A DNA stretch of 64,000 nucleotides from a virus. Each line of letters opens with the position of its first letter. Positions within the stretch are counted from its first letter, which is position 1. The stretch covers positions 12,312 to 76,311 of IMG/VR virus record IMGVR_UViG_3300045999_002371. The stretch is one strand, 5' to 3'. Shown here in pieces: positions 1 to 64,000 of the stretch. A model generated the notes under the pieces. That model had not been told where the DNA came from. It saw only the letters and a program-made list of their open reading frames with translations, and did not search any database. The position numbers and the translations under genes are program-made.

Positions 1-2
1 AG

Positions 3-344
3 AAGCAAGAGCAGTTCCCAAAGGAATACCACAAGGACAAGCAGTGGGTTCAAGACGAACTGCCCTTTACCGATAAGCCTTGGCGTGAGAGATCTCTTAC
101 TGATACTGAAGTAGAAGAACTCTTTTGGCGCGATTTAGTTCAGTTAGGCTGGAAGTTTCAAGCCTATGGAGAGAACCCAAGAAGCAGGAACATTGTGTTG
201 CCTTGCCCATACTGTGAGTTAGTTATTGATAGCCACACCATCATCACAGAGTCAAATGCCAAGAAGATGAAAGACAAGTATTACTGCGAGCAGATCCTTA
301 GAAAGCACAAGGGTCTTGAATGCAAAGCCATACTAGAAGACTAA
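3..344 (+). CDS. hypothetical protein, 5'-truncated by the window edge (Cys/His-containing)
   Basis: Open frame from nt 3 to TAA at 342-344 (translated by hand: KQEQFPKEY...LPCPYCE...YYCEQILRKHKGLECKAILED); converges on the terminator at ~353-379. Confidence 0.7.
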   Translation, partial: KQEQFPKEYHKDKQWVQDELPFTDKPWRERSLTDTEVEELFWRDLVQLGWKFQAYGENPRSRNIVLPCPYCELVIDSHTIITESNAKKMKDKYYCEQILRKHKGLECKAILED

Positions 345-352
345 GCAATAGC

Positions 353-379
353 AAAAGCCCTACCAAAAGGCAGGGCTTC
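353..379 (-). terminator. intrinsic terminator downstream of nrdJ, possibly bidirectional
   Basis: Minus strand AAGCCCTGCC-TTTT-GGTAGGGCTT followed by TT; lies between two convergent genes. Confidence 0.7.
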
Positions 380-396
380 CGCTTTGTATTGCTAGA

Positions 397-2421
397 TTAC
401 TTAGGTTGATTGTCTGTAATTAGTTTTACTTCGCAAGCATCAGTTGTGCAGTAAGCCTCACCAATAGCATCAGCAGCCATTCCTGCATAGACACCAGAGA
501 AGTCAATAGGGAACAGTTGCATTACGCCCTGCTCTTCGTACTCCTTCTCAGTGATCTGTGTGTATGGCATCTGAGGATAGACATGGTTACCACTAGGCAA
601 GAATGAAACAGTCTTAAGTTGACCATCGTACATATGCAAAGCCGTACCAATAGCCGAGGCTTCCTTCTCTGGATCAAATGAGATCGTTACAGAGACAGAG
701 TTATCTGACCAATAGCGTTGAGCAGTAGCAGCAAGTGCCATCTTCTCGTAGATACTTACATCCTTCTCACTTCGCTTTGCATCAGACTTGATAGGGAAGA
801 AGACAACGGAAGTCGTATCAGGAGACTCACTTGCTGGTTCTACTCTGTAGTTAGCAAGTTTGAATAGTGGAAGCATTGGATCGTTGTTTGAGAAACGAAT
901 TGCACGATTGAAGTACTGACCACCTACAGTCCAGTGAACTCCTGGAGATTCTCCAGCAAGGATCGAAACTGTTCCTGATGGCTTAACTGTTGTCATCTTG
1001 ATTGACTCACGGATACCAAGCCACTCTGAGTAGTTGGTGTCGTATGACTTGATGACTTTGTAGCCTTCATCCATCCATTGACGCAGGACTGGAAGTCCCT
1101 TGTTGTCTGCAAAGTTTGCAACACCAGAGACTGATGTACCGATGCGACGATTGCGTTGCATGATTGCGTTGGTCTCTTCCCAGTGAGTTGGAAGAAGTGT
1201 CACAGTCTTTGCGTAGAGATAGGCGAACTTCAATGTGCGCTTGAAATCTTCAAGGTCTGTGTGACGATTGAGATAGGTCTCTACCAATGTGCAGCACTCG
1301 TAGGACTCTAGTGATTGCTCAGCACATGGGTTATACCCTGCAATACGCCAGTCCTTGTTGTTGATTGGATCAGCAAGGCGACCATATTGCTTGGAGATGT
1401 CCATCCAAATAACTCCTGGCTCTCCATTGCGAGCAATACCTTCGATGATCCCATCAAGGTTATCGCCCACGTTGACAGCCACAGAGTTGTTAGACATCCA
1501 GCCATGAGTCATACGCTCTGGATACTTCTCGTAGTTCTTTAGGTTCAAGAACTCTTCATCATCGATGCGACCGATCAATAGTTCTGCAGAGCGACGGACG
1601 TTGCCAGATACAACGCATACACCGATCATGTTGCCGATGTCTGCGATGTCACGACGAGTCAACTTCTGACCAGCACGATCCTTGAATAGGTCATGGATGT
1701 ACTGGTGCATCTTGATTAGCGGGTCTGCTCCTGCTGCTGTGCCACCGAAGGTGCGGATTGGTTCGCCTGCTGGACGGATCGCTTCGTAATTAAATATTGG
1801 AGTCTTCGTATCTGGCTTGAGGTAGGCATTGATGAGGGTGGCTGTTGATTCAACCCAACCCTCTCTGGTGTCTGGGATGTCATAGGCGTATTCTCCTTGT
1901 GGTGCATAGATGATGAACTCTTTGTCTGCTCCCTTGTCATCAAAGCCCACACCGACTCCGAGCATTGATGCCTCCATGAGGAATGCGAAAGGCTTTGCTG
2001 GATCTGTCTTGACCATCGATCCAGTTGAGACGAAGGCACAGTTCTGCAACGCTGCAGAGTTGCGATGCTCATTGACTAGTGGGGTTCCCATAACCCATAG
2101 ACCTCGTCCAGGTGGTGTCCACTTCAAGTTCCATAAGCGATCGAATGCTTCTTTGGCTGAGGCTGCTGCCTTTGCATCTGACCATGGCAAACGGTTTGTC
2201 TTTGCGTGATCCTTCTGTAATGAGTACATGCCGTTGATGACTCGTTCACATACATCAACCCATGTCTCCTTCGTACCATCTGCCTTGAGGCGAGAATAGG
2301 TACGCAAGAAAGTAATCTCTCCCACTGAGTTGCCCGCTGCATCTTGATAACCGAACGGCGCTTTCTTTGAGCGATACGGTCCAATGAAATCCTCAGTCAG
2401 TTTGAAAGATAATGTTGTCAT
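397..2421 (-). CDS. nrdJ: class II (adenosylcobalamin-dependent) ribonucleotide reductase, monomeric RTPR type
   Basis: RTYSR, PPGRGLW, NCAF, GNVRRSA, NPCAEQSL (thiyl radical Cys), TTVKPSGT, C-terminal CxxxxC pair (YCTTDAC); likely start MTTLSF at 2421. Confidence 0.93.
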   Translation of the reverse strand: MTTLSFKLTEDFIGPYRSKKAPFGYQDAAGNSVGEITFLRTYSRLKADGTKETWVDVCERVINGMYSLQKDHAKTNRLPWSDAKAAASAKEAFDRLWNLKWTPPGRGLWVMGTPLVNEHRNSAALQNCAFVSTGSMVKTDPAKPFAFLMEASMLGVGVGFDDKGADKEFIIYAPQGEYAYDIPDTREGWVESTATLINAYLKPDTKTPIFNYEAIRPAGEPIRTFGGTAAGADPLIKMHQYIHDLFKDRAGQKLTRRDIADIGNMIGVCVVSGNVRRSAELLIGRIDDEEFLNLKNYEKYPERMTHGWMSNNSVAVNVGDNLDGIIEGIARNGEPGVIWMDISKQYGRLADPINNKDWRIAGYNPCAEQSLESYECCTLVETYLNRHTDLEDFKRTLKFAYLYAKTVTLLPTHWEETNAIMQRNRRIGTSVSGVANFADNKGLPVLRQWMDEGYKVIKSYDTNYSEWLGIRESIKMTTVKPSGTVSILAGESPGVHWTVGGQYFNRAIRFSNNDPMLPLFKLANYRVEPASESPDTTSVVFFPIKSDAKRSEKDVSIYEKMALAATAQRYWSDNSVSVTISFDPEKEASAIGTALHMYDGQLKTVSFLPSGNHVYPQMPYTQITEKEYEEQGVMQLFPIDFSGVYAGMAADAIGEAYCTTDACEVKLITDNQPK

Positions 2422-2528
2422 AACCCCTACCATTTCTATAAATGTCTAAATACCCCTCTGTGGGTTGCTTAGTATTGCGCTTGGAAACCTATCATGCATC
2501 TGCTAACTTTGCGAAGTACTATTGCCAA

Positions 2529-2576
2529 AAGAAAATGGTCAACTACGGGTGAGATATGTTTCACACCCTGTTAACT
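2529..2576 (-). terminator. terminator-like hairpin after the 501-aa gene
   Basis: Minus strand GTTAACAGGGTGTGA...TCTCACCCGTAGTTGAC followed by CATTTTCTTTT. Confidence 0.45.
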
Positions 2577-2592
2577 GCTGTTATCAGATAAG

Positions 2593-4098
2593 TTAATCTT
2601 CGATTGATTCGGAGATAATCTTTGTAACTGTATCTTCTCGGAGAGCCTCTGGCAACTCACGCAGTGCCTGAGCACGATCTCCGAAGATGGCAGAGAGAAC
2701 TCCACCAGAGGATTGACGGCTGGCTGTGATCTGAATGAACTCTTTATTCTGATCCATGTCGTTGACATTGCCCACTAACTTCAGGAGGCGATCAATCTCT
2801 TGAGATAGATTTGGATCTGCGTATCCGCCATTCATTTCCTCAGCAAAACGCATAAAAGCAACTCTTTGCCCCTGCATTTCGATAATTGCAGTCAGTAATG
2901 ACTTGAGTTGATCCTTGGTCTTTACCTCTACTGGAAGATTAAATGCACAAGTATTTTGCGGCTTGAACGCTGGGCAGTTAGATGCAACGAAGCAGGTATC
3001 GCATTGACGCAGGGATGTTTGTTGTGTCTGAACGACAGGGACATCCATCAGAACATCTTTGCCATCATCGTCAGTCTCAACAATAGTCTTCATCTTGAAC
3101 CCGAAGACAGGCAAGTTTGTCATCTCTTCAGGGGCTCTTTCTACTGCTCCACTGCGCTCCACTTTCCTCCCTTCCACTCCACTGTTATCAGAAGCGGATA
3201 GATCTAATCCCATCAACCCCGTCATCAACTCTTCTCTATTATCAGATAAGTTCTTGTCATTACCGCCCTCGATAATGTGGAAGTTGGGTGATTTCTTGTC
3301 CATGGATTCCTCTAATTTCTTGTATGACCAGACCGCTACTCTAGTGGCTTCAAGGGTACTATCTTTGACAAACTCCGAATAGTCTAGCCCAGCCTTGTCT
3401 ACGATGTTCTTGTAGCGAGGTCGTGCCTGATCCTTCATCTTCTTCGGGTAACGCACTAGTCGTGCCCCATCCCAGATGATCGTCTCACCTCTACGCATGG
3501 GCGATAGCCATGACAATGTGCTGGCTGTGACAAATGGTATGGATCTTAGGTTGTCTGGCTTGGCACATCCAAGGGCGTGATAGTTTACCTTGAACTGGTT
3601 GGAGTAGGTCCGTGTCAGAGCGGCCAAGTTAGTTACTGACTCGATCTCGTCATTAGGTATAGCCACATTGTGGAAGTTTCTTGACATCTCTGCCAACTTA
3701 CTCTGTCCATACTCTTGATGCCAGATGACCCATAGTTTAGGGTCGTTACTGAAAAAGGAACGCTGTTGCTCTATCCATTCAAGGCCGAGTACTTGTGAGT
3801 CAAACTCTAGGAATCCTTCAGCGCGATCTGCATTGTTGACAAGGAACTCTTGGTAGTCAGCGGCCAAGTCAATTAGTTCCTGACGAGACAGTCCAGCCTT
3901 GTCAGCCTGTGATGCCCCTGACTCGATGTAGACCTTAGTCTCTGGATCGAAGTGCTCGCTGATAAGCCAGACCTTGGTCTTAGGCAAGCCACGCTTACGA
4001 AGACCCCAAAAGTTGAGTCCCATCGACTCAACCTTTTGACCTTCTAGCAGGGTGCGGTTAGAGCCAACTTCTACCCCTGAGAAGATAAGTTTAGTCAT
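2593..4098 (-). CDS. hypothetical protein: N-terminal degenerate tRNA-guanine transglycosylase (TGT)-like domain, C-terminal Cys4 cluster plus helical domain
   Basis: VYIESG, VIWH, YHALG, TASTLSW resemble the DSG / HxLG / SxDSxSW motif series of phage TGT-like proteins; CDTC-x5-CP-x7-C in the C-terminal third. Confidence 0.45.
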   Translation of the reverse strand: MTKLIFSGVEVGSNRTLLEGQKVESMGLNFWGLRKRGLPKTKVWLISEHFDPETKVYIESGASQADKAGLSRQELIDLAADYQEFLVNNADRAEGFLEFDSQVLGLEWIEQQRSFFSNDPKLWVIWHQEYGQSKLAEMSRNFHNVAIPNDEIESVTNLAALTRTYSNQFKVNYHALGCAKPDNLRSIPFVTASTLSWLSPMRRGETIIWDGARLVRYPKKMKDQARPRYKNIVDKAGLDYSEFVKDSTLEATRVAVWSYKKLEESMDKKSPNFHIIEGGNDKNLSDNREELMTGLMGLDLSASDNSGVEGRKVERSGAVERAPEEMTNLPVFGFKMKTIVETDDDGKDVLMDVPVVQTQQTSLRQCDTCFVASNCPAFKPQNTCAFNLPVEVKTKDQLKSLLTAIIEMQGQRVAFMRFAEEMNGGYADPNLSQEIDRLLKLVGNVNDMDQNKEFIQITASRQSSGGVLSAIFGDRAQALRELPEALREDTVTKIISESIED

Positions 4099-4579
4099 CC
4101 CAGAACTCTAGTTCCTTGGGATTAGCAGCGGCATTAGACTTAGCCACATTGACTCGGTTGATGGAGTTCTCAATCTCAGACCATTGACGAACCTTCTTTG
4201 GCGCATCAGGACGGCGCTCCACAGCAAGGAACCCAGGGTTCATAAACATAACTGCAGGGATACCCTGCTCTTCAAATACCCATGCACACATGGCTGGGTC
4301 TGCATCCACATACATCTCGATAGGTGCACGAGAGCGGCTCATAATAAACTGGCGCTTCTTGAGGTCTTCACCTTCAAGATGATAGGAGTAGTCAATCAGA
4401 TCATCGTAGTTGATGATTCCGTGAGAGTGAAGCCAGTGCTCTGCATCTTCTTTCTTGCGAGAGGTTCTGATAGCGACTCTGTTGTTGATGTTCAAAGCAT
4501 AGTAGAGCATGACTCCTGCTCTGATTGGATCGCCTGAGTCTGAACTTAATACGCCGTCTAGTGATAGTAATACGTTCAC
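4091..4579 (-). CDS. HAD-fold protein with degenerate motif I
   Basis: N-terminal VLLSLDGVL (HAD motif I lacking the first Asp), TSR motif II, YVDAD motif IV. Confidence 0.55.
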   Translation of the reverse strand: MNVLLSLDGVLSSDSGDPIRAGVMLYYALNINNRVAIRTSRKKEDAEHWLHSHGIINYDDLIDYSYHLEGEDLKKRQFIMSRSRAPIEMYVDADPAMCAWVFEEQGIPAVMFMNPGFLAVERRPDAPKKVRQWSEIENSINRVNVAKSNAAANPKELEFWDD

Positions 4580-4580
4580 G

Positions 4581-5519
4581 TTAGTCCCTTGTTCGGTAAG
4601 TTGCTGCTCTCCTGATTAGTGTCTGTGTGTCTGGTAGTTCGATCCCGTAAGTCTCTTCTGCCTGCTTGTCCTTGTACTGTTTCCAGTAATCGTGCATCTG
4701 TCGAAGCGCTGGTACTGTTCCGTACTTCTTACCTGCTTGCCAACGGTAGTTGTACACATCTGCATACCCACCACCACTAGGGCTGAAAGCATAGCGACGA
4801 CTATGGTGTATGTCCTCAAATAACATAGAGCCATGCATCAGTAACTGCTGTACTCGGAACTCGGCGTTACGACGTGCTGCATCGTTCTGTGCACCTTTGA
4901 GGTCTGCTAATGCTTGTGAGTAGCGCATAACAACATCAGATGCGCTCTGTAAGTCACGTTGTGCAGCCTTCTCTCCTACTGGATTGATAGGTGCAGACTG
5001 CTTCTCTGGGAAGACTGTCCAATCGTTATGGGTTAGGTCATAAGCAGCATAAGGATTGATTGTACGAATATCTGTAGCGCCAGGATTAACATAGAAAGTT
5101 ACTTCAAATCCATTCCAGTCTTTTGTATCTGGCTGTAGATGCTCACGGAAATCTTCATTGAGCATCTTGCTGATCTCTGTATCGCCCAGTCCGTTGTATT
5201 CTGGATGAGCCTTGCGGAACTGGATATAGTCAACGCCGATTAAGACATCTAAGTCTCCTGGTTCACGAGCAGCAGACCACTGATAAGAGACTGCAGAACC
5301 TGCAAGCCATACTCGTGTCCATAGATCAGGATGACGATAGGTCTCGTTGAGGAAGCCAAACAATACTTGTAGAAGCCCATTACGAACCCAGCCCTTGAGC
5401 GTTGTTCCAGAGAACAGTTCAGGATCTAGAGTATCTTCTGGTTGGGAGAAGTACGATGTCGGTAGAGCCTGTATGGATACAGGTCCAACATATCGGTCTA
5501 ATCCATCAGGGCGATTCAT
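4581..5519 (-). CDS. DNA polymerase beta-superfamily nucleotidyltransferase
   Basis: LAGSAVSYQW...GDLDVLI (GS-x-DxD motif) plus downstream EVTFYV strand. Confidence 0.75.
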   Translation of the reverse strand: MNRPDGLDRYVGPVSIQALPTSYFSQPEDTLDPELFSGTTLKGWVRNGLLQVLFGFLNETYRHPDLWTRVWLAGSAVSYQWSAAREPGDLDVLIGVDYIQFRKAHPEYNGLGDTEISKMLNEDFREHLQPDTKDWNGFEVTFYVNPGATDIRTINPYAAYDLTHNDWTVFPEKQSAPINPVGEKAAQRDLQSASDVVMRYSQALADLKGAQNDAARRNAEFRVQQLLMHGSMLFEDIHHSRRYAFSPSGGGYADVYNYRWQAGKKYGTVPALRQMHDYWKQYKDKQAEETYGIELPDTQTLIRRAATYRTRD

Positions 5520-5525
5520 ACCCTT

Positions 5526-5531
5526 AGTTTA
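5526..5531 (-). promoter_or_regulatory. -10 element of a putative leaderless promoter
   Basis: TAAACT exactly 6 nt upstream of the ATG at 5519. Confidence 0.5.
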
Positions 5532-5536
5532 GGTGG

Positions 5537-5812
5537 TTATTCCGCTTGGCGGTTTGCTAAAGCCTCAGCAATGCGTGCTTTTGCCATTTCTTCTGGAGTT
5601 GGCGGCATTAACTTGGCGATAACAGCCTTCGAGATACGATCAGCAAGTAGTTGTGTCTCAATGTCATCAACTAACTCCTTGCAGCATCCAAATATGTCGT
5701 ATGTAGTTGCTTGTCGTGCAACTGTGTCGCTGGCAGGAAACACATGAGTCGATAGTGTCCCATCCTCGTTAATAACGATGCTAAAACCTGCTTGGATCTT
5801 CTGATCTTCCAT
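5537..5812 (-). CDS. hypothetical protein
   Basis: 91-aa ORF coupled to upstream gene by TAATG overlap. Confidence 0.7.
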   Translation of the reverse strand: MEDQKIQAGFSIVINEDGTLSTHVFPASDTVARQATTYDIFGCCKELVDDIETQLLADRISKAVIAKLMPPTPEEMAKARIAEALANRQAE

Positions 5813-6360
5813 TAGTTCATTCCTAACAATTTTTGTTTACGTTGGGCTACACCGATTGCTACTGGACAAAAATCACACAAGTAAGTCTTTTGTCCTGGGG
5901 TATCTTTGTACTTACCCATACCTTCTTTGATACGGTCTTTTTCTGTCTTAGGGATAAGCATGAGATCGCTCTTGTGCCAGTCTGAACAGCCATCCTTTGG
6001 CTTGTTGTGCTGCTTGTAGCACTTCATCGCATCTTCCATGAACATAGAACGTGAGTCATAGAAGGTCTCATCGATTGATGCTAGACCTGCTGATCCACCA
6101 CCCTTAATTTGGCTGATGATTTCTCGCTTAGATTCTTGGTGTGCCCATGCACGAAGAGGCAATACAAACAACTTACCTTTGTGTGGCTCTCCCGAAGGGA
6201 AGACGTGAGACTCACATGCAACTGCAAGGAGATGATCTAACTCTGGCTCACCATCGTATGGTGGCAATTCGTCTAATGATTGACAGACAAGACAATAAAG
6301 CAGCCGAAACATCGGCTCTTGGTCTTTAGGTTTTTCACCCAGAATTGGTACGTTACTCAT
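5812..6360 (-). CDS. hypothetical Cys/His-rich (probable zinc-binding) protein
   Basis: CLVC, several His, CYKQH..C, CDFC; AAGGAG RBS upstream. Confidence 0.7.
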   Translation of the reverse strand: MSNVPILGEKPKDQEPMFRLLYCLVCQSLDELPPYDGEPELDHLLAVACESHVFPSGEPHKGKLFVLPLRAWAHQESKREIISQIKGGGSAGLASIDETFYDSRSMFMEDAMKCYKQHNKPKDGCSDWHKSDLMLIPKTEKDRIKEGMGKYKDTPGQKTYLCDFCPVAIGVAQRKQKLLGMN

Positions 6361-6398
6361 TGTGCTCCTTGTAGTAGTCCGACTATCCTAACAGATCA

Positions 6399-6581
6399 TT
6401 AATCGAATTGTTTAGGCTTTCTTGATTGTTGGTACTGCATCCTTGGCTCTTTGGTGACTTTTTGAGACTCACCGTACGCACGATTCTTTGACTTACCGCC
6501 TATTCGACGATCATTGAACAAGTTGTGTGGTTGTCTACGCTCAAACTCACCAGGGTCTGGTGCTCCAAGTGTTGTTCGCAC
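6399..6581 (-). CDS. small basic hypothetical protein
   Basis: 60-aa ORF filling the gap in a tightly packed minus-strand gene run. Confidence 0.55.
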   Translation of the reverse strand: MRTTLGAPDPGEFERRQPHNLFNDRRIGGKSKNRAYGESQKVTKEPRMQYQQSRKPKQFD

Positions 6582-6583
6582 GA

Positions 6584-6772
6584 TTAACGGCCAAATCTTC
6601 CAACTGTTGATGGCATTCGAACAGGCTTAGTACCCATTGAGCCTCCTAGTTTTGGTGTAACCATTGGAGCAGGTCGCATACCTGAAGACCCTGATCCAAA
6701 TGAGCCTATTGTTGAAGGCATTGGAATTGGTCGAGTTGTGCTACCAAATTGTCTAGGAGAAATGTTTGACAT
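6584..6772 (-). CDS. small low-complexity hypothetical protein (ISPRQF motif, internal PxxMPSTxGxFG repeat)
   Basis: 62-aa ORF, 2-nt spacing to both neighbours. Confidence 0.6.
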   Translation of the reverse strand: MSNISPRQFGSTTRPIPMPSTIGSFGSGSSGMRPAPMVTPKLGGSMGTKPVRMPSTVGRFGR

Positions 6773-6774
6773 TG

Positions 6775-7092
6775 TTACATCCGTTCCGTGCTAATAGCAC
6801 GGCCACCTTCTGCGTGTACCCAACCACCACTCTGCTTTCGTTGTGGTTCAGGCTTGTCGTACTTTGCCTTCCACGCCGCATCTCCTGCTGCTCGCATTTT
6901 TGATTGGTTACTTTCCCATGCGTTTTGAGCAAGTTTTTTATCTACTGCTGCTGAGAGTGCTTGTCCTTGTGGAGTGGCTGCGCCTTTTTGCTTTAAACTT
7001 GCGACCCATTCGTCTGCAGATTGCACAGGGCGTCGATTGGGAGATGCTGCTCTGTTAGGAACAGCACCAGGGTTCTTTTTAAATAGACCCAT
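6775..7092 (-). CDS. small basic hypothetical protein
   Basis: 105-aa ORF in packed run. Confidence 0.65.
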   Translation of the reverse strand: MGLFKKNPGAVPNRAASPNRRPVQSADEWVASLKQKGAATPQGQALSAAVDKKLAQNAWESNQSKMRAAGDAAWKAKYDKPEPQRKQSGGWVHAEGGRAISTERM

Positions 7093-7094
7093 AA

Positions 7095-7295
7095 TTACTT
7101 ACCTGGGTTTACCTTGTTTGGATACTCAGTTGTTGCAAATCCATAGCCATAGAATGGGTGTAGTGATTGACGATTCGCAAGAGTTGCTGATGACTCAGTT
7201 CCTACCTCTGTATCTGGGCGAACTTTACGGTACTTGCCGTCTGTTGCGCCTTCGTCTAATCCTGCGTTCATTGAACGTGATGTATTAACTGTCAT
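7095..7295 (-). CDS. small hypothetical protein
   Basis: 66-aa ORF in packed run. Confidence 0.65.
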   Translation of the reverse strand: MTVNTSRSMNAGLDEGATDGKYRKVRPDTEVGTESSATLANRQSLHPFYGYGFATTEYPNKVNPGK

Positions 7296-7297
7296 TG

Positions 7298-7525
7298 TTA
7301 TTTGCCTTTCGGTGTTGTATGTGTGTAATCATGATTACCCCAACTACGGTCACCCATTTTTCCTGCGTCATAATTCTTTGCTGCTTGTGCGTACGCAGAC
7401 TTCTTATCTAAACCACCATCTCGTTGAAAGGCTGTTCCTTGTTGCAAGCGTGCAGCCTCTTCATGCACAGCCATACGCTCTTTACGTGCTGCTGTTGCGC
7501 CTTTACGACGGTCATTGAATATCAT
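7298..7525 (-). CDS. small basic hypothetical protein
   Basis: 75-aa ORF, ATGA overlap with upstream gene. Confidence 0.65.
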   Translation of the reverse strand: MIFNDRRKGATAARKERMAVHEEAARLQQGTAFQRDGGLDKKSAYAQAAKNYDAGKMGDRSWGNHDYTHTTPKGK

Positions 7526-7722
7526 GCCATCTTACCTTTCACTCGTTGTGCATTGCGTTGTGTGACGCAAGAGAGGCAGTGACCTCTGTTTGCCATAAAT
7601 TCTACAGGGTTCATAACTACTCCACAGGTTGGACATGGAGCAGATCCGTTGTAACGGGTTGCGTTCTCAGCAATCTGTCGAGCCTGTAACTCCATCGATA
7701 GCATGCCGTCTCCATCGCTCAT
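7522..7722 (-). CDS. small zinc-ribbon protein
   Basis: CPTC...CLSC. Confidence 0.65.
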   Translation of the reverse strand: MSDGDGMLSMELQARQIAENATRYNGSAPCPTCGVVMNPVEFMANRGHCLSCVTQRNAQRVKGKMA

Positions 7723-7997
7723 TACTCTGTCCCTACTCGCATATTGGCTCCAAATCGAAGAGGTTCTCTTACTGCAGTTCCTGGATCTTGTGCAGCACTT
7801 GATTGGTCAGAGAATTGAGAAGAGGAAAGACTTCCTCCAACTAGAGCGGCTTGTCCAGCAACTCTTGCTGCGCCTTTGGCGCCCTTGACGCCAAAACGAG
7901 CCGTTGTCATAGCACCTCTTGCAGCACCTCGCGCTGCTACACCTGCTGCTCCACGAAGTATCCCTCCGATTGCTATTGCTGCTACTGGAATTGGCAT
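7722..7997 (-). CDS. Gly/Ala/Arg-rich hypothetical protein
   Basis: 91-aa ORF, TAATG coupling on both sides; RGAA repeats, LSSSQF motif. Confidence 0.65.
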   Translation of the reverse strand: MPIPVAAIAIGGILRGAAGVAARGAARGAMTTARFGVKGAKGAARVAGQAALVGGSLSSSQFSDQSSAAQDPGTAVREPLRFGANMRVGTE

Positions 7998-8356
7998 TAA
8001 TTAGACCCCAATGCGTTACGTTCTGCTGCTTGGTATCCAGCGACTCCACCAGAGAACCACGAGATACGAGGTTCAGTATAGTTGCGATCCACCGTTACGA
8101 TGTCATCAATTCCAGGTTGTGTTCTCTCGTATCCATAACGCTCTGGAAATAGTTGGATTTGTGGCAGAGGTGGGCGAACCATTGCCTGGATGTCTGCTCC
8201 AGGAATGTTCATCACCATGAGAGCCTGTGAGGTTAAGCGCTCTGCATTTGTTGACCATGGGCCGTTGTATTGGTAACGCTTTGCCACCTGATCAGGTTTG
8301 ATCGGTGCACGCCAAGGCTTAGTATGGTCGTAAACTCCATCAAATTTTTGTGTCAT
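7997..8356 (-). CDS. hypothetical protein
   Basis: ORF track 7997..8383; likely start MTQKF at 8356 (ATGA overlap with upstream stop). Confidence 0.65.
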   Translation of the reverse strand: MTQKFDGVYDHTKPWRAPIKPDQVAKRYQYNGPWSTNAERLTSQALMVMNIPGADIQAMVRPPLPQIQLFPERYGYERTQPGIDDIVTVDRNYTEPRISWFSGGVAGYQAAERNALGSN

Positions 8357-9015
8357 CCGATTGCTCCTCTGTGAGTTACCCAAGTAGTTGCTTGTACTTG
8401 ATGAGGAAGTGGAACCTCTAACTCTCCAGCAGCATGCTGGTATGCACGAACAAAGTGCTTGTAACGACCTAGTGAACTAAGGCCTAAATCTTGAGACATA
8501 GTTCCAGTTTGTCGTGGCTCTTCAGCCTTCTTTCCTTTTCCTTGCCCAATGAATGGACGACCCATCGCAATATCATATGCGTGACGGTCAATTGTCACTG
8601 CGTGTGGACTGCTTGGATCATTAATGTTGTGGAAGAAGTTAGTAACTTTGTGTCCACCAAGAACCTGTTCAGGATCTTCTCCTTGATGGATACGACGTGC
8701 TTTCTCAACGTTTGCTGGAAGAAGAGCACCTTGTACTGTGCCAGTTTTTCTTAACTCATGCGATTCTCGAACGTTACGTTCCCAGTCACTCAACGGAGAG
8801 AGTGCAGCAATAACTCCTGCACCACGTCGAACATCTCCCCCACCAACTCTAGAGGCTTCTTCGTGTGCTTTCTCGTACCACTCATGTCCACCCTTTACAA
8901 AATCTGGGGATGCTTGACGATACTTACCAATAATGTTTTCAACATGTCCCTTGAATTGAGACTCTGCTAAGTTCTTATCCCAGCGACCATGTGGGTCAAC
9001 ACCAAATTTAGCCAT
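8353..9015 (-). CDS. conserved phage protein with a probable HhH DNA-glycosylase-like fold
   Basis: WY..A, AALSP..W..N, KV..F..NI, VTIDRHA, QA..W motif series. Confidence 0.5.
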   Translation of the reverse strand: MAKFGVDPHGRWDKNLAESQFKGHVENIIGKYRQASPDFVKGGHEWYEKAHEEASRVGGGDVRRGAGVIAALSPLSDWERNVRESHELRKTGTVQGALLPANVEKARRIHQGEDPEQVLGGHKVTNFFHNINDPSSPHAVTIDRHAYDIAMGRPFIGQGKGKKAEEPRQTGTMSQDLGLSSLGRYKHFVRAYQHAAGELEVPLPHQVQATTWVTHRGAIG

Positions 9016-9016
9016 G

Positions 9017-9550
9017 TTAGTTCCACGTTGGTCTCAAGTAGGCGAGCATCGCCTGACGACGTGCATTGATTTCTCCTGGCTGGTTAGCCTGTGTATTTGC
9101 CTTACCATCGTTAACGAGGTGAGGAGCAGGAGTAAGATGAGTTTGTGGTGCGCTACGAGGAATCATGTATGACACTGCGCCATCTCGATTCACAAGTGTT
9201 GCTTTCATCTGACGGGCGATACCCATGTCAGGGTTAAATTCTTCAGGCCAGTAGTACATGGATGGCTCAATACGCTCACCCTTGTGTACACCACGTTGAT
9301 AGGCTTTCTGGTTAACACGGTTCTTGATGCTATCCAACAAACGGTCATCACGACGTGAGCGGATAGTGCCAAGGTAACCATCTGGGTATTCCGCAGATGG
9401 AACTCTTCCGACACCAATACGGAGTGAATCCATAGTGTCACGGGCTACAGGAGTACCTGCACCACCTTGATTGTTGTATCCAGCAAGACCACCGCCACCT
9501 AGCGACTGCCAGTTCTGCGATGGTGAAAAGTTGTTATATCCGCCAGCCAT
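9017..9550 (-). CDS. hypothetical protein
   Basis: 177-aa ORF, Gly-rich N-terminus, YPDGYLGTI..RR.DRLL block. Confidence 0.7.
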   Translation of the reverse strand: MAGGYNNFSPSQNWQSLGGGGLAGYNNQGGAGTPVARDTMDSLRIGVGRVPSAEYPDGYLGTIRSRRDDRLLDSIKNRVNQKAYQRGVHKGERIEPSMYYWPEEFNPDMGIARQMKATLVNRDGAVSYMIPRSAPQTHLTPAPHLVNDGKANTQANQPGEINARRQAMLAYLRPTWN

Positions 9551-10077
9551 TATCGATTCTTTTCTTTTGGCTTTTTCTTTGTGTTACGAACTGTATCGAA
9601 GGTCTGTACATCGTACATAGCGTCCTCTTTACGTTCTTCCATCTTCTTTGTGGCTTCTTTTTTACTTGTGTAGACACGAGAGGCATCTAGTTGTACACCG
9701 CTCTTTGGATTTTTTGAGTCTACCCATGAGCCGATGTTTACATTCTTATCTTTAGTTCCTAAACGTACTTTTTCTGAGAACTTCGCAACTTCATTTGCGC
9801 TTAACTTAGGGTCTTTACTTCCTGTATTAACCTTCTTTGTGTTAATACGGCGACCCTGTACATCACGCTCTCCACCAACTGCGTAACCAACTGCTGGTTT
9901 TTCATCGGTTGTAACGCCAGTGTGCACGTTCATAGTTAGACCACGCTCTACGCCCTGTGGGTCTACCAATGGCTTTGCATTTGTGCGTGCTGCAAACTCA
10001 ACTGCACTCAACGCAGGGTGAACACCCTCAGGTCGAATGAGTTTTTCAGGTCGAATTGCAGGACGCTTTCTGCTCAC
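9550..10077 (-). CDS. hypothetical basic protein
   Basis: 175-aa ORF coupled to neighbours; GYAV, IGSW, LDAS blocks. Confidence 0.7.
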   Translation of the reverse strand: MSRKRPAIRPEKLIRPEGVHPALSAVEFAARTNAKPLVDPQGVERGLTMNVHTGVTTDEKPAVGYAVGGERDVQGRRINTKKVNTGSKDPKLSANEVAKFSEKVRLGTKDKNVNIGSWVDSKNPKSGVQLDASRVYTSKKEATKKMEERKEDAMYDVQTFDTVRNTKKKPKEKNR

Positions 10078-10316
10078 TGGCTTCTACCTGAACCTTGAGA
10101 TTGAGGAAGAGTAGTTGTGGATGCAGTGTCATCCCAACTAAAGGTTGTTCCTCTAGTTTTAGATGAGTACGCCAAAGGTCCACCCTTACCAATTGACTGA
10201 TTACGCCACGCAGTTGCCTGCGCTGCACTTCCAGTTGTTGCTTTACTTAATGACAGTGGAGGTGTCATATCTGGTTGTACTGGCTTAAACTGACTCGATG
10301 AAATTGAGCCACTCAT
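10074..10316 (-). CDS. small Ser/Thr-rich hypothetical protein (ISSSQF motif)
   Basis: 80-aa ORF in packed run. Confidence 0.6.
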   Translation of the reverse strand: MSGSISSSQFKPVQPDMTPPLSLSKATTGSAAQATAWRNQSIGKGGPLAYSSKTRGTTFSWDDTASTTTLPQSQGSGRSQ

Positions 10317-10317
10317 T

Positions 10318-10734
10318 TTAGTAGGTGCTATCTACGCCGCTGTTAAAGTTAGGTGCTTGTCGTCCCATAACTGAAGGAACAATTCGTGCATTTGCCATCG
10401 TTGCTCCTGCTTCGCTATTGATTGGAGCAGGCATCTTTGCAGTGATGCGGTGTTGTGCACCCTTACGCTCAACGTTCTGACGATTTGCTTTGTTCATGAT
10501 TGTTGGATCGCCAGCCTGTGTGTTCTTCTTAGGCATTAACTTTCCAGCAAGTGGTGTTGCACTTGGTGCAGCAAAAGCACTTGTTGCGCTACCCATGTAT
10601 GCTCGTGCGCCTGTTGCAACGATCTGCTCTGGTGTTGGGTTAGAATTCATTCTCTTACCTACCGATTCATGATGATTTGAAGGTGCGCCCATGCGACGAC
10701 GCATTGCGTGACCCATATCTGTCCAATTGGCCAT
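10318..10734 (-). CDS. hypothetical basic protein
   Basis: 138-aa ORF with AAGGAG RBS; first gene of the small-protein run. Confidence 0.7.
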   Translation of the reverse strand: MANWTDMGHAMRRRMGAPSNHHESVGKRMNSNPTPEQIVATGARAYMGSATSAFAAPSATPLAGKLMPKKNTQAGDPTIMNKANRQNVERKGAQHRITAKMPAPINSEAGATMANARIVPSVMGRQAPNFNSGVDSTY

Positions 10735-10771
10735 TGTGACTCCTTAGTCTTGTTCCAAGGATACGTCTGTT

Positions 10772-11065
10772 TTAGTTGGCTGTAATAGCAAACACAATGG
10801 CGCTGATCTCACCGTCACGAGATTCAATAGTGGTAAATCCTGGAATACAGGATAAATCCATGCCTCGTGGGGCTACGTAGCCTCTGGCGATTGCGATTGC
10901 TTTGACTGCCTGGTTTACCGCTCCTGCACCTACAGCACGAAGTTTTACTTCCTTCTTGTCGTAGATTGCGTGAGCGATTGCTGAGGCAACACTCTGAGGG
11001 TTTGAAGAGGCGCTGACACGTAGGAACGGTTCTTCAGCAGAAATAGGTGAAATTGATTCTGTCAC
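10772..11065 (-). CDS. spoVS: SpoVS (stage V sporulation protein S) family protein
   Basis: LRVSASSNPQSVASAIA...AVGAGAVNQAVKAIAIARGYVAPRGMDLSCIPGF...GEISAIVF closely follows the SpoVS consensus; likely GTG start at 11065 with AAAGGA RBS. Confidence 0.9.
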   Translation of the reverse strand: MTESISPISAEEPFLRVSASSNPQSVASAIAHAIYDKKEVKLRAVGAGAVNQAVKAIAIARGYVAPRGMDLSCIPGFTTIESRDGEISAIVFAITAN

Positions 11066-11119
11066 AGTTATTAGTCCTTTGGTTCGAGTTAGTGTGCCGC
11101 TCCTAACCAAAGGGTAAGG

Positions 11120-11722
11120 CTAAAGTCTTGCTTGGTCTCGGTATTTAGGGTCTTCAATTTGTTTGGCTACTGCCTTCTCGATTTCATCAATCGCAGTTTT
11201 TCCAGCAAGCCTTCCTAGAGCGTAGGCATCTGCAGCATTGTCATCATTGAACTCTATGCCCCACCTCTTGTAGATTTGCATCAACATCTCTTGCTTTTTG
11301 GCGTTTCCTTTACCTGAGGCGTACTTCTTCAATGTCATTGGCGGAACTTTCAATGGGTAGCGACAGTTCTCATCTTCACCAAAGTAATCGTAGATCGCCA
11401 TCTTGACTACCGCAGCCAACTCCCCAAGGACTAGGGCTGAGTGACTAGCAAGGACTGAACCTTCCATGGCAATGTCTGTGATGCCGTGATTCTCGGACAC
11501 ATAATCAAGGGTGTCTATCAACCACTGGCGAATATCTACAAGCCGTTCAATACCAAAATACGGAGACTTGTATACCCATGTGATGTGTTTTTCTGGTTCT
11601 GCAATACTTACTGCAGACAAAGCAAACCCCGTTAACGATTGGTCAATACCAATCGCAACGAGGACTTGCTCATCTGTTAAACCGCCATCAAACAGTTTTG
11701 TTGGCACGGACGGCTCTTTCAT
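11120..11722 (-). CDS. ruvC: RuvC-like Holliday junction resolvase
   Basis: IGIDQSLTGF, IAMEG, LGELAAVVK, LKKYASGKGNAKK, DNAADA. Confidence 0.85.
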   Translation of the reverse strand: MKEPSVPTKLFDGGLTDEQVLVAIGIDQSLTGFALSAVSIAEPEKHITWVYKSPYFGIERLVDIRQWLIDTLDYVSENHGITDIAMEGSVLASHSALVLGELAAVVKMAIYDYFGEDENCRYPLKVPPMTLKKYASGKGNAKKQEMLMQIYKRWGIEFNDDNAADAYALGRLAGKTAIDEIEKAVAKQIEDPKYRDQARL

Positions 11723-11984
11723 CTATGACCATCTCAATGGTCCCAAGATAACCTGCCCCGTCCGTCAAGTTATCTCTCTTGTGCATGTATGACTCTCGTG
11801 CAATCTTTACCCAAGCCATCGCTAGTCCCACTTGTTCTTCAGTAATGTCAATACCGAAAATAACTTCCCAACCCTTTTTAATTCGGTTGAAGTTATCAAG
11901 AGGATGATCGTAAGTGTAGTTACGATCCCCAGTGATTAAACTCTGCGCTTCTTCAAGCACAGTTGGCTTATGGGAGTCGGACAT
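11688..11984 (-). CDS. DUF6378-like all-helical protein (dNTP pyrophosphatase-like superfamily)
   Basis: LEEA..LI.GDR...Y..P..NF.RI...W, V.LAM..VKIAR, DNLTDGAGY; likely start MSDSH at 11984. Confidence 0.7.
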   Translation of the reverse strand: MSDSHKPTVLEEAQSLITGDRNYTYDHPLDNFNRIKKGWEVIFGIDITEEQVGLAMAWVKIARESYMHKRDNLTDGAGYLGTIEMVIDERAVRANKTV

Positions 11985-12867
11985 ATTTTCCTGTCTGGAA
12001 CTCGTTCTTAGTAGCAACAGCCGTTGCCGCCAATGCATTAAAAGTCTCGTCAAAGGTTGCTTTTCTGTTCAGTAACCACCAACCAGCCATCGCTGCAGTT
12101 GCTCCTGATGTACCTGCAGTAAAACGCAAAGTTCCGTCTAATTGCCTTGCATTCCAGCGACCGTTTAAAAAGAAATCAGTCTGCCCTTGTGCGCCATTGC
12201 TGTAACGAGCAATGTATGGAGATGCGTTTGGGTCATACTCAAGAGGCTGTGAACCAGGCCATGGATTGTCTGTTGCTCCAACAGAGACTGTGTCTGTCAA
12301 ACACGCAGGAGCGTGTGTTGCAGTGCGATTACCGTTGTTACCAACAGCAGCAACTACTGGAACATTTACTGCTTTAAGTGCCGCAATGTTTTCAGCCAAT
12401 CCTGCTGGAACCTTACAGTTCGTAAAGATTGCACCTTGAGAGATGCTGACAACTGCAATGTTGTGTTTGACTCGGTTAGCAACAACCCAGTTAAGTGCGT
12501 TTTGCACGTCAGACAATGAATACAGACCTTGGTTACCACGAGAGGTCATACCTACAATACGAATAGGAATAACTTTTGCTGATGGGTTGAACCGAAGAAC
12601 CAAAGAGATCATCTGTGTTCCATGACTAAAGTTTCTGTCTGTTGTTGCTGGAAGATTTGCAGCGCCTGGGCCTTCCATAATCTGTTGACCATTTGGACAC
12701 TTAAATGATGACAGTAAACATACCTCGTAAGAGATACTGTCTTTAAACAACGCTGTGTTTGTTCCGTTATCAATAACAACAACTGCTGGTGGTACCTCTG
12801 CGTGTACTGGTACCGCCGTGGTACCAAGTACCATAATTGATACAAGTAGTGTAAGTAGTTTTTTCAT
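11968..12867 (-). CDS. secreted subtilisin-like serine protease (S8)
   Basis: Signal peptide MKKLLTLLVSIMVLG...VHA; catalytic triad motifs VIDNG, HGTQM, GTSGAT; oxyanion AAVGN. Confidence 0.88.
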   Translation of the reverse strand: MKKLLTLLVSIMVLGTTAVPVHAEVPPAVVVIDNGTNTALFKDSISYEVCLLSSFKCPNGQQIMEGPGAANLPATTDRNFSHGTQMISLVLRFNPSAKVIPIRIVGMTSRGNQGLYSLSDVQNALNWVVANRVKHNIAVVSISQGAIFTNCKVPAGLAENIAALKAVNVPVVAAVGNNGNRTATHAPACLTDTVSVGATDNPWPGSQPLEYDPNASPYIARYSNGAQGQTDFFLNGRWNARQLDGTLRFTAGTSGATAAMAGWWLLNRKATFDETFNALAATAVATKNEFQTGKYVRLP

Positions 12868-13352
12868 GTGTTGAACTTATCCTTTCGTCCCGTTCGTACG
12901 TCGTTAGTTCGACGAGTGATCTCTCTAGATACCAGCGCCACATCCCGTTCAAAGTTGTTGTACACAACCTCTAACATCTTGCGATACGCATAAGCATTCA
13001 TATAACGTTCCTCAACGTCTATGAAGTCTGGATCAGCCATCACCTGAGCCTTCATCATTGTCACTCGTTCACCCTTAACCTTACTGGTGTCTTTCATAAT
13101 CAGCAACTTTGCCTCAAGCATGTCTCGGCGCTTTTCAAGCACCTTCTCGTCTACCTGTGATGCGGCTAACTGTCCCGCTACGAAATTAGACCAGGCTGTC
13201 AGGCGTGTAAACAAGGCGCTGAGTTCATCGCTCTCCAAAAGGGAAATGTCCTTGGGCATAGGTGGCTGCTTGTCCTGCTCAGGCCACAGGTTGATGTTCT
13301 GCGCCTTCATCTTCTCAACAGCCTGCTTTGATCCATCACCTAGGTTTAACAT
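12864..13352 (-). CDS. helical protein, possible UvsY-like recombination mediator
   Basis: Long amphipathic helices ending LVSREITRR; position in recombination module. Confidence 0.4.
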   Translation of the reverse strand: MLNLGDGSKQAVEKMKAQNINLWPEQDKQPPMPKDISLLESDELSALFTRLTAWSNFVAGQLAASQVDEKVLEKRRDMLEAKLLIMKDTSKVKGERVTMMKAQVMADPDFIDVEERYMNAYAYRKMLEVVYNNFERDVALVSREITRRTNDVRTGRKDKFNT

Positions 13353-14197
13353 TATTCCTCAATCTGGTTGCACTGCTTGCAACCGTCTTCGCCTACATTG
13401 CAATCAGGCATAACTCCAGCCTCGACTGCCTTGATGATCTTCTCTGCTTTGAAGAAGATCCTATCCACAACTTCGTAGTCAGCCTTGATCGTGAACTCTT
13501 TGTACGCTTGGTTTGACTTTAACTCGTACAAAAAAACAATCTCTTTAGGCGCTTCAGCACCAAACATACGCTTGGCTAACTCTAAATACATCTGTCCCTG
13601 CAACAAGTGACCTCTGAATGGGCGACGAATGTTCTTCCATGCCTTGTTCAAGTCACCATCTGCATCGTACAAAAGGTCAGGTGCTTCAAAGCGTAATGTT
13701 CCTTCACCAATAGATTTGATCTCAATAAGGAAATCATCACCTAGACCTTTGACCCAGCCATCAGTATGTCCTGCAATACGCAACTCTGGATCAAGCATCT
13801 TGACCTCGTCATAACGCAGTGTGGTGCACTTGCAATGCTGACACTTTGCAGGTGATAGGCCAGAGGTAATTCCTTTGCAGTTCACACACTTGAAGTCTCC
13901 CCAGAGATTGCCCATCTCATAGATGCGGTTCTGCCACTTCTCATGGATGAAGTGACCCTCATCAAAGATGTTCTGCAGTGTCAGTCCTGGGTTCTTCTCC
14001 ATCTTCTTACCACCAGTAAGTAGGTAGTAAGAGTAACGATGACAGAAGTCAGCCTTGATCATTTCAGAAGGGTGAAGCACTGTGGTGCTTCGATCTCCTG
14101 GTGCCTTCTTCATAAGATGACGTTCAATGTGACCAGTAAGACGGGTATCTGTCTTCTTAGTATCTAAATACTTCTGGAAGTCTGTCTTGGAAGGCAT
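13352..14197 (-). CDS. Cas4-like PD-(D/E)xK exonuclease
   Basis: HPSE...C.R, GHTDG, IEIKS, QGQMY, C-terminal C..C..C cluster, internal CxxC pairs. Confidence 0.8.
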   Translation of the reverse strand: MPSKTDFQKYLDTKKTDTRLTGHIERHLMKKAPGDRSTTVLHPSEMIKADFCHRYSYYLLTGGKKMEKNPGLTLQNIFDEGHFIHEKWQNRIYEMGNLWGDFKCVNCKGITSGLSPAKCQHCKCTTLRYDEVKMLDPELRIAGHTDGWVKGLGDDFLIEIKSIGEGTLRFEAPDLLYDADGDLNKAWKNIRRPFRGHLLQGQMYLELAKRMFGAEAPKEIVFLYELKSNQAYKEFTIKADYEVVDRIFFKAEKIIKAVEAGVMPDCNVGEDGCKQCNQIEE

Positions 14198-14538
14198 TAG
14201 TAATCCTTATCTATACTGAAAATAAACTCTTCTAGGGTCTGTGTGGTCTTCTTAGTCTTCTTTAGTTTTTGCCACTTTCGCATTAGGGCGTTTCGTTCTC
14301 GGTGGCTGAGTCCTCCCCAAATTCCATGAGGCTCGTCTCGTCGGACTGCATCCCATAAACACTCTGCTCGTACTGGACAAGGGTTCTTTCCTGTTTCACC
14401 AAAACAAAATGATTTGGCTTTGTTAGCGATCTCTTTGTACTGCTCCTTGTCACGAGGAGGGTAGAAGATATCTGTGTCTTGGCCTGAGCATCGTGCTTTG
14501 TATCTCCATGCGTACTCTGGTTCATCAAAGTCTTCCAT
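14197..14538 (-). CDS. whiB: WhiB-family Fe-S transcription factor
   Basis: W...ARC, D.F(Y)P, AKSFC, CPVRAECL..A, GIWGGLS.RER. Confidence 0.93.
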   Translation of the reverse strand: MEDFDEPEYAWRYKARCSGQDTDIFYPPRDKEQYKEIANKAKSFCFGETGKNPCPVRAECLWDAVRRDEPHGIWGGLSHRERNALMRKWQKLKKTKKTTQTLEEFIFSIDKDY

Positions 14539-14851
14539 GGTTGTCTAGGTTCTCTCTCATCTCTAGGAAGTCGTCTTCAAGAAGGATTACATAGTTCACC
14601 CCATCAAGGTGGAGGCCAAACACTGGCATTCTTCCATCAAGGATTGCTTCGGTAGTTATCTTCTTTAATTCGTCTGATTTAATAGTTTTGGTTTTCTTGC
14701 CTGTCCACTTATGTTCAATCAGTAAATCTGATGATCGTACATCACCCTTACGAGACCAGAAGGCTCCAGAGGCAGCGTTAGTAGACCCACCAACTTTCTT
14801 AGCAAGTCTCTTCTCGTGCTTCTGGGACTGCTTCTGACCTTCAGTCTTCAA
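14525..14851 (-). CDS. small PD-(D/E)xK nuclease (archaeal/phage Holliday-junction resolvase-like)
   Basis: HEKRLAK, SGA....KGDV, LIEHK. Confidence 0.7.
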   Translation of the reverse strand: MKTEGQKQSQKHEKRLAKKVGGSTNAASGAFWSRKGDVRSSDLLIEHKWTGKKTKTIKSDELKKITTEAILDGRMPVFGLHLDGVNYVILLEDDFLEMRENLDNHGRL

Positions 14852-15083
14852 GTTCTATTTTGCCTTCCTCATAACCTTCGATTAATCTTGGTACAAGAAA
14901 GAACAATGCTTCTCTCCAAAAACAGGTACCGCAACCACAGAACGGTTCTCCTGACAAGGTCTCAGGAATTACATCCTCAGTACCATCCCAGACCGCTTCA
15001 AAGAGCATATCGGTGTAATCCTCTACGCCCTTCTCCAGTACCTGCGCCCACTCTTCGTCATTAACTACAAACTTCTTAGTCAT
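14841..15083 (-). CDS. hypothetical protein with FCGCxxC motif
   Basis: Likely start MTKKF at 15083 (GGAGG RBS); FCGCGTC..RE. Confidence 0.65.
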   Translation of the reverse strand: MTKKFVVNDEEWAQVLEKGVEDYTDMLFEAVWDGTEDVIPETLSGEPFCGCGTCFWREALFFLVPRLIEGYEEGKIELED

Positions 15084-16122
15084 CGCTGTCCTCCGCCATT
15101 GGTAGATCTGATGTTTCAAAGACTAACTTCTGAATCTGTTCTTTCAGATCCACTTCTTCACGAATGCTTGAAATTACTGGGTCAATACCTTGCCACTTTC
15201 GCTCACCAAAGTAGTACCAGCCACCCTTACGTTGAATAATCTCCTTAACTACCGCTAGTGATGCAACCTCTTTTGCAAAGTCGTACTCACCTGCTGGACA
15301 ATCTCCACCATCGGCAAAGTAGAAATCAAAGTATGCAACACGCTGTGGTGGTGCAGTCTTGTTCTTTAATGTTCGAACCTTGATGCGTTGACCTACACGA
15401 TTTTTATTGCCGCTAGGTCCAACCTCAATCCACTCGTCTCTGCGGATCTCGCAACGAGTAAAGAATGCATAGTTCTTTCCTTCACCACCAGGAGTGGTAC
15501 GAGGATCACCGTGCATCACACCAATCTTCATGCGGTACTGGTTGATTATGAGACCGAGCACTGGACGTTCATCCTCAACCAGACTGCGCTTGATTGCAGA
15601 ACCAACTACACGAAAGAATTTGTTAGTTAAGAGTGCTCCTCTTCCAACAGTCATTTCATTCATGTCCTTCTCCATTTCGGGGGCTGGTGAAAGGGCAGGA
15701 AGGGAGTCAATAACAATGGCATCTACTGACTTTGATTCTGCGAACTCTATGACGGCTTGATAAGCCTCTTCCATAATGTTTGTTTCAATAACAATTACTC
15801 TGCTGGTATCAACTCCGCACATCTCTGCGTACTCTGGTACCCACTGCTCAGCAGCAACCCAGACAGTCGTGTGGTCTTCTTTTAATGCTTGGTTTGCTGC
15901 GATCGTTTTAAGCGCGACCGCTGTCTTTCCATGCGATGGCTCGCCAATGAGTTCGTTCCATTGATTACCAGGGAAACCACCACCAAGAACATAATCAAGA
16001 GTGGTAGAGCCACTAGTAATGCGAGGGATAAGATCAGACCGAATGTCAGACGCAATAACCACCACATTATTACCAAACTTTTTGTTAAGGGTTGCAACAA
16101 TTTTTCGTGCTTCATCATTCAT
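15076..16122 (-). CDS. recA: RecA-family recombinase
   Basis: TSGS..LD..LGGGFP, Walker A GEPSHGKT, IVIDS, INQYRMKIGVMHGDP.TTPGG, KNKTAPP. Confidence 0.95.
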   Translation of the reverse strand: MNDEARKIVATLNKKFGNNVVVIASDIRSDLIPRITSGSTTLDYVLGGGFPGNQWNELIGEPSHGKTAVALKTIAANQALKEDHTTVWVAAEQWVPEYAEMCGVDTSRVIVIETNIMEEAYQAVIEFAESKSVDAIVIDSLPALSPAPEMEKDMNEMTVGRGALLTNKFFRVVGSAIKRSLVEDERPVLGLIINQYRMKIGVMHGDPRTTPGGEGKNYAFFTRCEIRRDEWIEVGPSGNKNRVGQRIKVRTLKNKTAPPQRVAYFDFYFADGGDCPAGEYDFAKEVASLAVVKEIIQRKGGWYYFGERKWQGIDPVISSIREEVDLKEQIQKLVFETSDLPMAEDSDD

Positions 16123-16532
16123 CCGTCAATTCTCCCAATAATCCCTTGCGGGTTCCAGTTGCTTTGCACATCATTACCGATAGCAGTCTTAGCACTGCCC
16201 TCAACTTTTGCTCCAGTCAGTGCTCCATAACGACTTCCTGATTGACTAATTGGATAGCCACAGTCATAACAGCGTGGTGCAGCATTCTGAACAGACATGT
16301 AATTAGTTCCACCACACTCTGGGCATGATGCTGTCTGTGATGCACTCTGTGCTCGTGATGCAGGTTGCTGTGGTTGCACAGGTTGAAACTGAGTCATCGG
16401 TTGTTGCGAGGGTGGCATAGGGTTATTTACAGGACGAGGTGCTGCAACAGGAACCTGTTGTTGCGGTGCCTGTGGCTGTGCACCTAGTTGCTTTGCCCAC
16501 CAGTCTGCATTACTCACTTTGCTTCTCCCCAC
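16119..16532 (-). CDS. Pro/Gln-rich protein with zinc ribbon
   Basis: CPECG.TNY...RCYDCGYP. Confidence 0.7.
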   Translation of the reverse strand: MGRSKVSNADWWAKQLGAQPQAPQQQVPVAAPRPVNNPMPPSQQPMTQFQPVQPQQPASRAQSASQTASCPECGGTNYMSVQNAAPRCYDCGYPISQSGSRYGALTGAKVEGSAKTAIGNDVQSNWNPQGIIGRIDG

Positions 16533-18517
16533 TTGTTTACTATCTTTACATCTGCAATAAGAGGAACTGTAATCTCTGGTAGGTGGATACCTTCCATCGA
16601 CACACGGATTGCTTCGGCTGTCTCTTCTGCTAGATCTTCACGAGCAACGGTAACCAATTCATCGTGGATAGTCAAAACGACATTCACATCTGGTTCATCA
16701 GTAAAACAAGAATGTGCTCTAACAATCGCTAATTTCATTAAATCTGCAGCAGATCCTTGAATTACTGTATTAAATGCCTGACGATCTGCTCGTGACTTTA
16801 GTCCTCTGTCTTGGCTCTTTAACTCTGGGATGTAACGACGACGGCCAAAGATAGTTTCGACGTATGGTATAGGAGACTTTCCAGTTGCCTGTCGAATTAC
16901 TTTTGCTTTGTACTTAGAGATGTCATGGAACTGTGCCTCAAATCTAGTCAATAAATCCTTAGCATCTGTAACAGAACAACCAATGCTCTGTGCAATCTTC
17001 TCTGGTCCAACACCGTAAGCAATCGATAGAACCAATACCTTTCCAGCCTTACGATCTACACCCATAGTGTCACCAATAGTTGTGTAGATGTCTCCACCAG
17101 ACCTGTAGTTCTCTACCATAATTGGATCACCTGAGAAGGCTGCAATAATGCGTGGCTCAATCTGTGAGTAGTCAGCAACAATTAGTTTGTGTCCAGGTGG
17201 TGCGATAAACAGATTGCGAATTAGTTTTCCGTACTCTCCGCTACTAGGGATGTTCTGTAGGTTAGGGTCACTACTGGAGAAACGCCCTGTCTCTGCTCCA
17301 TGCGCTTTAAAGTTTGTGTGTACCTTGCCATTAATCATGAGGCTCTTCTTGTCCACAATCTTCTCTTTACCCATAGTGGTGCGAGTAATTTCTCCACCTA
17401 GGTACGGCATAACATAAGTTGTCATCAACTTGTTAAGATCTTGATACTCAAGGATTGCATCTACGAGTTCATCCTTCTTGCGGTAGAACTCCAGTGCATC
17501 AGAAGACACTGAGTAGTGACGGATGTTTAATGCTTCTGGGTTACTTGCAGCAACCTCTTGACCCTTTGTAGTGAGTGCAATACGGATACGCAGGTTAGGA
17601 CGAATACCTCTACCACCTTCTTCTTTAGGTGAGAACAGTAACTCTTGCTTTTCTTTTACTGAGTTCATGGAGAAAGGTTTTCCTGTTAACTTCCACGCCT
17701 TTGCTCGTGCAAGATCGATGTCTTTCTCAAGACGTGCCTTCAGCAAAGTAAGTTCTTTAACATCGATGTTGGCCCCTGATAGTTCCATATCGCATAGGGC
17801 TGCAACTACATCCATCTCTAATGCCCATACACGCTTAAGACTTCCTTCTAACTTAGGCTCTAGCGCCTTGTACAACTTCCACGTTACCTCTGAATCAAAC
17901 CCTGAGTAGTAAGCAACATCGCTGAAGGAGTGAACCTCAACCATTGCTCCAATACCTTTTTCAACTTTGATCTTGAGTGTTCGCTCTGCACAAGCAGCAA
18001 GTCCTAGCATGTTCTTGTTTCGATTATCAATAATGAATGAAGCCATCATCGTGTCAAAGAATGGTTTCTTAGGAACTTCTCCACGGAAATACTTTGCGAT
18101 TGATTTTAAATCAAACTTAACATTGTGACCGATCTTTAACTTATCGCTAAAGAACAGTGGCTTCAAGGCTTTGAATACATCTCCTGGAAGAAGTTGTGCT
18201 GGTGGTGCATCAAATACTGGAGTCCACTTGGCTTCGTTCTTTGAGTAGTCTGCATCCTTCAACTCTTTACCTGCAGCAAGTTTGCGTTGACCACTAAGCA
18301 GTAACTCTTTATCCCATCGAAGGAACTCACCGTTAGGGTGACCCATCGGTATAACATCAGTGCGACCTTCTGTCGCTAAGGAAAGCCACATAACATCGTT
18401 GACTACAGGCTGGATTCTATTCTCGCCAACTGTTTCAACGTCGAATGCAAAGGCATCTACCTTGGAGTAAAACTCAACAAGATCTTTTAGTTGTTCTTTT
18501 GTTGTAATGATATTCAT
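16514..18517 (-). CDS. polA: family A DNA polymerase (3'-5' exonuclease + polymerase)
   Basis: AFDVET, GHNVKFD, ETGRFSSSDPNLQNIP, ADYSQIEPR, YG, QGSAAD, IHDEL. Confidence 0.95.
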   Translation of the reverse strand: MNIITTKEQLKDLVEFYSKVDAFAFDVETVGENRIQPVVNDVMWLSLATEGRTDVIPMGHPNGEFLRWDKELLLSGQRKLAAGKELKDADYSKNEAKWTPVFDAPPAQLLPGDVFKALKPLFFSDKLKIGHNVKFDLKSIAKYFRGEVPKKPFFDTMMASFIIDNRNKNMLGLAACAERTLKIKVEKGIGAMVEVHSFSDVAYYSGFDSEVTWKLYKALEPKLEGSLKRVWALEMDVVAALCDMELSGANIDVKELTLLKARLEKDIDLARAKAWKLTGKPFSMNSVKEKQELLFSPKEEGGRGIRPNLRIRIALTTKGQEVAASNPEALNIRHYSVSSDALEFYRKKDELVDAILEYQDLNKLMTTYVMPYLGGEITRTTMGKEKIVDKKSLMINGKVHTNFKAHGAETGRFSSSDPNLQNIPSSGEYGKLIRNLFIAPPGHKLIVADYSQIEPRIIAAFSGDPIMVENYRSGGDIYTTIGDTMGVDRKAGKVLVLSIAYGVGPEKIAQSIGCSVTDAKDLLTRFEAQFHDISKYKAKVIRQATGKSPIPYVETIFGRRRYIPELKSQDRGLKSRADRQAFNTVIQGSAADLMKLAIVRAHSCFTDEPDVNVVLTIHDELVTVAREDLAEETAEAIRVSMEGIHLPEITVPLIADVKIVNKWGEAK

Positions 18518-18537
18518 GATCCCTCAATCTTTATAGT

Positions 18538-18577
18538 GAGAAGGGGCCTGGAAACGGAAGTAAACAGACCCCTTCTC
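18538..18577 (-). other. 13-bp RNA hairpin with pyrimidine-rich loop after ssb
   Basis: GAGAAGGGGUCUG-UUUACUUCCGUUUC-CAGGCCCCUUCUC; G-U wobble works only on the minus strand; no U tract. Confidence 0.6.
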
Positions 18578-18589
18578 TTGGAAGTACAG

Positions 18590-19237
18590 TTACGCTACAG
18601 AGCGAGCAACCTCAAGCATTTCGGAGCGAGGGGTCTCCCTAATTACTTCTGCTGTGAACGGAACAGCGGCTGCTACAAGTTCATTGACAGCGTCACTGCT
18701 TAACTTCCATTCCTCTGCTAGATCTCGGCCACGAACGAAGTTGAGGGTGTACTGCGTAGTTGGGCCCATACCTAGTCGAGAAATTTCCCAGAACTCTTTG
18801 TCAAGAGGTCCCTTACGTTCATCATCATGCGCCTTCTTAATCTGGCGAGCAAGTGATGGTGGTGCTGTAAGAATTTGAACGCCCTGTGTCTCACCACTGA
18901 GAACAAGGACATTGAATGCGAACTTTCCACGAGGCTTATCGCCTAGTACATCGCATAGTGGGCAGTTGTCGCCCAAGCAAACAAAGGACTTCTTACCCTT
19001 AGGGCGTTCAATCCAGTGTTGTTCGTATGAAGCAAATGGGCGATCTTCGAGGAACTTTACAAGTTGTGGTTCTTCGGAGAAACGGAAGTCAGTTGGAAAA
19101 TCTCCATCTGTCTTTGTGACGAGAGCATCGATTGCATCCCATCCCTGTTGTACGGTTGTTCCTACTTTAGGAACTGCAGTTTCGCTATCCTCGTCGAGGT
19201 ATGCGTCTGCGTCTACCTGTGGCTTTGTAATTGGCAT
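18590..19237 (-). CDS. single-stranded DNA-binding protein (T4 gp32-like)
   Basis: VKFL..PF..Y.QHW, SFVCL..CPLC zinc site, SR.G.G..TQY; located next to the polymerase. Confidence 0.7.
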   Translation of the reverse strand: MPITKPQVDADAYLDEDSETAVPKVGTTVQQGWDAIDALVTKTDGDFPTDFRFSEEPQLVKFLEDRPFASYEQHWIERPKGKKSFVCLGDNCPLCDVLGDKPRGKFAFNVLVLSGETQGVQILTAPPSLARQIKKAHDDERKGPLDKEFWEISRLGMGPTTQYTLNFVRGRDLAEEWKLSSDAVNELVAAAVPFTAEVIRETPRSEMLEVARSVA

Positions 19238-19295
19238 GTGTTTCTTTCTGGTAATGAGGCACTAGCGACGTCTGTGTTATTGCACAGATTCTCAA

Positions 19296-19775
19296 TCACT
19301 TTTGGCTCTCGGTGGATGTGATGTCCTTCCAGCGCTTTACTAAAGCCTCTGTCAGGTCTTCGTGTTGGCTCCACTCTACACGAGCAGAACCTAGTAACCC
19401 TCTACGATTGAACTCATCAATCGAAGATTCTATTAGTGCACGAGTATAAACTCGGTTGCCTCCAGTCTTCTCACCTTTGAGTGTCTTAGACCGAAGACGG
19501 TATGGAGCACGAGGAATGTATCCCTTGCGTTCCCATAAGCGGATAGTGACAATAGTCTTTTCCAATGCAAGTGCTAACGCACCGATTGTAAACACCTCTG
19601 TCTCTACTCCACCTAACGTTTTAATGACTGGGTTTGCATCCCAACCATTACTCTCACCGCTTTTACGACGAGAAACTTTTGGATCTAGATCACGGCGTTT
19701 CTTCTTTGAGCCAGGGACGTATTCAAGGTCAGCAAATGCTGCCTCGATCTCATCTTGTCCTCGTAGTCCTGCCAT
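19296..19775 (-). CDS. MerR-type helix-turn-helix DNA-binding protein
   Basis: FTIGALA..L......TIRLWERKGYIP...RVYT. Confidence 0.75.
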   Translation of the reverse strand: MAGLRGQDEIEAAFADLEYVPGSKKKRRDLDPKVSRRKSGESNGWDANPVIKTLGGVETEVFTIGALALALEKTIVTIRLWERKGYIPRAPYRLRSKTLKGEKTGGNRVYTRALIESSIDEFNRRGLLGSARVEWSQHEDLTEALVKRWKDITSTESQK

Positions 19776-19778
19776 GTC

Positions 19779-20213
19779 TTATCGCTTATTCATCACTAAC
19801 GCCCACACAATCTTCTGTGGATACATTAGATCAATCTCTGCTTCTGTAAGTTCGTCATTGTAAAGAGCAGCCATTAGCGCATCTTCATCTACAACACGGA
19901 TGGTCTTGTACAGTTGTTCTTCCATTCCTTTTTCAATAATGATTTCATCTGCCACAAGTTCATCGATCTTACGTGATACACGACGCTGTTTTACAACAGC
20001 GCCAAATCCATTAACCTCTTCAGGTAATTCAATGATGACGTTTCCCTTGTCGTCTACTTCACCCAGTTCATCTAACTGAGTAAACAAACGCTCACGGACT
20101 TCCTTCTGTTGTTTCTCAAGGAATTCAATTTGTTGTTTTAAGAAGGAGTATTCTCTCGCATCTTTAATAAGCGGATCTTCTTCTCTTGCTTCTGTTGCTT
20201 TTACTCTTGCCAT
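19779..20213 (-). CDS. hypothetical coiled-coil protein
   Basis: 144-aa ORF with N-terminal coiled coil, VDEDAL motif. Confidence 0.6.
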   Translation of the reverse strand: MARVKATEAREEDPLIKDAREYSFLKQQIEFLEKQQKEVRERLFTQLDELGEVDDKGNVIIELPEEVNGFGAVVKQRRVSRKIDELVADEIIIEKGMEEQLYKTIRVVDEDALMAALYNDELTEAEIDLMYPQKIVWALVMNKR

Positions 20214-20221
20214 GTTTCCCC

Positions 20222-21778
20222 CTATGGTCTTGCTTTCTGTAAGAACCCTATCAAACTTCCAACGGTAAGGTCGACGCCACCTTTTGCGTTAATGCCCTGA
20301 CCATCGATAACCGCATCGGCTACTGCGTTCTTCTGCTGGAGCATATCATGTTGTCGCTCTTCTATCGAATCGGCGATCAGCATGTCTTGAATAGTGATAC
20401 TAGGCCAACGGCTAGAGGCTCTCTTGATTCGACCATTGCGTTGGACGGCAAGTCCTGCACTCCATGGTAGATCGTAGTTGACCAGTAGGTTAGCGATGGG
20501 CAAATCTACACCATACCCACCAGCATCTGAGGATATAAACACACGACACTCTGGGTCTGTCAGGAACTTGGTCTTGCTTGCTTCTTTCTCTTTGGCATTC
20601 ATGTAGCCCGTGTACAGAGTTCCACCAACTGCCTCTTGAATACTCTCTAGCATTCCTACCCACGAAGTGAAGATAACTACCTTTGCCTCTGGGTCAGTAT
20701 CTAGGTGATCGTTTACATAAGTCTTTAGCGCATCTAACTTAGGGGTCTTTGTTACTCCTTCTAACAAACCTCTAGTCTTGAGACTGTTGACGTATGCACT
20801 GCCTTCTCCAAGATGCTCATCAAATTTATCTGCGCTCTTGTGTAAGAGGTTTGGATCATCACACAGCATACGAAGAGCAGTTATCTTAGACATAATTGAT
20901 CCACGCAACTGATCTACAGGACTGCCAGGTTTGCTGTCATGTCCGTAGTGAGCAAGCAGTGAGAAGTTAGCACCAAGTAACTGCTGTGCTTCAAATAGTT
21001 CGTTACTTAGTTCATCCGCGATGAAGTTATAGAGCGAAGAAGTCTTCTTATCAAGGGAGATAAACATAGGGTCACGATGAATAGTGTCTGGAAGATATGG
21101 AGCAACGTCTGCATCTGTCTGAACCTTTCGAACGGAGGAACTCTTCATCTTTTCATGGAACAATGGAAGGTTGCGATAGCGTTGCACTCCACCAAAGTGA
21201 TTGCGAACAATAAATGTCTGATCAAACAAATCAAATCTACCTAGAAGAGTTGAGTCTACAAACTGCATGATGCTGTAGACCTCTTCGGGTCTGCCATTCT
21301 CAATAGGTGTTCCCGTTAATGCAAACCTGATCGGTACACTGGCAGATAGTTTCTTGACAGCCTTTGACCTCTTTGACTTAAAGCCTTTGATTGCTGTGGC
21401 TTCATCACAGACGATGGCTCCCCACTCCTGATCCTTGATCAGATCCCAATCTCCTACGACAGTCTCGTAGTTGCAGATGACATAATCTGTACGCTCTTCC
21501 CATCGCTTTGCACGGACTGGCTTAGAGCCATCGATCACGGTGGTGGTGGAGTCAGAGAACTTCTGTATCTCTTTCTGCCACTGATACTTCAGACTTGATA
21601 GGGCTATGACTAATACTGGCTTTGTAATTACACCGTTGTCTTTTAACTCCTCAACCGATGCGATAGTCATGCAGGTCTTACCTAGACCCATCTCATAGGC
21701 AACAAGCATCTTCTTGCGCTCTACCATACGAGTTACAGCCTCTACCTGGTAGGGCTTGAGTGTGCCTGTAAACGTCAT
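20222..21778 (-). CDS. SNF2-family (SF2) helicase
   Basis: LKPYQ, EMGLGKT, CDEA, LTGTPIEN, GGYGVDL, YDLPW, QRNGRIKR. Confidence 0.92.
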   Translation of the reverse strand: MTFTGTLKPYQVEAVTRMVERKKMLVAYEMGLGKTCMTIASVEELKDNGVITKPVLVIALSSLKYQWQKEIQKFSDSTTTVIDGSKPVRAKRWEERTDYVICNYETVVGDWDLIKDQEWGAIVCDEATAIKGFKSKRSKAVKKLSASVPIRFALTGTPIENGRPEEVYSIMQFVDSTLLGRFDLFDQTFIVRNHFGGVQRYRNLPLFHEKMKSSSVRKVQTDADVAPYLPDTIHRDPMFISLDKKTSSLYNFIADELSNELFEAQQLLGANFSLLAHYGHDSKPGSPVDQLRGSIMSKITALRMLCDDPNLLHKSADKFDEHLGEGSAYVNSLKTRGLLEGVTKTPKLDALKTYVNDHLDTDPEAKVVIFTSWVGMLESIQEAVGGTLYTGYMNAKEKEASKTKFLTDPECRVFISSDAGGYGVDLPIANLLVNYDLPWSAGLAVQRNGRIKRASSRWPSITIQDMLIADSIEERQHDMLQQKNAVADAVIDGQGINAKGGVDLTVGSLIGFLQKARP

Positions 21779-21948
21779 TGGTTATCTATGGGGGTAGGTG
21801 CGGTTGCTAGAGTTCCGCATAGGGCGCATTCCATATCTAGCATGTACAGAGAAATTTCTCCGTCCTCAAACATCGCTTGTACATTCCATAGCATTGATCC
21901 GCATACGCAAATATGTAAGGGGCGGTCTTTATCTCGCAAGTCCATCAT
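21775..21948 (-). CDS. small zinc-ribbon protein (not in ORF track)
   Basis: Hand translation MMDLRDKDRPLHICVCGSMLWNV...MECALCGTLATAPTPIDNQ (57 aa); ATGA overlaps with both neighbours. Confidence 0.8.
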   Translation of the reverse strand: MMDLRDKDRPLHICVCGSMLWNVQAMFEDGEISLYMLDMECALCGTLATAPTPIDNQ

Positions 21949-22910
21949 AAGTACGCCGCCTTGCCGTAGATCATGTCTCGTGCTGACTCGATGCTCTTAT
22001 GTATGTCACTCTCAATCATGTCACCGACATCTTTTACATCGATGCCTGTGTAGTTAAAGTAAGAAAGTTCAATACCGTACTTACGAGCATGAGCACGCAT
22101 CTCTTCTGATGCCTTCTGTCCAGCGCCATCGTTATCGAATGCGGCGATCACCCTTGGTGCACGGCGCATTATCTTTACCTGCTCAACGCTAGGCATCGCT
22201 CCATACGTAGATATTGCACTGTAACCAAGTCCGACTAGTCTGACCGCATCGAGTGGGGACTCCACAACAAGTAGTGGCGCATCTTCTCTCAGTATCTGCA
22301 CATTGAAAACTGTCTTTGACTTCTTAACTCCCTGCGGTTGATTGCGGAAGAAGCGACCACGAGCACCCTTCTCTTGCCAACCCCACAATGAAAAGTCATC
22401 GGGGTCTCTGATAGGGAGTATCCATGCAGCGTTCTTCTCATCCCACAACACTCCGCAAGTCTCTACGGCTTCTTGTGTTAGGAATCGTTTCTTTAATTCA
22501 ATTGCTGGTGGTGTTGTATACACAGCCAAACGAGCCTCTGACATTCCAATCGGATGTGCTTCGGCTTGAATGTACTCTGGCAATTCCTTGATGCGCCTCA
22601 TCAGTATGTCGATAGGCATATCTTCTTTGTCGTTTACATACTCACGGGCTTCGTGGTAATCAATACCTTTGATGTCTGCAACTAGTGTGTAGATGTTGCC
22701 CTTGTAACCGCAAGAGAAACAGATGTGTGCACCAGTCTCGGAGTTGATCCACCAAGAAGGGTTGTGATCTTCTTTACCTGTGCGCTTCTTGTGCATTGGG
22801 CACAAGCCATTGACCTCGATACCACGCTGTGCATACAGCGGGAGGTCTAGGGAAAGGAGAACACGCTCTACATCAATCACATGCGGTTCCAGTTCGAACA
22901 GTAAACACAC
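21945..22910 (-). CDS. dnaG: DNA primase (CHC2 zinc finger + TOPRIM)
   Basis: CPMH...CFSCGYKG, VVESPLDA, AFDNDGAG, KDVGD. Confidence 0.9.
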   Translation of the reverse strand: MCLLFELEPHVIDVERVLLSLDLPLYAQRGIEVNGLCPMHKKRTGKEDHNPSWWINSETGAHICFSCGYKGNIYTLVADIKGIDYHEAREYVNDKEDMPIDILMRRIKELPEYIQAEAHPIGMSEARLAVYTTPPAIELKKRFLTQEAVETCGVLWDEKNAAWILPIRDPDDFSLWGWQEKGARGRFFRNQPQGVKKSKTVFNVQILREDAPLLVVESPLDAVRLVGLGYSAISTYGAMPSVEQVKIMRRAPRVIAAFDNDGAGQKASEEMRAHARKYGIELSYFNYTGIDVKDVGDMIESDIHKSIESARDMIYGKAAYL

Positions 22911-24127
22911 TTTAACATCTCGTCCTCATCATGGAAGCAGCCAGTCTCCCAGCGCCATGTCAACGCTGTCTCGCTAGGTCCACAGTTACGAGATGCAACA
23001 ATCTTTAACAAACGAATCTCTTCATCTTCTTCTACTGGTTCAAGACCAAGGATTACATCTGAGTCTTGAAAGAATGAAGATGAGTAACCGATTGAATCGG
23101 CAGTAACTTTTCCAGCACGCATCTTCCACAACAGAGTCTGTGTAGTAATGATTACTGGCTTCTGAATTCTCTGGGCTAGACGCTTCAATCCACGAGTGAT
23201 GTTAGTGATTGCTTGTGGCGTATTCATCTCACCACTTACTTCGTCAAGCATCAAGTACACACCATCTACAAACACGATGTCTGGCTTTGTCTGTTCGATC
23301 TTTGCAGCAAGTGATGAGACTGTAATTCCGTTAACCGCATCTACCAAGTGGAAAGAGTGCTCCTTCTCCATCTCATTGAGTGTGTCAATGTATCGAGCCT
23401 CTTCTGCTGGCAATAACTTTCCACGACGCAAACGACCGTGTGAGATGTGGGCACGCATCGCATCATGACGTTGTTGTTGTTCGTGGTTGTTCATCTCAAA
23501 AGATTGGAACATAGGGATCTTCCCACCTCTGTGCACGTTGATCGCCATCTGTAATGCGATCTGTGACTTACCAGTTTTAGGTGGAGCGATGATAGTGATT
23601 AACTGACCAGACTGCAGTCCTGCAGTTGCTTCATCAATCTTTGCAAAGCCTGTAGGAATACCTAAGAAGGTTGAGTTCTGTAGAGACTGATACTCCTTAT
23701 AACGTTCTTCTGTGTTCTTTGTAAGGTCGATTTCGTGAGTTCCAAGGACACCTTGCTCATTAACCTTAGTGATCGTCGCTTCCATAGCAAGAAGAGCAGC
23801 ATCATGATCGTTGTCTTGTAGTTGCTCGATAGCATTCTCAAGACCTTGACGAGTAAGGAGTCGACGACGGAAGTCCACTATGGTGTCAAGTAAATACTCG
23901 ATGTTGTCTTGTACATCTAAGACTTTGTAATTTGGGTAATGATCTTTAACTGTTACAGCAGTAGGTACTTCGCTGTACTCGCCATAATGCTTACGTACAA
24001 AATCCCAAACTCTCTTGTTGTCATCATCTAAGAACCATGCATTGGTAACACCACGTTGTAGTGCTGGAACAATGTCTCGATCTCGAATGACCTTGCTGAC
24101 CAAGCGATGCTCATTGTCAGATGCCAT
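22877..24127 (-). CDS. dnaB: DnaB-like replicative helicase
   Basis: GIPTGF..ID..T.GLQ.GQL, APPKTGKS, SFEM, VFVDGVYLM, QDSD. Confidence 0.92.
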   Translation of the reverse strand: MASDNEHRLVSKVIRDRDIVPALQRGVTNAWFLDDDNKRVWDFVRKHYGEYSEVPTAVTVKDHYPNYKVLDVQDNIEYLLDTIVDFRRRLLTRQGLENAIEQLQDNDHDAALLAMEATITKVNEQGVLGTHEIDLTKNTEERYKEYQSLQNSTFLGIPTGFAKIDEATAGLQSGQLITIIAPPKTGKSQIALQMAINVHRGGKIPMFQSFEMNNHEQQQRHDAMRAHISHGRLRRGKLLPAEEARYIDTLNEMEKEHSFHLVDAVNGITVSSLAAKIEQTKPDIVFVDGVYLMLDEVSGEMNTPQAITNITRGLKRLAQRIQKPVIITTQTLLWKMRAGKVTADSIGYSSSFFQDSDVILGLEPVEEDEEIRLLKIVASRNCGPSETALTWRWETGCFHDEDEMLKCVYCSNWNRM

Positions 24128-24144
24128 TTAGTGCCCCCTCTTAC

Positions 24145-24708
24145 TTATTTTTCAAACGTCAAGTTTATTACACATCTATACAGGCTCTCTACAGGTGAGG
24201 AAGAGGCATGGTACTGAAGCCCATCAAATAGTATCCCAGTTCCCATTTTGGGAGAAATCCGTAACGCCTCATTCAAATCATCAACCTTAGGGATGACACC
24301 TTGCTGCCAAAACTTATCGAAGAAGACAGTATCACCATCTGAGTCATTAACGTAGTACAGAAAAACTAAGTGAGGAGCATCTCTGTCTATGTGAGGTAGG
24401 TGATGCTCGGAACTTAGTTGTCTAGTTAAGATGTTACTTTTTAAACGATAAAGTTCTTTGTTTTTTGCGTCTACACCGTGCTTATCAAAAAACTTTCCAG
24501 CAATACCCATTGTTTTTTTGAACATCGGATCTGATGGGGTAATGCTAGAAACAAACTGAAAACTATCAAACGAGGAGGGCAAGGCACCTCCGTCATTTCG
24601 AACAGTTGTAGTTGTTGGCATAAAAGACCAAGAAGATAGGGACAGTAAACTTTCTCTAAACTCTTCTTGTTCTTGGGTACTAATGAAGTCATTGTCAACG
24701 ATAAACAT
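24145..24708 (-). CDS. 2OG-Fe(II) oxygenase
   Basis: PHID...LYYVNDSDGDT, FDG..YHAS..P....R.VIN (HxD...H...R). Confidence 0.85.
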   Translation of the reverse strand: MFIVDNDFISTQEQEEFRESLLSLSSWSFMPTTTTVRNDGGALPSSFDSFQFVSSITPSDPMFKKTMGIAGKFFDKHGVDAKNKELYRLKSNILTRQLSSEHHLPHIDRDAPHLVFLYYVNDSDGDTVFFDKFWQQGVIPKVDDLNEALRISPKMGTGILFDGLQYHASSSPVESLYRCVINLTFEK

Positions 24709-24722
24709 CTGTGTTCACCCCC

Positions 24723-25139
24723 CTATAGATTCTTTAACTCTATACCTGCTGATCCATACCGTGCAACTCTTCCTGGAACGTCAATGACTCCACGCAAATT
24801 TGGACGGTAAGGAATTCCTGCAACTAACTCATCTGGGTTCTCGTAGAGTTGCCAGTAGTTAAATGGATTTACAACACGTTTTTCTAACTTGTCGAATGCC
24901 TTCTCAAGCAACTCCTCAGTCCAGCCCTGGTCTTCATAACCAGCCAACTCAAGAGAGATGCCGTAGTTGTTTGCAAGGTTCCACAACTTGTTGGCGTTCT
25001 GTAGGTCGACGTTACCAATCTTGTAATCAATCTTCTTTGACAAAAGTTTTCTGGTCTCTTCTTCAACCAACGTAATGACTACGTCAGTAAGGCACACAAC
25101 CTGTGGAGAGGAGACATTTGAAATGTCTCCGCCTTTCAT
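24723..25139 (-). CDS. conserved hypothetical phage protein
   Basis: 138-aa ORF starting MKGGDISN, ATGA-coupled. Confidence 0.7.
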   Translation of the reverse strand: MKGGDISNVSSPQVVCLTDVVITLVEEETRKLLSKKIDYKIGNVDLQNANKLWNLANNYGISLELAGYEDQGWTEELLEKAFDKLEKRVVNPFNYWQLYENPDELVAGIPYRPNLRGVIDVPGRVARYGSAGIELKNL

Positions 25140-25444
25140 ATGACCTCTACTTTAGCGTACTTGACCACGAAGTCACGAAACTTCTTCGGGTCATCGCTTG
25201 CCTCTACCGCTAAGTCCTCAGAAATCTCTGTAGGAACAAGAATTGAGTAGTGACCTTTGTTGTACCGCATCTTGTTCTGAACAAATAACACATGCTTACA
25301 TGAGGCTGTCTTACGCCATACAGGACAGTTGCATCGTGTCTTCTTTGATTCAGTATCGACTTCAACTTCAAAAATGCCAGCAGCCTGAGCAGAAATAAAC
25401 ACTTGAACGGTTCTCCATGGAGTTTCCATGCTCATACCTCTCAT
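25136..25444 (-). CDS. SWIM zinc-finger protein
   Basis: CNCP......CKH. Confidence 0.75.
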   Translation of the reverse strand: MRGMSMETPWRTVQVFISAQAAGIFEVEVDTESKKTRCNCPVWRKTASCKHVLFVQNKMRYNKGHYSILVPTEISEDLAVEASDDPKKFRDFVVKYAKVEVI

Positions 25445-26163
25445 TGTGCTGCTCGCAGGTCAGAACCAATGATAGGGACTCGGATAAATGCTTCGTGTGC
25501 GAAACTTGCCATCGCTTCCTTGTACTCCGTTTCCCAATCTTCTAGTCTAACATTTGTAGTTACGATTGTGGGCAGAGCCTTGTCGTATCTTAGTCTAAGG
25601 ATCTCATCAAATGAACTGTCATCATACTTAGACCCGTACTCTTTACCGAGATCATCGATCACAAGTATGCGAACATTAAGCCAGTCAAACTTCGAGCGTC
25701 CGTGAAAGCCGTCAAGTTCATAAACCATATTGCGCTTATCATCGTGATCCGCATCGAAGGTTGACTTTTTTCTGGACAAAAATTCTGGGTAGGTCATGTA
25801 GTAGATCGGCCTAGCGCTTAACCCGTAATCAGATGCGGTGAGTCCCAAGATCTTTGCAGCCTCTACGTCATCTTCTGGAAGTCTGCGAATAAACTCCATA
25901 GCCGCAACTACTGCGTGAGTCGTCTTACCAATTCCTGGACCGCCATCAAACAAGAGACCAACACCATTGATACCGATGTTGCCGATCTGCTTGATGACCT
26001 GACCACCGATCGCATCATCAATCCACGTTGCTACCTCGCTAGGAAACTCTCCAGCCCTATCGATGATGTCTTGTTGCTCAAGACCTAGGAAGCGACGTGG
26101 GATGTTAGAGGTTCTAAGAAGCCAGTGTTTCTTTAGTGCTGATAACTGATTGATGTCGTACAT
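25441..26163 (-). CDS. DnaC/IstB-like AAA+ ATPase (helicase loader)
   Basis: GLLFDGGPGIGKT, LVIDDLGKE, R.RYD..LPTIVTTN, G.DLR. Confidence 0.85.
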   Translation of the reverse strand: MYDINQLSALKKHWLLRTSNIPRRFLGLEQQDIIDRAGEFPSEVATWIDDAIGGQVIKQIGNIGINGVGLLFDGGPGIGKTTHAVVAAMEFIRRLPEDDVEAAKILGLTASDYGLSARPIYYMTYPEFLSRKKSTFDADHDDKRNMVYELDGFHGRSKFDWLNVRILVIDDLGKEYGSKYDDSSFDEILRLRYDKALPTIVTTNVRLEDWETEYKEAMASFAHEAFIRVPIIGSDLRAAQ

Positions 26164-26365
26164 ACCGCCCCCATTTAATCTTGTCCCAAATTCGTTCGTG
26201 CCAGTAGTAAATACCTACCTTAACAACTGTTTCCCAAAAAGCAATTAATGCTGAAAGAGTTCCTTCTCCAGTAATAACAAAAACCACAGCAAATGAGGAG
26301 AGTGTCCCAAAGACTCTGTAACTAATAGACTTGGTAAGAGACCTAGCCTTCGTTACCTTCATCAT
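26114..26365 (-). CDS. DUF2061-like small membrane protein
   Basis: RSL.KSISYR..GT, K..IYY.HERIW..I.WG; likely start at 26365 with GGAGG RBS. Confidence 0.8.
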   Translation of the reverse strand: MMKVTKARSLTKSISYRVFGTLSSFAVVFVITGEGTLSALIAFWETVVKVGIYYWHERIWDKIKWGRYVRHQSVISTKETLAS

Positions 26366-26450
26366 GTCCTCCCCATTTTTTATCAACAAAATAAACCATC
26401 ACATAAGCAATTACAAGAGAGGCAATAATAGCAAGTACTTCCTCTGACAT
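26343..26450 (-). CDS. 35-aa single-pass membrane peptide (not in ORF track)
   Basis: MSEEVLAIIASLVIAYVMVYFVDKKWGGHDEGNEG; starts directly after the cysC-like stop. Confidence 0.55.
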   Translation of the reverse strand: MSEEVLAIIASLVIAYVMVYFVDKKWGGHDEGNEG

Positions 26451-27212
26451 TTAAATTCCCATTTCTTTTCGTTTTTGTGTTGCAGAAATAGCCTGAATCT
26501 CTTGAGAAAGTTCAACTTGCTCAATCTTGTACCCAACATCTCGTCCGTAGACGATGTTCGTTATGTTTGGGAATCTTAGGACCATAGCGTTTTTCATTGC
26601 TAGGTCTTTGTCAATGTAGGACTTTACTTGATCAAAAGTTAATGGATCCTTCTCACTGGTTCCGTAGGTGTTACGAACACCGAGAACTACTTGATCGGTT
26701 CTCTTTCCAGCCTCATTGTAGAGGGCGTGGTGTCCTTCATGCCACGGTTGATAGCGACCAAGCATAAGTGTTGTAGGAGCAGACCAGTCGTGCAAACCAA
26801 AATGCTTTATGATTTGTGTAGCCTTTTGAGCCTGGTTTAATTCGTGGTCGTTATAGATTACGTCAAAGTTAACTGGCTTTTCAAACATCTTGTTGGTGTC
26901 TTCAAACCTACTCTCTTGAATGGTGTTCATCCAAATAAGAATGTCTGGCTTACCAAATGCTGCACGAGTTAGGTCGGTTGGACATACAAAATCCACAATA
27001 ACTGGAGCAACACCTTGTTTAGAAATGAGTCTTGCCATCTCACCCATACGACGTGCTTGCTCAATACGGTCGTCAACGGTAAACCCTAGATCAGAGTTTA
27101 CTGTTGCACGTACCTCATCTGCATTCAGGTGAATAGCATTAATTCTTTCCTTTAGTGTTTTTGCTAATTCAGTTTTACCTGATCCAGGCAATCCAATTAT
27201 TTGAATTATCAC
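26451..27212 (-). CDS. cysC: adenylylsulfate (APS) kinase fused to a HxGH nucleotidyltransferase (ATP-sulfurylase-like) domain
   Basis: GLPGSGKT, LNADEVR, DLGF...DR.EQARR, FE.P (CysC motifs); C-terminal GRYQPWHEGH, YGRD, ISAT..R. Confidence 0.8.
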   Translation of the reverse strand: MIIQIIGLPGSGKTELAKTLKERINAIHLNADEVRATVNSDLGFTVDDRIEQARRMGEMARLISKQGVAPVIVDFVCPTDLTRAAFGKPDILIWMNTIQESRFEDTNKMFEKPVNFDVIYNDHELNQAQKATQIIKHFGLHDWSAPTTLMLGRYQPWHEGHHALYNEAGKRTDQVVLGVRNTYGTSEKDPLTFDQVKSYIDKDLAMKNAMVLRFPNITNIVYGRDVGYKIEQVELSQEIQAISATQKRKEMGI

Positions 27213-27215
27213 TTG

Positions 27216-27524
27216 TTAGATAGCAACCTTGTACTCAAGCGCACCAGTAAATGCTGTTGGCTTTCCTTTTGCATCGACTGCTCCAGTCGCAACCATCTTC
27301 ACAGACTTACGAGGTGTGTGCTTCTGCACTTGTTCTTTAACCCAACGCTTTGCAGCAGACGCATTCTTCCATGCGGTGTACTCACTAATTCCTTCTGCGG
27401 GTTGCATAGAGTTCACTGACTCACCAGCCTCACGTTGTGCGCTGACAATAGCCAGCCAACCGCCAGCCTTCTCAGGATTGAGTGTGATTGTTGCTACAAA
27501 TGTTGCTTTGACTCTCTTAGCCAT
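27216..27524 (-). CDS. hypothetical protein
   Basis: 102-aa ORF with GAGGAG RBS. Confidence 0.7.
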   Translation of the reverse strand: MAKRVKATFVATITLNPEKAGGWLAIVSAQREAGESVNSMQPAEGISEYTAWKNASAAKRWVKEQVQKHTPRKSVKMVATGAVDAKGKPTAFTGALEYKVAI

Positions 27525-27657
27525 TCTTATTCTCCTCTAGTAGTTTTCTTATTTGTTTTTGTAAAAAGATGTTCTCTCTCCAAAACAAACCCATCACAGT
27601 TACTGAACCAGCAAGTGCAATAATGATTGCAATCATTGTCCCTGTATCTAAAATCAT
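27517..27657 (-). CDS. 46-aa membrane peptide (not in ORF track)
   Basis: MILDTGTMIAIIIALAGSVTVMGLFWRENIFLQKQIRKLLEENKNG; ATGA overlap with upstream stop. Confidence 0.6.
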   Translation of the reverse strand: MILDTGTMIAIIIALAGSVTVMGLFWRENIFLQKQIRKLLEENKNG

Positions 27658-28631
27658 TTATCTGCTCCTAATCTTTTTTCGTATCGCTCTAACTGTGCAC
27701 GACCAGACAACGAGTTCTGGAAGACCTTGCCATCGCTGGCGGTTAGGGTTGAGACCTTAACAGAGGTATCGACCTTAGCATTTACTTTGTTAAGCCCCAA
27801 ATTCTCACGGGCTTGGTTCATCTTCTTGCCAAATGATGCAAGGTACAACTTGTAGAGGTGGGGTGCCTCATCCCCAATGTTCTGGAAGTTGCGCTCATCT
27901 GCCATAAACAGTTTGAGCAACTCCAACTCGATTAGGGGAGTGGTCTGGTATTGCTTGCGGAACTTACTGAGTGCTCCCGACAACTGACGCACGTTGACTG
28001 TCCCTGGCAGGAGCGGGTAGCGTTTACCAACTCGATATGAGAATTCAGCAGCGACGTCCATGGGAGTCCACTCATGCTCAGGTCGCTTGCCTCTGGTCTT
28101 TGGGTCTGACTTGCGGATCTTCGGCTGAACAGCATCCCGCTCCTCAACAAGGCCGAAGCCTGCAAGATTGTCTGAATCATCTTCCCATTTTCTCATAGGC
28201 ACTCGTATCTCTTTCATTGAAACACCTTCGGTGTTTCTAATATCTTTTAATTGATTACTATCTTTGCTATTAGGTACTAATGACTTATTAGTAATATGGC
28301 TACGTGACTTATAGTCATGTGAGGTGTGGACATTTGCGTCCCCTAAGTTAGGGAACTCTAGCGTCCCGTTTGGGCTTGTAATGTCCAGTAAGTCTATCCC
28401 ACGGTATCCGTTGGCTCTCTTGGTTCGAGTTCGCTTGATGAAGCCAGCCTCTTCCAAGGCGATAAGGCCTCTACGGACGGTCTTCTCATGGACATTGCCA
28501 GTCTCTATACCAAGTTGGGCTGCTGAGGCCTTTAAACGGCCTTCAGAGCCCGCTAAATGGCATATGGTGGCCAACAGTCGGAACTGATAATCGGTTAGGT
28601 TGGCGCTATAAGCCTCGTGTGGGATTCTCAC
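27654..28631 (-). CDS. helix-turn-helix replication initiator-like protein
   Basis: N-terminal winged HTH (L....G.VHEKTVRRGL..LEEAGFI.R), low-complexity linker, upstream of a DnaC-like loader. Confidence 0.65.
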   Translation of the reverse strand: MRIPHEAYSANLTDYQFRLLATICHLAGSEGRLKASAAQLGIETGNVHEKTVRRGLIALEEAGFIKRTRTKRANGYRGIDLLDITSPNGTLEFPNLGDANVHTSHDYKSRSHITNKSLVPNSKDSNQLKDIRNTEGVSMKEIRVPMRKWEDDSDNLAGFGLVEERDAVQPKIRKSDPKTRGKRPEHEWTPMDVAAEFSYRVGKRYPLLPGTVNVRQLSGALSKFRKQYQTTPLIELELLKLFMADERNFQNIGDEAPHLYKLYLASFGKKMNQARENLGLNKVNAKVDTSVKVSTLTASDGKVFQNSLSGRAQLERYEKRLGADK

Positions 28632-29212
28632 GGCGTGTCGTCACCAAATGGGTTAATGTCCTTGGAGTTCAACTCTTCCTCCAGCCGTGCCGTGATGGTG
28701 TCCATCAAGGTGTCTAGGACTGAGGATGCGATGTAGGCAGAGAATACTTCGATGAAAGAGGTAAGGCTCTCCTGCATGGCATCGAAGAGTTCCTCTGTGG
28801 TGTCCTCCGTGTAGTCCATCTCGATGGGATTAAGTGTTCCCTTGATGTTCCACATCTCAAGGCCAAAATCCTCCAGCGAGTGAATGACCATGTGAGCCTC
28901 ATCTGAGTCATCCCATGCAATAGCAAGGATGTCATCTGGGGTGATCAGGTTAAGGAGTTCCTTGATTGGATTGGCGCAGATGGTTATCTGTTCTGAGTCA
29001 TCCTCTAACCCATCGATAGTAGTCTCTACATCTACATAGAGTTTAAAGTCTGCGCCTTGTTCTTTGACAGCATTGATCGCAGTCTCTGTGAATACGCCTC
29101 TAGTGATTACTGGAATAAGAACTTCACTCACATCTTCTTTGCCGAGTAATTCTACAAGCGGGTAATACACATCAGCGCTTGGATCAAAAGTTAATAAGAT
29201 CATCCGTTTCAT
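28628..29212 (-). CDS. acidic hypothetical protein
   Basis: 194-aa ORF, GTGA overlap with initiator gene. Confidence 0.7.
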   Translation of the reverse strand: MKRMILLTFDPSADVYYPLVELLGKEDVSEVLIPVITRGVFTETAINAVKEQGADFKLYVDVETTIDGLEDDSEQITICANPIKELLNLITPDDILAIAWDDSDEAHMVIHSLEDFGLEMWNIKGTLNPIEMDYTEDTTEELFDAMQESLTSFIEVFSAYIASSVLDTLMDTITARLEEELNSKDINPFGDDTP

Positions 29213-29221
29213 GTTGTGCCC

Positions 29222-29491
29222 CTATAGTCGTGGTAATCGTTGTTGTACAACCCTTGGTTTATTTAGAAATTTGCTAAGTAGAAGTGCAACTGTAGCAATA
29301 GCAGGTACAGCAATTATGAACTGCGTGTTTAATGGGGCTTGAGAGATCAAGGCGCCAAAACTTAACGGCAATGTTAAGAACTTGTTGAGTACAGGAACAC
29401 CGAAGAAACCTGCTGTAACAAGTTCTATAAACTCAATTACGTAAGTAACTGCGACTCCAGCAATCAGTATCGTGATAAGTAGGTCAACCAT
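29222..29491 (-). CDS. small multi-pass membrane protein (possible holin)
   Basis: 89 aa with about three hydrophobic segments and a basic C-terminus, at the end of the tail module. Confidence 0.5.
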   Translation of the reverse strand: MVDLLITILIAGVAVTYVIEFIELVTAGFFGVPVLNKFLTLPLSFGALISQAPLNTQFIIAVPAIATVALLLSKFLNKPRVVQQRLPRL

Positions 29492-29501
29492 GACCTGGAG
29501 C

Positions 29502-31442
29502 CTACACCGTCAGGTTGGTATATTCCACTCCATCATAAGTAGAGAGTCGCCAAAATGAGTTGGGAGGAACCCAGTTATTAAGGGTCTTTCCCAACCTAGG
29601 GATCTTTAGAGGCTTGTTGGGGTAGGCATGTGTGAAAGAGGAGTTGTCTGTGCCTTCCCATACCGCCCCGTATTCTGAGGGAAGTGATCCATCAAAGTAC
29701 TCTGTCGCAATTTGAGACTGCTCGAACTGTACTAAGTCTACGTAGTACGTGCCAGAGTCATTGAAGAGAATCTTCACTTTTGCATAAGACACTATCGATC
29801 CTGAGTCAGTCAATGCTGTCATACTCACTCTGCTGAATGAATCAGTGATTGCAAACTCAGACTCAAACTCCTCAAGAAGGTTGTCCTCTTCGTCAAAGAA
29901 TGCAATTAAACCAGTGACAGCAACGGAGTCATCAGAAGACACGTAGAAAGATAGGGTGTAGTACTTACCAGCAGTTGCTGGGATATTGTAATCCGTCTCT
30001 ATGCTACCTGTTGTAGCCACCACAAACTTACCGCTGTAATTCCCAGAGTAACCATCAGATGGAACTGCGGCATCTTGAGTAAAGTTGGCTCCCGTTAAGG
30101 TCCAGTCAGAATCATCTACTTCAAAGGATGGGTTCTTTATGTAATTAATTTTTGCAGAGTCAAGGAATACTGAGATTGCTCGTGCTTCGTCATACTCTAC
30201 TGTGTCACCTAACTGCACGCACACTTGGTCTACGTAATAAGTTCCTGCAGCGCTATACGCGATTTGAAGACTTGCATATGATGCATCTGCTGGGGTTGTA
30301 AATACTTTTGATGAACTCTTCCAAGTGTTGTTTGCAGCAACTGCTGTTGCAGATTGAGTGGTGCCAGTAATAGAGCCATTCTTATCGTAGAACTTGATAG
30401 AGAGCGTTATGTTTCCAGCACTAGATGGAGACTTTAACTTACAAGATACAACGTACTCTGTGTCTGGAAGAATCGGTACTCCTCGTGTGATGGGAGTGGA
30501 ATTCCCCAGTTGCATAGCACCAGAGCCTGAAGCAACAATCTTGCCTGTGTATTGGTTATCAATAACATTTGTTCCAGTGGCTGGTACTTGCTCCGTGCTA
30601 GAGGTTAGTGTCGCGTTGGTTGCAGTCCAGTTTCCGATTGACTCGTAGAATGTAGAGTCTTGAACTGATAGTAAAAGATTTGTTGACAAAGTAGTTGTTG
30701 GAGCAAACCCAGTCAAAGACTCTGCATAAGCATCGATACCTGTTTGCAATCCTTTGTGAGAGTACATAAATAGTGCTTCACGAATAAGTCTTTTTTGATT
30801 TTTTACTGGGATGGAGGGTTCGGGTGTTAATCCCAAACTAAGTGAGTTCTGACCTAAAGTTGAAAAGGCAATTCCTTCTGAAGAATGTTGTGGTCTTAAC
30901 ACATCTAGTTGTGTTAAAAACTGTTCATGAGTAAATGATATTCCACCCATAAACTTGTACAGAGCAGAGGTCTCGTCTGTAACTCCTAAGGGGCTTTGGA
31001 TTTCGCTGGTAAATACTTTAGGGATTATGTCCATAACCCTCTTGTGAACACCGTGATTAAATGGGATTAAGTCAGTTATTCTTCCAGCGTTAACCCAAAT
31101 TTTTTGGTCTGTGAATAGAAAAACTCCGTAATAGATTTGACGACCAGAAACGATAGGTGTTTGTTCTGGGTTTTCTTCGCCGTCTAGAAAAGATAGCCTT
31201 GTAACATTTCCTTCGGTTGCATCTTCTTCCCAAACTAACACACCGTCTTCTGAAGTTTCTGGGAATCCAAATTGATTTCTTACAAGTTTAATTTTTGTAA
31301 ATGCGCCTGTAGGGGATTGCCACGTAACTTCTGTTTTTGCGAAGTCAATCACAGTCAAAGACATAGGCTCAACTGAGTAAGCCAGTTTTGGACTTACACC
31401 ATAGTTGGCGCTTCCGTAAACAAAATTACCGTATTTAGCCAC
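29502..31442 (-). CDS. baseplate wedge/tail protein with two carbohydrate-binding-module-like domains
   Basis: Y..KG...GI..Y.E.LTG wedge-type block; NLL..QDSTF and NYIKNPSFE jelly-roll repeats ending YYVD.V; YFDGS. Confidence 0.7.
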   Translation of the reverse strand: MAKYGNFVYGSANYGVSPKLAYSVEPMSLTVIDFAKTEVTWQSPTGAFTKIKLVRNQFGFPETSEDGVLVWEEDATEGNVTRLSFLDGEENPEQTPIVSGRQIYYGVFLFTDQKIWVNAGRITDLIPFNHGVHKRVMDIIPKVFTSEIQSPLGVTDETSALYKFMGGISFTHEQFLTQLDVLRPQHSSEGIAFSTLGQNSLSLGLTPEPSIPVKNQKRLIREALFMYSHKGLQTGIDAYAESLTGFAPTTTLSTNLLLSVQDSTFYESIGNWTATNATLTSSTEQVPATGTNVIDNQYTGKIVASGSGAMQLGNSTPITRGVPILPDTEYVVSCKLKSPSSAGNITLSIKFYDKNGSITGTTQSATAVAANNTWKSSSKVFTTPADASYASLQIAYSAAGTYYVDQVCVQLGDTVEYDEARAISVFLDSAKINYIKNPSFEVDDSDWTLTGANFTQDAAVPSDGYSGNYSGKFVVATTGSIETDYNIPATAGKYYTLSFYVSSDDSVAVTGLIAFFDEEDNLLEEFESEFAITDSFSRVSMTALTDSGSIVSYAKVKILFNDSGTYYVDLVQFEQSQIATEYFDGSLPSEYGAVWEGTDNSSFTHAYPNKPLKIPRLGKTLNNWVPPNSFWRLSTYDGVEYTNLTV

Positions 31443-31455
31443 AGACTATTGCTCC

Positions 31456-31848
31456 TTAAGGACTGACTATGTCGCCGTAAACAACCCAAGAATCAGCATC
31501 TATCTTCATCAGAGTTGCTACTGAGTATTGTCCATTCAAAGCAACTGTACCAGTTGCGACTGATGAGTTGAGGTCTGCTACGTCCTCTGTAGTAATTGAC
31601 ACTTCTCCAGTTCCGTTTTGAACTACAACAAAGGTCTGACCAATACTGAACTCGTAAGTTGAGTCGTCAGGAATTGTAAGACTTACAGAAGAACTGCTCG
31701 AAAACACAATTGCTTTACCAGTGTCATTTACACCAAGGGTGTAGGAAGTCGAGGAACTGTCAACAACTCCACGTTGGTGTGATTGAGGTACAGCAGAGGC
31801 AACTGGAACCCATTCGGATCCAGACCACACATACGATGATTTTGCCAT
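31456..31848 (-). CDS. tail fibre-associated structural protein
   Basis: YTL...D.GK, TIP, F.IG, Q.GTG.V, QYS.ATL.K...D.W...GD module seen in phage fibres. Confidence 0.6.
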   Translation of the reverse strand: MAKSSYVWSGSEWVPVASAVPQSHQRGVVDSSSTSYTLGVNDTGKAIVFSSSSSVSLTIPDDSTYEFSIGQTFVVVQNGTGEVSITTEDVADLNSSVATGTVALNGQYSVATLMKIDADSWVVYGDIVSP

Positions 31849-31849
31849 T

Positions 31850-32422
31850 TCAGCCTCCCATCAGCATCAGGGTGTCATTGAGTGAGCCAGTTCCACCAGA
31901 AGTAATTGTGATGTCAACATCTGTAGATGAATCAACCCAGATTGTTCCAGCAGCAAACGAAGAGCCTGTTGGCTGAGTGGCTGAGTAGATAACTGGAACA
32001 AGTTCTTTAGAGCGGGTAAAAATGTGACCACTTGAGTTTACGTACGTAACGACTGAGTCACTAGAGTTTTTAAAACTTACAATATTTGCTGTCTGACTTG
32101 ACTTAGCCTTTACGGTAAGTCCGACCTCGTCGTTCGCAGTCGATAGGATTGTAGACCCACCACTCAAGGATACATAGTCGTTGTACACATCACTTAGACC
32201 ATACTCAATGTTTGCAAGACGATCTTTGAGTGTATTCCAGTTAGTGGTGACTTGATCAAAGTCCCCTACCCACCCAGAGCCAGTCTTGATGTAGGTTCCA
32301 ATATTTGCCTGTAAAGAGTTGACTTCTTCTTGAAGACTGTTTACGTGTTCGGCAAGGACAGTGTCGGAGAAGTCAACCTTTGTAGTAAAGGACTTCACCG
32401 CTGCGGGATATGCTGCTGTCAC
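31850..32422 (-). CDS. minor tail/structural protein
   Basis: A.YP.....F..KVD....V.A.HVN.LQ.EV; C-terminal LMLMGG shared with fibre gene 55615..56907 (LMLGGM). Confidence 0.6.
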   Translation of the reverse strand: MTAAYPAAVKSFTTKVDFSDTVLAEHVNSLQEEVNSLQANIGTYIKTGSGWVGDFDQVTTNWNTLKDRLANIEYGLSDVYNDYVSLSGGSTILSTANDEVGLTVKAKSSQTANIVSFKNSSDSVVTYVNSSGHIFTRSKELVPVIYSATQPTGSSFAAGTIWVDSSTDVDITITSGGTGSLNDTLMLMGG

Positions 32423-32489
32423 GCTGTACTTCCTTCCAGACCTTGAGGTCTATTTTCTCTGGTTTGCCCCATATTTACTGCCTGAACTA

Positions 32490-33188
32490 TTACGCGACTT
32501 GGTTAATAGTTAGAATTACTGAAGGTATTCCTGGCACAACTCCACTGGGAGCAACTGCTGGAAGGAAGATACCTGTGTTAGTAACAGACCCAACTACCTC
32601 AAAATAGTCTCCAGCCTTTGCTACTCCGTAAAAATTCCAGGCAGCAATAAACTCTGCGGTCGCTCCTTGGATAGCCACCTTGCTTGCTGAGTAAGGTACG
32701 TTTGACCCATTCTTTCTAAGCCAGATATATGCGTGCTCGGTGTTAGCACTAGATTTGTCAAACTGTGCTGAAAATTGGATGTTGTACGTTCCTGCTTGAT
32801 CAACTCTCATCTTGGAACTGTCTACAAGTTTTACACCGCTCTCTACTTCTACAGTGTCGCACTGCATTGGGTAGACAGTGTTTATTGCAGCAGCGTTCAT
32901 CGTTTGGGTGTTGTGCCATGCCCCATAACTAAAAAGACCTTTGTTACTTTCTTCTTTCCCAAATTCACCTATCCATAATGGAAACTCTGGGTCTCCACCT
33001 TGGTACATTATGAACACTCCATGACCGATTACTGGAGGGTTTGCTGTTGACTGTATTGGCCATACCCAATCAGTTATCTCAGCACCTGTTGCCTGTGACT
33101 GTACCTTAAGGCGCCGTAAATTTTTAGGGTCTTTGTTGTCAACAACAACCGCCCTGTAAACTCCATGAAGCCTCTTAATCGAGTCCAT
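32490..33188 (-). CDS. baseplate spike-like protein (gp5/gpV OB-fold) with C-terminal C1q/BclA-like domain
   Basis: GVYRAVVVDNKDP....RLKV, P.IG..V..M..GGDPEFPLWIG; C-terminal AGTYNIQFSAQ, IWLRKNG, GDYFE, PS.ILTI. Confidence 0.7.
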   Translation of the reverse strand: MDSIKRLHGVYRAVVVDNKDPKNLRRLKVQSQATGAEITDWVWPIQSTANPPVIGHGVFIMYQGGDPEFPLWIGEFGKEESNKGLFSYGAWHNTQTMNAAAINTVYPMQCDTVEVESGVKLVDSSKMRVDQAGTYNIQFSAQFDKSSANTEHAYIWLRKNGSNVPYSASKVAIQGATAEFIAAWNFYGVAKAGDYFEVVGSVTNTGIFLPAVAPSGVVPGIPSVILTINQVA

Positions 33189-34747
33189 TAGATAGTTCCG
33201 ATAGTTATGTTGTCCTCTTGGAATCGGAAGATCTCATCTGCTCCGCCAACAACCGTGTCTAAACCAGGATCTCCCGCTATGTGAAGAGCAGTAACCTTTA
33301 CTGTTTTTACTCCAGGAACTTGATTGAGTGCAAACTCAATATCTTGTGGGTAGATTGTGTCTTGGAAGTTCATTCCGTTATAACCAAAAGAACTTAACAA
33401 AGTCTGTTTAAGAGCAAGTTCAATTTCTGCAGTTGTGTACTGGTCTTGTTTGGCGTACTCAAGTGTTATGAAAAGATCCACGTAGGTAGGTGGTTGAATG
33501 GTCACAGTCGTTCCCAACAAAATCTTATCTGACAAGTAAGTTTCAACATCTTCTTTTAGTCGATCATACTCAACCGTTGGATTTCCTAAATCATCGAGTC
33601 CAGGAGCAAGGTCTGAGTCAATAGAACTTCTACTTGGTGCAATATAAACTGTAACAGAGGTCCACACCTCTGCAAGAGCGTTTGCTTTACCAACTCCGCT
33701 TACTGCGAGGGAAAGGTCTTCGTAGTCTTGAAGAGTCACAGCACGGTTTGCTGCTCGTAACGCTGCTGGTGCAGAAACACGGATTTGCGCTGTTGTCTCT
33801 GGATCAGATCCACCAATTGCTGGGTCGGCATTTGTTACTGTAATAATTGCTTGTAAAGCCGTTGTCTCGTTAGTAGACAGTCCAGGAACATAGATAATGT
33901 CAACAAGTGTGTCACTCGGTACGTTACCGATCAATCCACCACCTACCATGTAGTTAACACGGATCTCTGAGTGAATTGTTGGGATAACGCCAGAGACACC
34001 ATCTCCAAACAAGATGAACACATTGTTGTTTGCATCTGTGTTTACTTGATACACAAGATCGGTAGGACCACTATCTAATAGGTGTTGAACTTGTGTCCAC
34101 TTCGAATACACATCGCCGTCTTGAACATAGAGTTCTGTTGTTCCGTCAACAGACGGGGTTTCTCCTAGTTCAAACAGCATGCTAGGAAGCCCAGTAGAGG
34201 TACCGATCAGTTCACCATAGGTGTTTGCGTTGTCAGATACGACAGTTACGTAACGACCTTCTACTGCTGATACTTCTTCAGTTCCTGGAGTTTCATCTAC
34301 TTGTGCATCTACAATTGCATCTGCCTGAGTTGTGAAGTAGAGGGTGCTGACTATGTCTCCAGAAATCACGTCTCCAGAGAGGACTGTGCCAGCAGGAATA
34401 GTCACTGCTTCATCAGACGTATTAGAGAAGGTTAAAGAGACAAAGGCTTGACGATAGCCAGCGGGGATATACCCGTAGGTTTGTGCAATATTGATGACGC
34501 TGTCTCGCTGAGTAGCGGTAGTGATGAGTGACTCGTTTGCGTTTCTGTCAATGTAGTAAGAGATCAGGTCACCCATGTAGGCAAACGCCTCAATCAGAGC
34601 AACGCCAAAGTCAGAAGGATCAGACGCTGTCCAGTTAGGAAGACGGTCTTGAACACGAGCAATCAACTCGTCACGTAGTACGTAGTAATCTTTGCTTGTA
34701 TAGTCAACTGAGATTGGGATACTTGAAACTGGTGTTACGTCACTCAT
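33188..34747 (-). CDS. baseplate wedge protein (baseplate J / T4 gp6-like)
   Basis: DYTSKDY, SDFGVALIE..AY.GD..SYY.DR, FGDG..G.IP, GGSDPET, RAVT..DY. Confidence 0.9.
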   Translation of the reverse strand: MSDVTPVSSIPISVDYTSKDYYVLRDELIARVQDRLPNWTASDPSDFGVALIEAFAYMGDLISYYIDRNANESLITTATQRDSVINIAQTYGYIPAGYRQAFVSLTFSNTSDEAVTIPAGTVLSGDVISGDIVSTLYFTTQADAIVDAQVDETPGTEEVSAVEGRYVTVVSDNANTYGELIGTSTGLPSMLFELGETPSVDGTTELYVQDGDVYSKWTQVQHLLDSGPTDLVYQVNTDANNNVFILFGDGVSGVIPTIHSEIRVNYMVGGGLIGNVPSDTLVDIIYVPGLSTNETTALQAIITVTNADPAIGGSDPETTAQIRVSAPAALRAANRAVTLQDYEDLSLAVSGVGKANALAEVWTSVTVYIAPSRSSIDSDLAPGLDDLGNPTVEYDRLKEDVETYLSDKILLGTTVTIQPPTYVDLFITLEYAKQDQYTTAEIELALKQTLLSSFGYNGMNFQDTIYPQDIEFALNQVPGVKTVKVTALHIAGDPGLDTVVGGADEIFRFQEDNITIGTI

Positions 34748-35145
34748 AGCGTCTCCTGGTAGATCGGGTTGGTTCCTTGAATGTAAGCAACACCAATAAC
34801 TGTCTCAACTTGAGTATTATTGGGGAGGTCATACACTGTACTAACATTGATTATGCCAGTAAATTCGTCAAAAGTCGTGGTTACAGACTGGAGAGTAAGC
34901 AGAGGCAGTTGGATTTCAAAGGCTGCCTGTGTTTCACGTTCAATTAAGATAGAGGCGTCTTCCTGCGTACTAAATACTGAGTAAGGGATCTCTGTACCGA
35001 ACAGAGGCTGCATCACACGCTCTCGCAGTGCAGTACCTAAAACAGACCTTACACGGTCTGCCCATATCTTTTGCTGGTCACTTGAGACAGCGACCTTTCC
35101 GTAAGGATCAATCCGAAACGGAAGAGAGATTGCTACTTCAGCCAT
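34744..35145 (-). CDS. baseplate wedge subunit (T4 gp25-like)
   Basis: ISLPF, VLGT..RERVM.P.FG. Confidence 0.85.
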   Translation of the reverse strand: MAEVAISLPFRIDPYGKVAVSSDQQKIWADRVRSVLGTALRERVMQPLFGTEIPYSVFSTQEDASILIERETQAAFEIQLPLLTLQSVTTTFDEFTGIINVSTVYDLPNNTQVETVIGVAYIQGTNPIYQETL

Positions 35146-36401
35146 TATTTACCCACCCATCTACTTGGTGTAACTTTAAACCCAGCATTAGATTTATTGA
35201 CTAACATTTGAGGAGCACGAAGTGTAGTAACTGTTGGCTTACTTGATACTCCTGTACTTAACTCTTGTTGTATGTTTCTGACAGGTACCACAGAGGCAGA
35301 TTCGGGACGAAATGCTGAAGATTTGTTTCTTCCCGTTCCGTCTGTCATGCAAGTAAACTCAACTTCATACCGACCATCGTAGTAGCATTGATGGAGTGTC
35401 TTTTTTACAATCCAGTTTCCGTCAGTAGTAGAACCAGTTCCATTAATCTCCACAGTTCTGTATGGAGCAATTCGTGGGTCACCCTGGCTTGCAGTATCTG
35501 CAGTGATTGAAAAACGAGAGAGTTGAGCATGGGCATTAGCAATAAGTTCTGCCATGTGTGCATTACCTGTCATGGCACCTGGCAGTGCCTCGACAAATAA
35601 CGGGTCTGCATTTGAGGTTCTTAAGTTCTTACCAACTGTAGTAGGGGACTTTGACGAAGAGTAGAACTTTGCCGTTACAGGATCAACTCCATGAACAATC
35701 TTATCTTTCTTAGAGTTAGAATCCTTGTCCATGTAGTCTCCTACTTTTGGCTTAAACATATCCAAAGTCTGAGAATTGAACTCGCTCCAAATATTTCCAA
35801 CAGGATCAAAGAAAGAAAGTACTGGGATAGTTGTTATGAACTTGTCAATCATTTTGTCAATAGGATGAAAATGCAACTCTGTTCCACTGACCTGTGCTAC
35901 GTAACCAATACGACCAGCAAGTTCTTGTATCTTTTCCCAGTAGGTGTGGTTGAGCATAGACTGCTGACTAAAGATCATTGGATGAGGCGTTACTACAGGC
36001 TTTAGTTTAAACTTCTTAGCAATCTCAATGACGATGTCTGGAGCAGTTTTGTTCTTCCAGATTTTGTTTCCGCCCTCTTTTAAAGGGAGAGAAGCACCTA
36101 TTGCTCTAATTGTCACTGGACGACGAAGTGTTTGCTGTGTGATCGGTGTGTAATCTACGATATACCCAAAGAACTCACCTACAATATTATTTGAGGTCTT
36201 CCACTTTAGTGCTACAGTCGCTCCTGTTTTGAGGCCTTTGTAAAAGACATTGCTGTCTCGTAGGTAGGTTATCTCTAACACATCTTGTTTTCCTGCTTCT
36301 TGCATTAGTGTGAACCCTTTTGGTATAACTTTAAAACTTGGAAAGTCTGGGTAGTTAACAGTAAAGGATGTTCCTAAACGATTCTGTGTGGTTTTATTCA
36401 T
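35145..36401 (-). CDS. baseplate hub protein (gpD/gp27-like)
   Basis: F.GYI, IA.K..L, Q...TYW..I..LA..IGY, GDP.I.P, G.W.V...H. Confidence 0.75.
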   Translation of the reverse strand: MNKTTQNRLGTSFTVNYPDFPSFKVIPKGFTLMQEAGKQDVLEITYLRDSNVFYKGLKTGATVALKWKTSNNIVGEFFGYIVDYTPITQQTLRRPVTIRAIGASLPLKEGGNKIWKNKTAPDIVIEIAKKFKLKPVVTPHPMIFSQQSMLNHTYWEKIQELAGRIGYVAQVSGTELHFHPIDKMIDKFITTIPVLSFFDPVGNIWSEFNSQTLDMFKPKVGDYMDKDSNSKKDKIVHGVDPVTAKFYSSSKSPTTVGKNLRTSNADPLFVEALPGAMTGNAHMAELIANAHAQLSRFSITADTASQGDPRIAPYRTVEINGTGSTTDGNWIVKKTLHQCYYDGRYEVEFTCMTDGTGRNKSSAFRPESASVVPVRNIQQELSTGVSSKPTVTTLRAPQMLVNKSNAGFKVTPSRWVGK

Positions 36402-36669
36402 TAGGAATCCTTAGTACAGTTCCTGGGAGGATATTCAAAGGGTCAATAATTTCTGGATTAATGTCCATAATTTGCCACCACAAATTGGTAGACCCAAGAA
36501 ACTTTAGAGAAACTCTGTCTAGACGATCTGTTTCAACCCAGGTGTAAGAGAAGTAAGCAACACTGTAACTTGGGAACAATCTAAATACTGTTAACTCATA
36601 GGTGTCAGTTCGTGAGTCGTAAGCCTTAAACAAAGGGCCATCAGCGTATCTGCTGTCTAGGTAAATCAT
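36394..36669 (-). CDS. LysM/tail-X-like baseplate protein
   Basis: DRLD.VS..FLG...LWWQI.D.NP.I.DP.....GT.LRIP. Confidence 0.8.
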   Translation of the reverse strand: MIYLDSRYADGPLFKAYDSRTDTYELTVFRLFPSYSVAYFSYTWVETDRLDRVSLKFLGSTNLWWQIMDINPEIIDPLNILPGTVLRIPNE

Positions 36670-37943
36670 TAAATGAATCCCCCATTTCTTTGTCTGATTC
36701 GTGCTAAGTCAACAGGAGGTTGAGTAACTTGGATTGGAGTCCCAGGACCATCGTTGTAACGGCCGCAAACAAATCTTACTGTTGACAGGATAGGAACCAT
36801 TCTGTTGTTAAACATCGCATGGTTAATTGAGATTTCATTAATACGTATTCTGTAACGCATTCCAGCGCCCAGATGAAGTTCTAGTGAGGAAGGGATTAAC
36901 CATCCAGCATCAGCAGTTAATCCATTAAACTTGGAAGTAAAGGTTGCTCGTGGACCGTTTATAGTCTTAAAGAAGTACTCTAAGTCATACATAGTTCCAC
37001 GATCGTAAATTTGTTTTCTTTCAGCAATAGGTACATCAATTTGGCCATAAGGGTAAGCACCTACAAGCGAACCATCTGACTTTAAATGATTAAAGTCTGC
37101 AATTCTATTAAGTAGTACTTCAAAAACAACTGTACTTGTAATGAGGTTAGCACTTACGGGGTTGAATACTTCACCTCCTGAAGACATGTACTCAGGGTCC
37201 ATCTGTGATTGAACGCCCCAGCCCATACTTACAGTTGTAGGGTTGTAAAGAAATTTAAATCCATACATCTGTTTGTCAAGTTTTACTACATCTTTTTTTT
37301 GCGAGTTAGCAATATTCTTGACGTACTCTCTATCCATCTGGATAGTTCCACGTCCACCATTGACTCCACGCCAAGCACTATAGGCATCGTTAAACACTGG
37401 AGCATTTATTGGGAATCCCTTGGTGTCTGCTGTTCCACCTATTGAGTCTGCAGAGATACCTTGTCCTAAATATGCTCCAGCAACCAACGGTGCGTTGTAC
37501 TTGTACTCTGTAGAGAACTCAACGTTACCTCCTTGATCGGTGACGGTATTTGTTGTTGAATTCCCGTTAGCACCTGGTTTTTCTGGTACCGAAGGCTTCT
37601 TACCTAGAATTGTGTTGATCTTGTTTTGTGTATCAACCTTCTTCTTTTCCAACGCAACAATATCTTTCTTGGTTGCTGTAATTCTGTCACGAATTATTTG
37701 ACGAGCAGCCAATAGGTTATCAATGACAGTTGGATTGGTCTCTGTCTGTAAATCTTCAGTAATACCTTTGATAAGTTTTTCGTCTTTAGTGATGTTCTCT
37801 TTTTTTGTTTTAATGTCTTTTTCAATAGACTTAACTTGATCCCTGTAAGCATTGAGGGCATTTTTTACGTAGGCAGCATCTTGAATTCTTTGTCGTTCAT
37901 TACGAATGCCTGAACCGCCTGTATAACGTCGTCTTGGCGCCAT
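36669..37943 (-). CDS. tail tube initiator / baseplate protein with N-terminal coiled coil
   Basis: GFKFLYNPT.V, FEVLLNR, RGT.YDLEY, FNNRMVP; lies between tape measure and LysM gene. Confidence 0.6.
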   Translation of the reverse strand: MAPRRRYTGGSGIRNERQRIQDAAYVKNALNAYRDQVKSIEKDIKTKKENITKDEKLIKGITEDLQTETNPTVIDNLLAARQIIRDRITATKKDIVALEKKKVDTQNKINTILGKKPSVPEKPGANGNSTTNTVTDQGGNVEFSTEYKYNAPLVAGAYLGQGISADSIGGTADTKGFPINAPVFNDAYSAWRGVNGGRGTIQMDREYVKNIANSQKKDVVKLDKQMYGFKFLYNPTTVSMGWGVQSQMDPEYMSSGGEVFNPVSANLITSTVVFEVLLNRIADFNHLKSDGSLVGAYPYGQIDVPIAERKQIYDRGTMYDLEYFFKTINGPRATFTSKFNGLTADAGWLIPSSLELHLGAGMRYRIRINEISINHAMFNNRMVPILSTVRFVCGRYNDGPGTPIQVTQPPVDLARIRQRNGGFI

Positions 37944-40303
37944 TATGAACCACCTATCATTGATATCTCTTTATCATGGTCAAGGTAGTCCTTAACCTTT
38001 TTGGCAAAACGAATAGCGTCTTGATCTGTTGCTTGATCAAACTTAATGGTGACATTAACGGTCTTACTTCCTGATTGAAGTTGAGTTGGCATTGACGCTC
38101 CGTAACCAACGTCTCCTCCACCAGTGATGCCTAACTTCTTTGAAGTATTAGTCCAAGCATTCGTCCATTTTGTTCCGCCCTTTGAAATGTCATACGCAAT
38201 ACGGGCATTGATTGCTGGATCGTAAAGACTCTCTGGACCTGTGTATCCAATTCCTGCATACTCTTTTAAGTACTGTTCGTTTCTTCTTTTGCCTAAATTA
38301 CCAATCATGTTTACTTGGAATAACCCAAGGGAGTAATCTCCTGTTTTTGCATTAGGGTTTAATGCACTAGGACGGCCACCTGACTCTGCACGGACTACAC
38401 GGAAGGCTGTTTCTAGAGAGGAGCCACTAAACCCTGCACCAGAAAGAACACTTATAAGTTCTGAGTTACTCAATGCTCCTTTAGCAACTGGACCATCAAT
38501 TGACATGGTTGCACCAATCGAAGCGCTTGAATTGCTTGCAGCACCAGTGCCAAGAAGTTCACTTGATATAGGGGAAACAAATCCGCTTACGTATTGTCCT
38601 CCCAATAAAGATGTAGCACCCGTATACCCAGCAGGATCTACTGGGTTGTTCTTTCCTTTTCGTAGTTCAAAGTGTAAGTGTGGTCCACTAGAGTTTCCTG
38701 TATCTCCAGACTTTCCAATTCTTTGTCCTGCTTTAACGGTGTCCCCTGCGTTCACTTCTTTTGCACTGAGGTGCCCGTAGATACTCTGCATACCGTCAGC
38801 GTGTTCAATCATTACTGCTGTTCCGTAGCCTGCGTCTAGAACTTGGTTAGAAACAACTCCATCTTTCCAAGAGATAACTGGAGTTCCAATTGGGACTGCG
38901 TAATCTGTTCCCTTATGTGTTCCGTTAGTACCGCTCCACATATCGCCCTTGTCACCGTACGCAGCGGTTATTCCTGCTGCAACTGGCGCAGTACCTGAGG
39001 CTCCGCCCTTACCGAATCCTCCACCATAACCAGAGCGTCCTCCACCTTTTCCTCCAGTAAACGCCTGCACAAGCCTACTAATACCAGCACTAAACAGAGA
39101 TGCAGTTACAGCAAGTCCAGCACCAACGTTGGTAGCGCCAACTCCTCCAACTAAACCCTTCATCTGGGATAGAGGTTGGATAACATTTTCTAGGGCACGG
39201 TTAAATGCTTCAACTGTATCTGCAGCATTTTCAAATCCTTTAATCATTGATGATTCGCCTTTAGTCATCAACGATGTTTGAGAGGCGTTTAGTCGTCCTT
39301 GAGCAGTGAGCATTGTGTTTGAATTTTTATCTGTGCCTTGTGCATTTCCACGTTTTGCAAGATCTGGATCTCGTCCAGCAGATAGGTCGATCATTGCTTG
39401 GTACAGCATCTCTTGCTGTGCAGGATCAAACCCCATAGTCCTTAAGTTTGCACCCAGTGCTCCACGCTGATAAGACTCACGTACTTGTTGAGTGGTTGCT
39501 TTTCCTCCACCCATTACATTCATCAACTCTTTTGCAAGTTGTCCTGGAGTTTTTTCTTTTCCAGAAGCATCTCGTGTGCTGATACCGTACTGATAGAGGT
39601 TTGCTGCCATAGGGCCAGTTTGGAATCCAGCAATAGCCTGTGTTGCTACGGCGTTGTCCATTCCTAAGTACTTATAGGCTCCACCAATTTGAGCAGAAGC
39701 CTGTAGATAGTTTGCGCTTCCTGGTGTGTATCCACGACCAGCAAGTCCTGCGGCAACAATTGCATCAGAACCGACGCTCGAAATTCCTCCACCCATTGCG
39801 CCAAACGTTGCACGCTGTAATTGATTACGACTAATTCCTGGTGCTGTTAATCCTGCTTGGTAGTAACCAAGTGCACGACCCATAGTCAGTGAGAGATCAG
39901 GAGTTGCAGCGTAAGCACCAGCAGGCAGTGCCATCGCCATCTTTGCTATACCACCAAAAGCCTTAAACGTGTCTGCTGTTACCTCTGCAGGTTCTCTTCC
40001 TTCTTCAGCAAAAGAGGTTTTGCTTCTTGATATCTGACTAGTTCCACCAGCATTAGACATGCCTGTTGGTGCAGGAGGCTGTGTAAACCGTGCATTATCT
40101 GTGCCTGTTCCAGGGCGGGTTGTTCCTTGACCCAACCCCATTGCACCGCCAGAGGTGTTTATAGCAGCACTTACATTTGTGAATGCCTTACCAGCAACAG
40201 CGTTTAACTTTTCAATAGACTTATAAAGGGACTCAACCTCTTTGGTTAGACCACGGGTCTCTGTAGTCAGCGACTTGATGTTCGCAACCATCTTGTTAGC
40301 CAT
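37943..40303 (-). CDS. tape measure protein with M23 peptidase and lytic transglycosylase domains
   Basis: Ala/Gly-rich helical N-terminal half; HKGTDY, YGHL, GPHLHFE (M23); AESGG, GLFQVN (SLT). Confidence 0.88.
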   Translation of the reverse strand: MANKMVANIKSLTTETRGLTKEVESLYKSIEKLNAVAGKAFTNVSAAINTSGGAMGLGQGTTRPGTGTDNARFTQPPAPTGMSNAGGTSQISRSKTSFAEEGREPAEVTADTFKAFGGIAKMAMALPAGAYAATPDLSLTMGRALGYYQAGLTAPGISRNQLQRATFGAMGGGISSVGSDAIVAAGLAGRGYTPGSANYLQASAQIGGAYKYLGMDNAVATQAIAGFQTGPMAANLYQYGISTRDASGKEKTPGQLAKELMNVMGGGKATTQQVRESYQRGALGANLRTMGFDPAQQEMLYQAMIDLSAGRDPDLAKRGNAQGTDKNSNTMLTAQGRLNASQTSLMTKGESSMIKGFENAADTVEAFNRALENVIQPLSQMKGLVGGVGATNVGAGLAVTASLFSAGISRLVQAFTGGKGGGRSGYGGGFGKGGASGTAPVAAGITAAYGDKGDMWSGTNGTHKGTDYAVPIGTPVISWKDGVVSNQVLDAGYGTAVMIEHADGMQSIYGHLSAKEVNAGDTVKAGQRIGKSGDTGNSSGPHLHFELRKGKNNPVDPAGYTGATSLLGGQYVSGFVSPISSELLGTGAASNSSASIGATMSIDGPVAKGALSNSELISVLSGAGFSGSSLETAFRVVRAESGGRPSALNPNAKTGDYSLGLFQVNMIGNLGKRRNEQYLKEYAGIGYTGPESLYDPAINARIAYDISKGGTKWTNAWTNTSKKLGITGGGDVGYGASMPTQLQSGSKTVNVTIKFDQATDQDAIRFAKKVKDYLDHDKEISMIGGS

Positions 40304-40305
40304 GA

Positions 40306-40465
40306 CTACCCCTTTCTACTAGTTTTGCTGGCTATCTCTAGCCAGTTTCCTCGTTCTCTTACTGACAAAGATTTGATCTCTGTCAGTGTCCATCCGCTGT
40401 ACTCGTTAGTTAAGACCGACCATTCCGCAAGTAAATGCGTATATGGAGTGACGCTAGAAGCGAAA
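40306..40465 (-). CDS. tail assembly chaperone C-terminal extension (gp51/gpGT-like), probably reached by +1 frameshift
   Basis: EW..L.....GWTL.EIK.LS.RER..WL; no ATG or RBS; overlaps the end of the upstream chaperone gene in the +1 frame. Confidence 0.65.
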
Positions 40466-41263
40466 CAAGGCCCCGAAATTAACGGGAACAGATACCTCAC
40501 TTTCGCAGTCAGGGCATGTCACCTTAACCACATCAAACTGAGGTCCACACAAGCGCTTGTTGATTGCGTCACTAATCGTGCGACGATCTACAAGGCCCAA
40601 ATTCTGTACTTGAAGTTTGCTGAGTACTGGTGAGTCATCGATCTTTATCACTGTATTCTCTAGCATGATGGTTGTTAGTTCCGCAGATGTCTTGTCAGAG
40701 TTCAGTAGCATTTCTTTTTGAGTGATGCCTGTAGGAAGTTGAACTGTGTATTTACGGGTTTTTCCATCTACAGTAAACACTCGATCGTTTATTGGATCCA
40801 TCAAAGCCTTGACTTTAATGTCTGTATCAAGATCGATCTGTACGGTCTTTACTTCTTCGCAACCTTCGCAGTAGCCACCAAGATCAGCAGTCTTACCAAA
40901 AGTTGCTTTCATAATTCCTAGAACAAGCATGTCTCTGTCACCAGAGAGGAGTTGATCCAGTAACTTTTCATCGGCTTTTTGATTACCAACTCGAACTGTT
41001 CCACGACTAAGGATCGTTAACATCGCTTTACCGATGTTAGAAGTACGAGCAATCGCTTCTTCATCAGAGCCGTTTAGTTCACGAACCTCGGCATCCGTGA
41101 TGATCTCCCCAGTGGCTGTTAAGTAGCCACCAGGGAGAGTCACAGTATTGTCCGAAGGAGATGTAATCTTTACTTCTTCCTGTACTGGCGTTTCTGCCAG
41201 TGCAGAGTTAATCAAGTTATTTGCCAATGCGGGATTAGCCGCTGCACTAATTGTTTTCGTCAT
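40454..41263 (-). CDS. tail assembly chaperone / baseplate hub assembly protein (T4 gp26-like)
   Basis: V.LPGG, VRELNG.DEE, LL.GDRD, CxxC twice; between tail tube and tape measure. Confidence 0.75.
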   Translation of the reverse strand: MTKTISAAANPALANNLINSALAETPVQEEVKITSPSDNTVTLPGGYLTATGEIITDAEVRELNGSDEEAIARTSNIGKAMLTILSRGTVRVGNQKADEKLLDQLLSGDRDMLVLGIMKATFGKTADLGGYCEGCEEVKTVQIDLDTDIKVKALMDPINDRVFTVDGKTRKYTVQLPTGITQKEMLLNSDKTSAELTTIMLENTVIKIDDSPVLSKLQVQNLGLVDRRTISDAINKRLCGPQFDVVKVTCPDCESEVSVPVNFGALFRF

Positions 41264-41275
41264 GTTAGTCCTTTG

Positions 41276-41881
41276 TTAGTATGTAGCCGCTGATGCTTCG
41301 TAGTTTGTTGCCCAGTTGATGTCAAAGCCTTCATGTACAAGTGTCATCTGCTCTACGAGTAGTGCGTTGTCACCTGCGTTTAGGTCTGAGTATGCAACTG
41401 ATGTAGGCCATGCGTTGTACACTTTGAAGCGCATCGCTACGTGATCCTCTGATGTTGTTGTTGTGTCGTTTGCATTTGGTGATCCAGGGATTGGGTGTGA
41501 TAGAACTGCAATCTCTAGGTCACAACGAAAGTTCTGATCTACTCCACGAGTTGTTCCAGCAGCAGTTACTGTTGCGAATAAGTTACGCATCCAATCCCAG
41601 TTCTGCTTTGTTCCTAGGACTACGCCACGCTGTAGTGTTAGGGGTGTGAAAGTTGTCTGACCAGGAATCTGGTGGACAGTGGTGTTGTAACCACCTTCAC
41701 GGTAAGGGATAGAGTCAGTTGCAACCGACAATCCCGACACAGAGGTAAAGCCAATAGTTGCCTGAGTTAGACCAAGGCCATTATTAGCAAACCCTCCTTG
41801 TGGTTGAAACGTAACTAAAAATCGAAAGTTACGTAATGGATCAGTCAGTAGTGTTGACCGATTGTTAATTACTGTTGCCAT
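41276..41881 (-). CDS. tail tube protein (T4 gp19-like)
   Basis: DPLRNFRF.V, GF..VSGL, YREGG, PG...F..LTL.RG, NAWP....SDLNA, E..TL.HEG. Confidence 0.92.
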   Translation of the reverse strand: MATVINNRSTLLTDPLRNFRFLVTFQPQGGFANNGLGLTQATIGFTSVSGLSVATDSIPYREGGYNTTVHQIPGQTTFTPLTLQRGVVLGTKQNWDWMRNLFATVTAAGTTRGVDQNFRCDLEIAVLSHPIPGSPNANDTTTTSEDHVAMRFKVYNAWPTSVAYSDLNAGDNALLVEQMTLVHEGFDINWATNYEASAATY

Positions 41882-41901
41882 TTATTTGTTTCTCCTTCGG
41901 T

Positions 41902-43404
41902 TTAGTTCAGCGTCTTTTGGCTGAGGTCGATGACGATGAACTCTGCTGGGTATTGCAACGCAACACCAACCTGGATATGGACTTCGCCGTTGGCGATTGA
42001 TTGTGCACTGTTGTTCTCAGCATCACACTTAACGAAGTAAGCCTGTGCTGGAGTTGTGCCACGTAGACCACCTTGGTTTCTGTATTCGCCAAGGAACACA
42101 TTGAGGACTGTGCGGATTTGTGCCCACAATTTTTCCTCATTGTTTTCGAAGATAGCGAACTCAGTAAGGTTCTTGATGTTCTTACGGATGTAGATGAGAG
42201 AGCGACGCATATTGACATACTTGTTAGCAGTGCCATCTTGCTTCAATGTGCGAGCACCCATTACAGAGAGACCAGCGCCAGGAATCTGACGGATTGGGTT
42301 TACTGGAGATGTGCTTGCGTTCATTGTGTCTAGTTCTGCAGATGAGAAAGACTTCTCTACAGATACGATTCCCTGGATTGCTGCACCGATACCTGCTGGA
42401 GCCTTGAACACTCCACGGCTTGCATCAGTTGCAAGGTATAGACCTGTTACAGCACCTGCTGGACCAATCTTGCGGAGGGCTCCCGCACCACGACCTAGTG
42501 GGTCAGCAATAAACAGGTGTGGGTAGTAGACAGCAGCGTTGCTTGAGTCTGTAAGTGAACCAGCAAAAGACACTGCGTTTGCAACCGTTAGATTTGGATC
42601 AGTATCAATAACAACAAATCCGTTGTTTGATTCTGACCATGAGGTTGCTGCGTCAAATACATCTGCAACACCTGATGATAATGCGTTAACTCCAGGTAAG
42701 AAGAATACAAGTGGGCGATCAAGTGATGTGAAGTCTTCAAAGACTGAAGCAGAGGCTCCTTTATAGGCTGTGTAGTCAGCAGCGACTACAGCAGTTCCGT
42801 TTGATCCACCTGTTAGAGGGTAAGTGTTTGTACTAGGAGTTCCTGAGTCACTGTTGCTGATTGTAATGCTTGGTGATACTAGGTTGATTACTGTCTCTGC
42901 ATAGTCACTGGACGTTGAGTCATCAAATACGATGTTCTCATAACGTTCAAGCAAAATATCATCGGAGATGTCATCTGCTACACCAGATTCTTTGTAAAGA
43001 GTAAGGGTGTAAGTTCCATTTACAGATCCAGGAGCAATAGTAACACGAAGGTTGTTACCATCTGTTCCCGCATTTTTTGCTGTAACTGTTGCTATAACAT
43101 CATCTCCTGAAGTAACAATGTCTGTTGTTGCAGCATCAGCATCTGAGTGTAGAACTCTCTTTACATAAAGTTCACGTCCACCATTTGCAAAGAATGAGCC
43201 AACCTGGAAGGTTGCTGGGTATGAGGCGTTGTAGCCTCCAAAGTTCTTAGTAAATTCATACCAAGATGAAACAAGCGTTACGGCTTCTGGGCCTTGTGCA
43301 AAAGGTGCAACAACTGCGCCAGCAGCATTAGCAGTAACACCACCTGGTAGTGGTGCTGGTAGTAGGCGTTCACTGATGTAAACACCTGGGCGGCTATATG
43401 CCAT
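41902..43404 (-). CDS. contractile tail sheath protein
   Basis: Y.RPGVYI.E, FF.NGG, G.GN, AAVYYP, RGVFKAPAG, GARTL, YVN.RR, FE.N, LW, AYFVKCD..NN, PAEFI. Confidence 0.95.
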   Translation of the reverse strand: MAYSRPGVYISERLLPAPLPGGVTANAAGAVVAPFAQGPEAVTLVSSWYEFTKNFGGYNASYPATFQVGSFFANGGRELYVKRVLHSDADAATTDIVTSGDDVIATVTAKNAGTDGNNLRVTIAPGSVNGTYTLTLYKESGVADDISDDILLERYENIVFDDSTSSDYAETVINLVSPSITISNSDSGTPSTNTYPLTGGSNGTAVVAADYTAYKGASASVFEDFTSLDRPLVFFLPGVNALSSGVADVFDAATSWSESNNGFVVIDTDPNLTVANAVSFAGSLTDSSNAAVYYPHLFIADPLGRGAGALRKIGPAGAVTGLYLATDASRGVFKAPAGIGAAIQGIVSVEKSFSSAELDTMNASTSPVNPIRQIPGAGLSVMGARTLKQDGTANKYVNMRRSLIYIRKNIKNLTEFAIFENNEEKLWAQIRTVLNVFLGEYRNQGGLRGTTPAQAYFVKCDAENNSAQSIANGEVHIQVGVALQYPAEFIVIDLSQKTLN

Positions 43405-43435
43405 TTTTTCTCCTAACTAGTTGGGTAAGGGTTCC

Positions 43436-44113
43436 TTATGGTGCCGTTATTGTGATCGGATCTACAGCGGTAAACTCGCCACGACCAATGACTTGGCTGC
43501 CAGTTGTACCTGTAACGTTGAGTTCTTGGACCTTGTATAGTTTGTTGAATGTGGTAGGAGCGATCTCACTAGAGATACGCACCGTTATTGCGTTTACGAA
43601 TAAACGCTTTCCTTGCTCTGTAATATCTCGCTTAGAGATATCAAGAACATCCAGACGACGTGTAGTTCCGAACTGGGTATCTGGACCCACGTTCAAAACT
43701 GCAAATCGCAATGGAATCTTTGTGTACAGCAACTGCGCCAAGATTTGACGGTCATGGCGTGGCTGACGTGCATATGTAGTAATTTGGTAATCAATATTTA
43801 CTGGGATTGGATAGTCCATAGTCTTATCGTGCAGATCTGAGTCCCAGTCAACACCTGTTGCCATAGTGTCTGGGTCTGCGTAATAAGGAGCGTTTACTTT
43901 ACCGCGATGTGCACGATCAAATGCTTCTGCAATATCAATCATGTCAATAGTGATGTAAGGGTATGACTGACTGCGGATTTCCTGATCAGGCTGACCAAAC
44001 CACACGCCTACTTTGCGTTGTGGTCCATCTTCAGTAACGGACTTTTGGTCAGTAACTACCATGTCCTTAAGAAGATTGCGAAGTGCTTCATCTTCGTCTA
44101 ATAAGAAACTCAT
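43436..44113 (-). CDS. tail completion / sheath terminator-like protein
   Basis: YP.ITID, P.PVN..YQI; immediately upstream of the sheath gene. Confidence 0.6.
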   Translation of the reverse strand: MSFLLDEDEALRNLLKDMVVTDQKSVTEDGPQRKVGVWFGQPDQEIRSQSYPYITIDMIDIAEAFDRAHRGKVNAPYYADPDTMATGVDWDSDLHDKTMDYPIPVNIDYQITTYARQPRHDRQILAQLLYTKIPLRFAVLNVGPDTQFGTTRRLDVLDISKRDITEQGKRLFVNAITVRISSEIAPTTFNKLYKVQELNVTGTTGSQVIGRGEFTAVDPITITAP

Positions 44114-44427
44114 AGGTGAGCCTCCAGATGCTTGAATAGGCGGTTGACTAAAAAGTTCTCTGACTCAGCGGTGCGGTTTGCTGTATGACGAATTGCCCCA
44201 CTAGGTTGTCTGTCGGGGGTTCCATACTCATGATCAAGTGCCTCTGCATGATGCTTCTCATTCACATTAGCAGTAAAGCCGTCCTTGTTATAGGCCACAC
44301 TCATGCCGCTCACGACGTGCGATGGCCATCCAGTTGCTTTAGCCTCTGCACGAAGATGCGCTCCTACAAGACGGGAGGTCTCGTGGCTTGCTTTATGGAT
44401 AGAGTTAAGGACGTGGTCTTTCTTCAC
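44110..44427 (-). CDS. hypothetical virion morphogenesis protein
   Basis: A....GWP, EYGT...P...IR block reminiscent of neck/tail-completion proteins. Confidence 0.45.
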   Translation of the reverse strand: MKKDHVLNSIHKASHETSRLVGAHLRAEAKATGWPSHVVSGMSVAYNKDGFTANVNEKHHAEALDHEYGTPDRQPSGAIRHTANRTAESENFLVNRLFKHLEAHL

Positions 44428-44612
44428 TTTTTTTTCCTGGCTTTCGCAACGGATTTGCCAGCAACTTTTCCACCGACGTAGCCTGCGATAAGACCAGTAA
44501 TAATTGGTTGTTTGTCTTTAGGACGACCGCCGAACATGCCACGCATGAAATTCTCGACTTCGTCTTTGCCGTTTAATTCAGCGGCACGCTCATACCAAGG
44601 CTTATAGCCCAT
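44424..44612 (-). CDS. small hypothetical protein with C-terminal hydrophobic then basic segment
   Basis: Likely start MGYKPW at 44612 with AAGGGG RBS. Confidence 0.6.
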   Translation of the reverse strand: MGYKPWYERAAELNGKDEVENFMRGMFGGRPKDKQPIITGLIAGYVGGKVAGKSVAKARKKK

Positions 44613-44686
44613 AATTAATCCCCTTATCGCAAGCAGTGGGACTGCACAGGCACCGCAGTGGTGATCTGATATTGCAATGATAAATG

Positions 44687-44709
44687 AAAAAGCCACCCGT
44701 AGGTGGCTT
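44687..44709 (-). terminator. intrinsic terminator closing the microprotein cassette
   Basis: Minus strand AAGCCACC-TACG-GGTGGCTT-TTT. Confidence 0.8.
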
Positions 44710-44714
44710 AGTCA

Positions 44715-44888
44715 TTACTTCTTTTTAATCTTTTTAACTATGGCTTTATCCATCTTGGTGTCATCTTCTTGAGACTTAGGCTTTCGGTGCTTCTTGTCCA
44801 TCTTATCAAACATTGCCTTCTGCGCTTTGTCTAGACCCTTGGTGGTCTTGGCATCCTGCTTCTTGTCTGAGGCTTTGGTGTATTTCAC
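44715..44888 (-). CDS. 57-aa Lys/Asp-rich microprotein (not in ORF track)
   Basis: MKYTKASDKKQDAKTTKGLDKAQKAMFDKMDKKHRKPKSQEDDTKMDKAIVKKIKKK; TAGTG overlap. Confidence 0.7.
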   Translation of the reverse strand: MKYTKASDKKQDAKTTKGLDKAQKAMFDKMDKKHRKPKSQEDDTKMDKAIVKKIKKK

Positions 44889-45031
44889 TACATGCCTTTT
44901 TTCTTGTTCATAGTCATCTTTGGCGCCTTACCCTTTTTAAGGGCTTTGAAGTCAGCGCCAGTGATCTTGTCTGTTGGCTTTGCTGCCCCAGCAATCTTCT
45001 GCTGCTTAGGAGTAAGAGTCTTCTTTATCAC
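44888..45031 (-). CDS. 47-aa Lys-rich microprotein (not in ORF track)
   Basis: MIKKTLTPKQQKIAGAAKPTDKITGADFKALKKGKAPKMTMNKKKGM; GTGA overlap. Confidence 0.7.
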   Translation of the reverse strand: MIKKTLTPKQQKIAGAAKPTDKITGADFKALKKGKAPKMTMNKKKGM

Positions 45032-45147
45032 TTCTTGTCCTTTGAACTCTTCTTGATGTCTTTCTTCTTGATCTTGCCTTTATGAGGACCTTTACCGTAC
45101 TTTGGATGGGTCTTGTCTTTCTGTCCACAGCCGCATGTAGCGCACAT
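45028..45147 (-). CDS. 39-aa Lys-rich microprotein with N-terminal CxxCGC motif (not in ORF track)
   Basis: MCATCGCGQKDKTHPKYGKGPHKGKIKKKDIKKSSKDKK. Confidence 0.7.
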   Translation of the reverse strand: MCATCGCGQKDKTHPKYGKGPHKGKIKKKDIKKSSKDKK

Positions 45148-45149
45148 AG

Positions 45150-45311
45150 TTACTTGCCTTTCGATTGTTTTGAGGCCCACATGTTGTCAACGAGATTTGG
45201 GTAAGGACGACCAGCCTTTGCTGCTCGTGCCTTTGCCGCACTCTTTGCTGATGATGACAACGGTGTAGACTTCTTCTTTGGGTTTTTGGTATTCCAAACT
45301 TCTTTAGCCAT
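45150..45311 (-). CDS. 53-aa basic microprotein (not in ORF track)
   Basis: MAKEVWNTKNPKKKSTPLSSSAKSAAKARAAKAGRPYPNLVDNMWASKQSKGK; TAATG overlap. Confidence 0.75.
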   Translation of the reverse strand: MAKEVWNTKNPKKKSTPLSSSAKSAAKARAAKAGRPYPNLVDNMWASKQSKGK

Positions 45312-45574
45312 TAGCAATCCCACTTTCTTAATGCTAGAGCCTTGCGTGTTGGCTTGCCGTTCTTCTCCATAGGACCTTCCATTCCGCCCATGCGTGCACA
45401 GAATGACTTACGTCGTGCTGCAGACTTAGGAGACTTCTTTGCTTGCTTTGCAGATACTGGAGGTTTTAAATCTGAACCAGGGTTTGCCTTTTCGTAGGAC
45501 TTACGTCCCTTCTCGTTAAGACCGCCCTTTGAATTCTTACCTTCTTTGCGTTGCCATGCCTCTGACTTAGCCAT
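45311..45574 (-). CDS. small basic phage protein (DUF6321-like)
   Basis: AWQRKEGK...GGLN.KGR, RRKSFCARM.GM, ALRKW.C. Confidence 0.75.
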   Translation of the reverse strand: MAKSEAWQRKEGKNSKGGLNEKGRKSYEKANPGSDLKPPVSAKQAKKSPKSAARRKSFCARMGGMEGPMEKNGKPTRKALALRKWDC

Positions 45575-45794
45575 TCTTCTTATGCCAATCTTTAGTCGCC
45601 TTTACTCCTTGGGCAATTGTCTTTGCCCCAGCCTTCTTTGTCAGGTTTATCTTGTCGTATGCTCCACCTCGTTTTGCGTGGTCTACGATTACATCACCCT
45701 GCTTGTTCTTCTTGATGGTGTGCACTTCACGGGCTGGCTTACCAGGTACTTTGATGCCAATTTTTATTGGTTTTTCTACTTTTTTCTCAGGCAT
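45567..45794 (-). CDS. small basic hypothetical protein
   Basis: 75-aa Lys-rich ORF coupled to neighbours. Confidence 0.7.
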   Translation of the reverse strand: MPEKKVEKPIKIGIKVPGKPAREVHTIKKNKQGDVIVDHAKRGGAYDKINLTKKAGAKTIAQGVKATKDWHKKNG

Positions 45795-45928
45795 TACTTT
45801 CTCCTAAATAATTTTGATAAAAGTACAAAAAGTTTATTCTCTAAGTTTCCTTCAGGAGTTTCACCGTAATGGTGCCAAGAGTAGTGCTTACGATCTTGCA
45901 TAGCCTTTGAAAAGTATCTACGAGGCAT
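45794..45928 (-). CDS. 44-aa microprotein (not in ORF track)
   Basis: MPRRYFSKAMQDRKHYSWHHYGETPEGNLENKLFVLLSKLFRRK; TAATG overlaps at both ends. Confidence 0.6.
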   Translation of the reverse strand: MPRRYFSKAMQDRKHYSWHHYGETPEGNLENKLFVLLSKLFRRK

Positions 45929-46086
45929 TACTTCTTCTTCTTTTTGGCCATGCCTGCTTCGCTCATTGCAATAGCGACAGCCTGCTTCTTTGACTTTACT
46001 ACTGGACCCTTTTTAGATCCGCTATGAAGTTTGCCTTCTTTATACTCTTTCATAACTTTTTCTACTTTACCTTTTTTAACCGCCAT
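45928..46086 (-). CDS. 52-aa Lys-rich microprotein (DUF6496-like; not in ORF track)
   Basis: MAVKKGKVEKVMKEYKEGKLHSGSKKGPVVKSKKQAVAIAMSEAGMAKKKKK; GGAGG RBS. Confidence 0.8.
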   Translation of the reverse strand: MAVKKGKVEKVMKEYKEGKLHSGSKKGPVVKSKKQAVAIAMSEAGMAKKKKK

Positions 46087-46208
46087 TAACTATCCTCCCA
46101 ATCAAGGTCTTCCTCGTCTAAGGCGTGCTTGTCATAGTCGAGGTCATCCAAGTCTACCTCTTCATCCTCAAAGAGCGAAGGGTCTAACTCTGTCTCAAAG
46201 TCATCCAT
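46086..46208 (-). CDS. 40-aa hyperacidic microprotein (not in ORF track)
   Basis: MDDFETELDPSLFEDEEVDLDDLDYDKHALDEEDLDWEDS (21 of 40 residues D/E); AGGGAG RBS. Confidence 0.7.
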   Translation of the reverse strand: MDDFETELDPSLFEDEEVDLDDLDYDKHALDEEDLDWEDS

Positions 46209-46229
46209 GATCTCTCCCTATCTTTCGTA

Positions 46230-47456
46230 CTAGCCTAAGAACACCACTGCAGACAACCAAGCAGAAGCCTCATGTGGAATAACTCCTCCACTAGTGCCGA
46301 TGGTTATGTACGAAGCATCAGATGTTCCATATTTCTGCACTAACACCACATGATCTACTGACGGTCTGTAACCTGTAGGTAGAGTAAAAGCCACAGTCTC
46401 ACCTGTTCCTCCACTTACGTTTCCACGTAAGAACACTACGTCGTTTAATTTACGGTAGGCAACATTGTTTCCAACAAAACTATTATCAAAAGAATTTACT
46501 GAAACCCAACCACTGTCAGATACGGCAGCCTCAGCACCCTGAACCCCCTGTGTACCTTGTGTCCCTGTAGTTCCTTGGGCGCCATCTGTACCTTGTGTGC
46601 CTTGAGTTCCCTCTCCAGTTGCTCCTTGGGTTCCTTCAGCGCCTTGAGAACCGCTTGTACCCTGCGTACCTTCTGTACCCTGAGTACCAGCGCCCGTTGC
46701 TCCTTGAGAACCAACTGCACCCTGTGTTCCAAGTGTTCCTTGAGCACCATTTGCTCCTTGTGTACCTTGAGTTCCTGCACCAGTTGCTCCTTGAGTACCA
46801 AGTGTTCCTTGAGAACCAGTGGCTCCTTGAACTCCTTGAACAGAAGCGCCCTGAGTACCTTGAGTTCCTTGAGCCTGTGCAAATCCTGCACCAGCAGTTC
46901 CTTGCGTTCCTTGCACACCACGGTTTCCTTGTACGCCTTGAGTTCCCTGTGCTCCTACATCTCCGTCTACACCTTTTGTACCTTGTGAGCCTTGTGTGCC
47001 TTGGGCTCCAAGACGCCCCTGTGCTCCTTGTGCTCCTTCAGTACCACGAGAACCTTGCACACCTTGAGTACCTTGAGCACCATCTACCGCAGCAGTCCCT
47101 TGTGCACCACGAGTTCCTTGTGCACCACTTGATCCTGCTGAACCTTGAACACCTTGCGAACCGCGAGTTCCTTGTGTACCTTGCGTTCCGTTATCGCCAT
47201 CAACACCTTGTGCACCAGCACGACCCTGCACACCTTGCGTGCCGTTAGTTCCGTTAGAGCCACCAGTACCTTGGGCACCAGTTGCACCACGAGATCCTTG
47301 AACTCCAGTACGACCCTGTACGCCCTGCGTGCCTTGTGATCCTTCAAGACCGTCATTGGTCTCGATGCTCTGAACACGGCTGTTGAGATCTTGTAGAGAT
47401 GCATTGAGAGTTGTATCCCAATTTGCTTGGCCCCTAGTAGGTAGAGTGAATGTCAT
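46230..47456 (-). CDS. collagen-like fibre protein with C-terminal receptor-binding-type domain
   Basis: LP..GQ..W...LN N-terminus, long G-x-Q triplet run, C-terminal DSGW...YRK...V.LRG...FTLP.GYRP. Confidence 0.8.
   Translation of the reverse strand: MTFTLPTRGQANWDTTLNASLQDLNSRVQSIETNDGLEGSQGTQGVQGRTGVQGSRGATGAQGTGGSNGTNGTQGVQGRAGAQGVDGDNGTQGTQGTRGSQGVQGSAGSSGAQGTRGAQGTAAVDGAQGTQGVQGSRGTEGAQGAQGRLGAQGTQGSQGTKGVDGDVGAQGTQGVQGNRGVQGTQGTAGAGFAQAQGTQGTQGASVQGVQGATGSQGTLGTQGATGAGTQGTQGANGAQGTLGTQGAVGSQGATGAGTQGTEGTQGTSGSQGAEGTQGATGEGTQGTQGTDGAQGTTGTQGTQGVQGAEAAVSDSGWVSVNSFDNSFVGNNVAYRKLNDVVFLRGNVSGGTGETVAFTLPTGYRPSVDHVVLVQKYGTSDASYITIGTSGGVIPHEASAWLSAVVFLG
46530..47340 (-). repeat. 9-nt periodic coding repeat (G-x-Q collagen triplets)
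   Basis: Recurrent ccttg/ccctg every 9 nt on the plus strand. Confidence 0.85.
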
Positions 47457-47471
47457 GAGAGATTACCTTTC

Positions 47472-48077
47472 TTACGAGCCATACTCACCAGTGCCATAAC
47501 CATCAAACCCATAGTTATTATTGGTGTTGATAGTTGCAGCAGTCTGGTATGGGATTGATTGAAATTGCGGATCATTAACGAGTTCTTCAGCATTGACCTG
47601 ATTGCAATCGATAGTGACGACTGAATAGCGCTCTTTGTAGAGACCACGAGGAAGGACACGGGTAGGAACGAACACGGTGTCATGAAATACGACACGGTCT
47701 TTAATGTGTAACGCTGGATCTGTGATCATTGCTGGAAGAAGTCTATTGATATCTGCTACAGCAACTACTAAGCGCAATGTATCCGTGGTGTAGTAACCGC
47801 GCTCATTCATGATGTTAGTGCCACGAAGTTGTTGGGCCATAATTACAGGGAGTTTGAATGGCTCAGTCCAGCGGCGACCCTTACCCTCTTCCTGGTTAGA
47901 GACGTCGTAGATGGGATCAACAAAGATGTCGTAATCTGCAGCCAGGGCTTCGGCATCCCAGAGCCACCAGTCCACCTCAGTACCTACGGGGTCACGAAGT
48001 TCGTCAACGATGCCTTCATCCATTGACATAGTTTCGTAGTCGATCTTAAACCGACCCTGCACCTTGTTACCACGCAT
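47472..48077 (-). CDS. head closure / neck protein (T4 gp14-like position)
   Basis: DPIYDV.....GRRW..P, DR.VF....F; likely leaderless start MRGNK at 48077. Confidence 0.5.
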   Translation of the reverse strand: MRGNKVQGRFKIDYETMSMDEGIVDELRDPVGTEVDWWLWDAEALAADYDIFVDPIYDVSNQEEGKGRRWTEPFKLPVIMAQQLRGTNIMNERGYYTTDTLRLVVAVADINRLLPAMITDPALHIKDRVVFHDTVFVPTRVLPRGLYKERYSVVTIDCNQVNAEELVNDPQFQSIPYQTAATINTNNNYGFDGYGTGEYGS

Positions 48078-48183
48078 AGTAAGATTATCTCTTATCAAAC
48101 ATAAAACTGTACCCTATACCCTTTACCATAGTGTATAGTTTGATAGTCCAAGACTTTAGAGACAATGGCAGGAGTTTATTATT

Positions 48184-48357
48184 ATGGCAGTTTATACAGT
48201 GGGTTTTTGGGCCCTTACTCTTACGGGCACTAAAGGTGACAAAATTAACTCTTTTTCAGGAGAGTTTGAGTCTGAACTGGAAGCATTGGAAAGTCTGAAT
48301 GATGCCTTCCGTGAAGAGTATGATGGCAACTTTATAAGTGAGATTGAAGTACTCTAA
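48184..48357 (+). CDS. 57-aa acidic hypothetical protein (not in ORF track)
   Basis: MAVYTVGFWALTLTG...ISEIEVL with AGGAG RBS. Confidence 0.55.
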   Translation: MAVYTVGFWALTLTGTKGDKINSFSGEFESELEALESLNDAFREEYDGNFISEIEVL

Positions 48358-48380
48358 CCAGTCACTAGGGGGCAGCAGTA

Positions 48381-49106
48381 GTGCGTGTATTTAGAAGTAA
48401 AACTTTTTTTGTTCGACCTGACGTAGGAGTACCTGAGGCGTACCCAGTTGTTTCTTCGTACAAGGTTATCCCAGAATGGTTTAAACGTCTTTCTCCATAC
48501 ATGGCTATTGGTGGGGGCAGTGTTCTCACTAGGGGATTGCAATTAGGAGGTGGGGGGCCAAACCTCACAGTAAAGAAGTGTGTCCCATTTTTAGACGCAC
48601 TCAGTACTGGTTACATGATCTGTGCTAATGCGGATGTTCAAGTTGTTATTGAGAACGGGGAACAGCAGTTTAAGTGGACAGCCTTCAGTACTTTTGTTAC
48701 TTCTCATATCCCTGGTCAACTTGGAGAGTTCACAGTCCCTGAAACCTATAGTAAACAACCTTGGAAATGGATGAACCCGTGGTTTGTTCAAACTCCTCCA
48801 GGATATAGTTGCTTGATAACTCACCCCCTAAATAGACCTGATCTTCCTTTTTACACTTTTAGTGGAGTTATTGACACAGACAGCCATGATATAAACATTA
48901 ATCTTCCTTTTATTTTAAAAAAAGATTGGGAAGGAATAATTGAAAGGGGAACTCCACTTGCACAAGTTTTTCCTTTTAAGAGAGATGACTGGAAATTAGA
49001 GACTGGGTTAGCCTACGAACATGACAGACATTTACGAGTTCATAAAACGACTATTCACTCTCGCTATAAGAAGTTATTTTGGTCAAAAAAGGTTTACTCT
49101 AGTTAA
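48381..49106 (+). CDS. conserved phage protein (DUF6065-like)
   Basis: IPEWFK, TVKKC.PFLDA...GY, KW.NPW..QTPPGYS.L.THP.NR.DLPF....GVIDTD, I..GTPLAQV.PFKR..W. Confidence 0.7.
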   Translation: MRVFRSKTFFVRPDVGVPEAYPVVSSYKVIPEWFKRLSPYMAIGGGSVLTRGLQLGGGGPNLTVKKCVPFLDALSTGYMICANADVQVVIENGEQQFKWTAFSTFVTSHIPGQLGEFTVPETYSKQPWKWMNPWFVQTPPGYSCLITHPLNRPDLPFYTFSGVIDTDSHDININLPFILKKDWEGIIERGTPLAQVFPFKRDDWKLETGLAYEHDRHLRVHKTTIHSRYKKLFWSKKVYSS

Positions 49107-49860
49107 ACGCTTTTCTAGTCCATGCGTTCCTTTTGTACCAACCATGTAAAGTGCTTCGTGCTTTTTGACGTGAACGAGCGCTCTCTTCATATAGGTTCGG
49201 GTTTAATTCTGCTTTCCACTCTTCTCTCTTAAAGGGGAAAACCTGCGCTATTGGAGTCCCTGCAGGGATTACTCCATAAAAATCTTTTTTAATAAAAACA
49301 GGGAAATTTCCACCACTTGTAAACTTGTCATTATCTATAACCCCTGTAACGGTTACGAATGGCAAATCAAATCTGTTTATAGGGTGGGTGTACAAAGCGC
49401 TATATCCTGCGGGTAGTTTGACTGCCCACGGAACTCTCCACGCCAAGTGTGTGTCGGCACACCCCATGGGTATAGGAAGTGTTGGGTTTAGATTTTGATC
49501 TCGAACTTCTACAGGCGCTAACGTTCCTGTCCAACTTAACTTAGATTTGGTTTCTTCTTCTGGGTCAACAGTTATCCAGATGTCTGTCCAAAGCGTAATG
49601 GTGTACCCCAAAGTAATTCCGTCAAAAAATGAAATACAACTTTTGAATCCTAAATCTGGAAGAAAGGACTCTTTTCTGGGGTCAAAACGATTGCTCGTAC
49701 GAAAAAAAGTAGCGTCTTTATACCAATCAGGAAGAAAGTTTTTTGCAGGAGAGGGAGGATCTAGTTGTGACAACTCTAGGCGTTGATCAGATAAAGTAGC
49801 ACCTGTAGCACAAAACTCAATCTTTTTTGTAGAGGAGTTTTGCTTCAAGAAGTTTTTCAT
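49099..49860 (-). CDS. paralog of 48381..49106 (DUF6065-like)
   Basis: LPDWYK, KSC..F.D....GY, PW...LP.GYS.L.THP.NR.DLPF....GVID.D, GTPIAQV.PFKR..W. Confidence 0.7.
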   Translation of the reverse strand: MKNFLKQNSSTKKIEFCATGATLSDQRLELSQLDPPSPAKNFLPDWYKDATFFRTSNRFDPRKESFLPDLGFKSCISFFDGITLGYTITLWTDIWITVDPEEETKSKLSWTGTLAPVEVRDQNLNPTLPIPMGCADTHLAWRVPWAVKLPAGYSALYTHPINRFDLPFVTVTGVIDNDKFTSGGNFPVFIKKDFYGVIPAGTPIAQVFPFKREEWKAELNPNLYEESARSRQKARSTLHGWYKRNAWTRKAFN

Positions 49861-50650
49861 CTATTCTCCAGTTTGTATAGGTTACCTTGTTATTGGGGTC
49901 TTTCAGAACCGTTTCATACGCCTGTAAAAACAACAGATCGCCTTCTTCTGGAGTAGATACTATGCTCTCTGTTATAGGGATGTCAACACCGTAGGTCTCT
50001 TGTAACTTTGTCAGAGTGTCAACACTCAACACATTTTTCCAAAAACCTGTATACCCATTACCCATAGGAGTTAATGCTTTTTTTACAGTTTTTTCTTTTT
50101 CTTCTAGTTCCACTGGGGTTCCTACTAGCCTAGTCAATAAAGCAAGTTCTTTACTCCTCGTTTCAGCGTCCTTAGAGGTTAGTGCGTCGTAGTTAACCAC
50201 AGGAAAATGTTTTTTCCACAAATTAAAGTTGTAGTAAAAAAAGAAAAAAGACTTTACTTGTAAAGAAGCAACAAATTCTGAAGAATTTATAGGTACATCT
50301 ACCTTGTCGAAAGCAGCGTAAGAAAGTAAGTTGTCAAGTAGATTACGCTCTACAACAAGGGTAGTGACTCCTTTTTCTGCCAGTAGAGTAGAGTGTAGAG
50401 AAGAAATCCCTTCTTCAGGCACTACTTTTCCGTCTTGTAGTCCAACAAAAGGTGCATTGTAAAAAGGGTGAGCGCCCACAACGTACTCAGAATAACGTGT
50501 AGGAAGAGGTGTGCTCCCCAACGAATACGGCAAGTAATATGGGAGGGCTAAACTTTTAGCAATACTTCGTACTACTAAGTGTGTTCCTGATCTAGGTATA
50601 GTTAGAACCACTATCTTAGTGGCTGGTTGCTCCATGTTATTGCTCCTCAT
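49817..50650 (-). CDS. PAPS-dependent sulfotransferase
   Basis: 5'-PSB loop TIPRSGTH, 3'-PB ERNLLDNLLS, C-terminal GYTGFWKN matching the GxxGxWK motif. Confidence 0.78.
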   Translation of the reverse strand: MRSNNMEQPATKIVVLTIPRSGTHLVVRSIAKSLALPYYLPYSLGSTPLPTRYSEYVVGAHPFYNAPFVGLQDGKVVPEEGISSLHSTLLAEKGVTTLVVERNLLDNLLSYAAFDKVDVPINSSEFVASLQVKSFFFFYYNFNLWKKHFPVVNYDALTSKDAETRSKELALLTRLVGTPVELEEKEKTVKKALTPMGNGYTGFWKNVLSVDTLTKLQETYGVDIPITESIVSTPEEGDLLFLQAYETVLKDPNNKVTYTNWRIDEKLLEAKLLYKKD

Positions 50651-50662
50651 TACTCCTAATGA

Positions 50663-50953
50663 TTAGGGAAGTTCAGTTGGGTATGGTTCAATAGGGACGA
50701 TCCAAGTTAACAGGATCTCATCCCAACCTAAAGAATCTTCTGGTTCTGGTCTTCGAAATATCTCACCAAAAAAGTCACCACCTATGAAAGCATGCCCAGT
50801 CTCCTCTGTCTGTAAAACCACAGAGTCTGCGGCCTCACTTTCCAGGAACACGTGCTTAAGTTCTACAGGTAGTGGTTCTTTAAAGTACAAGACATTCTTA
50901 ACAAAGTTATTCTCATCTAAAAAAGCGTAGTAATACTCATCATTAGTTACCAT
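50663..50953 (-). CDS. small acidic fibre-associated protein (possible assembly chaperone)
   Basis: YAFLDENN.V.NV, A.IGG....F..P.P....W....W; follows a glycine-rich fibre gene. Confidence 0.55.
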   Translation of the reverse strand: MVTNDEYYYAFLDENNFVKNVLYFKEPLPVELKHVFLESEAADSVVLQTEETGHAFIGGDFFGEIFRRPEPEDSLGWDEILLTWIVPIEPYPTELP

Positions 50954-52404
50954 GATATGTACACACTTCCGTTATTTCCAGCCGTTGCGGCAACTCTAGG
51001 AGCAGAGGGGCCTTGACCTGAGCCATAACCACCATTACCACCATTAGGTCCCCCACCTGGAGCAGTTGCAGGGCTGAAGTTGTTTGCAGCAGTAGATCCT
51101 GGAGGCGCTCCGCCACCACCTGCTCCGTTACCGAATGCACCAGTTGCACCAGCACCACCGCCACCGCCACTAGTTAATGGGGTTCCGTTGATTCCTGTAG
51201 TGCCTCCCGAACCTCCAGGAGTTGAATTAGGAGCAAAAGAGCCATAACCTGCGGCTGAACCGCCACCGCCACCTCCACCAACGCTTAGGCTGATGCTAGT
51301 GTTCTGTGGGACAGACTGAGTAGAACTGCCTGTGTATCCAGCACCGCCACCTCCACCTGCGCCTGGCCATGAGTTAGAAGATGGCTTTCCAGATCCTCCA
51401 CCGCCACCTCCTCCTCCACGGTTAGAGTAGGAGACCGTCGTTACTCCTAGAGGAATAAAGGCTGTAGTTGTAGATGCAGCAAAAGCAGAGCCTGATGCAT
51501 AAGGCACCATTGCGTTACTTGTTCCAGAGGTAGCAGATGTTCCATTAGCGTTTACCGCAACAACAGTTCCTGTAAAACTTGTAGTTGTAGTTAGCCCTGA
51601 GAAGGACACTGTTCCTGACCCCGTGTTAGTGGCATTTCCACCATTTGCATAACCTGTGTAAGTGCTAATCGCTTTACCGCCAGTAGCACCTGCTGTAAAG
51701 GTAAGGTTTGCAGTTCCTGACCCTGTTCGTGAGAAAGTACCGATTGTAGGTGCTTGAGGAACTGTGGTTGCAGTAATGGCGTCAGAAGCAGTGGATGCAA
51801 TCGAAGTTCCAATACTGTTAGTTGCTGTAACTGTAAATGTGTAAGAGGTGTTTGATGCAAGACCTGTTACAGTCAATGGTGAGGAAGCACCAGTTGCAGT
51901 AAAGTTTCCTGGACTTGAAGTCACTGTGTAAGAGGTGATAGTAGCACCATTTGCAGATGGTGGCGAGAAGGACACTGTTGCAGCACCGTTGTTAAACGCA
52001 CGGCTAGTTCCAACGTCAACTGCAGTAGGCTTAGCGACCTGTGAAGGAGCAGCAGCAGAAGCGGTAATTGAATTACTTGTTGCGCTTACTGGAGAACTTG
52101 TTCCACTTGCGTTACTTGCTGTCATTGTAAAGGTGTATGAGGTTCCTGGGATTAGGTCTACAACTGTCAAAGGTGAAGTCGAACCACTAGCCGTAAACCC
52201 ACCAGACGTTGATGCAACCTGGTAAGAGGTAGCAACACCTCCAGTTGCTGCTGGTGTAAACGGGATAGTTGCAACTGTGTATGCAACAGTTACAGTACCA
52301 ATAGTTGGAGAGTCTGGAACATCTTGCTTAAATGTATTTGCCGCTTGAGCAACGGTGTACTTTACTCCCGTTAATCCTGAGGTTAATGCCCTTCTAATTG
52401 CCAT
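50947..52404 (-). CDS. fibronectin type III repeat and glycine-rich domain structural protein
   Basis: Three FN3-like repeats (SPLTV..L...TSYTFT.TA.N..G), C-terminal GGGGG-rich domain. Confidence 0.8.
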   Translation of the reverse strand: MAIRRALTSGLTGVKYTVAQAANTFKQDVPDSPTIGTVTVAYTVATIPFTPAATGGVATSYQVASTSGGFTASGSTSPLTVVDLIPGTSYTFTMTASNASGTSSPVSATSNSITASAAAPSQVAKPTAVDVGTSRAFNNGAATVSFSPPSANGATITSYTVTSSPGNFTATGASSPLTVTGLASNTSYTFTVTATNSIGTSIASTASDAITATTVPQAPTIGTFSRTGSGTANLTFTAGATGGKAISTYTGYANGGNATNTGSGTVSFSGLTTTTSFTGTVVAVNANGTSATSGTSNAMVPYASGSAFAASTTTAFIPLGVTTVSYSNRGGGGGGGGSGKPSSNSWPGAGGGGGAGYTGSSTQSVPQNTSISLSVGGGGGGGSAAGYGSFAPNSTPGGSGGTTGINGTPLTSGGGGGAGATGAFGNGAGGGGAPPGSTAANNFSPATAPGGGPNGGNGGYGSGQGPSAPRVAATAGNNGSVYISW

Positions 52405-52733
52405 TAAGCGATCTCACTTCCGAATGCTGAGATTGATAGGTTTGCTGTTGAAGTGTATACCGAGATCACATCGGTTGCTGCAAGTGTGATTCCGAGAGTC
52501 AGTAGCGTGGAGTCGTTAGCAGCAACAGTTGCCCCATAAACAAGGTAGTGCTTTGCTTCTGCAGTTGCACCTGCTGGTCTAACAGCAATTCTGTAGGTAG
52601 CACTTGTCGCAGCCTGGTTGCAGATTGCGATAGTGGAAACCACAGCCTCAGTTGCTGAAGGCACTGTGTAAAGTGTGGTAAGAGTAGTTGCTGAAGGGTT
52701 TGATTGCCCTAGCACCTTATATGTCGTTGCCAT
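52404..52733 (-). CDS. small virion structural protein
   Basis: YKVLGQ..P.ATT.T.LYTVP, all-beta composition, FGSEI end; AAGGAG RBS. Confidence 0.65.
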   Translation of the reverse strand: MATTYKVLGQSNPSATTLTTLYTVPSATEAVVSTIAICNQAATSATYRIAVRPAGATAEAKHYLVYGATVAANDSTLLTLGITLAATDVISVYTSTANLSISAFGSEIA

Positions 52734-52792
52734 GAGACTCCTTAAAAGAATAAGTAGGACTAGGTTAACTGGTACATAAAACCTATGTGGGC

Positions 52793-52798
52793 TAAAGT
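52793..52798 (+). promoter_or_regulatory. -10 element of a putative leaderless promoter for the glycan-tailoring operon
   Basis: TAAAGT exactly 6 nt before the ATG at 52805; no SD sequence. Confidence 0.5.
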
Positions 52799-52804
52799 GT
52801 CCCT

Positions 52805-53806
52805 ATGAATTTGGTGCATAAAGCGGTTTCTCAGGGCGGAAAATTAGCGCCCCTTATTTTACCTCATAGCCTTACCTCTGGTATGGGCTTAATGAATCCC
52901 TCAATTTTTATTGACAATGATGGGGATATCCTGGTCAATATCAGGCATGTGAATTACACCTTGTATCACTCAGAGCATGATCAGCGGTTCTTTAGCCCTT
53001 GGGGTCCCTTGTCCTACCTACACCCTGAAAGAGACCAACGACTAGTTACGACCAACTACCTCTGCCGTCTTGATAAGGACCTCAACATCATCAACTACAC
53101 AAAGGTGGATTACTCAGCACTTGACGTCCCACCTATTTGGGAGTTTGTTGGAGAAGAAGACTGCCGCATCACTCAGTGGGATGGAAACTACTACCTGATC
53201 GGTGTTCGTCGTGACACCACACCTAACGGTCAGGGTCGCATGGAGTACTCCAAGATTGAGTTAGACAAAACTAACTGGACAGCCAAAGAGGTGCAGCGAG
53301 TTCGCATACCGCCTCCTATCGATGTGAACTCATACTGCGAAAAGAACTGGATGCCTATCCTTGATAAGCCGTATCACTTTGTGAAGTGGGCTATGCCTAC
53401 TGAGGTTGTTAAGGCTAATCCTGATAAGTCCGAGTGTGAGCAGGTACTGGTAAAACAAACACCTTCTGTTCCTATTGATCAACGTGGTGGTACTAACATT
53501 GTTTCTTGGGGCGATTACTACATCGCATTTACTCACGAAGTAAAGTTGTGGCGTAACTACCTCAACCAGAAAGACTCTATCTATCGTCACCGAATGATCG
53601 TGTGGGACAAGGAGTTTAACTTTGTTGGTCTAACTAAATCGTTTGCATTCTTAGATACGCCAATTGAGTTCTGTGTAGGAGCCGCTGTTCGTAACGGCAA
53701 ACTACTGCTAAGTTTTGGCGTGCAAGATAATGCGGCCTTTGTACTAGAGATACCAAAGAAGGTTGTAAATGGCTTAGTTACGGAGGCGATGGCATATGGG
53801 AATTAA
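52805..53806 (+). CDS. five-bladed beta-propeller glycosidase/phosphorylase-like protein (GH130-like)
   Basis: NPSI, GEEDCRI, EKNWMP, RGG, IEFC.G, SFG.QD. Confidence 0.65.
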   Translation: MNLVHKAVSQGGKLAPLILPHSLTSGMGLMNPSIFIDNDGDILVNIRHVNYTLYHSEHDQRFFSPWGPLSYLHPERDQRLVTTNYLCRLDKDLNIINYTKVDYSALDVPPIWEFVGEEDCRITQWDGNYYLIGVRRDTTPNGQGRMEYSKIELDKTNWTAKEVQRVRIPPPIDVNSYCEKNWMPILDKPYHFVKWAMPTEVVKANPDKSECEQVLVKQTPSVPIDQRGGTNIVSWGDYYIAFTHEVKLWRNYLNQKDSIYRHRMIVWDKEFNFVGLTKSFAFLDTPIEFCVGAAVRNGKLLLSFGVQDNAAFVLEIPKKVVNGLVTEAMAYGN

Positions 53807-54356
53807 AGAGATAACAATCGCTCTTGCTGAAAAGCCTGAGGATGTACAACTTAACTTCGATCTTGCCGAGGCCTACGATGCAGAGAAGCAATACGCATCT
53901 GCTGCAGGGTTCTACTTGAGAGCCGCTGAATACGGCCACAAGACCCATCCTCTTATTGCATATGCATCCCTGTTAAAAATGGCGTTGTGCTGGTCTTACC
54001 AAGGCGATCGTAATAAGACTGTGTACAACAACCTCATGCAGGCTGTTGCGTACTTACCTAACCGACCAGAGGCATACTTCTTATTGTCCCGTATTCACGA
54101 ACGCAACAAGGAGTACCAGCAGTGCTATACCTATGCGGAGATGGGTTTGCTCTATGCAACTACTACCTTCCACAACCCACTGCCAGCACATGTTGACTAC
54201 CACGGCTCATACTGCTTGATGTTTGAGAAGGCTGTAGCAGGTTGGTGGTTAGGCCGCAAAGAAGAGAGTAAAGTTCTATTCCAGCATCTACTCGATGATC
54301 ACCAGATGGCACCAGAGTATGTAAGCGGTTGCCTCAATAATATGAAGTTGTTCTAA
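53796..54356 (+). CDS. tetratricopeptide-repeat protein
   Basis: LA..Y......A...YLRAAE, A...LP.RPEAYFLLS helical repeats. Confidence 0.75.
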   Translation: MGIKEITIALAEKPEDVQLNFDLAEAYDAEKQYASAAGFYLRAAEYGHKTHPLIAYASLLKMALCWSYQGDRNKTVYNNLMQAVAYLPNRPEAYFLLSRIHERNKEYQQCYTYAEMGLLYATTTFHNPLPAHVDYHGSYCLMFEKAVAGWWLGRKEESKVLFQHLLDDHQMAPEYVSGCLNNMKLF

Positions 54357-54357
54357 T

Positions 54358-54888
54358 ATGTTTCCTAATTGGTTTAAAGATGTAGAGAAGTACTTCCGTC
54401 ATGTGCCCAATGTGCCACTTCGTGCATTACAGATCGGCACCTATACAGGCGATGCCACAGAGTGGCTGATGGACAACTGCGAGATCGAGTACCTCGATGA
54501 TGTCGACACCTGGGAGGGAAGTGAAGAGAAGGCACATGATCAGATTGACTTCACCTCTGTCGAGGACTACTACGACTCACGGTTTAAAGACCCACGCATT
54601 ACCAAACACAAGATGACTAGCGATGAGTTCTTCAATCGTCCATCTCGTACATATAACTTCATCTATATTGATGGCGATCACACAGCGCTACAGACCGCTC
54701 TGGATGGACTTAATGCCTTCAAACTCCTTGAGAAGGGTGGCGTGATGGCATTTGATGACTACCTATGGAACTACAACGGAGACCGCTTCCTAGAGCCTAA
54801 GAGGGGCGTAGACGGCTTCCTAGAGGTATGTAAGGACCAGTACACAGTCATTGAATCTGGATATCAGTTGTGGATTGAGAAGTGCTAG
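54358..54888 (+). CDS. class I SAM-dependent methyltransferase (sugar O-methyltransferase-like)
   Basis: LQIGTYTG, VDTW.GS.E, FIYIDGDH, LL..GGVMAFDDY. Confidence 0.85.
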   Translation: MFPNWFKDVEKYFRHVPNVPLRALQIGTYTGDATEWLMDNCEIEYLDDVDTWEGSEEKAHDQIDFTSVEDYYDSRFKDPRITKHKMTSDEFFNRPSRTYNFIYIDGDHTALQTALDGLNAFKLLEKGGVMAFDDYLWNYNGDRFLEPKRGVDGFLEVCKDQYTVIESGYQLWIEKC

Positions 54889-55613
54889 ATAACGCCTGCT
54901 ATGAAGTCTTTCATACGGATACTGGAAATAACTTACGTAATAAATCCTATGAAGGAATTGTAGAGGCGCTCTCTTTCTTGCCTCGTCTGGGTTCGCCCAC
55001 AATGTACTTGAACACAGCAGATAAGGCTGAGGCGTTTGTTAATCAGACACCTGGCTTTAAGGTCAACACAGTCCATGACTACTGCCAACCAGGTGAGACA
55101 TTCCCACCATCTGCTGGAGTTGTTGGGGTGTGGGCTAGTAACTACCTTGCTTATAAGAAGTTCTTAGAGACAGATTACGACACTCTAATCATCTTTGAAG
55201 ATGACATCTTGGTGAGCAAGAACTTTAAAGAGATTGTCACCATGTACATGCAGGAGTTAATGCCCATCTGGGACTTCTTCTCATTCTTTGTTCCAGATGA
55301 TTCCCTGTTTGCCTACAACGAGGCAGCGCATGATCTTGGTGAGGAGTACACCTGCCGCTCATACCAGCAGTGGTCGTGTGCAGGGTATGCAGTCAGTCGC
55401 AAGGGTGCACAACGAGCAGTTGAGGATGTGGAATTACGAGGCATCAACTGCCCAGTTGATTGGTACATCTTTAATTTCCGCATGAAGAAGGAAGAAGATC
55501 AGATGACCTTCAATACCTTCACAGTAAAGCCTGGTGTATACCGCCCCATTAAGTTCTTACAAGAGGCAGCACAAGTCAGCCAGATACATCGGGGTAGTAC
55601 AGAACTGCTTTAG
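54882..55613 (+). CDS. glycosyltransferase family 25-like
   Basis: G..G.WAS, LIIFEDD, GYAVS.KGA, PVDW. Confidence 0.78.
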   Translation: MLDNACYEVFHTDTGNNLRNKSYEGIVEALSFLPRLGSPTMYLNTADKAEAFVNQTPGFKVNTVHDYCQPGETFPPSAGVVGVWASNYLAYKKFLETDYDTLIIFEDDILVSKNFKEIVTMYMQELMPIWDFFSFFVPDDSLFAYNEAAHDLGEEYTCRSYQQWSCAGYAVSRKGAQRAVEDVELRGINCPVDWYIFNFRMKKEEDQMTFNTFTVKPGVYRPIKFLQEAAQVSQIHRGSTELL

Positions 55614-55614
55614 G

Positions 55615-56907
55615 CTACATTCCACCAAGCATAAGTACGTCTGCAACAGTTGCACTTCCTGACGGCGAAGTACCTGCAGTACCCTGAGTTCCACCAGTTC
55701 CCTGTGTACCTTGAGCACCGACTGTACCTTGAGTACCAATACCAGTTGTACCTTGTACGCCCTGTGTTCCTTCAGTTCCTTGTGCGCCTACAGCACCTTG
55801 TGTGCCTACAGTTCCCTGTGTTCCGTCAGTTCCTTGTGAGCCTACTGTGCCCTGGGCACCTACTGCACCCTGTGCACCTTCGGTTCCTTGAGTTCCTGCA
55901 GTTCCCTGAACACCAGTATCACCCTTATCACCCGTACGAGCAAATGTGATTACGATGTCATCTGAGTTAGATAGTGTTCCGTTACCAGATACGTAAGAGC
56001 AGTTAACTGTAAACCAGCCAGTGTTATCTGTAAGAGAACCAATTGTGTAGAGTTTAAATACGCTGTCATCAAACTTCTTAGAGACACGGAAGTGTCCTTT
56101 AATAGTTGATGTGGAATCATCGATTGTGTTTAAGAATGTTGAGAGATCTGTTGCAGCATCATCACTTGCATCGATGTACATAGCAGTTGCTGTTGTAGGA
56201 GAGGCATTGAAACGAAGGTTGCCTGCACCTGGATCAGCCTCTGTTGTTGTTGTACTGAAGGTGTAATCAAATGAAGCGCCACCGAAATTACCCGCAGAAC
56301 CCTGTACACCTAGAAGACCTTGTACACCCTGAGTTCCCTGTGTTCCTTGAGTTCCCTGGGTACCTTGAGTTCCTTGGGTGCCTTGGGTTCCTTGTGTACC
56401 GACAGTTCCTTGGCTACCTAGGGTTCCTTGTGTACCTTGTGTACCCTGAACACCCTCAGTACCTTGAGAACCTACCGCACCCTGAGTTCCTAGGGTTCCT
56501 TGAGATCCTTCGGTTCCTTGTGAGCCTACTGTGCCCTGGGCACCAGTAGTTCCCTGAACTGTAGGTACTGATACATCGATACCTTGTACTGCGGCGTTGT
56601 AAGAGAAAGTGATGTTGCTTAGTGTTCCAGCATTTAGAATTGTGCTTAATGTTGACGCAGTTAAGTACTTGTTAAGGGCACCTTCTGTAAGGTCATCGGT
56701 AGTACTTAATTCACTGGCGCTGATCAGGCTTGCGATACCGTCTTCATCAAGGAAGTAAGGAAGATCGCTGTAGACAGTAGATCCACCTACACCCACCTTG
56801 AACTTGCCAGTGTTGGTTTCAAAACCAATCTCACCAGCAGCAAGGACGGGGTCTGAGGTATCCCATTGAGTAGCAGTTCCACGGCGTACTTGGATTCTAA
56901 TTGCCAT
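55615..56907 (-). CDS. collagen-like fibre protein with Mtd/hyaluronidase-type N-terminal anchor
   Basis: IQVRRGTA.QW....PVLA.GEIGFET.TGKFKVG; G-x-Q triplets flanking one globular insert. Confidence 0.8.
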   Translation of the reverse strand: MAIRIQVRRGTATQWDTSDPVLAAGEIGFETNTGKFKVGVGGSTVYSDLPYFLDEDGIASLISASELSTTDDLTEGALNKYLTASTLSTILNAGTLSNITFSYNAAVQGIDVSVPTVQGTTGAQGTVGSQGTEGSQGTLGTQGAVGSQGTEGVQGTQGTQGTLGSQGTVGTQGTQGTQGTQGTQGTQGTQGTQGVQGLLGVQGSAGNFGGASFDYTFSTTTTEADPGAGNLRFNASPTTATAMYIDASDDAATDLSTFLNTIDDSTSTIKGHFRVSKKFDDSVFKLYTIGSLTDNTGWFTVNCSYVSGNGTLSNSDDIVITFARTGDKGDTGVQGTAGTQGTEGAQGAVGAQGTVGSQGTDGTQGTVGTQGAVGAQGTEGTQGVQGTTGIGTQGTVGAQGTQGTGGTQGTAGTSPSGSATVADVLMLGGM

Positions 56908-57170
56908 TAAGCGTTTCCTCCATCGAAGGTTGTTTCAAAGTCAGTAGTATCTGCAAGTCCACCATCAAGATCACTTGGTTGTGCTGAACCAACAATTCCA
57001 CCATCTTCTGTTACTGGTTGAATATTCGGCAAAAATTCTAGCCAACTTACTCCGTTGTATACGAAGAAACTCTGGCTAATAGAGTTAAAGTAGACGTCAC
57101 CATCGTACCGTCCAGCAGGTTCTATGTTGCTGGACAGTACGTTGATAGGGACGAGTGCTTTTTTGCTCAT
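56907..57170 (-). CDS. small structural protein
   Basis: GDVYFN......VY.G..W and DGG motifs typical of fibre proteins. Confidence 0.6.
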   Translation of the reverse strand: MSKKALVPINVLSSNIEPAGRYDGDVYFNSISQSFFVYNGVSWLEFLPNIQPVTEDGGIVGSAQPSDLDGGLADTTDFETTFDGGNA

Positions 57171-57173
57171 GTG

Positions 57174-60100
57174 TTACGCCTTGACTACCACTCTGTATGA
57201 CTGAGATGTGAGTGGAGCGACTGCAAATCCGACTGTGACTGTGGATGTTGTTACGTACACGACATCAGTTACAACTTCAGCCTTTGATGCGGTATCCCAG
57301 ACTGTGACCATGATGTCTGTAGTACCTAGGCTGTGTGTAATTGTGAACTGTGTAGTTCCAGTTGCTCCACCGTCTGTAGAGGTTCCAGTAATAGTTGTTG
57401 CGTAGGTTCCTAGTTGACCAGAAGTACCTTGTGCACCTTCTGTACCTTGGGCTCCAAGTGTTCCTTGGGTACCAACAGTTCCTTGAGCGCCTTCAGTGCC
57501 TTGGGCACCTTCAGTTCCCTGAGTACCAAGAGTACCTTGGGCTCCTTCGGTACCTTGGGCTCCTACAGTTCCCTGTACTCCTTGAGCACCAGTTGTACCT
57601 TGTACACCAGTAGCACCATCAAGGTTGATAGACCAAGAAGAATACTCTCCTGAACCTCTAACGTCATTGACGTCTACAACGAGTGTGTTAGTTCCTGCTG
57701 TGTAACTGACTACAGTTGCAGACATGTTGTTGTTTACATCGTAAGCAACTACTACATCTTGACCAACTGAGTATGAGAGATCAGCATCTGCTAATACAAA
57801 ACTTACGTTGTTTGCTACTGCAATCGAACGTGTTGTAGAAGAGGTTGTCTTGTAACGGTCTGAGTGTCCTTCAGTACCCTGAGAACCCTCGATACCTTGG
57901 GCGCCTTCAGTTCCCTGTGCACCCTCCGTACCTTGAGATCCTTCGGTTCCCTGAGTTCCCTCAGTACCTTGAGTACCTTCAGTACCTTGGGCGCCTTCAG
58001 TACCCTGTGCACCGACAGTGCCCTGTGTGCCTTCAGTACCTTGGGAACCAACTGTTCCTTGAACACCCTTAGGTAAGTAGAGGTCCCAATCAGCAGGGGT
58101 GCTAACTGGATCACCTAGTTCGCCGTTTGAAGTTGCGATGTATAGGTTTCCGTCAGAGCCAGATACAACAGCAACTCCGCTGGTGTAACCGTTTCCACTG
58201 ATGAAGTTACCTAAGTAAACAAAACCAGTTCCAGTTGCTCCTAGTGTTCCTTGAGCACCTTCTGTACCTTGAGCACCCTCTGTACCCTGTGTACCTTCAG
58301 ACCCTTGTACGCCTTGCGTACCTTCAGATCCTTGTACGCCCTGTACACCTTCGATACCCTGAGCACCTTCGGTGCCTTGAGTTCCTTGGGCTCCGAGTGT
58401 TCCTTGAGTTCCCTGAGTTCCCTCAGTACCTTGAACGCCCTGGGCTCCTTCAGTACCTTGTGTACCCTGAGCACCGACGTCACCAGTACGAGCAAATGTG
58501 AAGAGAAGTTCGTCTCCGTCAGTAAATGTTCCGTTACCAGATACGTAAGCAACTTCTACATCAAACCAACTAGTGCTATCTGTAACACCCGAAATTGTGT
58601 AGAGTGCAAAAGTAGCAGTATCAAATTTTCTAGATACCTTTACGTGACCCTTGATGGTAGATGTTGAATCATCAATAGTAGTTAAGAAGTTAGAGACGTC
58701 ATAGTTACCATCAGCAGGATTATCATCCAGTGCCAGGTGTGTAACTAGAGTCGGATTAGCATTGTTAAAACGAGCATTGTTGTCGCCTGGGTCTGACATT
58801 GTTGTGCCATCATCGTAGTTGTAGGCAACTGTGATACCACCGAAGTTACCTTCAGCACCCTGTAGACCTTGCTGACCTTCTAGGCCTTGCGCTCCCTCAG
58901 TACCCTGAGTTCCTTGAGCGCCTTCTGCTCCTTGGGTTCCCTGAGTACCTTCAGTACCTTGTACTCCCTGAGTACCTTCGGTTCCCTGTGTGCCTTGAGT
59001 TCCCTCAGATCCTTGGACTCCTTGAGTTCCATCAGTTCCTTGAGTGCCCTGTGCACCTTCGGTGCCTTGTGCTCCTTCAGTTCCTTGTGTACCCTCAGTT
59101 CCTTGAGCACCAGTTGTTCCTTGAGAACCTTGTGCAGCAATTAATGTCCAGTAAGTTCCTTCTGCAGGAGTGTCTCCAGTGTTGCCACCGTGAGCGTCGA
59201 TGCGGTACCAAGTCTGGCCGTTGTATGTGGCTACATCTCCAATTGCATACGCATTTCCGCCACCGTAAGCACCTGTAAAGTTCCAAAGGGCTGCTGTACC
59301 TTGAGTACCTTGAGAGCCCTCTGTACCTTGTGCACCTTCAGTTCCTTGCGCTCCTTCAGTACCTTGAGCACCAGTAGTACCGTCGGTACCCTGAGCACCA
59401 GTCGCACCTTCAGTTCCTTGAGCACCAGTAGTACCCTGAGTACCCTGAGCACCCACATCTCCTGTACGAGCAAATGTTAGAAGAACATCGTCTTCATCTG
59501 TGAAAGAACCAGAACCAGACAAGTATGTAATGTCAACATCAAAGTATGTAGCGTTATCAACCATTGAGTTGATCGCATACATAGCAAATACTGCACTATT
59601 TGATTTAAGCGAAATCTTTAGGTGACCCTTAACTGTTGAAGTAGAGTCATCAATTGTTTGTAGGTATGGGTGGATGTCTACGGATGCAGCATTTACGTCA
59701 TCAATTGCAAGATGTGTTGCAGAGGCTGCCGCAGCATTAAGGCGGATGTATGTATCGCCTGGGTCTGCCATCGTTGTTGATGAGTCATAGTTGTACTCAA
59801 AAGTTACACCACCGAATGAACCTTCAGCACCTTGTGTACCTTGCGATCCTTCTAATCCTTGTGCACCCTCAATACCTTGGGCGCCTTCAGTTCCTTGCGC
59901 TCCTTCAGTTCCTTGCGTTCCATTGGAACCGTCTAGACCTTGTGCACCGTCTGTACCTTGTGCACCTTCGGTGCCCTGCGCTCCTTCAGTACCCTGAGCA
60001 CCTTCGGTACCTTGCGTACCGTTAGATCCATCAAGACCTTGTGCACCGTCTGTACCTTGAGTACCTTGCGAACCTTCAGTTCCTTGAGTTCCATTTGCAC

Positions 60101-60344
60101 CATCAAGACCCTGTGCACCAGCAGTACCTTGCGTACCCTGTGCTCCAGTAGTTCCTTGTGTGCCTTGGCTTGCGTTGATCCACGCAGTGCCGTTCCATGT
60201 CTTTACAACCTTATCGTCAGTGTCATAGTAAATCTGACCTTCGACTGGGTTGGCTGGCTTATTGACTGTAGCGAGGTTCTGAATACGGGCATTCTGAAGT
60301 TCAAGTTTGCCTAAATCAATCGGGGTTAAAAACTTACGGGCCAC
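57174..60344 (-). CDS. long collagen-like fibre protein with interspersed globular domains
   Basis: 1056 aa; GTQ/GTE/GAQ triplet blocks separated by globular inserts; C-terminal ITHSLGT.D..V domain. Confidence 0.85.
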   Translation of the reverse strand: MARKFLTPIDLGKLELQNARIQNLATVNKPANPVEGQIYYDTDDKVVKTWNGTAWINASQGTQGTTGAQGTQGTAGAQGLDGANGTQGTEGSQGTQGTDGAQGLDGSNGTQGTEGAQGTEGAQGTEGAQGTDGAQGLDGSNGTQGTEGAQGTEGAQGIEGAQGLEGSQGTQGAEGSFGGVTFEYNYDSSTTMADPGDTYIRLNAAAASATHLAIDDVNAASVDIHPYLQTIDDSTSTVKGHLKISLKSNSAVFAMYAINSMVDNATYFDVDITYLSGSGSFTDEDDVLLTFARTGDVGAQGTQGTTGAQGTEGATGAQGTDGTTGAQGTEGAQGTEGAQGTEGSQGTQGTAALWNFTGAYGGGNAYAIGDVATYNGQTWYRIDAHGGNTGDTPAEGTYWTLIAAQGSQGTTGAQGTEGTQGTEGAQGTEGAQGTQGTDGTQGVQGSEGTQGTQGTEGTQGVQGTEGTQGTQGAEGAQGTQGTEGAQGLEGQQGLQGAEGNFGGITVAYNYDDGTTMSDPGDNNARFNNANPTLVTHLALDDNPADGNYDVSNFLTTIDDSTSTIKGHVKVSRKFDTATFALYTISGVTDSTSWFDVEVAYVSGNGTFTDGDELLFTFARTGDVGAQGTQGTEGAQGVQGTEGTQGTQGTLGAQGTQGTEGAQGIEGVQGVQGSEGTQGVQGSEGTQGTEGAQGTEGAQGTLGATGTGFVYLGNFISGNGYTSGVAVVSGSDGNLYIATSNGELGDPVSTPADWDLYLPKGVQGTVGSQGTEGTQGTVGAQGTEGAQGTEGTQGTEGTQGTEGSQGTEGAQGTEGAQGIEGSQGTEGHSDRYKTTSSTTRSIAVANNVSFVLADADLSYSVGQDVVVAYDVNNNMSATVVSYTAGTNTLVVDVNDVRGSGEYSSWSINLDGATGVQGTTGAQGVQGTVGAQGTEGAQGTLGTQGTEGAQGTEGAQGTVGTQGTLGAQGTEGAQGTSGQLGTYATTITGTSTDGGATGTTQFTITHSLGTTDIMVTVWDTASKAEVVTDVVYVTTSTVTVGFAVAPLTSQSYRVVVKA

Positions 60345-60356
60345 GGTCTATCTCCT

Positions 60357-60893
60357 TTAAGATAAGTAGGCATTACCTGAGAATGCGGATTGAAAAGAGA
60401 CCGTTAATGAGTTCGAATTAGTGTACGCAATTTCACCTTCAACAAGGTTACCAGCAGAGTCTACAACTGTAACGTTAGGCTTGAAGCCTAAATTGTGATT
60501 GATCACCCAGGAGTTGCTGGCTGATCCTTGCATGTGCTCGTGTGATACACGACCAACTGTAAAATACTTGTTTGTAGTACCTTCGACAAGGTCATCAGTG
60601 CTAGTGATATCTGAGCCACCGATACCAGGTTCACCCTGAGGTCCTTGAGGACCTGCTACACCTTGTGTGCCAGTACCAGTTGCTCCTTGGGTTCCTTGCG
60701 TACCAATTCCAGTTGTACCCTGTACGCCCTGTGTTCCTTGGGCTCCTCTAACACCTTGAGTACCCTGTGCGCCATCGGTGCCACCACCAAGGCCTGTGTT
60801 TATAAGGGTGCCTTCAGGTGTTGTGATCAGGACTACGTCATTGACTGCAATAGGAATGTTTGCAGATCCTGGACGGATGTACTGGTTTGTCAT
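60357..60893 (-). CDS. short collagen-like structural protein
   Basis: G-x-Q triplets, TDDL.EG..NKYFT, W.INHNLG..P.VTV.D. Confidence 0.75.
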   Translation of the reverse strand: MTNQYIRPGSANIPIAVNDVVLITTPEGTLINTGLGGGTDGAQGTQGVRGAQGTQGVQGTTGIGTQGTQGATGTGTQGVAGPQGPQGEPGIGGSDITSTDDLVEGTTNKYFTVGRVSHEHMQGSASNSWVINHNLGFKPNVTVVDSAGNLVEGEIAYTNSNSLTVSFQSAFSGNAYLS

Positions 60894-61948
60894 AGACTTA
60901 CCTCTTTTGTGACGAAGATTATTCCAGAGACGTAAGTGTGAGTTACACCATCTGCGTCTGTCAATTGTACGTCATAGTAGCACTTGCCAGGAAGTAAACG
61001 AGTCTGTTCACCAGTAAGTGAAAGAACAAGTGTTCGTTTGTTATCGCCGTCTTCAACAAGGTCTGGCTTTGTTACAGTAAATTCAGCAAATACAACTGCT
61101 GCACCTGGAAGTGATCTAATCTCTGCCAGTGGGGTTAAGTTGTCTACTTCGAAGTCTAGACGAATAGAGAACTCGTAGTCATCTCCTTCGTAGATGTTGA
61201 GGTCTTGTACAACAGTTGTTGGAGTTGGTTTGACGTTTCCATAGGTAGGAATAGGTAGACGAACTCGTGTCTTAGGTGACTTGTTGTCAATCTCTTGTGG
61301 CTCAAATACTGGTACGTATTCATTGGTAGTCTTTGAGATACGGCGTAATGAAAATACATCGATCTTGTAGAGACCAATACCAAGTTGTGAACAGAGTTCC
61401 TTGTACTGATTCTTGCGAACTTCAATCATCTGCATCAACTGGCGATAACGCTCAGAGCGAGGGATCATCACTCCATCTGGCGCTTGAATGTCAATATCAA
61501 AAGAGGCATCGGTAGCCAGTGTGTACATGGCTAGAGTAGATGCGTAAATAATTACTGGGTACTCTTCTACCGTAGGTAAATTTGCAACAGTCATTGTGCG
61601 GCCGTAAGAGTCTGTGTGAAAAGTAGTGTGCTGTGCAAATGCGTCTAGTATGTACTGAGTTATCTCAGTTTCTGTAAAGTACTTGAAGTAGTTTCCAGCA
61701 ACAATAACGACGTCACCTTCTGCAGGTGTATCATCAAACACGATATATCCAGTCGCCTCTTCTACCTCTACATCAGCAGATACATCTACTCCATCGCTAT
61801 TTATGGCTAAGTATGCACCGTCAAGAGGAGAGTATGGAATAAGAAAACGGTTAGTGGTGCCATCAGCCACAAATTGGTAGACGAAAGACCGACCAATGTC
61901 ACCAAGTTCGTAACGTAGGCGGTTTGACATCGCTGCTAATGTAGCCAC
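60890..61948 (-). CDS. head-tail adaptor/neck protein with C-terminal Ig-like fibre-attachment domain
   Basis: LR.ELGD, DGV.IPRSER, C-terminal I..GD......YYDVQLT; follows capsid genes. Confidence 0.6.
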   Translation of the reverse strand: MATLAAMSNRLRYELGDIGRSFVYQFVADGTTNRFLIPYSPLDGAYLAINSDGVDVSADVEVEEATGYIVFDDTPAEGDVVIVAGNYFKYFTETEITQYILDAFAQHTTFHTDSYGRTMTVANLPTVEEYPVIIYASTLAMYTLATDASFDIDIQAPDGVMIPRSERYRQLMQMIEVRKNQYKELCSQLGIGLYKIDVFSLRRISKTTNEYVPVFEPQEIDNKSPKTRVRLPIPTYGNVKPTPTTVVQDLNIYEGDDYEFSIRLDFEVDNLTPLAEIRSLPGAAVVFAEFTVTKPDLVEDGDNKRTLVLSLTGEQTRLLPGKCYYDVQLTDADGVTHTYVSGIIFVTKEVSL

Positions 61949-62006
61949 TTAACCTCCGTAAAATTACTGTGCCTATCATCTCGTGTAATTAAGATTTACA
62001 CAGTGC

Positions 62007-62062
62007 AAAAAAGGCCCAACCCCCAACTGGGAGGAGGGCGGGAACCAGTTGAGGGTCGGACT
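62007..62062 (-). terminator. intrinsic terminator with long stem and C-rich loop
   Basis: GUCCGACCCUCAACUGG-UUCCCGCCCUCCUC-CCAGUUGGGGGUUGGGC then CUUUUUU; three G-U pairs fix the strand. Confidence 0.75.
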
Positions 62063-62080
62063 ACTTGTGACGTCTAGTGT

Positions 62081-62452
62081 TTAGTTAGGACGCCAAATAT
62101 ATCCAAGTTGCTCAAGGTAAGCCGCAAGACCTGATGGGACTCGATACTTAACGCCTGCTTTGAAGGTGTAGGAGTTTCCTACTCCGTAAGTCATGTCTTC
62201 GATGTCAGTGATCGTACGGATGACGACCATGTCACCTGCAGTTGATACTCCAACATTTTCGATCTCGTCTAGTACGAGTGGTGCATCTGGATTCTTAGGA
62301 TCAAATACATCCTTCTCCAGACTCTCTGCCTCAAGTTGCGTTGCAATTGAGATTTCTTCTGCACGCTTCTTTAACTCTGCTGCGTTCTTCTTTGTTGCTT
62401 GCTCTTTAGCACGACCTGTTGCGTCTAAAGGACTTACTGGTGTATTTGCCAC
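62081..62452 (-). CDS. capsid-associated hypothetical protein
   Basis: 123-aa ORF directly after the major capsid gene; F..G.KY.VP..LA.YL..LGY. Confidence 0.65.
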   Translation of the reverse strand: MANTPVSPLDATGRAKEQATKKNAAELKKRAEEISIATQLEAESLEKDVFDPKNPDAPLVLDEIENVGVSTAGDMVVIRTITDIEDMTYGVGNSYTFKAGVKYRVPSGLAAYLEQLGYIWRPN

Positions 62453-62484
62453 GGTATGTATTCTCCTAAAGTAGATTGGTTATT

Positions 62485-62525
62485 GATGCCTGGGGACCCA
62501 GGAAGGAGTAGGGTCCCCAGACATC
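62485..62525 (-). other. 15-bp RNA hairpin with anti-SD-like loop after the major capsid gene
   Basis: GAUGUCUGGGGACCC-UACUCCUUCCU-GGGUCCCCAGGCAUC; no U tract. Confidence 0.65.
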
Positions 62526-62538
62526 TGTAAAACTTGTC

Positions 62539-63666
62539 TTAGTTTGTGTAAACCTTGACGATAGCCTGATCGGTGATTACACCTAGGCCCCAGATTGCGT
62601 ACCATGCAAGAGCGTGCTCACGACCGAAGTCAAGAACTCCACCGTCACGTAGTTCAACTGGAAGAGAGATTGCGTGACCGAATGCGTTGTCACCAATCAT
62701 GATTGATTCGTAAACTTCAGCACCGTTACCAGTTGCTGATGTTAGGTAACCCTTTTCTGCTGTGAAATCTGCAGACTCTGGGTTTCCACCTGAACCTGGG
62801 GCTGTGTTAGCCTTGACAGGAACGCTGTACTGATCTGATGGAACACCAACAGATGTTGAAGTTGTGTATGCAGCGTTAACTGACAACTTCTTAACCTGTG
62901 TTGTTTCGATGAATACTACGTCGTATAGACGACCGATCTCACCGAGCATGAAGTTACCTGGAGCAGCGTACTTTGTAACTTCGATGAACTCTGGGTTCGA
63001 ACGAATGTCACGTGACTGCTTTGGGTGTACAAACTGTACGTATGTCTCACCTAAGCGAGGGATGTTCTTACCAGCAAGGGTAAGAGCAGCATCCTTTACA
63101 GCACCTGTTGACAACTTGTAGTTACCATCTAGGTCTGACATCTGTGTTGCTGGTGTACCTTCGTTGTACCAGTCGTTAACACCCTGTACAGATGAGCGGT
63201 CGTAACCGAACACTGCTGATGTTGCTGCTGATAGTGTGTTACGAGCCTGTACATCTAGGTACTGCGCCATGTGGCGGCCTAGAAGACGTGATGCTGACGC
63301 CATAACATCATCAAATGATGCGTTAAGAAGTAGTTCAGAAACTGCTACTGCGTAGCCGTGTTCTGCAACTGTAATTGCGATCTGCTCTGCTGTTAGAGCG
63401 TTGGTTGTCATACGAACACCTTCAGTTAGAGGTGTTGGATCGATACCAAAGTTCTTGTAACGGAGGAAGTTAACGCGGAGACCAGGTGCTACACCTAGTT
63501 CTGTCTTCTTAACTGCGAATTGCTCGAAGCGAAGAATTGGCATTGCCTGGAACAAGATTTCCTTGCTCCAGATTGTTTGAATTGCTTGGTTCAAAGATGA
63601 GTTTGAACCTGAGTACGCTGTAGGCGCTCCTGCGAGTTGCCCAGTACCTGTAATTGCACTTGCCAT
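62539..63666 (-). CDS. major capsid protein (HK97 fold, N4-gp56-like family)
   Basis: IWSKEILFQA.P.LRF.QFA, LTEG, EHG.A, VHP.Q..D, GEIGRL..V.FIET, DFGR...LAWY. Confidence 0.9.
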   Translation of the reverse strand: MASAITGTGQLAGAPTAYSGSNSSLNQAIQTIWSKEILFQAMPILRFEQFAVKKTELGVAPGLRVNFLRYKNFGIDPTPLTEGVRMTTNALTAEQIAITVAEHGYAVAVSELLLNASFDDVMASASRLLGRHMAQYLDVQARNTLSAATSAVFGYDRSSVQGVNDWYNEGTPATQMSDLDGNYKLSTGAVKDAALTLAGKNIPRLGETYVQFVHPKQSRDIRSNPEFIEVTKYAAPGNFMLGEIGRLYDVVFIETTQVKKLSVNAAYTTSTSVGVPSDQYSVPVKANTAPGSGGNPESADFTAEKGYLTSATGNGAEVYESIMIGDNAFGHAISLPVELRDGGVLDFGREHALAWYAIWGLGVITDQAIVKVYTN

Positions 63667-63705
63667 TTAGGTCAAGTCCTTTCTTAATTGGTTAGTTGGA
63701 AGGGA

Positions 63706-63999
63706 TTACTGATCGAACAGTCCCTGACCACGATTGCTGGCTGCAGTGCCAAGTAGTTTGGCTCTTTGTTTCGCATAGTCGGCCATTGTCATGTCCCGAA
63801 TTGCATCGGGTGTATACGATTGTTGTGACGAGTCATTATCGAGGGGTCCTGAGGCAGGTGCGGTAATTCGAGTACCTGCCATTTGTTGCTTCGCATTCTG
63901 CATGGCTGCTTGTGCAGACTGCAAGATGCTTGAAGACTTGTCTTTGAGAGTAGCGATGCTGCTCTCAATTTCATCGGGAGTATTACCTTGGATCAGATC
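63706..63999 (-). CDS. capsid scaffolding protein, 5'-truncated by the window edge
   Basis: Frame open to the edge: DLIQGNTPDEIESSIA...IRDMTMADYAKQRAKLL; directly upstream of the capsid gene. Confidence 0.75.
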   Translation of the reverse strand, partial: DLIQGNTPDEIESSIATLKDKSSSILQSAQAAMQNAKQQMAGTRITAPASGPLDNDSSQQSYTPDAIRDMTMADYAKQRAKLLGTAASNRGQGLFDQ

Positions 64000-64000
64000 G

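Follow-up and report, generated by a model that had tools for sequence, protein, structure and literature searches.

Introduction

Sulfate activation is generally attributed to two types of enzyme, Sat and CysDN. In PAPSS1/2 (1x6v), the Aquifex aeolicus Sat/APS kinase (2gks) and fungal ATP sulfurylase (1i2d), an APS-kinase domain is joined to an adenylyltransferase of the HxxH superfamily. The same two components are found in a protein encoded by a 64,000-nt stretch of viral DNA (the window), but the phage fusion is 253 aa long, compared with about 550-630 aa for PAPS synthases and Sat-CysC proteins. The kinase-then-transferase order is that of PAPSS, and the step-coupling logic that we propose is the same. 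The transferase half, here called mini-NT, differs from that of the PAPS synthases in being about 110 aa long and NMNAT-derived and in lacking the PUA-like domain, QXRN, PFR and HAG, and the lid of the kinase half is shortened. Both halves of the phage model align with human PAPSS 1x6v (244 residues), but their orientation differs, with an rmsd of 15.6 A over both domains.

Here we describe the domain architecture, folds and motif conservation of this protein, and its patterns of gene fusion and neighbourhood. No description of the fusion or of a mini sulfurylase was found in the literature searched. Judging by its fusion partners and its gene neighbours in phages and bacteria, mini-NT is a probable catalyst of the initial reaction in sulfate activation, and PAPS, the sulfate donor, may thus be made by the 253-residue protein alone.

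The fusion gene and its membrane partners

The initial annotation had placed a 253-aa protein, a 35-aa membrane peptide and a DUF2061-like membrane protein at this locus, and the three ORFs, of 253, 35 and 91 aa, are found there on the minus strand (Table 1). It had described the 253-aa protein as a CysC-type kinase followed by a C-terminal domain of about 110 aa, and this description holds: Pfam APS_kinase matches residues 2-84 (53.6 bits; cut-off 21.1), and the expected motifs are present, namely the P-loop GLPGSGKT (27171-27194), GRYQPWHEGH (26730-26759), YGRD (26538-26549) and ISATQKR (26469-26489). Pfam also gives a weak CTP_transf_like match at residues 150-186 (E 8e-4). Homologues of the protein are likewise 253 aa, with 100% coverage; over 4,000 close relatives are known from metagenomes, and the usual annotation in the sources is adenylyl-sulfate kinase. 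Megablast of the fusion region against cultured phages gave no matches. The AF2 model of the fusion has a pLDDT of 95.4 and a pTM of 0.87.

Table 1. Features of the window discussed in the text
Feature	Coordinates	Strand	Basis or remark
253-aa fusion protein, candidate compact PAPS synthase	26451..27212	(-)	GTG start; PHROG 10255 'kinase'
Shortened APS-kinase fold, residues 1-140	26793..27212	(-)	Pfam PF01583, fold comparison
'Mini-NT', minimal HxGH nucleotidyltransferase, candidate ATP sulfurylase, residues 141-253	26454..26792	(-)	Profile and fold
35-aa single-helix membrane peptide	26343..26450	(-)	One hydrophobic helix; ATG straight after fusion TAA
DUF2061 two-helix membrane protein, 91-aa ORF	26114..26389	(-)	Pfam PF09834 58.7 bits, cut-off 23.1
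2OG-Fe(II) oxygenase-like gene	24145..24708	(-)	Similar genes near fusion in related viral loci, phage DLP_6 and locus L147
Probable, highly divergent sulfotransferase P0121, possible PAPS consumer	49817..50650	(-)	Not conserved in relatives

A coupling of the fusion to the 35-aa membrane peptide and to a DUF2061-like protein had also been claimed; the gene spacing, which is tight, and Pfam bear it out. The TAA stop of the fusion abuts the ATG of the 35-aa ORF with zero gap, and the likely DUF2061 start is the ATG at 26365 (in ATGATG), with GGAGGA as ribosome-binding site 5 nt before it. The PF09834 match of the DUF2061 ORF covers profile positions 2-52 of 52 at 58.7-59.3 bits, and an invariant HER.W motif is seen when DUF2061 proteins are aligned. 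DUF2061 adjoins the fusion in 77 of the 80 related viral loci, and three viral loci (L199, L200 and L203) have DUF2061 and mini-NT as one ORF; no kinase was detected on the 8-11-kb contigs that carry these DUF2061-mini-NT proteins. A search for longer, fused forms of DUF2061 gave one uninformative match. Of about 60-80 related loci, only 5-8 have a recognisable homologue of the 35-aa peptide, with a hydrophobic helix and KK(F/W)GG, in the corresponding position. Because cellular DUF2061 genes are reported to be iron/Fur-regulated, and no sulfur link is known for them, the sulfur reading of the locus is weakened. The association described here is a first functional lead for DUF2061.

The kinase half

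The motifs of the kinase half are the P-loop, NADEVR in place of DGDxxR, DLGF...DR...RR, and a truncated lid, RFEDTN..FEKP. Its PF01583 match spans only profile positions 4-90 of 152, and its TIGR00455 score of 55.4 bits is below the NCBI equivalog cut-off of 138.7. The predicted fold is closest to those of APS kinases. Foldseek with the fusion model returned APS kinases as all of the top matches, and comparison with Mycobacterium tuberculosis CysC (4rfv) gave a VIA Z of 18.1 and an rmsd of 1.6 A over 127 residues. Other APS kinase chains gave Z 16.4-17.3, and the next family, gluconate kinase, gave Z 14.8. The family alignment shows that the P-loop, K13, D32, R35, F44 and R49 are kept; canonical CysC (PF01583, TIGR00455) has the P-loop fold and D32, R35, F44 and R49 in common with the phage protein. 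The differences from canonical CysC are the absence of about 35 lid residues, Asn for the first Asp of DGD (thus NAD), Q for N in DR..N.RR, and CPT for ISP. That the kinase half is closest in fold to true APS kinases argues for a compact PAPS synthase, and that it lacks the canonical lid, has N in DGD and scores below the equivalog cut-off weakens this proposal.

The mini-NT domain

Mini-NT is 113 aa in the fusion and 110-135 aa in stand-alone members of its family, which comprises 923 clusters at 50% identity. The family-invariant residues fall in GRxQPxHxGH, NP, GRD.G and S..xxR. The HxGH and S.TxxR residues are invariant over hundreds of clusters, stand-alone proteins included, and this conservation of motifs holds between families that are just 36-48% identical. 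There are further conserved arginines: R180 is found in more than 90% of the fusions, and R224 of GRD is invariant. Conservation of these residues, those of the catalytic motifs included, counts in favour of a compact PAPS synthase.

The initial annotation had likened this domain to Sat-type ATP sulfurylase, which is not what profile searches show. The mini-NT family profile found the archaeal NMNAT of Methanocaldococcus jannaschii (M. jannaschii; 1f9a) in the PDB with an E of 1.6e-13, and none of its PDB matches at E <= 10 was a Sat chain; PF01747 (Sat) gave no match to the 253-aa protein at E <= 1. The predicted fold was compared with those of Sat, NMNAT and PPAT. The domain model (pLDDT 94.3) has M. 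jannaschii NMNAT 1f9a and PPAT 4nah as its nearest folds, both at Z 10.2, versus Z 8.3 for Sat 1v47 (109 residues, rmsd 2.9 A) and Z 5.4-6.2 for other Sat chains. Mini-NT, NMNAT, PPAT and Sat all belong to one superfamily, and the closer likeness is to NMNAT and PPAT. Mini-NT is homologous to NMNAT, not to Sat-type ATP sulfurylase; by sequence and predicted fold it is nearest to the archaeal/NadM NMN adenylyltransferases, and is about 55 residues shorter.

Archaeal and NadM NMNATs (1f9a; Francisella NadM 2qjt) have GRFQPxHxGH, NP and S.TxxR in common with mini-NT. Mini-NT differs from them in having VR(D/N)T for IGSA and an invariant GRD.G loop, in the loss of the C-terminal helices and of about 30 residues within the domain, and in having sulfur genes rather than NAD genes as partners. 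Aligned with 1f9a, mini-NT has a gap of about 30 residues after the PNIT strand, and its last element is the S.TxxR helix. We take the skipped stretch to be the one that forms the nicotinamide pocket in NMNAT structures. NCBIfam NMNAT models score the fusion at 28.5 (NF002243; cut-off 127) and 22.7 (TIGR01527; cut-off 181.2). The catalytic competence of mini-NT is not assured, because the predicted fold has only three clear beta-strands.

Sat is marked by the motifs HXXH, QXRN, PFR and VGRDHAG, the 'GRD loop' (PMC6607087). HXXH is present in mini-NT as the family-invariant H158-E-G-H161, a motif common to the whole superfamily. QXRN was not found before it; GRYQP stands there, a NadM-type sequence with R and Q in another order and spacing. 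Neither PFR nor the PUA-like N-domain was found, and the 113 aa of mini-NT compare with about 200 aa for the Sat catalytic domain. In YGRDVGY of mini-NT the residues G, R and G are invariant, and the motif follows HxGH and precedes S.TxxR, like the GRD loop of Sat; HAG is absent, and the likeness is one of motif sequence and order.

Gene fusions and sulfotransferases in phages

Fusions of mini-NT occur with the APS-kinase domain either before or after it. The protein P0128 consists of a mini-NT, 50% identical to that of the window, and a kinase that scores 233.6 bits against TIGR00455, well over the cut-off; P0270 is mini-NT plus a short kinase, and P0135 is DUF4118, kinase and mini-NT. Split, adjacent kinase and mini-NT genes also occur, in either order. 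Known ATP sulfurylases are likewise fused or adjacent to APS kinases, so fusion in both orders favours a compact PAPS synthase. So does the failure to find another sulfurylase in the phages: neither Sat (PF01747, E <= 1e-3) nor a PAPS_reduct-family protein was found in the 21 long viral records that have the fusion.

The initial annotation anticipated that the fusion would co-occur with sulfotransferases, and it does. Pfam-confirmed sulfotransferases abut the fusion both in phage contigs and in Alphaproteobacteria, and a sulfotransferase domain is present in 16 of 80 loci. Among the phages, a PF13469 sulfotransferase (56-69 bits) abuts it in four contigs (L223, L214, L197 and L189) and lies at most 4 kb from it in two others (L173 and L242), while the base rate of similar sulfotransferases is 10 in 50,697 phage records. 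The link between fusion and sulfation is enriched, not universal: a sulfotransferase was detectable in only 6 of the 21 long viral records with the fusion, and 7 of 9 complete phage genomes with the fusion lack one that Pfam can detect.

Bacterial carriers

Related loci on genome contigs were found with a single protein, P0280, as the query, and a GC3 filter against antisense ORFs was applied when neighbourhoods were clustered in high-GC loci. The bacteria with sulfotransferase neighbours include soil Alphaproteobacteria. In eleven alphaproteobacterial loci, 57-400 nt separate the fusion from a co-oriented TPR-Sulfotransfer_3 gene (164 bits). A sulfotransferase-like ORF begins 12 nt past the fusion in another genome, G179.

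Eighteen alphaproteobacterial genomes with the fusion were surveyed for sulfate-activation genes, and Sat was found in none. CysD, CysN above the cut-off and PF01507 (CysH) were likewise not found in five of the 18, the isolate Enterovirga sp. CN4-39 included, although the genomes with this pathway hole are mostly MAGs of unstated completeness. The fusion is the sole APS_kinase match in these five, and three of them have strong sulfotransferases. Since CysD-like genes are present in the other 13 carriers, mini-NT does not always fill a gap. In an alphaproteobacterium with a 1.1-Mb genome and a locus GC of 24% (G210), a tight co-directional row is formed by sulfite reductase, CysH, DUF2061, short APS kinase and mini-NT genes; Sat was not found in this genome, no other sulfurylase was detected, and its single PF01507 match is the CysH. 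The pathway hole in carriers and the assimilation operon of G210 both argue for a compact PAPS synthase.

Bradyrhizobium-type loci, in which the fusion would be a second sulfate-activation unit beside a sulfotransferase, in addition to housekeeping CysDN, resemble NodP/NodQ in this respect. In rhizobia, NodP and NodQ provide PAPS specifically for the sulfotransferase NodH. NodPQ differs in that its sulfurylase, fused to CysC, is GTPase-coupled and of the CysD/CysN type, and so belongs to a protein family with no relation to mini-NT.

A proposed pathway and its alternatives

Taking folds, motifs, fusions and gene neighbours together, we consider it rather probable that the 253-aa protein is a compact PAPS synthase, with a sulfurylase half of a new, NMNAT-derived kind. 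Mini-NT, seemingly an HxGH nucleotidyltransferase of NMNAT descent stripped to about 110 residues, would adenylylate sulfate (ATP + sulfate -> APS + PPi), and the lid-shortened APS kinase would then phosphorylate the 3'-OH of APS to give PAPS. Joining the two would help to drive the unfavourable first reaction, as it does where sulfurylases and kinases are fused elsewhere. The membrane partners would be DUF2061 and, in part of the phages, the 35-aa peptide, perhaps as a tether or as a link to sulfate entry. The infected cell would thereby gain activated sulfate, which its own enzymes may not be able to produce, to feed phage sulfotransferases, sulfur assimilation or both. The initial annotation had proposed a self-contained sulfate-activation module; the tie to sulfate activation is upheld by the neighbouring genes, and the sulfurylase activity is something that we infer.

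It might instead be that only the kinase half matters, the gene being a viral auxiliary gene of the cysC type that turns host APS into PAPS, and the C-domain a non-catalytic module for nucleotide binding, regulation or oligomerisation. There is a parallel in fungal ATP sulfurylase, which has an inactive, APS-kinase-like allosteric domain. The annotation of the family as adenylyl-sulfate kinase, the heavily truncated fold of the C-domain and the CysD-like genes able to supply APS in 13 of the 18 bacterial carriers all fit such a role, as does the reading of lake viral CysC genes as assimilation AMGs (bioRxiv 10.1101/655167). We think it unlikely, given that HxGH and S.TxxR are invariant even in stand-alone proteins of 110-135 aa, that no APS source was detected in G210 and the five carrier genomes with the pathway hole, and that no kinase was detected on the 8-11-kb contigs that encode DUF2061-mini-NT proteins. 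A role in NAD salvage, with the order of NadR reversed, would have the kinase phosphorylate nicotinamide riboside and the C-domain adenylylate NMN, and would restore NAD+ in the infected cell, for instance where a defence depletes it. By sequence and by fold, the C-domain does come closest to archaeal NMNAT, NadM and NadR, and GR(F/Y)QPxHxGH is a NadM-type motif. The kinase half, however, matches APS kinase at Z 18.1 versus 10.2 for nicotinamide riboside kinase, the same mini-NT is fused elsewhere to a kinase above the CysC equivalog cut-off, and next to mini-NT lie sulfotransferases, CysH and sulfite reductase. With the loss of about 30 residues after the PNIT strand and NMNAT scores of 22-29 bits against cut-offs of 127-181, NAD salvage seems very improbable.

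A two-step enzyme with a different product would keep the chemistry and change the substrate: mini-NT would adenylylate selenate, a phosphonate, a sugar phosphate or the like, and the kinase would 3'-phosphorylate that adenylate. Adenylylation followed by 3'-phosphorylation is carried out by PPAT and dephospho-CoA kinase in CoA synthesis, and PPAT ties for the best fold match of mini-NT (Z 10.2). The departure of the shortened kinase from canonical CysC is in keeping with another product, the oxygenases, monooxygenases and halogenase found nearby hint at other chemistry, and the related kinase of phage phiRSL1 has DNA-modification-type neighbours. We doubt this explanation, since the retained kinase residues align with DGDxxR, DLGF and DR..RR of canonical APS kinase, and CysH, sulfite reductase, sulfotransferases and bona fide CysC recur in independent lineages.

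The fullest form of the compact PAPS synthase proposal has, in our judgement, an even chance of being right. Mini-NT would be a third kind of ATP sulfurylase, NMNAT-derived and distinct from Sat and CysDN, and with the lid-less APS kinase would form the smallest known PAPS synthase. It would work with DUF2061, possibly coupling sulfate entry to activation, would alone activate sulfate in certain Alphaproteobacteria, streamlined ones and soil ones, and would be spread by abundant lake phages to hosts unable to activate sulfate. If so, a sulfurylase type of about 110 residues lies hidden in genes annotated 'adenylyl-sulfate kinase', and genomes scored as unable to use sulfate, such as those of streamlined aquatic bacteria, may activate it. 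The viral auxiliary genes called 'cysC' would produce PAPS without help from the host pathway, and could work in hosts like acI Actinobacteria, and the fusion would be a very small, practical enzyme for PAPS production.

The sulfotransferase candidate and the host of the phage

The statement that the same genome encodes a sulfotransferase (P0121) is less secure. P0121 had no Pfam, PHROG or NCBIfam match, a search of 5.8 billion proteins returned P0121 alone, and no match was found in phages. Its leads are a weak PDB match to SULT1C2 (E 1.5), PAPS-binding-like motifs, and nearest ESM-Atlas clusters (score 0.96) that carry Sulfotransfer_1 (PF00685) or Sulfotransfer_3. Because this candidate is an orphan 23 kb from the fusion, supply of PAPS for assimilation is equally possible. 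The initial annotation had preferred phage sulfation to host sulfur assimilation, a choice that is not upheld by the 6 of 21 viral records with a sulfotransferase, by the sulfite reductase-CysH operon of G210 or by P0121 itself.

The probable hosts are freshwater Actinobacteria, as the phage has WhiB genes and the window was found in lake-water runs; no tRNA genes were found in the window. The acI Actinobacteria lack assimilatory sulfate reduction (PMC5301498). WhiB and lake water point to hosts of this sort, which is a further argument for a compact PAPS synthase.

Other genes and candidates near fusion relatives

Several weaker leads were seen among the relatives. The gp33 of phage Sano gives a Sulfotransfer_4 score of 20.7 bits against a cut-off of 22.8. 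The DHH/DHHA1 half of P0268 offers a hint only; its assignment as a PAP phosphatase was rejected, as Pfam DHHA1 scored 23.6 bits, below the cut-off, and there was no NCBIfam match. Apparent fusions to chorismate synthase, DHQS and UCH among the matches appear to stem from chimeric or incomplete gene calls and were set aside. Phage phiRSL1 has a related kinase without mini-NT, beside glycosyl- and nucleotidyltransferases of the DNA-modification type. Finally, 2OG-oxygenases, luciferase-like monooxygenases and a halogenase recur around relatives of the fusion.

Domain structure and ancestry of the fusion

The 253-aa fusion, a 35-aa peptide and a DUF2061 protein are encoded by three closely packed minus-strand ORFs in the window, a portion of a viral record of 76 kb that is about 76% complete. 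The sequence observations of the initial annotation were confirmed as a whole, including the ORFs, their tight packing and the fusion motifs GLPGSGKT, GRYQPWHEGH, YGRD and ISATQKR, each of which was found. The likely start of the DUF2061 gene is the ATGATG at 26365, preceded by GGAGGA with 5 nt spacing. Pfam placed APS_kinase at fusion residues 2-84 (53.6 bits vs. a cut-off of 21.1; profile positions 4-90 of 152) and, weakly, CTP_transf_like at residues 150-186, while PHROG 10255 ("kinase") covered all 253 aa.

Features of the fusion cluster, its surroundings and related loci
Feature	Location	Strand	Remarks
Fusion ORF, 253 aa	window 26451-27212	-	APS_kinase and CTP_transf_like Pfam matches; PHROG 10255
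Small ORF, 35 aa	window 26343-26450	-	ATG directly after fusion's TAA stop
DUF2061 ORF, 91 aa	window 26114-26389	-	Pfam 58.7 bits, clear match
102-aa ORF	window 25136-25444	-	CxC...CxH pattern (CNCPVW...SCKH); between DnaC-like loader and 138-aa protein
2OG-Fe(II) oxygenase/hydroxylase	window 24145-24708	-	
2OG-Fe(II) oxygenase/hydroxylase, elsewhere	L058:2340-2948, L036:3441-4004, L147:11478-12611, L085:1474-2025		
Putative sulfotransferase	window 49817-50650		Motifs, weak SULT1C2 match, language-model neighbours only
Fusion islands, related phages	L044:2680-4233, L034:3228-4004, L015:1737-2789, L012:5016-5438		
DUF2061 paralogues	L004:234-431, 1829-2032, 2020-2232		Similar loci also
Sano gp33-gp34-gp35	L001 3957-5726		gp34, NADAR domain; gp35, fusion
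Runs of ~200-aa ORFs	G002 C1:31442-32847; G004, several places		Three to five ORFs per run
1011-aa protein	L107:6966-10001		FG-GAP, RTX, PPC domains
phiRSL1 ORF238 region	L086 2989-6019		
Assimilation row	G210		Sulfite reductase, CysH, DUF2061 (88 aa), short APS kinase (167 aa), mini-NT (118 aa)

An AlphaFold2 model of the fusion, with 33 family members as input (pLDDT 95.4, pTM 0.87), gave residues 1-143 an APS-kinase fold. M. tuberculosis CysC superposed at VIA Z 18.1 (rmsd 1.6 A over 127 residues), the remaining APS kinase chains at 16.4-17.3 and gluconate kinase next at 14.8; the top Foldseek matches of the kinase half were APS kinases without exception. The P-loop lysine, D32, R35, F44 and R49 are kept in the family alignment, and the region of the latter four aligns with the canonical DGDxxR...DLGF...DR..RR, although Asn replaces the first Asp and the lid is shortened to RF.DTN..FE.P. 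The kinase half missed the NCBI equivalog cut-off for CysC (55.4 vs. 138.7 bits). The same short kinase-like domain occurs without mini-NT in ORF238 of the Ralstonia phage phiRSL1, adjoining a TET-associated glycosyltransferase (TAGT), an APH-kinase-like protein and nucleotidyltransferases, in what looks like a DNA-hypermodification cluster. Substrates of the short kinase may differ in some phages.

The C-terminal domain (mini-NT) was described in the initial annotation as ATP-sulfurylase-like; a Sat-like nature by homology was not supported. Its 113 residues were modelled separately (pLDDT 94.3), and the best superpositions were M. jannaschii NMNAT and PPAT, each at Z 10.2, followed by NadM and NadR at 8.5-9.8; Thermus ATP sulfurylase scored 8.3 and further Sat chains 5.4-6.2. 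A profile from 25 stand-alone mini-NT members matched archaeal NMNAT (E 1.6e-13); with a threshold of E <= 10 it found no Sat chain, and PF01747 (Sat) had no match in 21 viral records carrying the fusion. Because of these fold ranks and profile results, mini-NT is, as judged from sequence and model, a stripped NadM-type NMNAT by descent and not a Sat. Set beside NMNAT, it is missing some 30 residues from its interior along with the C-terminal helices; gains are an invariant GRD.G loop and, within VR(D/N)T, a conserved Arg. Of the Sat motifs QXRN, HXXH, VGRDHAG and PFR (PMC6607087), it has HXXH and a bare GRD only.

A candidate two-step enzyme

When the C-terminal domain was searched against 1.8 billion representatives, 923 mini-NT clusters were found, some of them free-standing (110-135 aa), others fused to APS kinases in either domain order. 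Adjacent split genes in either order and DUF2061-mini-NT as one ORF were also seen. In the fusion P0128, whose mini-NT is 50% identical to the window's, the kinase half is above the CysC equivalog cut-off (233.6 vs. 138.7 bits). Two architectures are rare: P0135 joins a DUF4118 membrane domain to kinase and mini-NT, and P0268 joins mini-NT to a DHH/DHHA1-like phosphoesterase that may serve as a PAP phosphatase or pyrophosphatase.

Sat was absent from all 18 fusion-bearing alphaproteobacterial genomes. CysD-like genes were present in 13; the other five, in a set consisting mostly of MAGs of unstated completeness, also lacked CysD, CysN above cut-off and any PAPS_reduct family member. Among these five is an isolate, Enterovirga sp. 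CN4-39. Their sole APS_kinase match is the fusion, and three of the five have strong sulfotransferases. An APS kinase without an APS source is senseless unless the fused domain makes APS, so these pathway holes support mini-NT as the APS supplier.

The viral record contains two WhiB genes, and near-identical DNA was found only in lake-water metagenomes among the runs listed, which together suggest that the phage infects freshwater Actinobacteria. In the acI lineage, assimilatory sulfate reduction is missing (PMC5301498). If the host has no APS of its own, a phage would gain nothing from a kinase by itself, and a two-step reading therefore fits: the mini-NT half, as candidate ATP sulfurylase, would supply APS, on which the kinase half would then act to give PAPS. 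From the fusion partners, the pathway holes, the sulfotransferase neighbours and the G210 assimilation operon (the last two below), the best reading, which we consider somewhat probable, is that the fusion makes PAPS as a compact synthase whose candidate ATP sulfurylase half derives from NMNAT. The interpretation in the initial annotation is supported in part: a fusion tied to sulfate activation is upheld, but neither a Sat-like C-terminal domain nor a preference for sulfation over assimilation. The family is already known, annotated as kinase, and Lake Biwa viral "CysC" genes were interpreted as assimilation AMGs (bioRxiv 10.1101/655167); neither the two-domain nature of the fusion family nor the mini-sulfurylase idea was found in the literature searched.

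Sulfation or assimilation

Neighbouring sulfotransferases support sulfate activation by the fusion and are compatible with PAPS use in phage sulfation. In a second, diverse viral contig set, PF13469 sulfotransferases (56-69 bits) lie directly upstream of the fusion in L223, L214, L197 and L189, and such a sulfotransferase lies within 4 kb in L173 and L242. In 80 soil alphaproteobacterial loci, the most frequent immediate same-strand neighbour was a TPR-Sulfotransfer_3 protein (164 bits), and 16 loci had a sulfotransferase domain; in the genome G179 a sulfotransferase-like ORF begins 12 nt past the fusion. The base rate is low: of 50,697 cultured-phage records, just 10 have similar sulfotransferases. 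The window's own putative sulfotransferase is an orphan with no homologue beyond its own cluster, and only motifs, a weak SULT1C2 match and language-model neighbours speak for it.

Set against this, a sulfotransferase was detectable in only 6/21 long viral records with the fusion, and in 2/9 of the complete ones. Further, the 201 Alphaproteobacteria sampled include G210, a 1.1-Mb genome (locus GC 24%) with five genes in one co-directional, overlapping row. G210 has no Sat, and its one PF01507 match is CysH; such an operon suits assimilation better than sulfation. Given the small share of viral records with a detectable sulfotransferase and the G210 operon, a role in sulfation "rather than host assimilation" is not established.

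Xylella phage Sano gp33, conserved in 11/11 phages of the Sano group, has a weak Sulfotransfer_4 match (20.7 bits); these cultured phages offer a tractable laboratory system. In the complete 115-kb relatives G002 and G004, the small ORFs in the runs barely reach sulfotransferase profiles, and through high divergence Pfam may undercount sulfotransferases in this group. In L107, which belongs to an alphaproteobacterial MAG lacking canonical genes for sulfate activation, a secreted-type protein that may be a sulfation target ends exactly at the fusion start.

The fusion-DUF2061 module and its surroundings

Of 80 related viral loci, 77 have DUF2061 next after the fusion; in these loci the fusion is about 81% (80-84%) and DUF2061 about 47% identical to the window's. 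Since the other flanking genes of these ~80 loci (L004-L083) showed no recognisable resemblance to those around the window's fusion (22000-31500), fusion and DUF2061 behave as a conserved module in differing phage backbones, either swapped among phage lineages or under much stronger conservation than the genes around it. Few loci have the 35-aa peptide, and no DUF2061 gene adjoined the fusion in the soil alphaproteobacterial loci examined. Some loci have two or three DUF2061 paralogues around the fusion. They are divergent two-helix proteins that share invariant K, HER.W and G, and they suggest a hetero-oligomeric membrane assembly. Iron/Fur regulation has been reported for cellular DUF2061 genes; a role as a tether or in sulfate entry is speculation.

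Oxygenase/hydroxylase genes lie about 0-2 kb from the fusion not only in the window but also in 26 + 13 related viral loci, Stenotrophomonas phage DLP_6 and a single locus from Alphaproteobacteria. This recurrence could reflect hydroxylation followed by sulfation, or merely common residence in an auxiliary-gene island. The island in related phages also holds tryptophan-halogenase-like, luciferase-like (SsuD-type?) monooxygenase, GMP reductase/IMPDH-like and staphylococcal-nuclease-like genes, and luciferase-like monooxygenases occur near the fusion in Alphaproteobacteria too. The cysteine-histidine pattern of the window's 102-aa ORF is reminiscent of a SWIM zinc finger.

Follow-up and report, generated by a model that had tools for sequence, protein, structure and literature searches.

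What does a phage do with a set of glycan-modifying and sulfating enzymes encoded amid its collagen-like fibre genes, and are the fibres themselves the substrate? The question is raised by the DNA analysed here (the window: 64,000 nucleotides, positions 12,312 to 76,311 of the IMG/VR record IMGVR_UViG_3300045999_002371), for which an earlier note, made from the sequence alone, had proposed that Thr-rich collagen fibres receive a methylated and sulfated glycan coat. Every gene in that description exists, with all open reading frames found where they had been placed. To judge by sequence, the collagen-like fibres are probably chemically decorated; the proposed link of glycosylation to the collagen genes is supported, whereas the placing of sulfate on the glycan is not.

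Appendage and enzyme genes between two neck-region genes

The phage, a myovirus from a lake, is a relative of Streptomyces phage BRock. Positions 48381-60893 form an insertion that separates two conserved genes of its neck region (Table 1). One of these, g352, is homologous to gp82 of phage LuckySocke (tblastn, E 1.7e-34; phrog_1084 at its C-terminus) and the other, g208, to gp83 (tblastn, E 2e-12, to L001 at the gp83 position; 75-93% identity to counterparts in relatives). All intervening genes are extra relative to LuckySocke, hence the reading as an insertion, and the flanking homologues confirm that the enzymes lie inside a virion-gene module. The products of the block are virion appendages and soluble cytoplasmic enzymes; no genes for nucleotide-sugar synthesis were seen within it.

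Table 1. Features of the block, its edges and the distant APS-kinase fusion (window coordinates)
Feature	Coordinates	Strand	Remarks
APS-kinase / NMNAT-like nucleotidyltransferase fusion, 253 aa	26451..27212	-	22.6 kb from sulfotransferase
Collagen-like fibre, 408 aa	46230..47456	-	83 G-X-Y triplets plus globular C-terminal domain
g208, conserved structural gene, 208 aa	47472..48098	-	LuckySocke gp83 homologue; right-hand block edge
phrog_7084 / DUF6065-like paralogue 1	48381..49106	+	PHROG E 7e-49
phrog_7084 paralogue 2	49099..49860	-	PHROG E 2.5e-36
PAPS-type sulfotransferase, 277 aa, divergent	49817..50650	-	motif alignment, profile and fold; without signal peptide
g96, acidic protein, 96 aa	50663..50953	-	between FN3 gene and sulfotransferase; strain-specific
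FN3/Gly-rich protein	50947..52404	-	three FN3 domains plus Gly-rich C-terminal domain
g109, conserved small protein, 109 aa	52404..52733	-	first gene of g109-FN3-g96-sulfotransferase run
GH130-like five-bladed beta-propeller, 333 aa	52805..53806	+	weak sequence match, fold support
TPR protein, 186 aa	53796..54356	+	TPR_19, 33.4 bits
Class I SAM methyltransferase, Methyltransf_24	54358..54888	+	Pfam 48.6 bits, E 1.6e-12
GT25-family glycosyltransferase, E-D-D (DxD-type) motif	54882..55613	+	Glyco_transf_25, 40.4 bits (cut-off 24 bits)
Collagen-like fibre, 430 aa	55615..56907	-	Mtd_N-type N-terminus; internal non-collagen domain of ~115 aa
87-aa protein	56907..57170	-	resembles fibre N-terminus
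Large collagen-like fibre, 1056 aa	57174..60344	-	six collagen runs between globular domains
Short collagen-like protein, 178 aa	60357..60893	-	16 triplets
g352, conserved structural gene, 352 aa	60890..61948	-	LuckySocke gp82 homologue; left-hand block edge

The four collagen-like genes with G-T-Q/G-T-E runs are borne out by triplet counts and by Pfam. When only runs of at least five G-X-Y triplets are counted, they hold, in coordinate order, 83, 60, 168 and 16 triplets (327 in total), and X is Thr in 30, 35, 84 and 5 of these; Gln or Glu dominates the Y position, Lys is almost absent from the repeats, and Pro is rare (about 1%; range 1.0-3.9%). The Pfam Collagen matches have E-values of 7.7e-35, 1.6e-23, 1.3e-67 (nine stretches) and 2.7e-4, the last scoring 21.1 bits and thus below the 27.2-bit cut-off. 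Residues 1-70 of the 408-aa protein resemble the N-terminus of LuckySocke gp84, a 'tailspike protein', and the 430-aa fibre matches Mtd_N (E 5.6e-13); the gene of the latter converges with the GT25 gene, their stop codons being 1 bp apart. The 87-aa protein gene is present in 55 of 80 relatives. The FN3/Gly-rich protein, with three fn3 stretches (E 1.4e-19) and a match to phrog_6977 ('minor tail protein'), is as rich in Thr (16.9%) and Ser (14.2%) as had been described; it looks like a minor tail protein and counts as a further candidate substrate.

Facing these genes on the opposite strand is the four-gene operon, whose members overlap or abut (ends/starts 53806/53796, 54356/54358 and 54888/54882) and are translationally coupled. 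Because of its orientation the operon is not co-transcribed with the fibres in this phage and requires a promoter of its own, which the earlier note had claimed to see; a consensus scan of the 71-bp gap 52734-52804 gave none. The enzyme identities do hold, that of the propeller by fold. Its Pfam GH130 score is 19.8 bits against a cut-off of 26 bits, and the folds closest to its own (TM 0.50-0.58) are those of GH130 phosphorylases and Leishmania GDP-Man mannosyltransferases. Among 112 homologues, 63 positions are at least 97% conserved, including the motif G116-x-E-D119-x-R121, and these near-invariant positions, mostly charged or polar, mark the propeller as an enzyme rather than a scaffold. 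We propose that it is a beta-mannoside-type sugar transferase or phosphorylase acting on the fibres, with the TPR protein as its substrate holder. For the GT25 protein, the PDB ranking places mimivirus R655 first, followed by bacterial GT25 proteins and then procollagen galactosyltransferase 1.

The propeller/TPR pair beside collagen-like genes in other phages

Within the lineage, the 22 longest related loci were mapped; without exception they show the operon strictly syntenic and collagen-flanked, and its genes stay together in 80 relatives at 60-98% identity. Such synteny inside one lineage reflects shared ancestry and is no independent evidence. The new evidence comes from the linkage of the propeller/TPR pair to collagen genes over 80 diverse GH130-type viral loci (GC 27-48%; 18 clusters at 70% identity), set against 80 control loci that match them in total size. 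Of the GH130-type loci, 37 have a collagen-like ORF no more than 10 kb away; of the controls, 1 does. With at least 5 kb available on both sides, 25 of 40 loci have such an ORF within 5 kb, about 40% being without one; in 14 loci the distance is 100 bp or less. In the 37 loci with a collagen gene, the nearest one is mostly upstream and on the same strand, and the dominant triplets near GH130-type loci are GTQ, GIQ, GTT and GAQ. At least 10 of the 18 sequence clusters, from phages that differ widely in GC, have the pair adjoining GTQ-type collagens, and the expected co-occurrence of pair and G-T-Q collagens is found across unrelated phages, which supports fibre glycosylation.

The pair itself is close to fixed: a TPR homologue occurs in 78 of the 80 loci, starting less than 200 bp from the end of the propeller gene in 65. 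This association makes it plausible that the TPR protein recognises the collagen triple helix, as had been suggested. The co-occurrence expected of the other two operon enzymes fails outside the lineage, where the Methyltransf_24 gene (80/80 lineage relatives) is found in 0/80 GH130-type loci and the same 80 loci yielded no GT25 gene; both are additions specific to the lineage of the window phage.

Among named phages, the propeller is 47% identical to genes of the cyanophages DSL-LC02 (Kyanoviridae) and S-SCSM2R. DSL-LC02 also has a gene for a TPR-FkbM-radical SAM fusion (FkbM being the methyltransferase part), whose N-terminal TPR part is 43% identical to the window TPR protein; this gene and the propeller gene lie, in divergent orientation, between fibres rich in GTQ, GTT, GAT and GAQ triplets. 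In S-SCSM2R the sole collagen gene is ~8 kb from the propeller homologue, which the text of the genome paper interprets as an auxiliary gene of cell-wall synthesis or modification (PMC12801897); the other published reading of a propeller homologue is a bare 'beta-mannosyltransferase' label.

A strain-specific sulfotransferase and a candidate PAPS source

The 277-aa protein has no Pfam match, and a search of 1.8 billion representatives gave no more than 12 relatives. It is nevertheless a real, very divergent PAPS-type sulfotransferase, since three lines of evidence agree with the original assignment: (i) a 10-sequence family alignment with conserved PRSGTH, an invariant His, ERNxLDxxxS and GxxGxWK, (ii) profile matches to cytosolic sulfotransferases in the PDB (E 6e-9) and (iii) fold matches, the best 45 listed all being sulfotransferases (TM 0.45-0.49). 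It is also a strain-specific accessory gene, found in 0/80 related loci, few of which reach across its site (only about 13 of the 22 that were mapped cover its flanks on both sides). With g109, the FN3/Gly-rich gene and g96 it forms a close-packed row on one strand, the glycosylation operon running on the other; g109 has an AAGGAG ribosome-binding site and a homologue in 50 of 80 relatives, whereas g96 has no family match and no homologue in the 80 related loci. The two neighbouring phrog_7084 paralogues are convergent with overlapping 3′ ends, and relatives carry a single copy where paralogue 2 sits. Paralogue 1 scores 24.2 bits for DUF6065 (cut-off 26.6 bits), gave no PDB relative in the profile search and matches only unnamed or DUF6065 clusters in the atlas.

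The candidate phage source of PAPS is the distant fusion protein. Its APS_kinase match (53.6 bits) covers residues 2-84 only, about half of the domain, and is followed by CTP_transf_like at residues 150-186; NCBIfam matches are apsK and NMNAT. In two relatives (L052 and L057) the fusion lies in the fibre island itself, two genes from a Sulfotransfer_3 gene, within a minus-strand run of Gly-rich protein, phrog_7084, DUF6171, Sulfotransfer_3, Asp/Asn beta-hydroxylase and fusion; the L052 counterpart of the FN3 protein has a weak Gly_rich_2 match. None of the 80 related loci has a sulfotransferase without also having the APS-kinase fusion, and an 87%-complete relative lacks the fusion and has no sulfotransferase in the locus fetched. 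The predicted pairing of sulfotransferase and fusion is supported within the lineage. In other phages a sulfotransferase-like gene lies within 10 kb of the fusion in at least 17 of 80 loci.

The co-occurrence with collagen genes that had been expected of both genes was not seen, the sulfotransferase being found in 0/80 related loci and a collagen gene near the fusion in 1/80 loci of other phages. There the fusion sits amid 2OG oxygenases, Trp halogenases and nucleases, company that suggests an island for modification in general or for metabolites. In a relative, moreover, an unrelated sulfotransferase beside an Asp/Asn beta-hydroxylase replaces the 277-aa enzyme, and sulfation of a hydroxylated protein residue, as predicted in PMC2938197, thus fits at least as well as sulfation of a glycan. 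The window has no recognisable beta-hydroxylase, only the two phrog_7084/DUF6065 proteins.

Readings of the block and the closest known systems

The sequences establish which genes these are, how the operon is built, that it lies in a structural module and that there are two patterns of co-occurrence; from these we infer the fibres as substrate, the sugar chemistry, the order of steps and the making of PAPS by the fusion. The reading that we favour, about as probable as all else together, is that the appendages are modified by the soluble enzymes of the block before assembly, with propeller and TPR protein as the core and GT25, methyltransferase and sulfotransferase as additions. The TPR protein would hold the still-unfolded G-T-Q chain while the propeller attaches an initial beta-mannoside-type hexose at exposed hydroxyls, probably those of Thr at X. 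In the lineage of the window phage, the GT25 enzyme may then extend the glycan and the Methyltransf_24 enzyme cap it with a methyl group. Finally, the strain-specific sulfotransferase would add sulfate from PAPS made by the APS-kinase fusion, candidate acceptors being the glycan and, on a fibre or Gly-rich protein, Ser/Thr/Tyr or hydroxylated residues. Several findings speak against this reading: the operon's opposite strand, the loci with room on both sides but no collagen gene within 5 kb, the missing nucleotide-sugar genes, the published readings of the propeller homologue, the sulfotransferase's absence from the 80 related loci, the half-length APS-kinase match and the neighbours of the fusion in other phages.

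It is rather unlikely, yet deserves weight, that the enzymes are auxiliary, with propeller, GT25 and methyltransferase remodelling host wall or surface glycans (e.g. for superinfection exclusion or in preparation for lysis), fusion and sulfotransferase making a sulfated metabolite or host polymer, and the location among fibre genes being only that of a recombination-prone island. TarP of S. aureus prophages is an example of a soluble glycosyltransferase from a phage that modifies wall teichoic acid. The cell-wall interpretation in the text of the S-SCSM2R paper (PMC12801897) agrees with this, as do the strongly variable g208-g109 interval among relatives and the hypervariable islands of isolated 'Ca. 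Nanopelagicales' phages, which cover tail fibre and collagen-like genes (PMC10202952). The halogenases and oxygenases near the fusion elsewhere, with their single collagen neighbour, are typical of metabolite pathways, and cyanophage arrays of such enzymes have been proposed to make secondary metabolites (PMC2938197). However, a host-directed role gives no reason for collagen adjacency, and the four-gene operon is invariant and keeps its place next to collagen genes in every relative examined, the pair recurs beside GTQ-type collagens (often within 100 bp) in most of the clusters surveyed, and membrane or export components are absent.

Phage fibres often require a dedicated chaperone encoded alongside, and TPR proteins are commonly chaperones. 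The TPR protein might accordingly fold or trimerise the collagen fibres and the propeller serve as a glycan-binding or glycan-degrading adsorption accessory (a depolymerase or receptor-binding partner), GH130 enzymes being mostly catabolic phosphorylases or hydrolases and the pair adjoining fibre and baseplate genes. We consider this improbable, however, since the propeller lacks both an anchor at its N-terminus and any fibre-like domain, the GT25 and methyltransferase have no chaperone role, and cyanophage TPR modules are fused to methyltransferase plus radical SAM, or to DUF6445, an enzyme rather than a chaperone context; nor is the MGP protein one of the virion proteins listed in the text of the S-SCSM2R paper (PMC12801897). 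Least probable of all is that operon and sulfotransferase are unrelated mobile genes in a permissive gap, or in a minor version act on DNA: the confinement of sulfotransferase and g96 to one strain, the operon's deviating orientation and PHROG labels such as 'DNA methyltransferase' and 'glucosyltransferase' among the methyltransferase and GT25 matches would suit it, but the coupled genes are kept together in 80 relatives, the sulfotransferase tracks the fusion, replication genes are distant from the block, and GH130 folds are not known to act on DNA.

Modification of appendages before assembly, the preferred reading, has partial counterparts. The propeller shares its five blades, a GxEDxR-type motif and many conserved basic residues with GH130 phosphorylases and Leishmania mannosyltransferases (PDB 5b0p, 4udg, 6q4x and others); unlike these, it scores under the Pfam threshold, and the substrates of known members are oligosaccharides rather than proteins; a constant TPR partner is no GH130 trait. 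Giant viruses likewise decorate surface fibrils with their own glycosyltransferases, independently of the host, and have collagen-like proteins in the same virions. Mimivirus has the R655 gene cluster, R655 being the best solved relative of the window GT25 protein, and the collagen hydroxylase/glucosyltransferase L230; the host is eukaryotic, the virion architecture differs and no sulfation is described in the review consulted (PMC9614988). L230 targets hydroxylysine, whereas the window fibre repeats are nearly Lys-free.

The BclA glycan of Bacillus contains methylated sugars, and its glycosyltransferase gene adjoins the fibre gene. BclA and the collagen-like BclA3 of C. difficile, the latter glycosylated by SgtA, share Thr-rich bacterial-type collagen repeats O-glycosylated by a glycosyltransferase (PMC7157674). 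Their repeats are G-P-T with Thr at Y, whereas those of the window are G-T-Q/G-T-E, Pro-poor and with Thr at X; the setting is cellular and the enzyme families are others.

The earlier note knew of no phage pathway for virion sulfation, and indeed no established case of sulfation is known, but virion glycosylation is established in mycobacteriophages, where three glycosyltransferases and an O-methyltransferase modify capsid and tail tube (Freeman 2023, as reported in PMC11600133). Che8, Corndog (Cluster O) and others resemble the window phage as actinobacteriophages with soluble glycosyltransferases, an O-methyltransferase and a virion-protein target. In that account, however, the subunits of capsid and tail tube are modified on extensions at their C-termini, whereas collagen-like fibres are the proposed substrate here (PMC11600133). 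Their enzymes belong to other families, without GH130-like propeller, TPR partner or sulfotransferase, and the window system is a prediction from genes. For sulfate, the closest parallel is formed by hydroxylase-sulfotransferase-PAPS synthetase operons predicted to modify collagen-like or tail-collar proteins (Iyer, Abhiman, de Souza and Aravind 2010; PMC2938197). Those operons are bacterial and remain predictions, while the window module lies inside a phage virion-gene cluster and is combined with a glycosylation operon. Yet sulfotransferase, PAPS source, Asp/Asn beta-hydroxylase (in L052) and Gly-rich or collagen-like protein again stand in one run, and the predicted logic is the same, a structural protein being hydroxylated and then sulfated.

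The fibre-gene insert and its phage

The 64-kb window belongs to a 76-kb IMG/VR record with a completeness of about 76% (CheckV), and genes for a sheath, a baseplate wedge, a tape-measure-like peptidase and a major head protein identify the phage as a myovirus. Its capsid protein shares 61-63% identity with those of the Streptomyces phages BRock, LuckySocke and Alone3, and further genes have counterparts in LuckySocke (see the table). By this gene correspondence, the fibre and enzyme genes at 48381-60893 are an insert between two conserved genes of the head-to-tail region. The earlier note had listed four collagen-like genes, an FN3 protein, an oppositely oriented four-gene operon and a sulfotransferase, and every one of these is present in the window. 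A megablast comparison of 46000-61000 with deposited phages gave no match.

Features of the window with their positions, strands and counterparts in Streptomyces phage LuckySocke
Feature	Position	Strand	LuckySocke counterpart
187-aa protein, weak 2OG-FeII_Oxy_3 match	24145-24708	-	
Fusion, 253-aa, APS-kinase/NMNAT-like	26451-27212	-	
646-aa protein, two CBM_4_9 stretches	29502-31442	-	
408-aa collagen protein	46230-47456	-	gp84 'tailspike' N-terminus (N-terminal 70 residues)
g208	47472-48098	-	gp83
phrog_7084/DUF6065 paralogue	48381-49106	+	
phrog_7084/DUF6065 paralogue	49099-49860	-	
Sulfotransferase, 277-aa	49817-50650	-	
g96	50663-50953	-	
FN3/Gly-rich protein, 485-aa	50947-52404	-	
g109	52404-52733	-	
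Divergent gap, g109/propeller	52734-52804		
Inverted repeat in gap	52761-52785		
GH130-like propeller	52805-53806	+	
TPR protein	53796-54356	+	
Methyltransf_24	54358-54888	+	
GT25	54882-55613	+	
430-aa collagen protein	55615-56907	-	
1056-aa collagen protein	57174-60344	-	
178-aa collagen protein	60357-60893	-	
g352	60890-61948	-	gp82
g123			gp79
Capsid protein			gp78
g225			gp87
Sheath			gp88

Across the four collagen-like proteins, G-X-Y triplets in runs of at least five number 83, 60, 168 and 16, with Thr as the most frequent residue at X, Gln or Glu at Y, and Pro at only 1-4%. Three of the four genes far exceed the Pfam Collagen threshold, and the 178-aa protein lies under it (21.1 vs 27.2 bits). 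The 485-aa protein combines three FN3 stretches with a Gly-rich tail. Between collagen runs, the 430-aa fibre carries one copy, and the 1056-aa fibre two copies, of a non-collagen domain of about 115 aa, which reads roughly F-G-G-x-x-F-x-Y ... I-D-D-S-T-S-T-[IV]-K-G-H ... F-A-R-T-G-D and has no match in Pfam.

A distinct baseplate module, with its own distal protein bearing two carbohydrate-binding modules, is located at 29.5-36.4 kb, so the collagen proteins, judged by gene position only, may form neck or side fibres and not the primary fibre of the baseplate. As a candidate receptor-binding protein in its own right, the distal 646-aa protein suggests that the collagen fibres are not the sole adhesins.

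The four-gene operon and the propeller/TPR pair

The plus-strand genes at 52805-55613 overlap or abut in the order GH130-like, TPR, Methyltransf_24 and GT25; one coupled operon thus holds the GH130-like, GT25 and Methyltransf_24 genes, i.e. phage glycosyltransferase(s) and a methyltransferase encoded together. The promoter that the earlier note had assigned to this operon did not appear in a sigma-70 consensus scan of the divergent gap, and promoter-like sites were overall fewer than in shuffled sequence. The same 71-bp gap contains a TAGGTT-N13-AACCTA inverted repeat, a 6-bp repeat that may be chance. The conserved ATG of the propeller has no Shine-Dalgarno sequence upstream, and g109 has AAGGAG. 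At the far end, GT25 and the 430-aa collagen gene converge (55613-55615) with their stops 1 bp apart and no space for a terminator, and opposite-strand transcripts should therefore overlap as antisense.

Against Pfam PF04041 the propeller scores 19.8 bits, under the 26-bit cut-off, and over residues 90-134 only. Nearly all of the best 30 fold matches of its structural model (pLDDT 73, pTM 0.79) are GH130 phosphorylases, synthases or Leishmania MTPs (E 6e-9, TM 0.50-0.58), and the top ones include GH130 phosphorylases, a mannoside synthase and Leishmania GDP-Man mannosyltransferases; as modelled, the protein is a GH130-like five-bladed beta-propeller. Over 112 homologues 63 positions are near-invariant, including a G-x-E-D-x-R motif within the Pfam-aligned stretch (G116, E118, D119 and R121, at least 97% conserved), the Asp of which may be the counterpart of the GH130 catalytic Asp. 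This degree of conservation argues that the propeller is an enzyme and not a scaffold. GT25 exceeds the cut-off of Pfam PF01755 (40.4 against 24 bits, residues 79-193). Its best solved relative is Mimivirus R655, followed by bacterial GT25 proteins and then by human procollagen galactosyltransferase (COLGALT1), and its DxD-type motif, IIFEDDILV, aligns to LVLEDDINF of R655. DNA modification as the main reading was rejected, since the block is part of the structural module and no DNA role is known for the GH130 fold.

A scan with the GT25 protein found 80 viral loci at 75-98% identity, and each of the 22 long loci that were examined has an intact four-gene operon, with its order unchanged and collagen genes on its flanks. 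Synteny within a lineage reflects shared ancestry, and thus shows that the operon was kept, not why. Matches to the propeller exist in only three deposited-phage records (about 50,000 genomes), one of these phages being cultured, and in metagenomes there are more than 4,500 homologues. In the Synechococcus phage DSL-LC02, a lake cyanophage (Kyanoviridae), the gene for a propeller 47% identical to that of the window precedes one for a TPR-FkbM methyltransferase-radical SAM fusion (TPR part 43% identical), with DUF6445 next. Collagen-like fibre genes, in which GTQ, GTT, GAT and GAQ are the most frequent triplets, lie on both sides of this divergently oriented set. The fusion gene (L169:9947-12100 in our DSL-LC02 locus), labelled FkbM methyltransferase in the record, comprises four parts (TPR, FkbM methyltransferase, radical SAM and SPASM), an unusual architecture adjoining fibre genes; DUF6445 has no relative in the PDB by sequence. 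In the cultured Synechococcus phage S-SCSM2R the propeller/TPR pair comes after a gp9/10-like baseplate gene, and the sole collagen gene of the genome is about 8 kb off; this phage encodes a collagen-like protein of 978 aa. The S-SCSM2R paper interpreted its propeller gene as an auxiliary gene for the cell wall, the first such in a cyanophage (PMC12801897), and the Dishui Lake paper contains no discussion of the gene. Within an incomplete coverage of the literature, no publication was found that links the propeller/TPR pair to collagen fibres.

A scan with the cyanophage propeller yielded 80 further loci (52-97% identity, GC 27-48%, 18 clusters at 70% identity). Of these, 78 contain a TPR homologue, which in 65 starts within 200 bp of the end of the propeller gene. 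In 37 of the 80 there is a collagen-like ORF no more than 10 kb away, versus one of 80 control loci of equal total length; as the controls are non-structural regions, part of this contrast only says that the pair lives among fibre genes, which is itself the point. Where at least 5 kb was available on each side, 25 of 40 loci have a collagen-like ORF within 5 kb, and in 14 loci the collagen gene is at most 100 bp away. Across the 37 collagen-positive loci, the closest collagen gene is mostly found upstream and on the same strand, and the triplets of the set are GTQ, GIQ, GTT and GAQ. The GT25 and Methyltransf_24 of the window occur in none of the 80. To judge from these gene neighbourhoods, the conserved unit is propeller, TPR and GTQ-type collagen gene, with GT25 and the methyltransferase as additions in the lineage of the window.

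The sulfotransferase and its candidate PAPS supply

The 277-aa protein, which had been called a sulfotransferase from its motifs, matches nothing in Pfam (E up to 0.1), NCBIfam or PHROGs, nothing in deposited phages (tblastn), and only itself in a word-indexed protein search. Among 1.8 billion representatives, an exhaustive scan turned up only 11 relatives, which score only 17-20 bits against Pfam (cut-off 22), and no relative was confirmed in viral contigs with the family alignment A1 or in metagenomes with a further alignment, A4. A cluster look-up of the relatives led only to short contigs. A1 conserves PRSGTH, a His, ERNxLDxxxS and GxxGxWK. Specifically, the 5'-phosphosulfate loop PRSGTH (P, G and H invariant) aligns to PKSGTHW of SULT7A1; an invariant His (H56 of P0001) aligns to 'tH'; the 3'-phosphate motif ERNLLDNLLS (R97 invariant, L100 and S105 at least 90% conserved) aligns to RNPKDTAVS; and the C-terminal motif is present as GYTGFWK, with its W invariant across the family. 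The A1 profile matches cytosolic sulfotransferases in the PDB (E 6e-9, motifs aligned), and the best 45 Foldseek matches listed for the AlphaFold model (pLDDT 79, pTM 0.80) are sulfotransferases only, at moderate TM (0.38-0.49). Motifs, profile and fold matches agree with the original call, and on sequence and model the protein is a genuine, very divergent sulfotransferase, for which PAPS-dependent transfer is predicted. Its gene comes after g109, the FN3/Gly-rich gene and g96 in a run whose neighbours overlap or are 12 bp apart. The enzyme is likely produced together with those structural proteins.

The g208-g109 stretch is highly variable among relatives. None of the 80 related loci contains the sulfotransferase or g96, about 13 of the 22 mapped loci spanning both sides of that position, and sulfotransferase-like genes are found in only two, L052 and L057. 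Here the same island carries one tightly packed minus-strand run: a g109-like protein, a Gly-rich protein, a 128-aa protein, a phrog_7084 protein, a 70-aa Cys-rich DUF6171 protein, a Sulfotransfer_3 protein (62 bits), an Asp/Asn beta-hydroxylase (PF05118, 59 bits), an APS-kinase fusion 64% identical to that of the window, a 91-aa protein and g208. The phrog_7084, DUF6171, Sulfotransfer_3, beta-hydroxylase and fusion genes overlap in one run (L052:1992-5137, also L057). In the window, the sulfotransferase has collagen and Gly-rich genes as neighbours, and the fusion, the candidate PAPS source, is 22.6 kb off, while it is adjacent in L052. An 87-kb relative (87% complete) has no fusion, and its fetched locus no sulfotransferase.

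The two phrog_7084/DUF6065 paralogues of the window, 31% identical, converge so that their 3' ends overlap by 8 bp. In relatives only one copy occupies this spot, and the family is common in phages. Its profile gave chance-level matches only against the PDB, and unnamed or DUF6065 clusters only in the Atlas. A reading of these proteins as 2OG dioxygenases was dropped, as the family has no conserved HxD...H (metal-binding His) pattern. About 1.7 kb from the fusion, the 187-aa protein (17.9 bits to 2OG-FeII_Oxy_3, under threshold) is a possible hydroxylase partner.

The fusion is present in at least 599 viral stretches. Its usual neighbours (L088-L167, the fusion loci) are P4H-type 2OG-Fe(II) oxygenases, beta-hydroxylases, Trp halogenase, a PF11397 GlcNAc transferase and a nuclease, and these islands resemble cyanophage dioxygenase/halogenase arrays described in 2010. 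A sulfotransferase-like gene, from several families, is within 10 kb in at least 17 of 80 fusion loci, and a collagen gene occurs in only one. Given this co-occurrence in gene neighbourhoods, the link between PAPS supply and sulfotransferase is well supported, whereas the link between sulfate and fibres holds only in the lineage of the window, and by position only.

A possible route to modified fibres, and its precedents

Collagen prolyl 4-hydroxylase binds peptides through a TPR-like domain, and by analogy the TPR protein would bind the extended G-T-Q chain. The propeller would then add a beta-mannoside-type sugar, GT25 would lengthen the glycan and the methyltransferase would cap it. Finally, the strain-specific sulfotransferase, fed by the fusion, would sulfate the glycan or protein hydroxyl groups directly. 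If the host is an acI-type actinobacterium without assimilatory sulfate reduction, the phage would have to bring its own PAPS source.

The observations behind the earlier proposal of a methylated and sulfated glycan coat stand, and the interpretation is partly supported. The most far-reaching reading is a tentative one that we consider rather unlikely: the fibres would be sulfated (on an O-glycan, or on hydroxylated/Ser/Thr/Tyr residues) by the phage sulfotransferase with PAPS from a phage miniature PAPS synthase, and, alongside this, aquatic phages that infect cyanobacteria, actinobacteria and other hosts would share a widespread, hitherto unrecognised system, the GH130-like/TPR pair, for glycosylating collagen-like fibres rich in Thr and Gln.

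Phage fibres determine which hosts are infected and are the first contact for grazers, enzymes and antibodies. If abundant lake and ocean phages coat Pro-poor collagen fibres with methylated/sulfated sugars, host-range prediction from sequence and structural models of fibres miss a chemical layer, and glycosylated Thr could explain the stability of collagen helices without proline. The GH130-like/TPR pair is a concrete, testable marker for such work. Phage PAPS supply and sulfotransferases, if so used, would extend viral protein chemistry to sulfation, and sulfated fibres would make this the first sulfated phage virion.

Bacterial operons with a beta-hydroxylase, a sulfotransferase, PAPS synthetase and collagen-like/tail-collar proteins were described by Iyer et al. 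(2010; PMC2938197), who predicted that these proteins are hydroxylated first and then sulfated, a prediction for prokaryotes that would gain experimental footing if the present reading were true. Compared with those operons, a beta-hydroxylase lies beside the sulfotransferase in L052 and L057, whereas neither an Asp/Asn beta-hydroxylase nor another 2OG dioxygenase is recognisable in the block of the window; virion sulfation is a possibility. In mycobacteriophages, according to the account of Freeman (2023) given in PMC11600133, capsids and tail tubes carry sugars added by three phage glycosyltransferases, whose genes adjoin that of an O-methyltransferase, and the window likewise encodes predicted glycosyltransferase(s) and a methyltransferase together. 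Another precedent is BclA3, a collagen-like protein that the glycosyltransferase SgtA glycosylates (PMC7157674). The block resembles known virion and collagen glycosylation, as a candidate variant of both.
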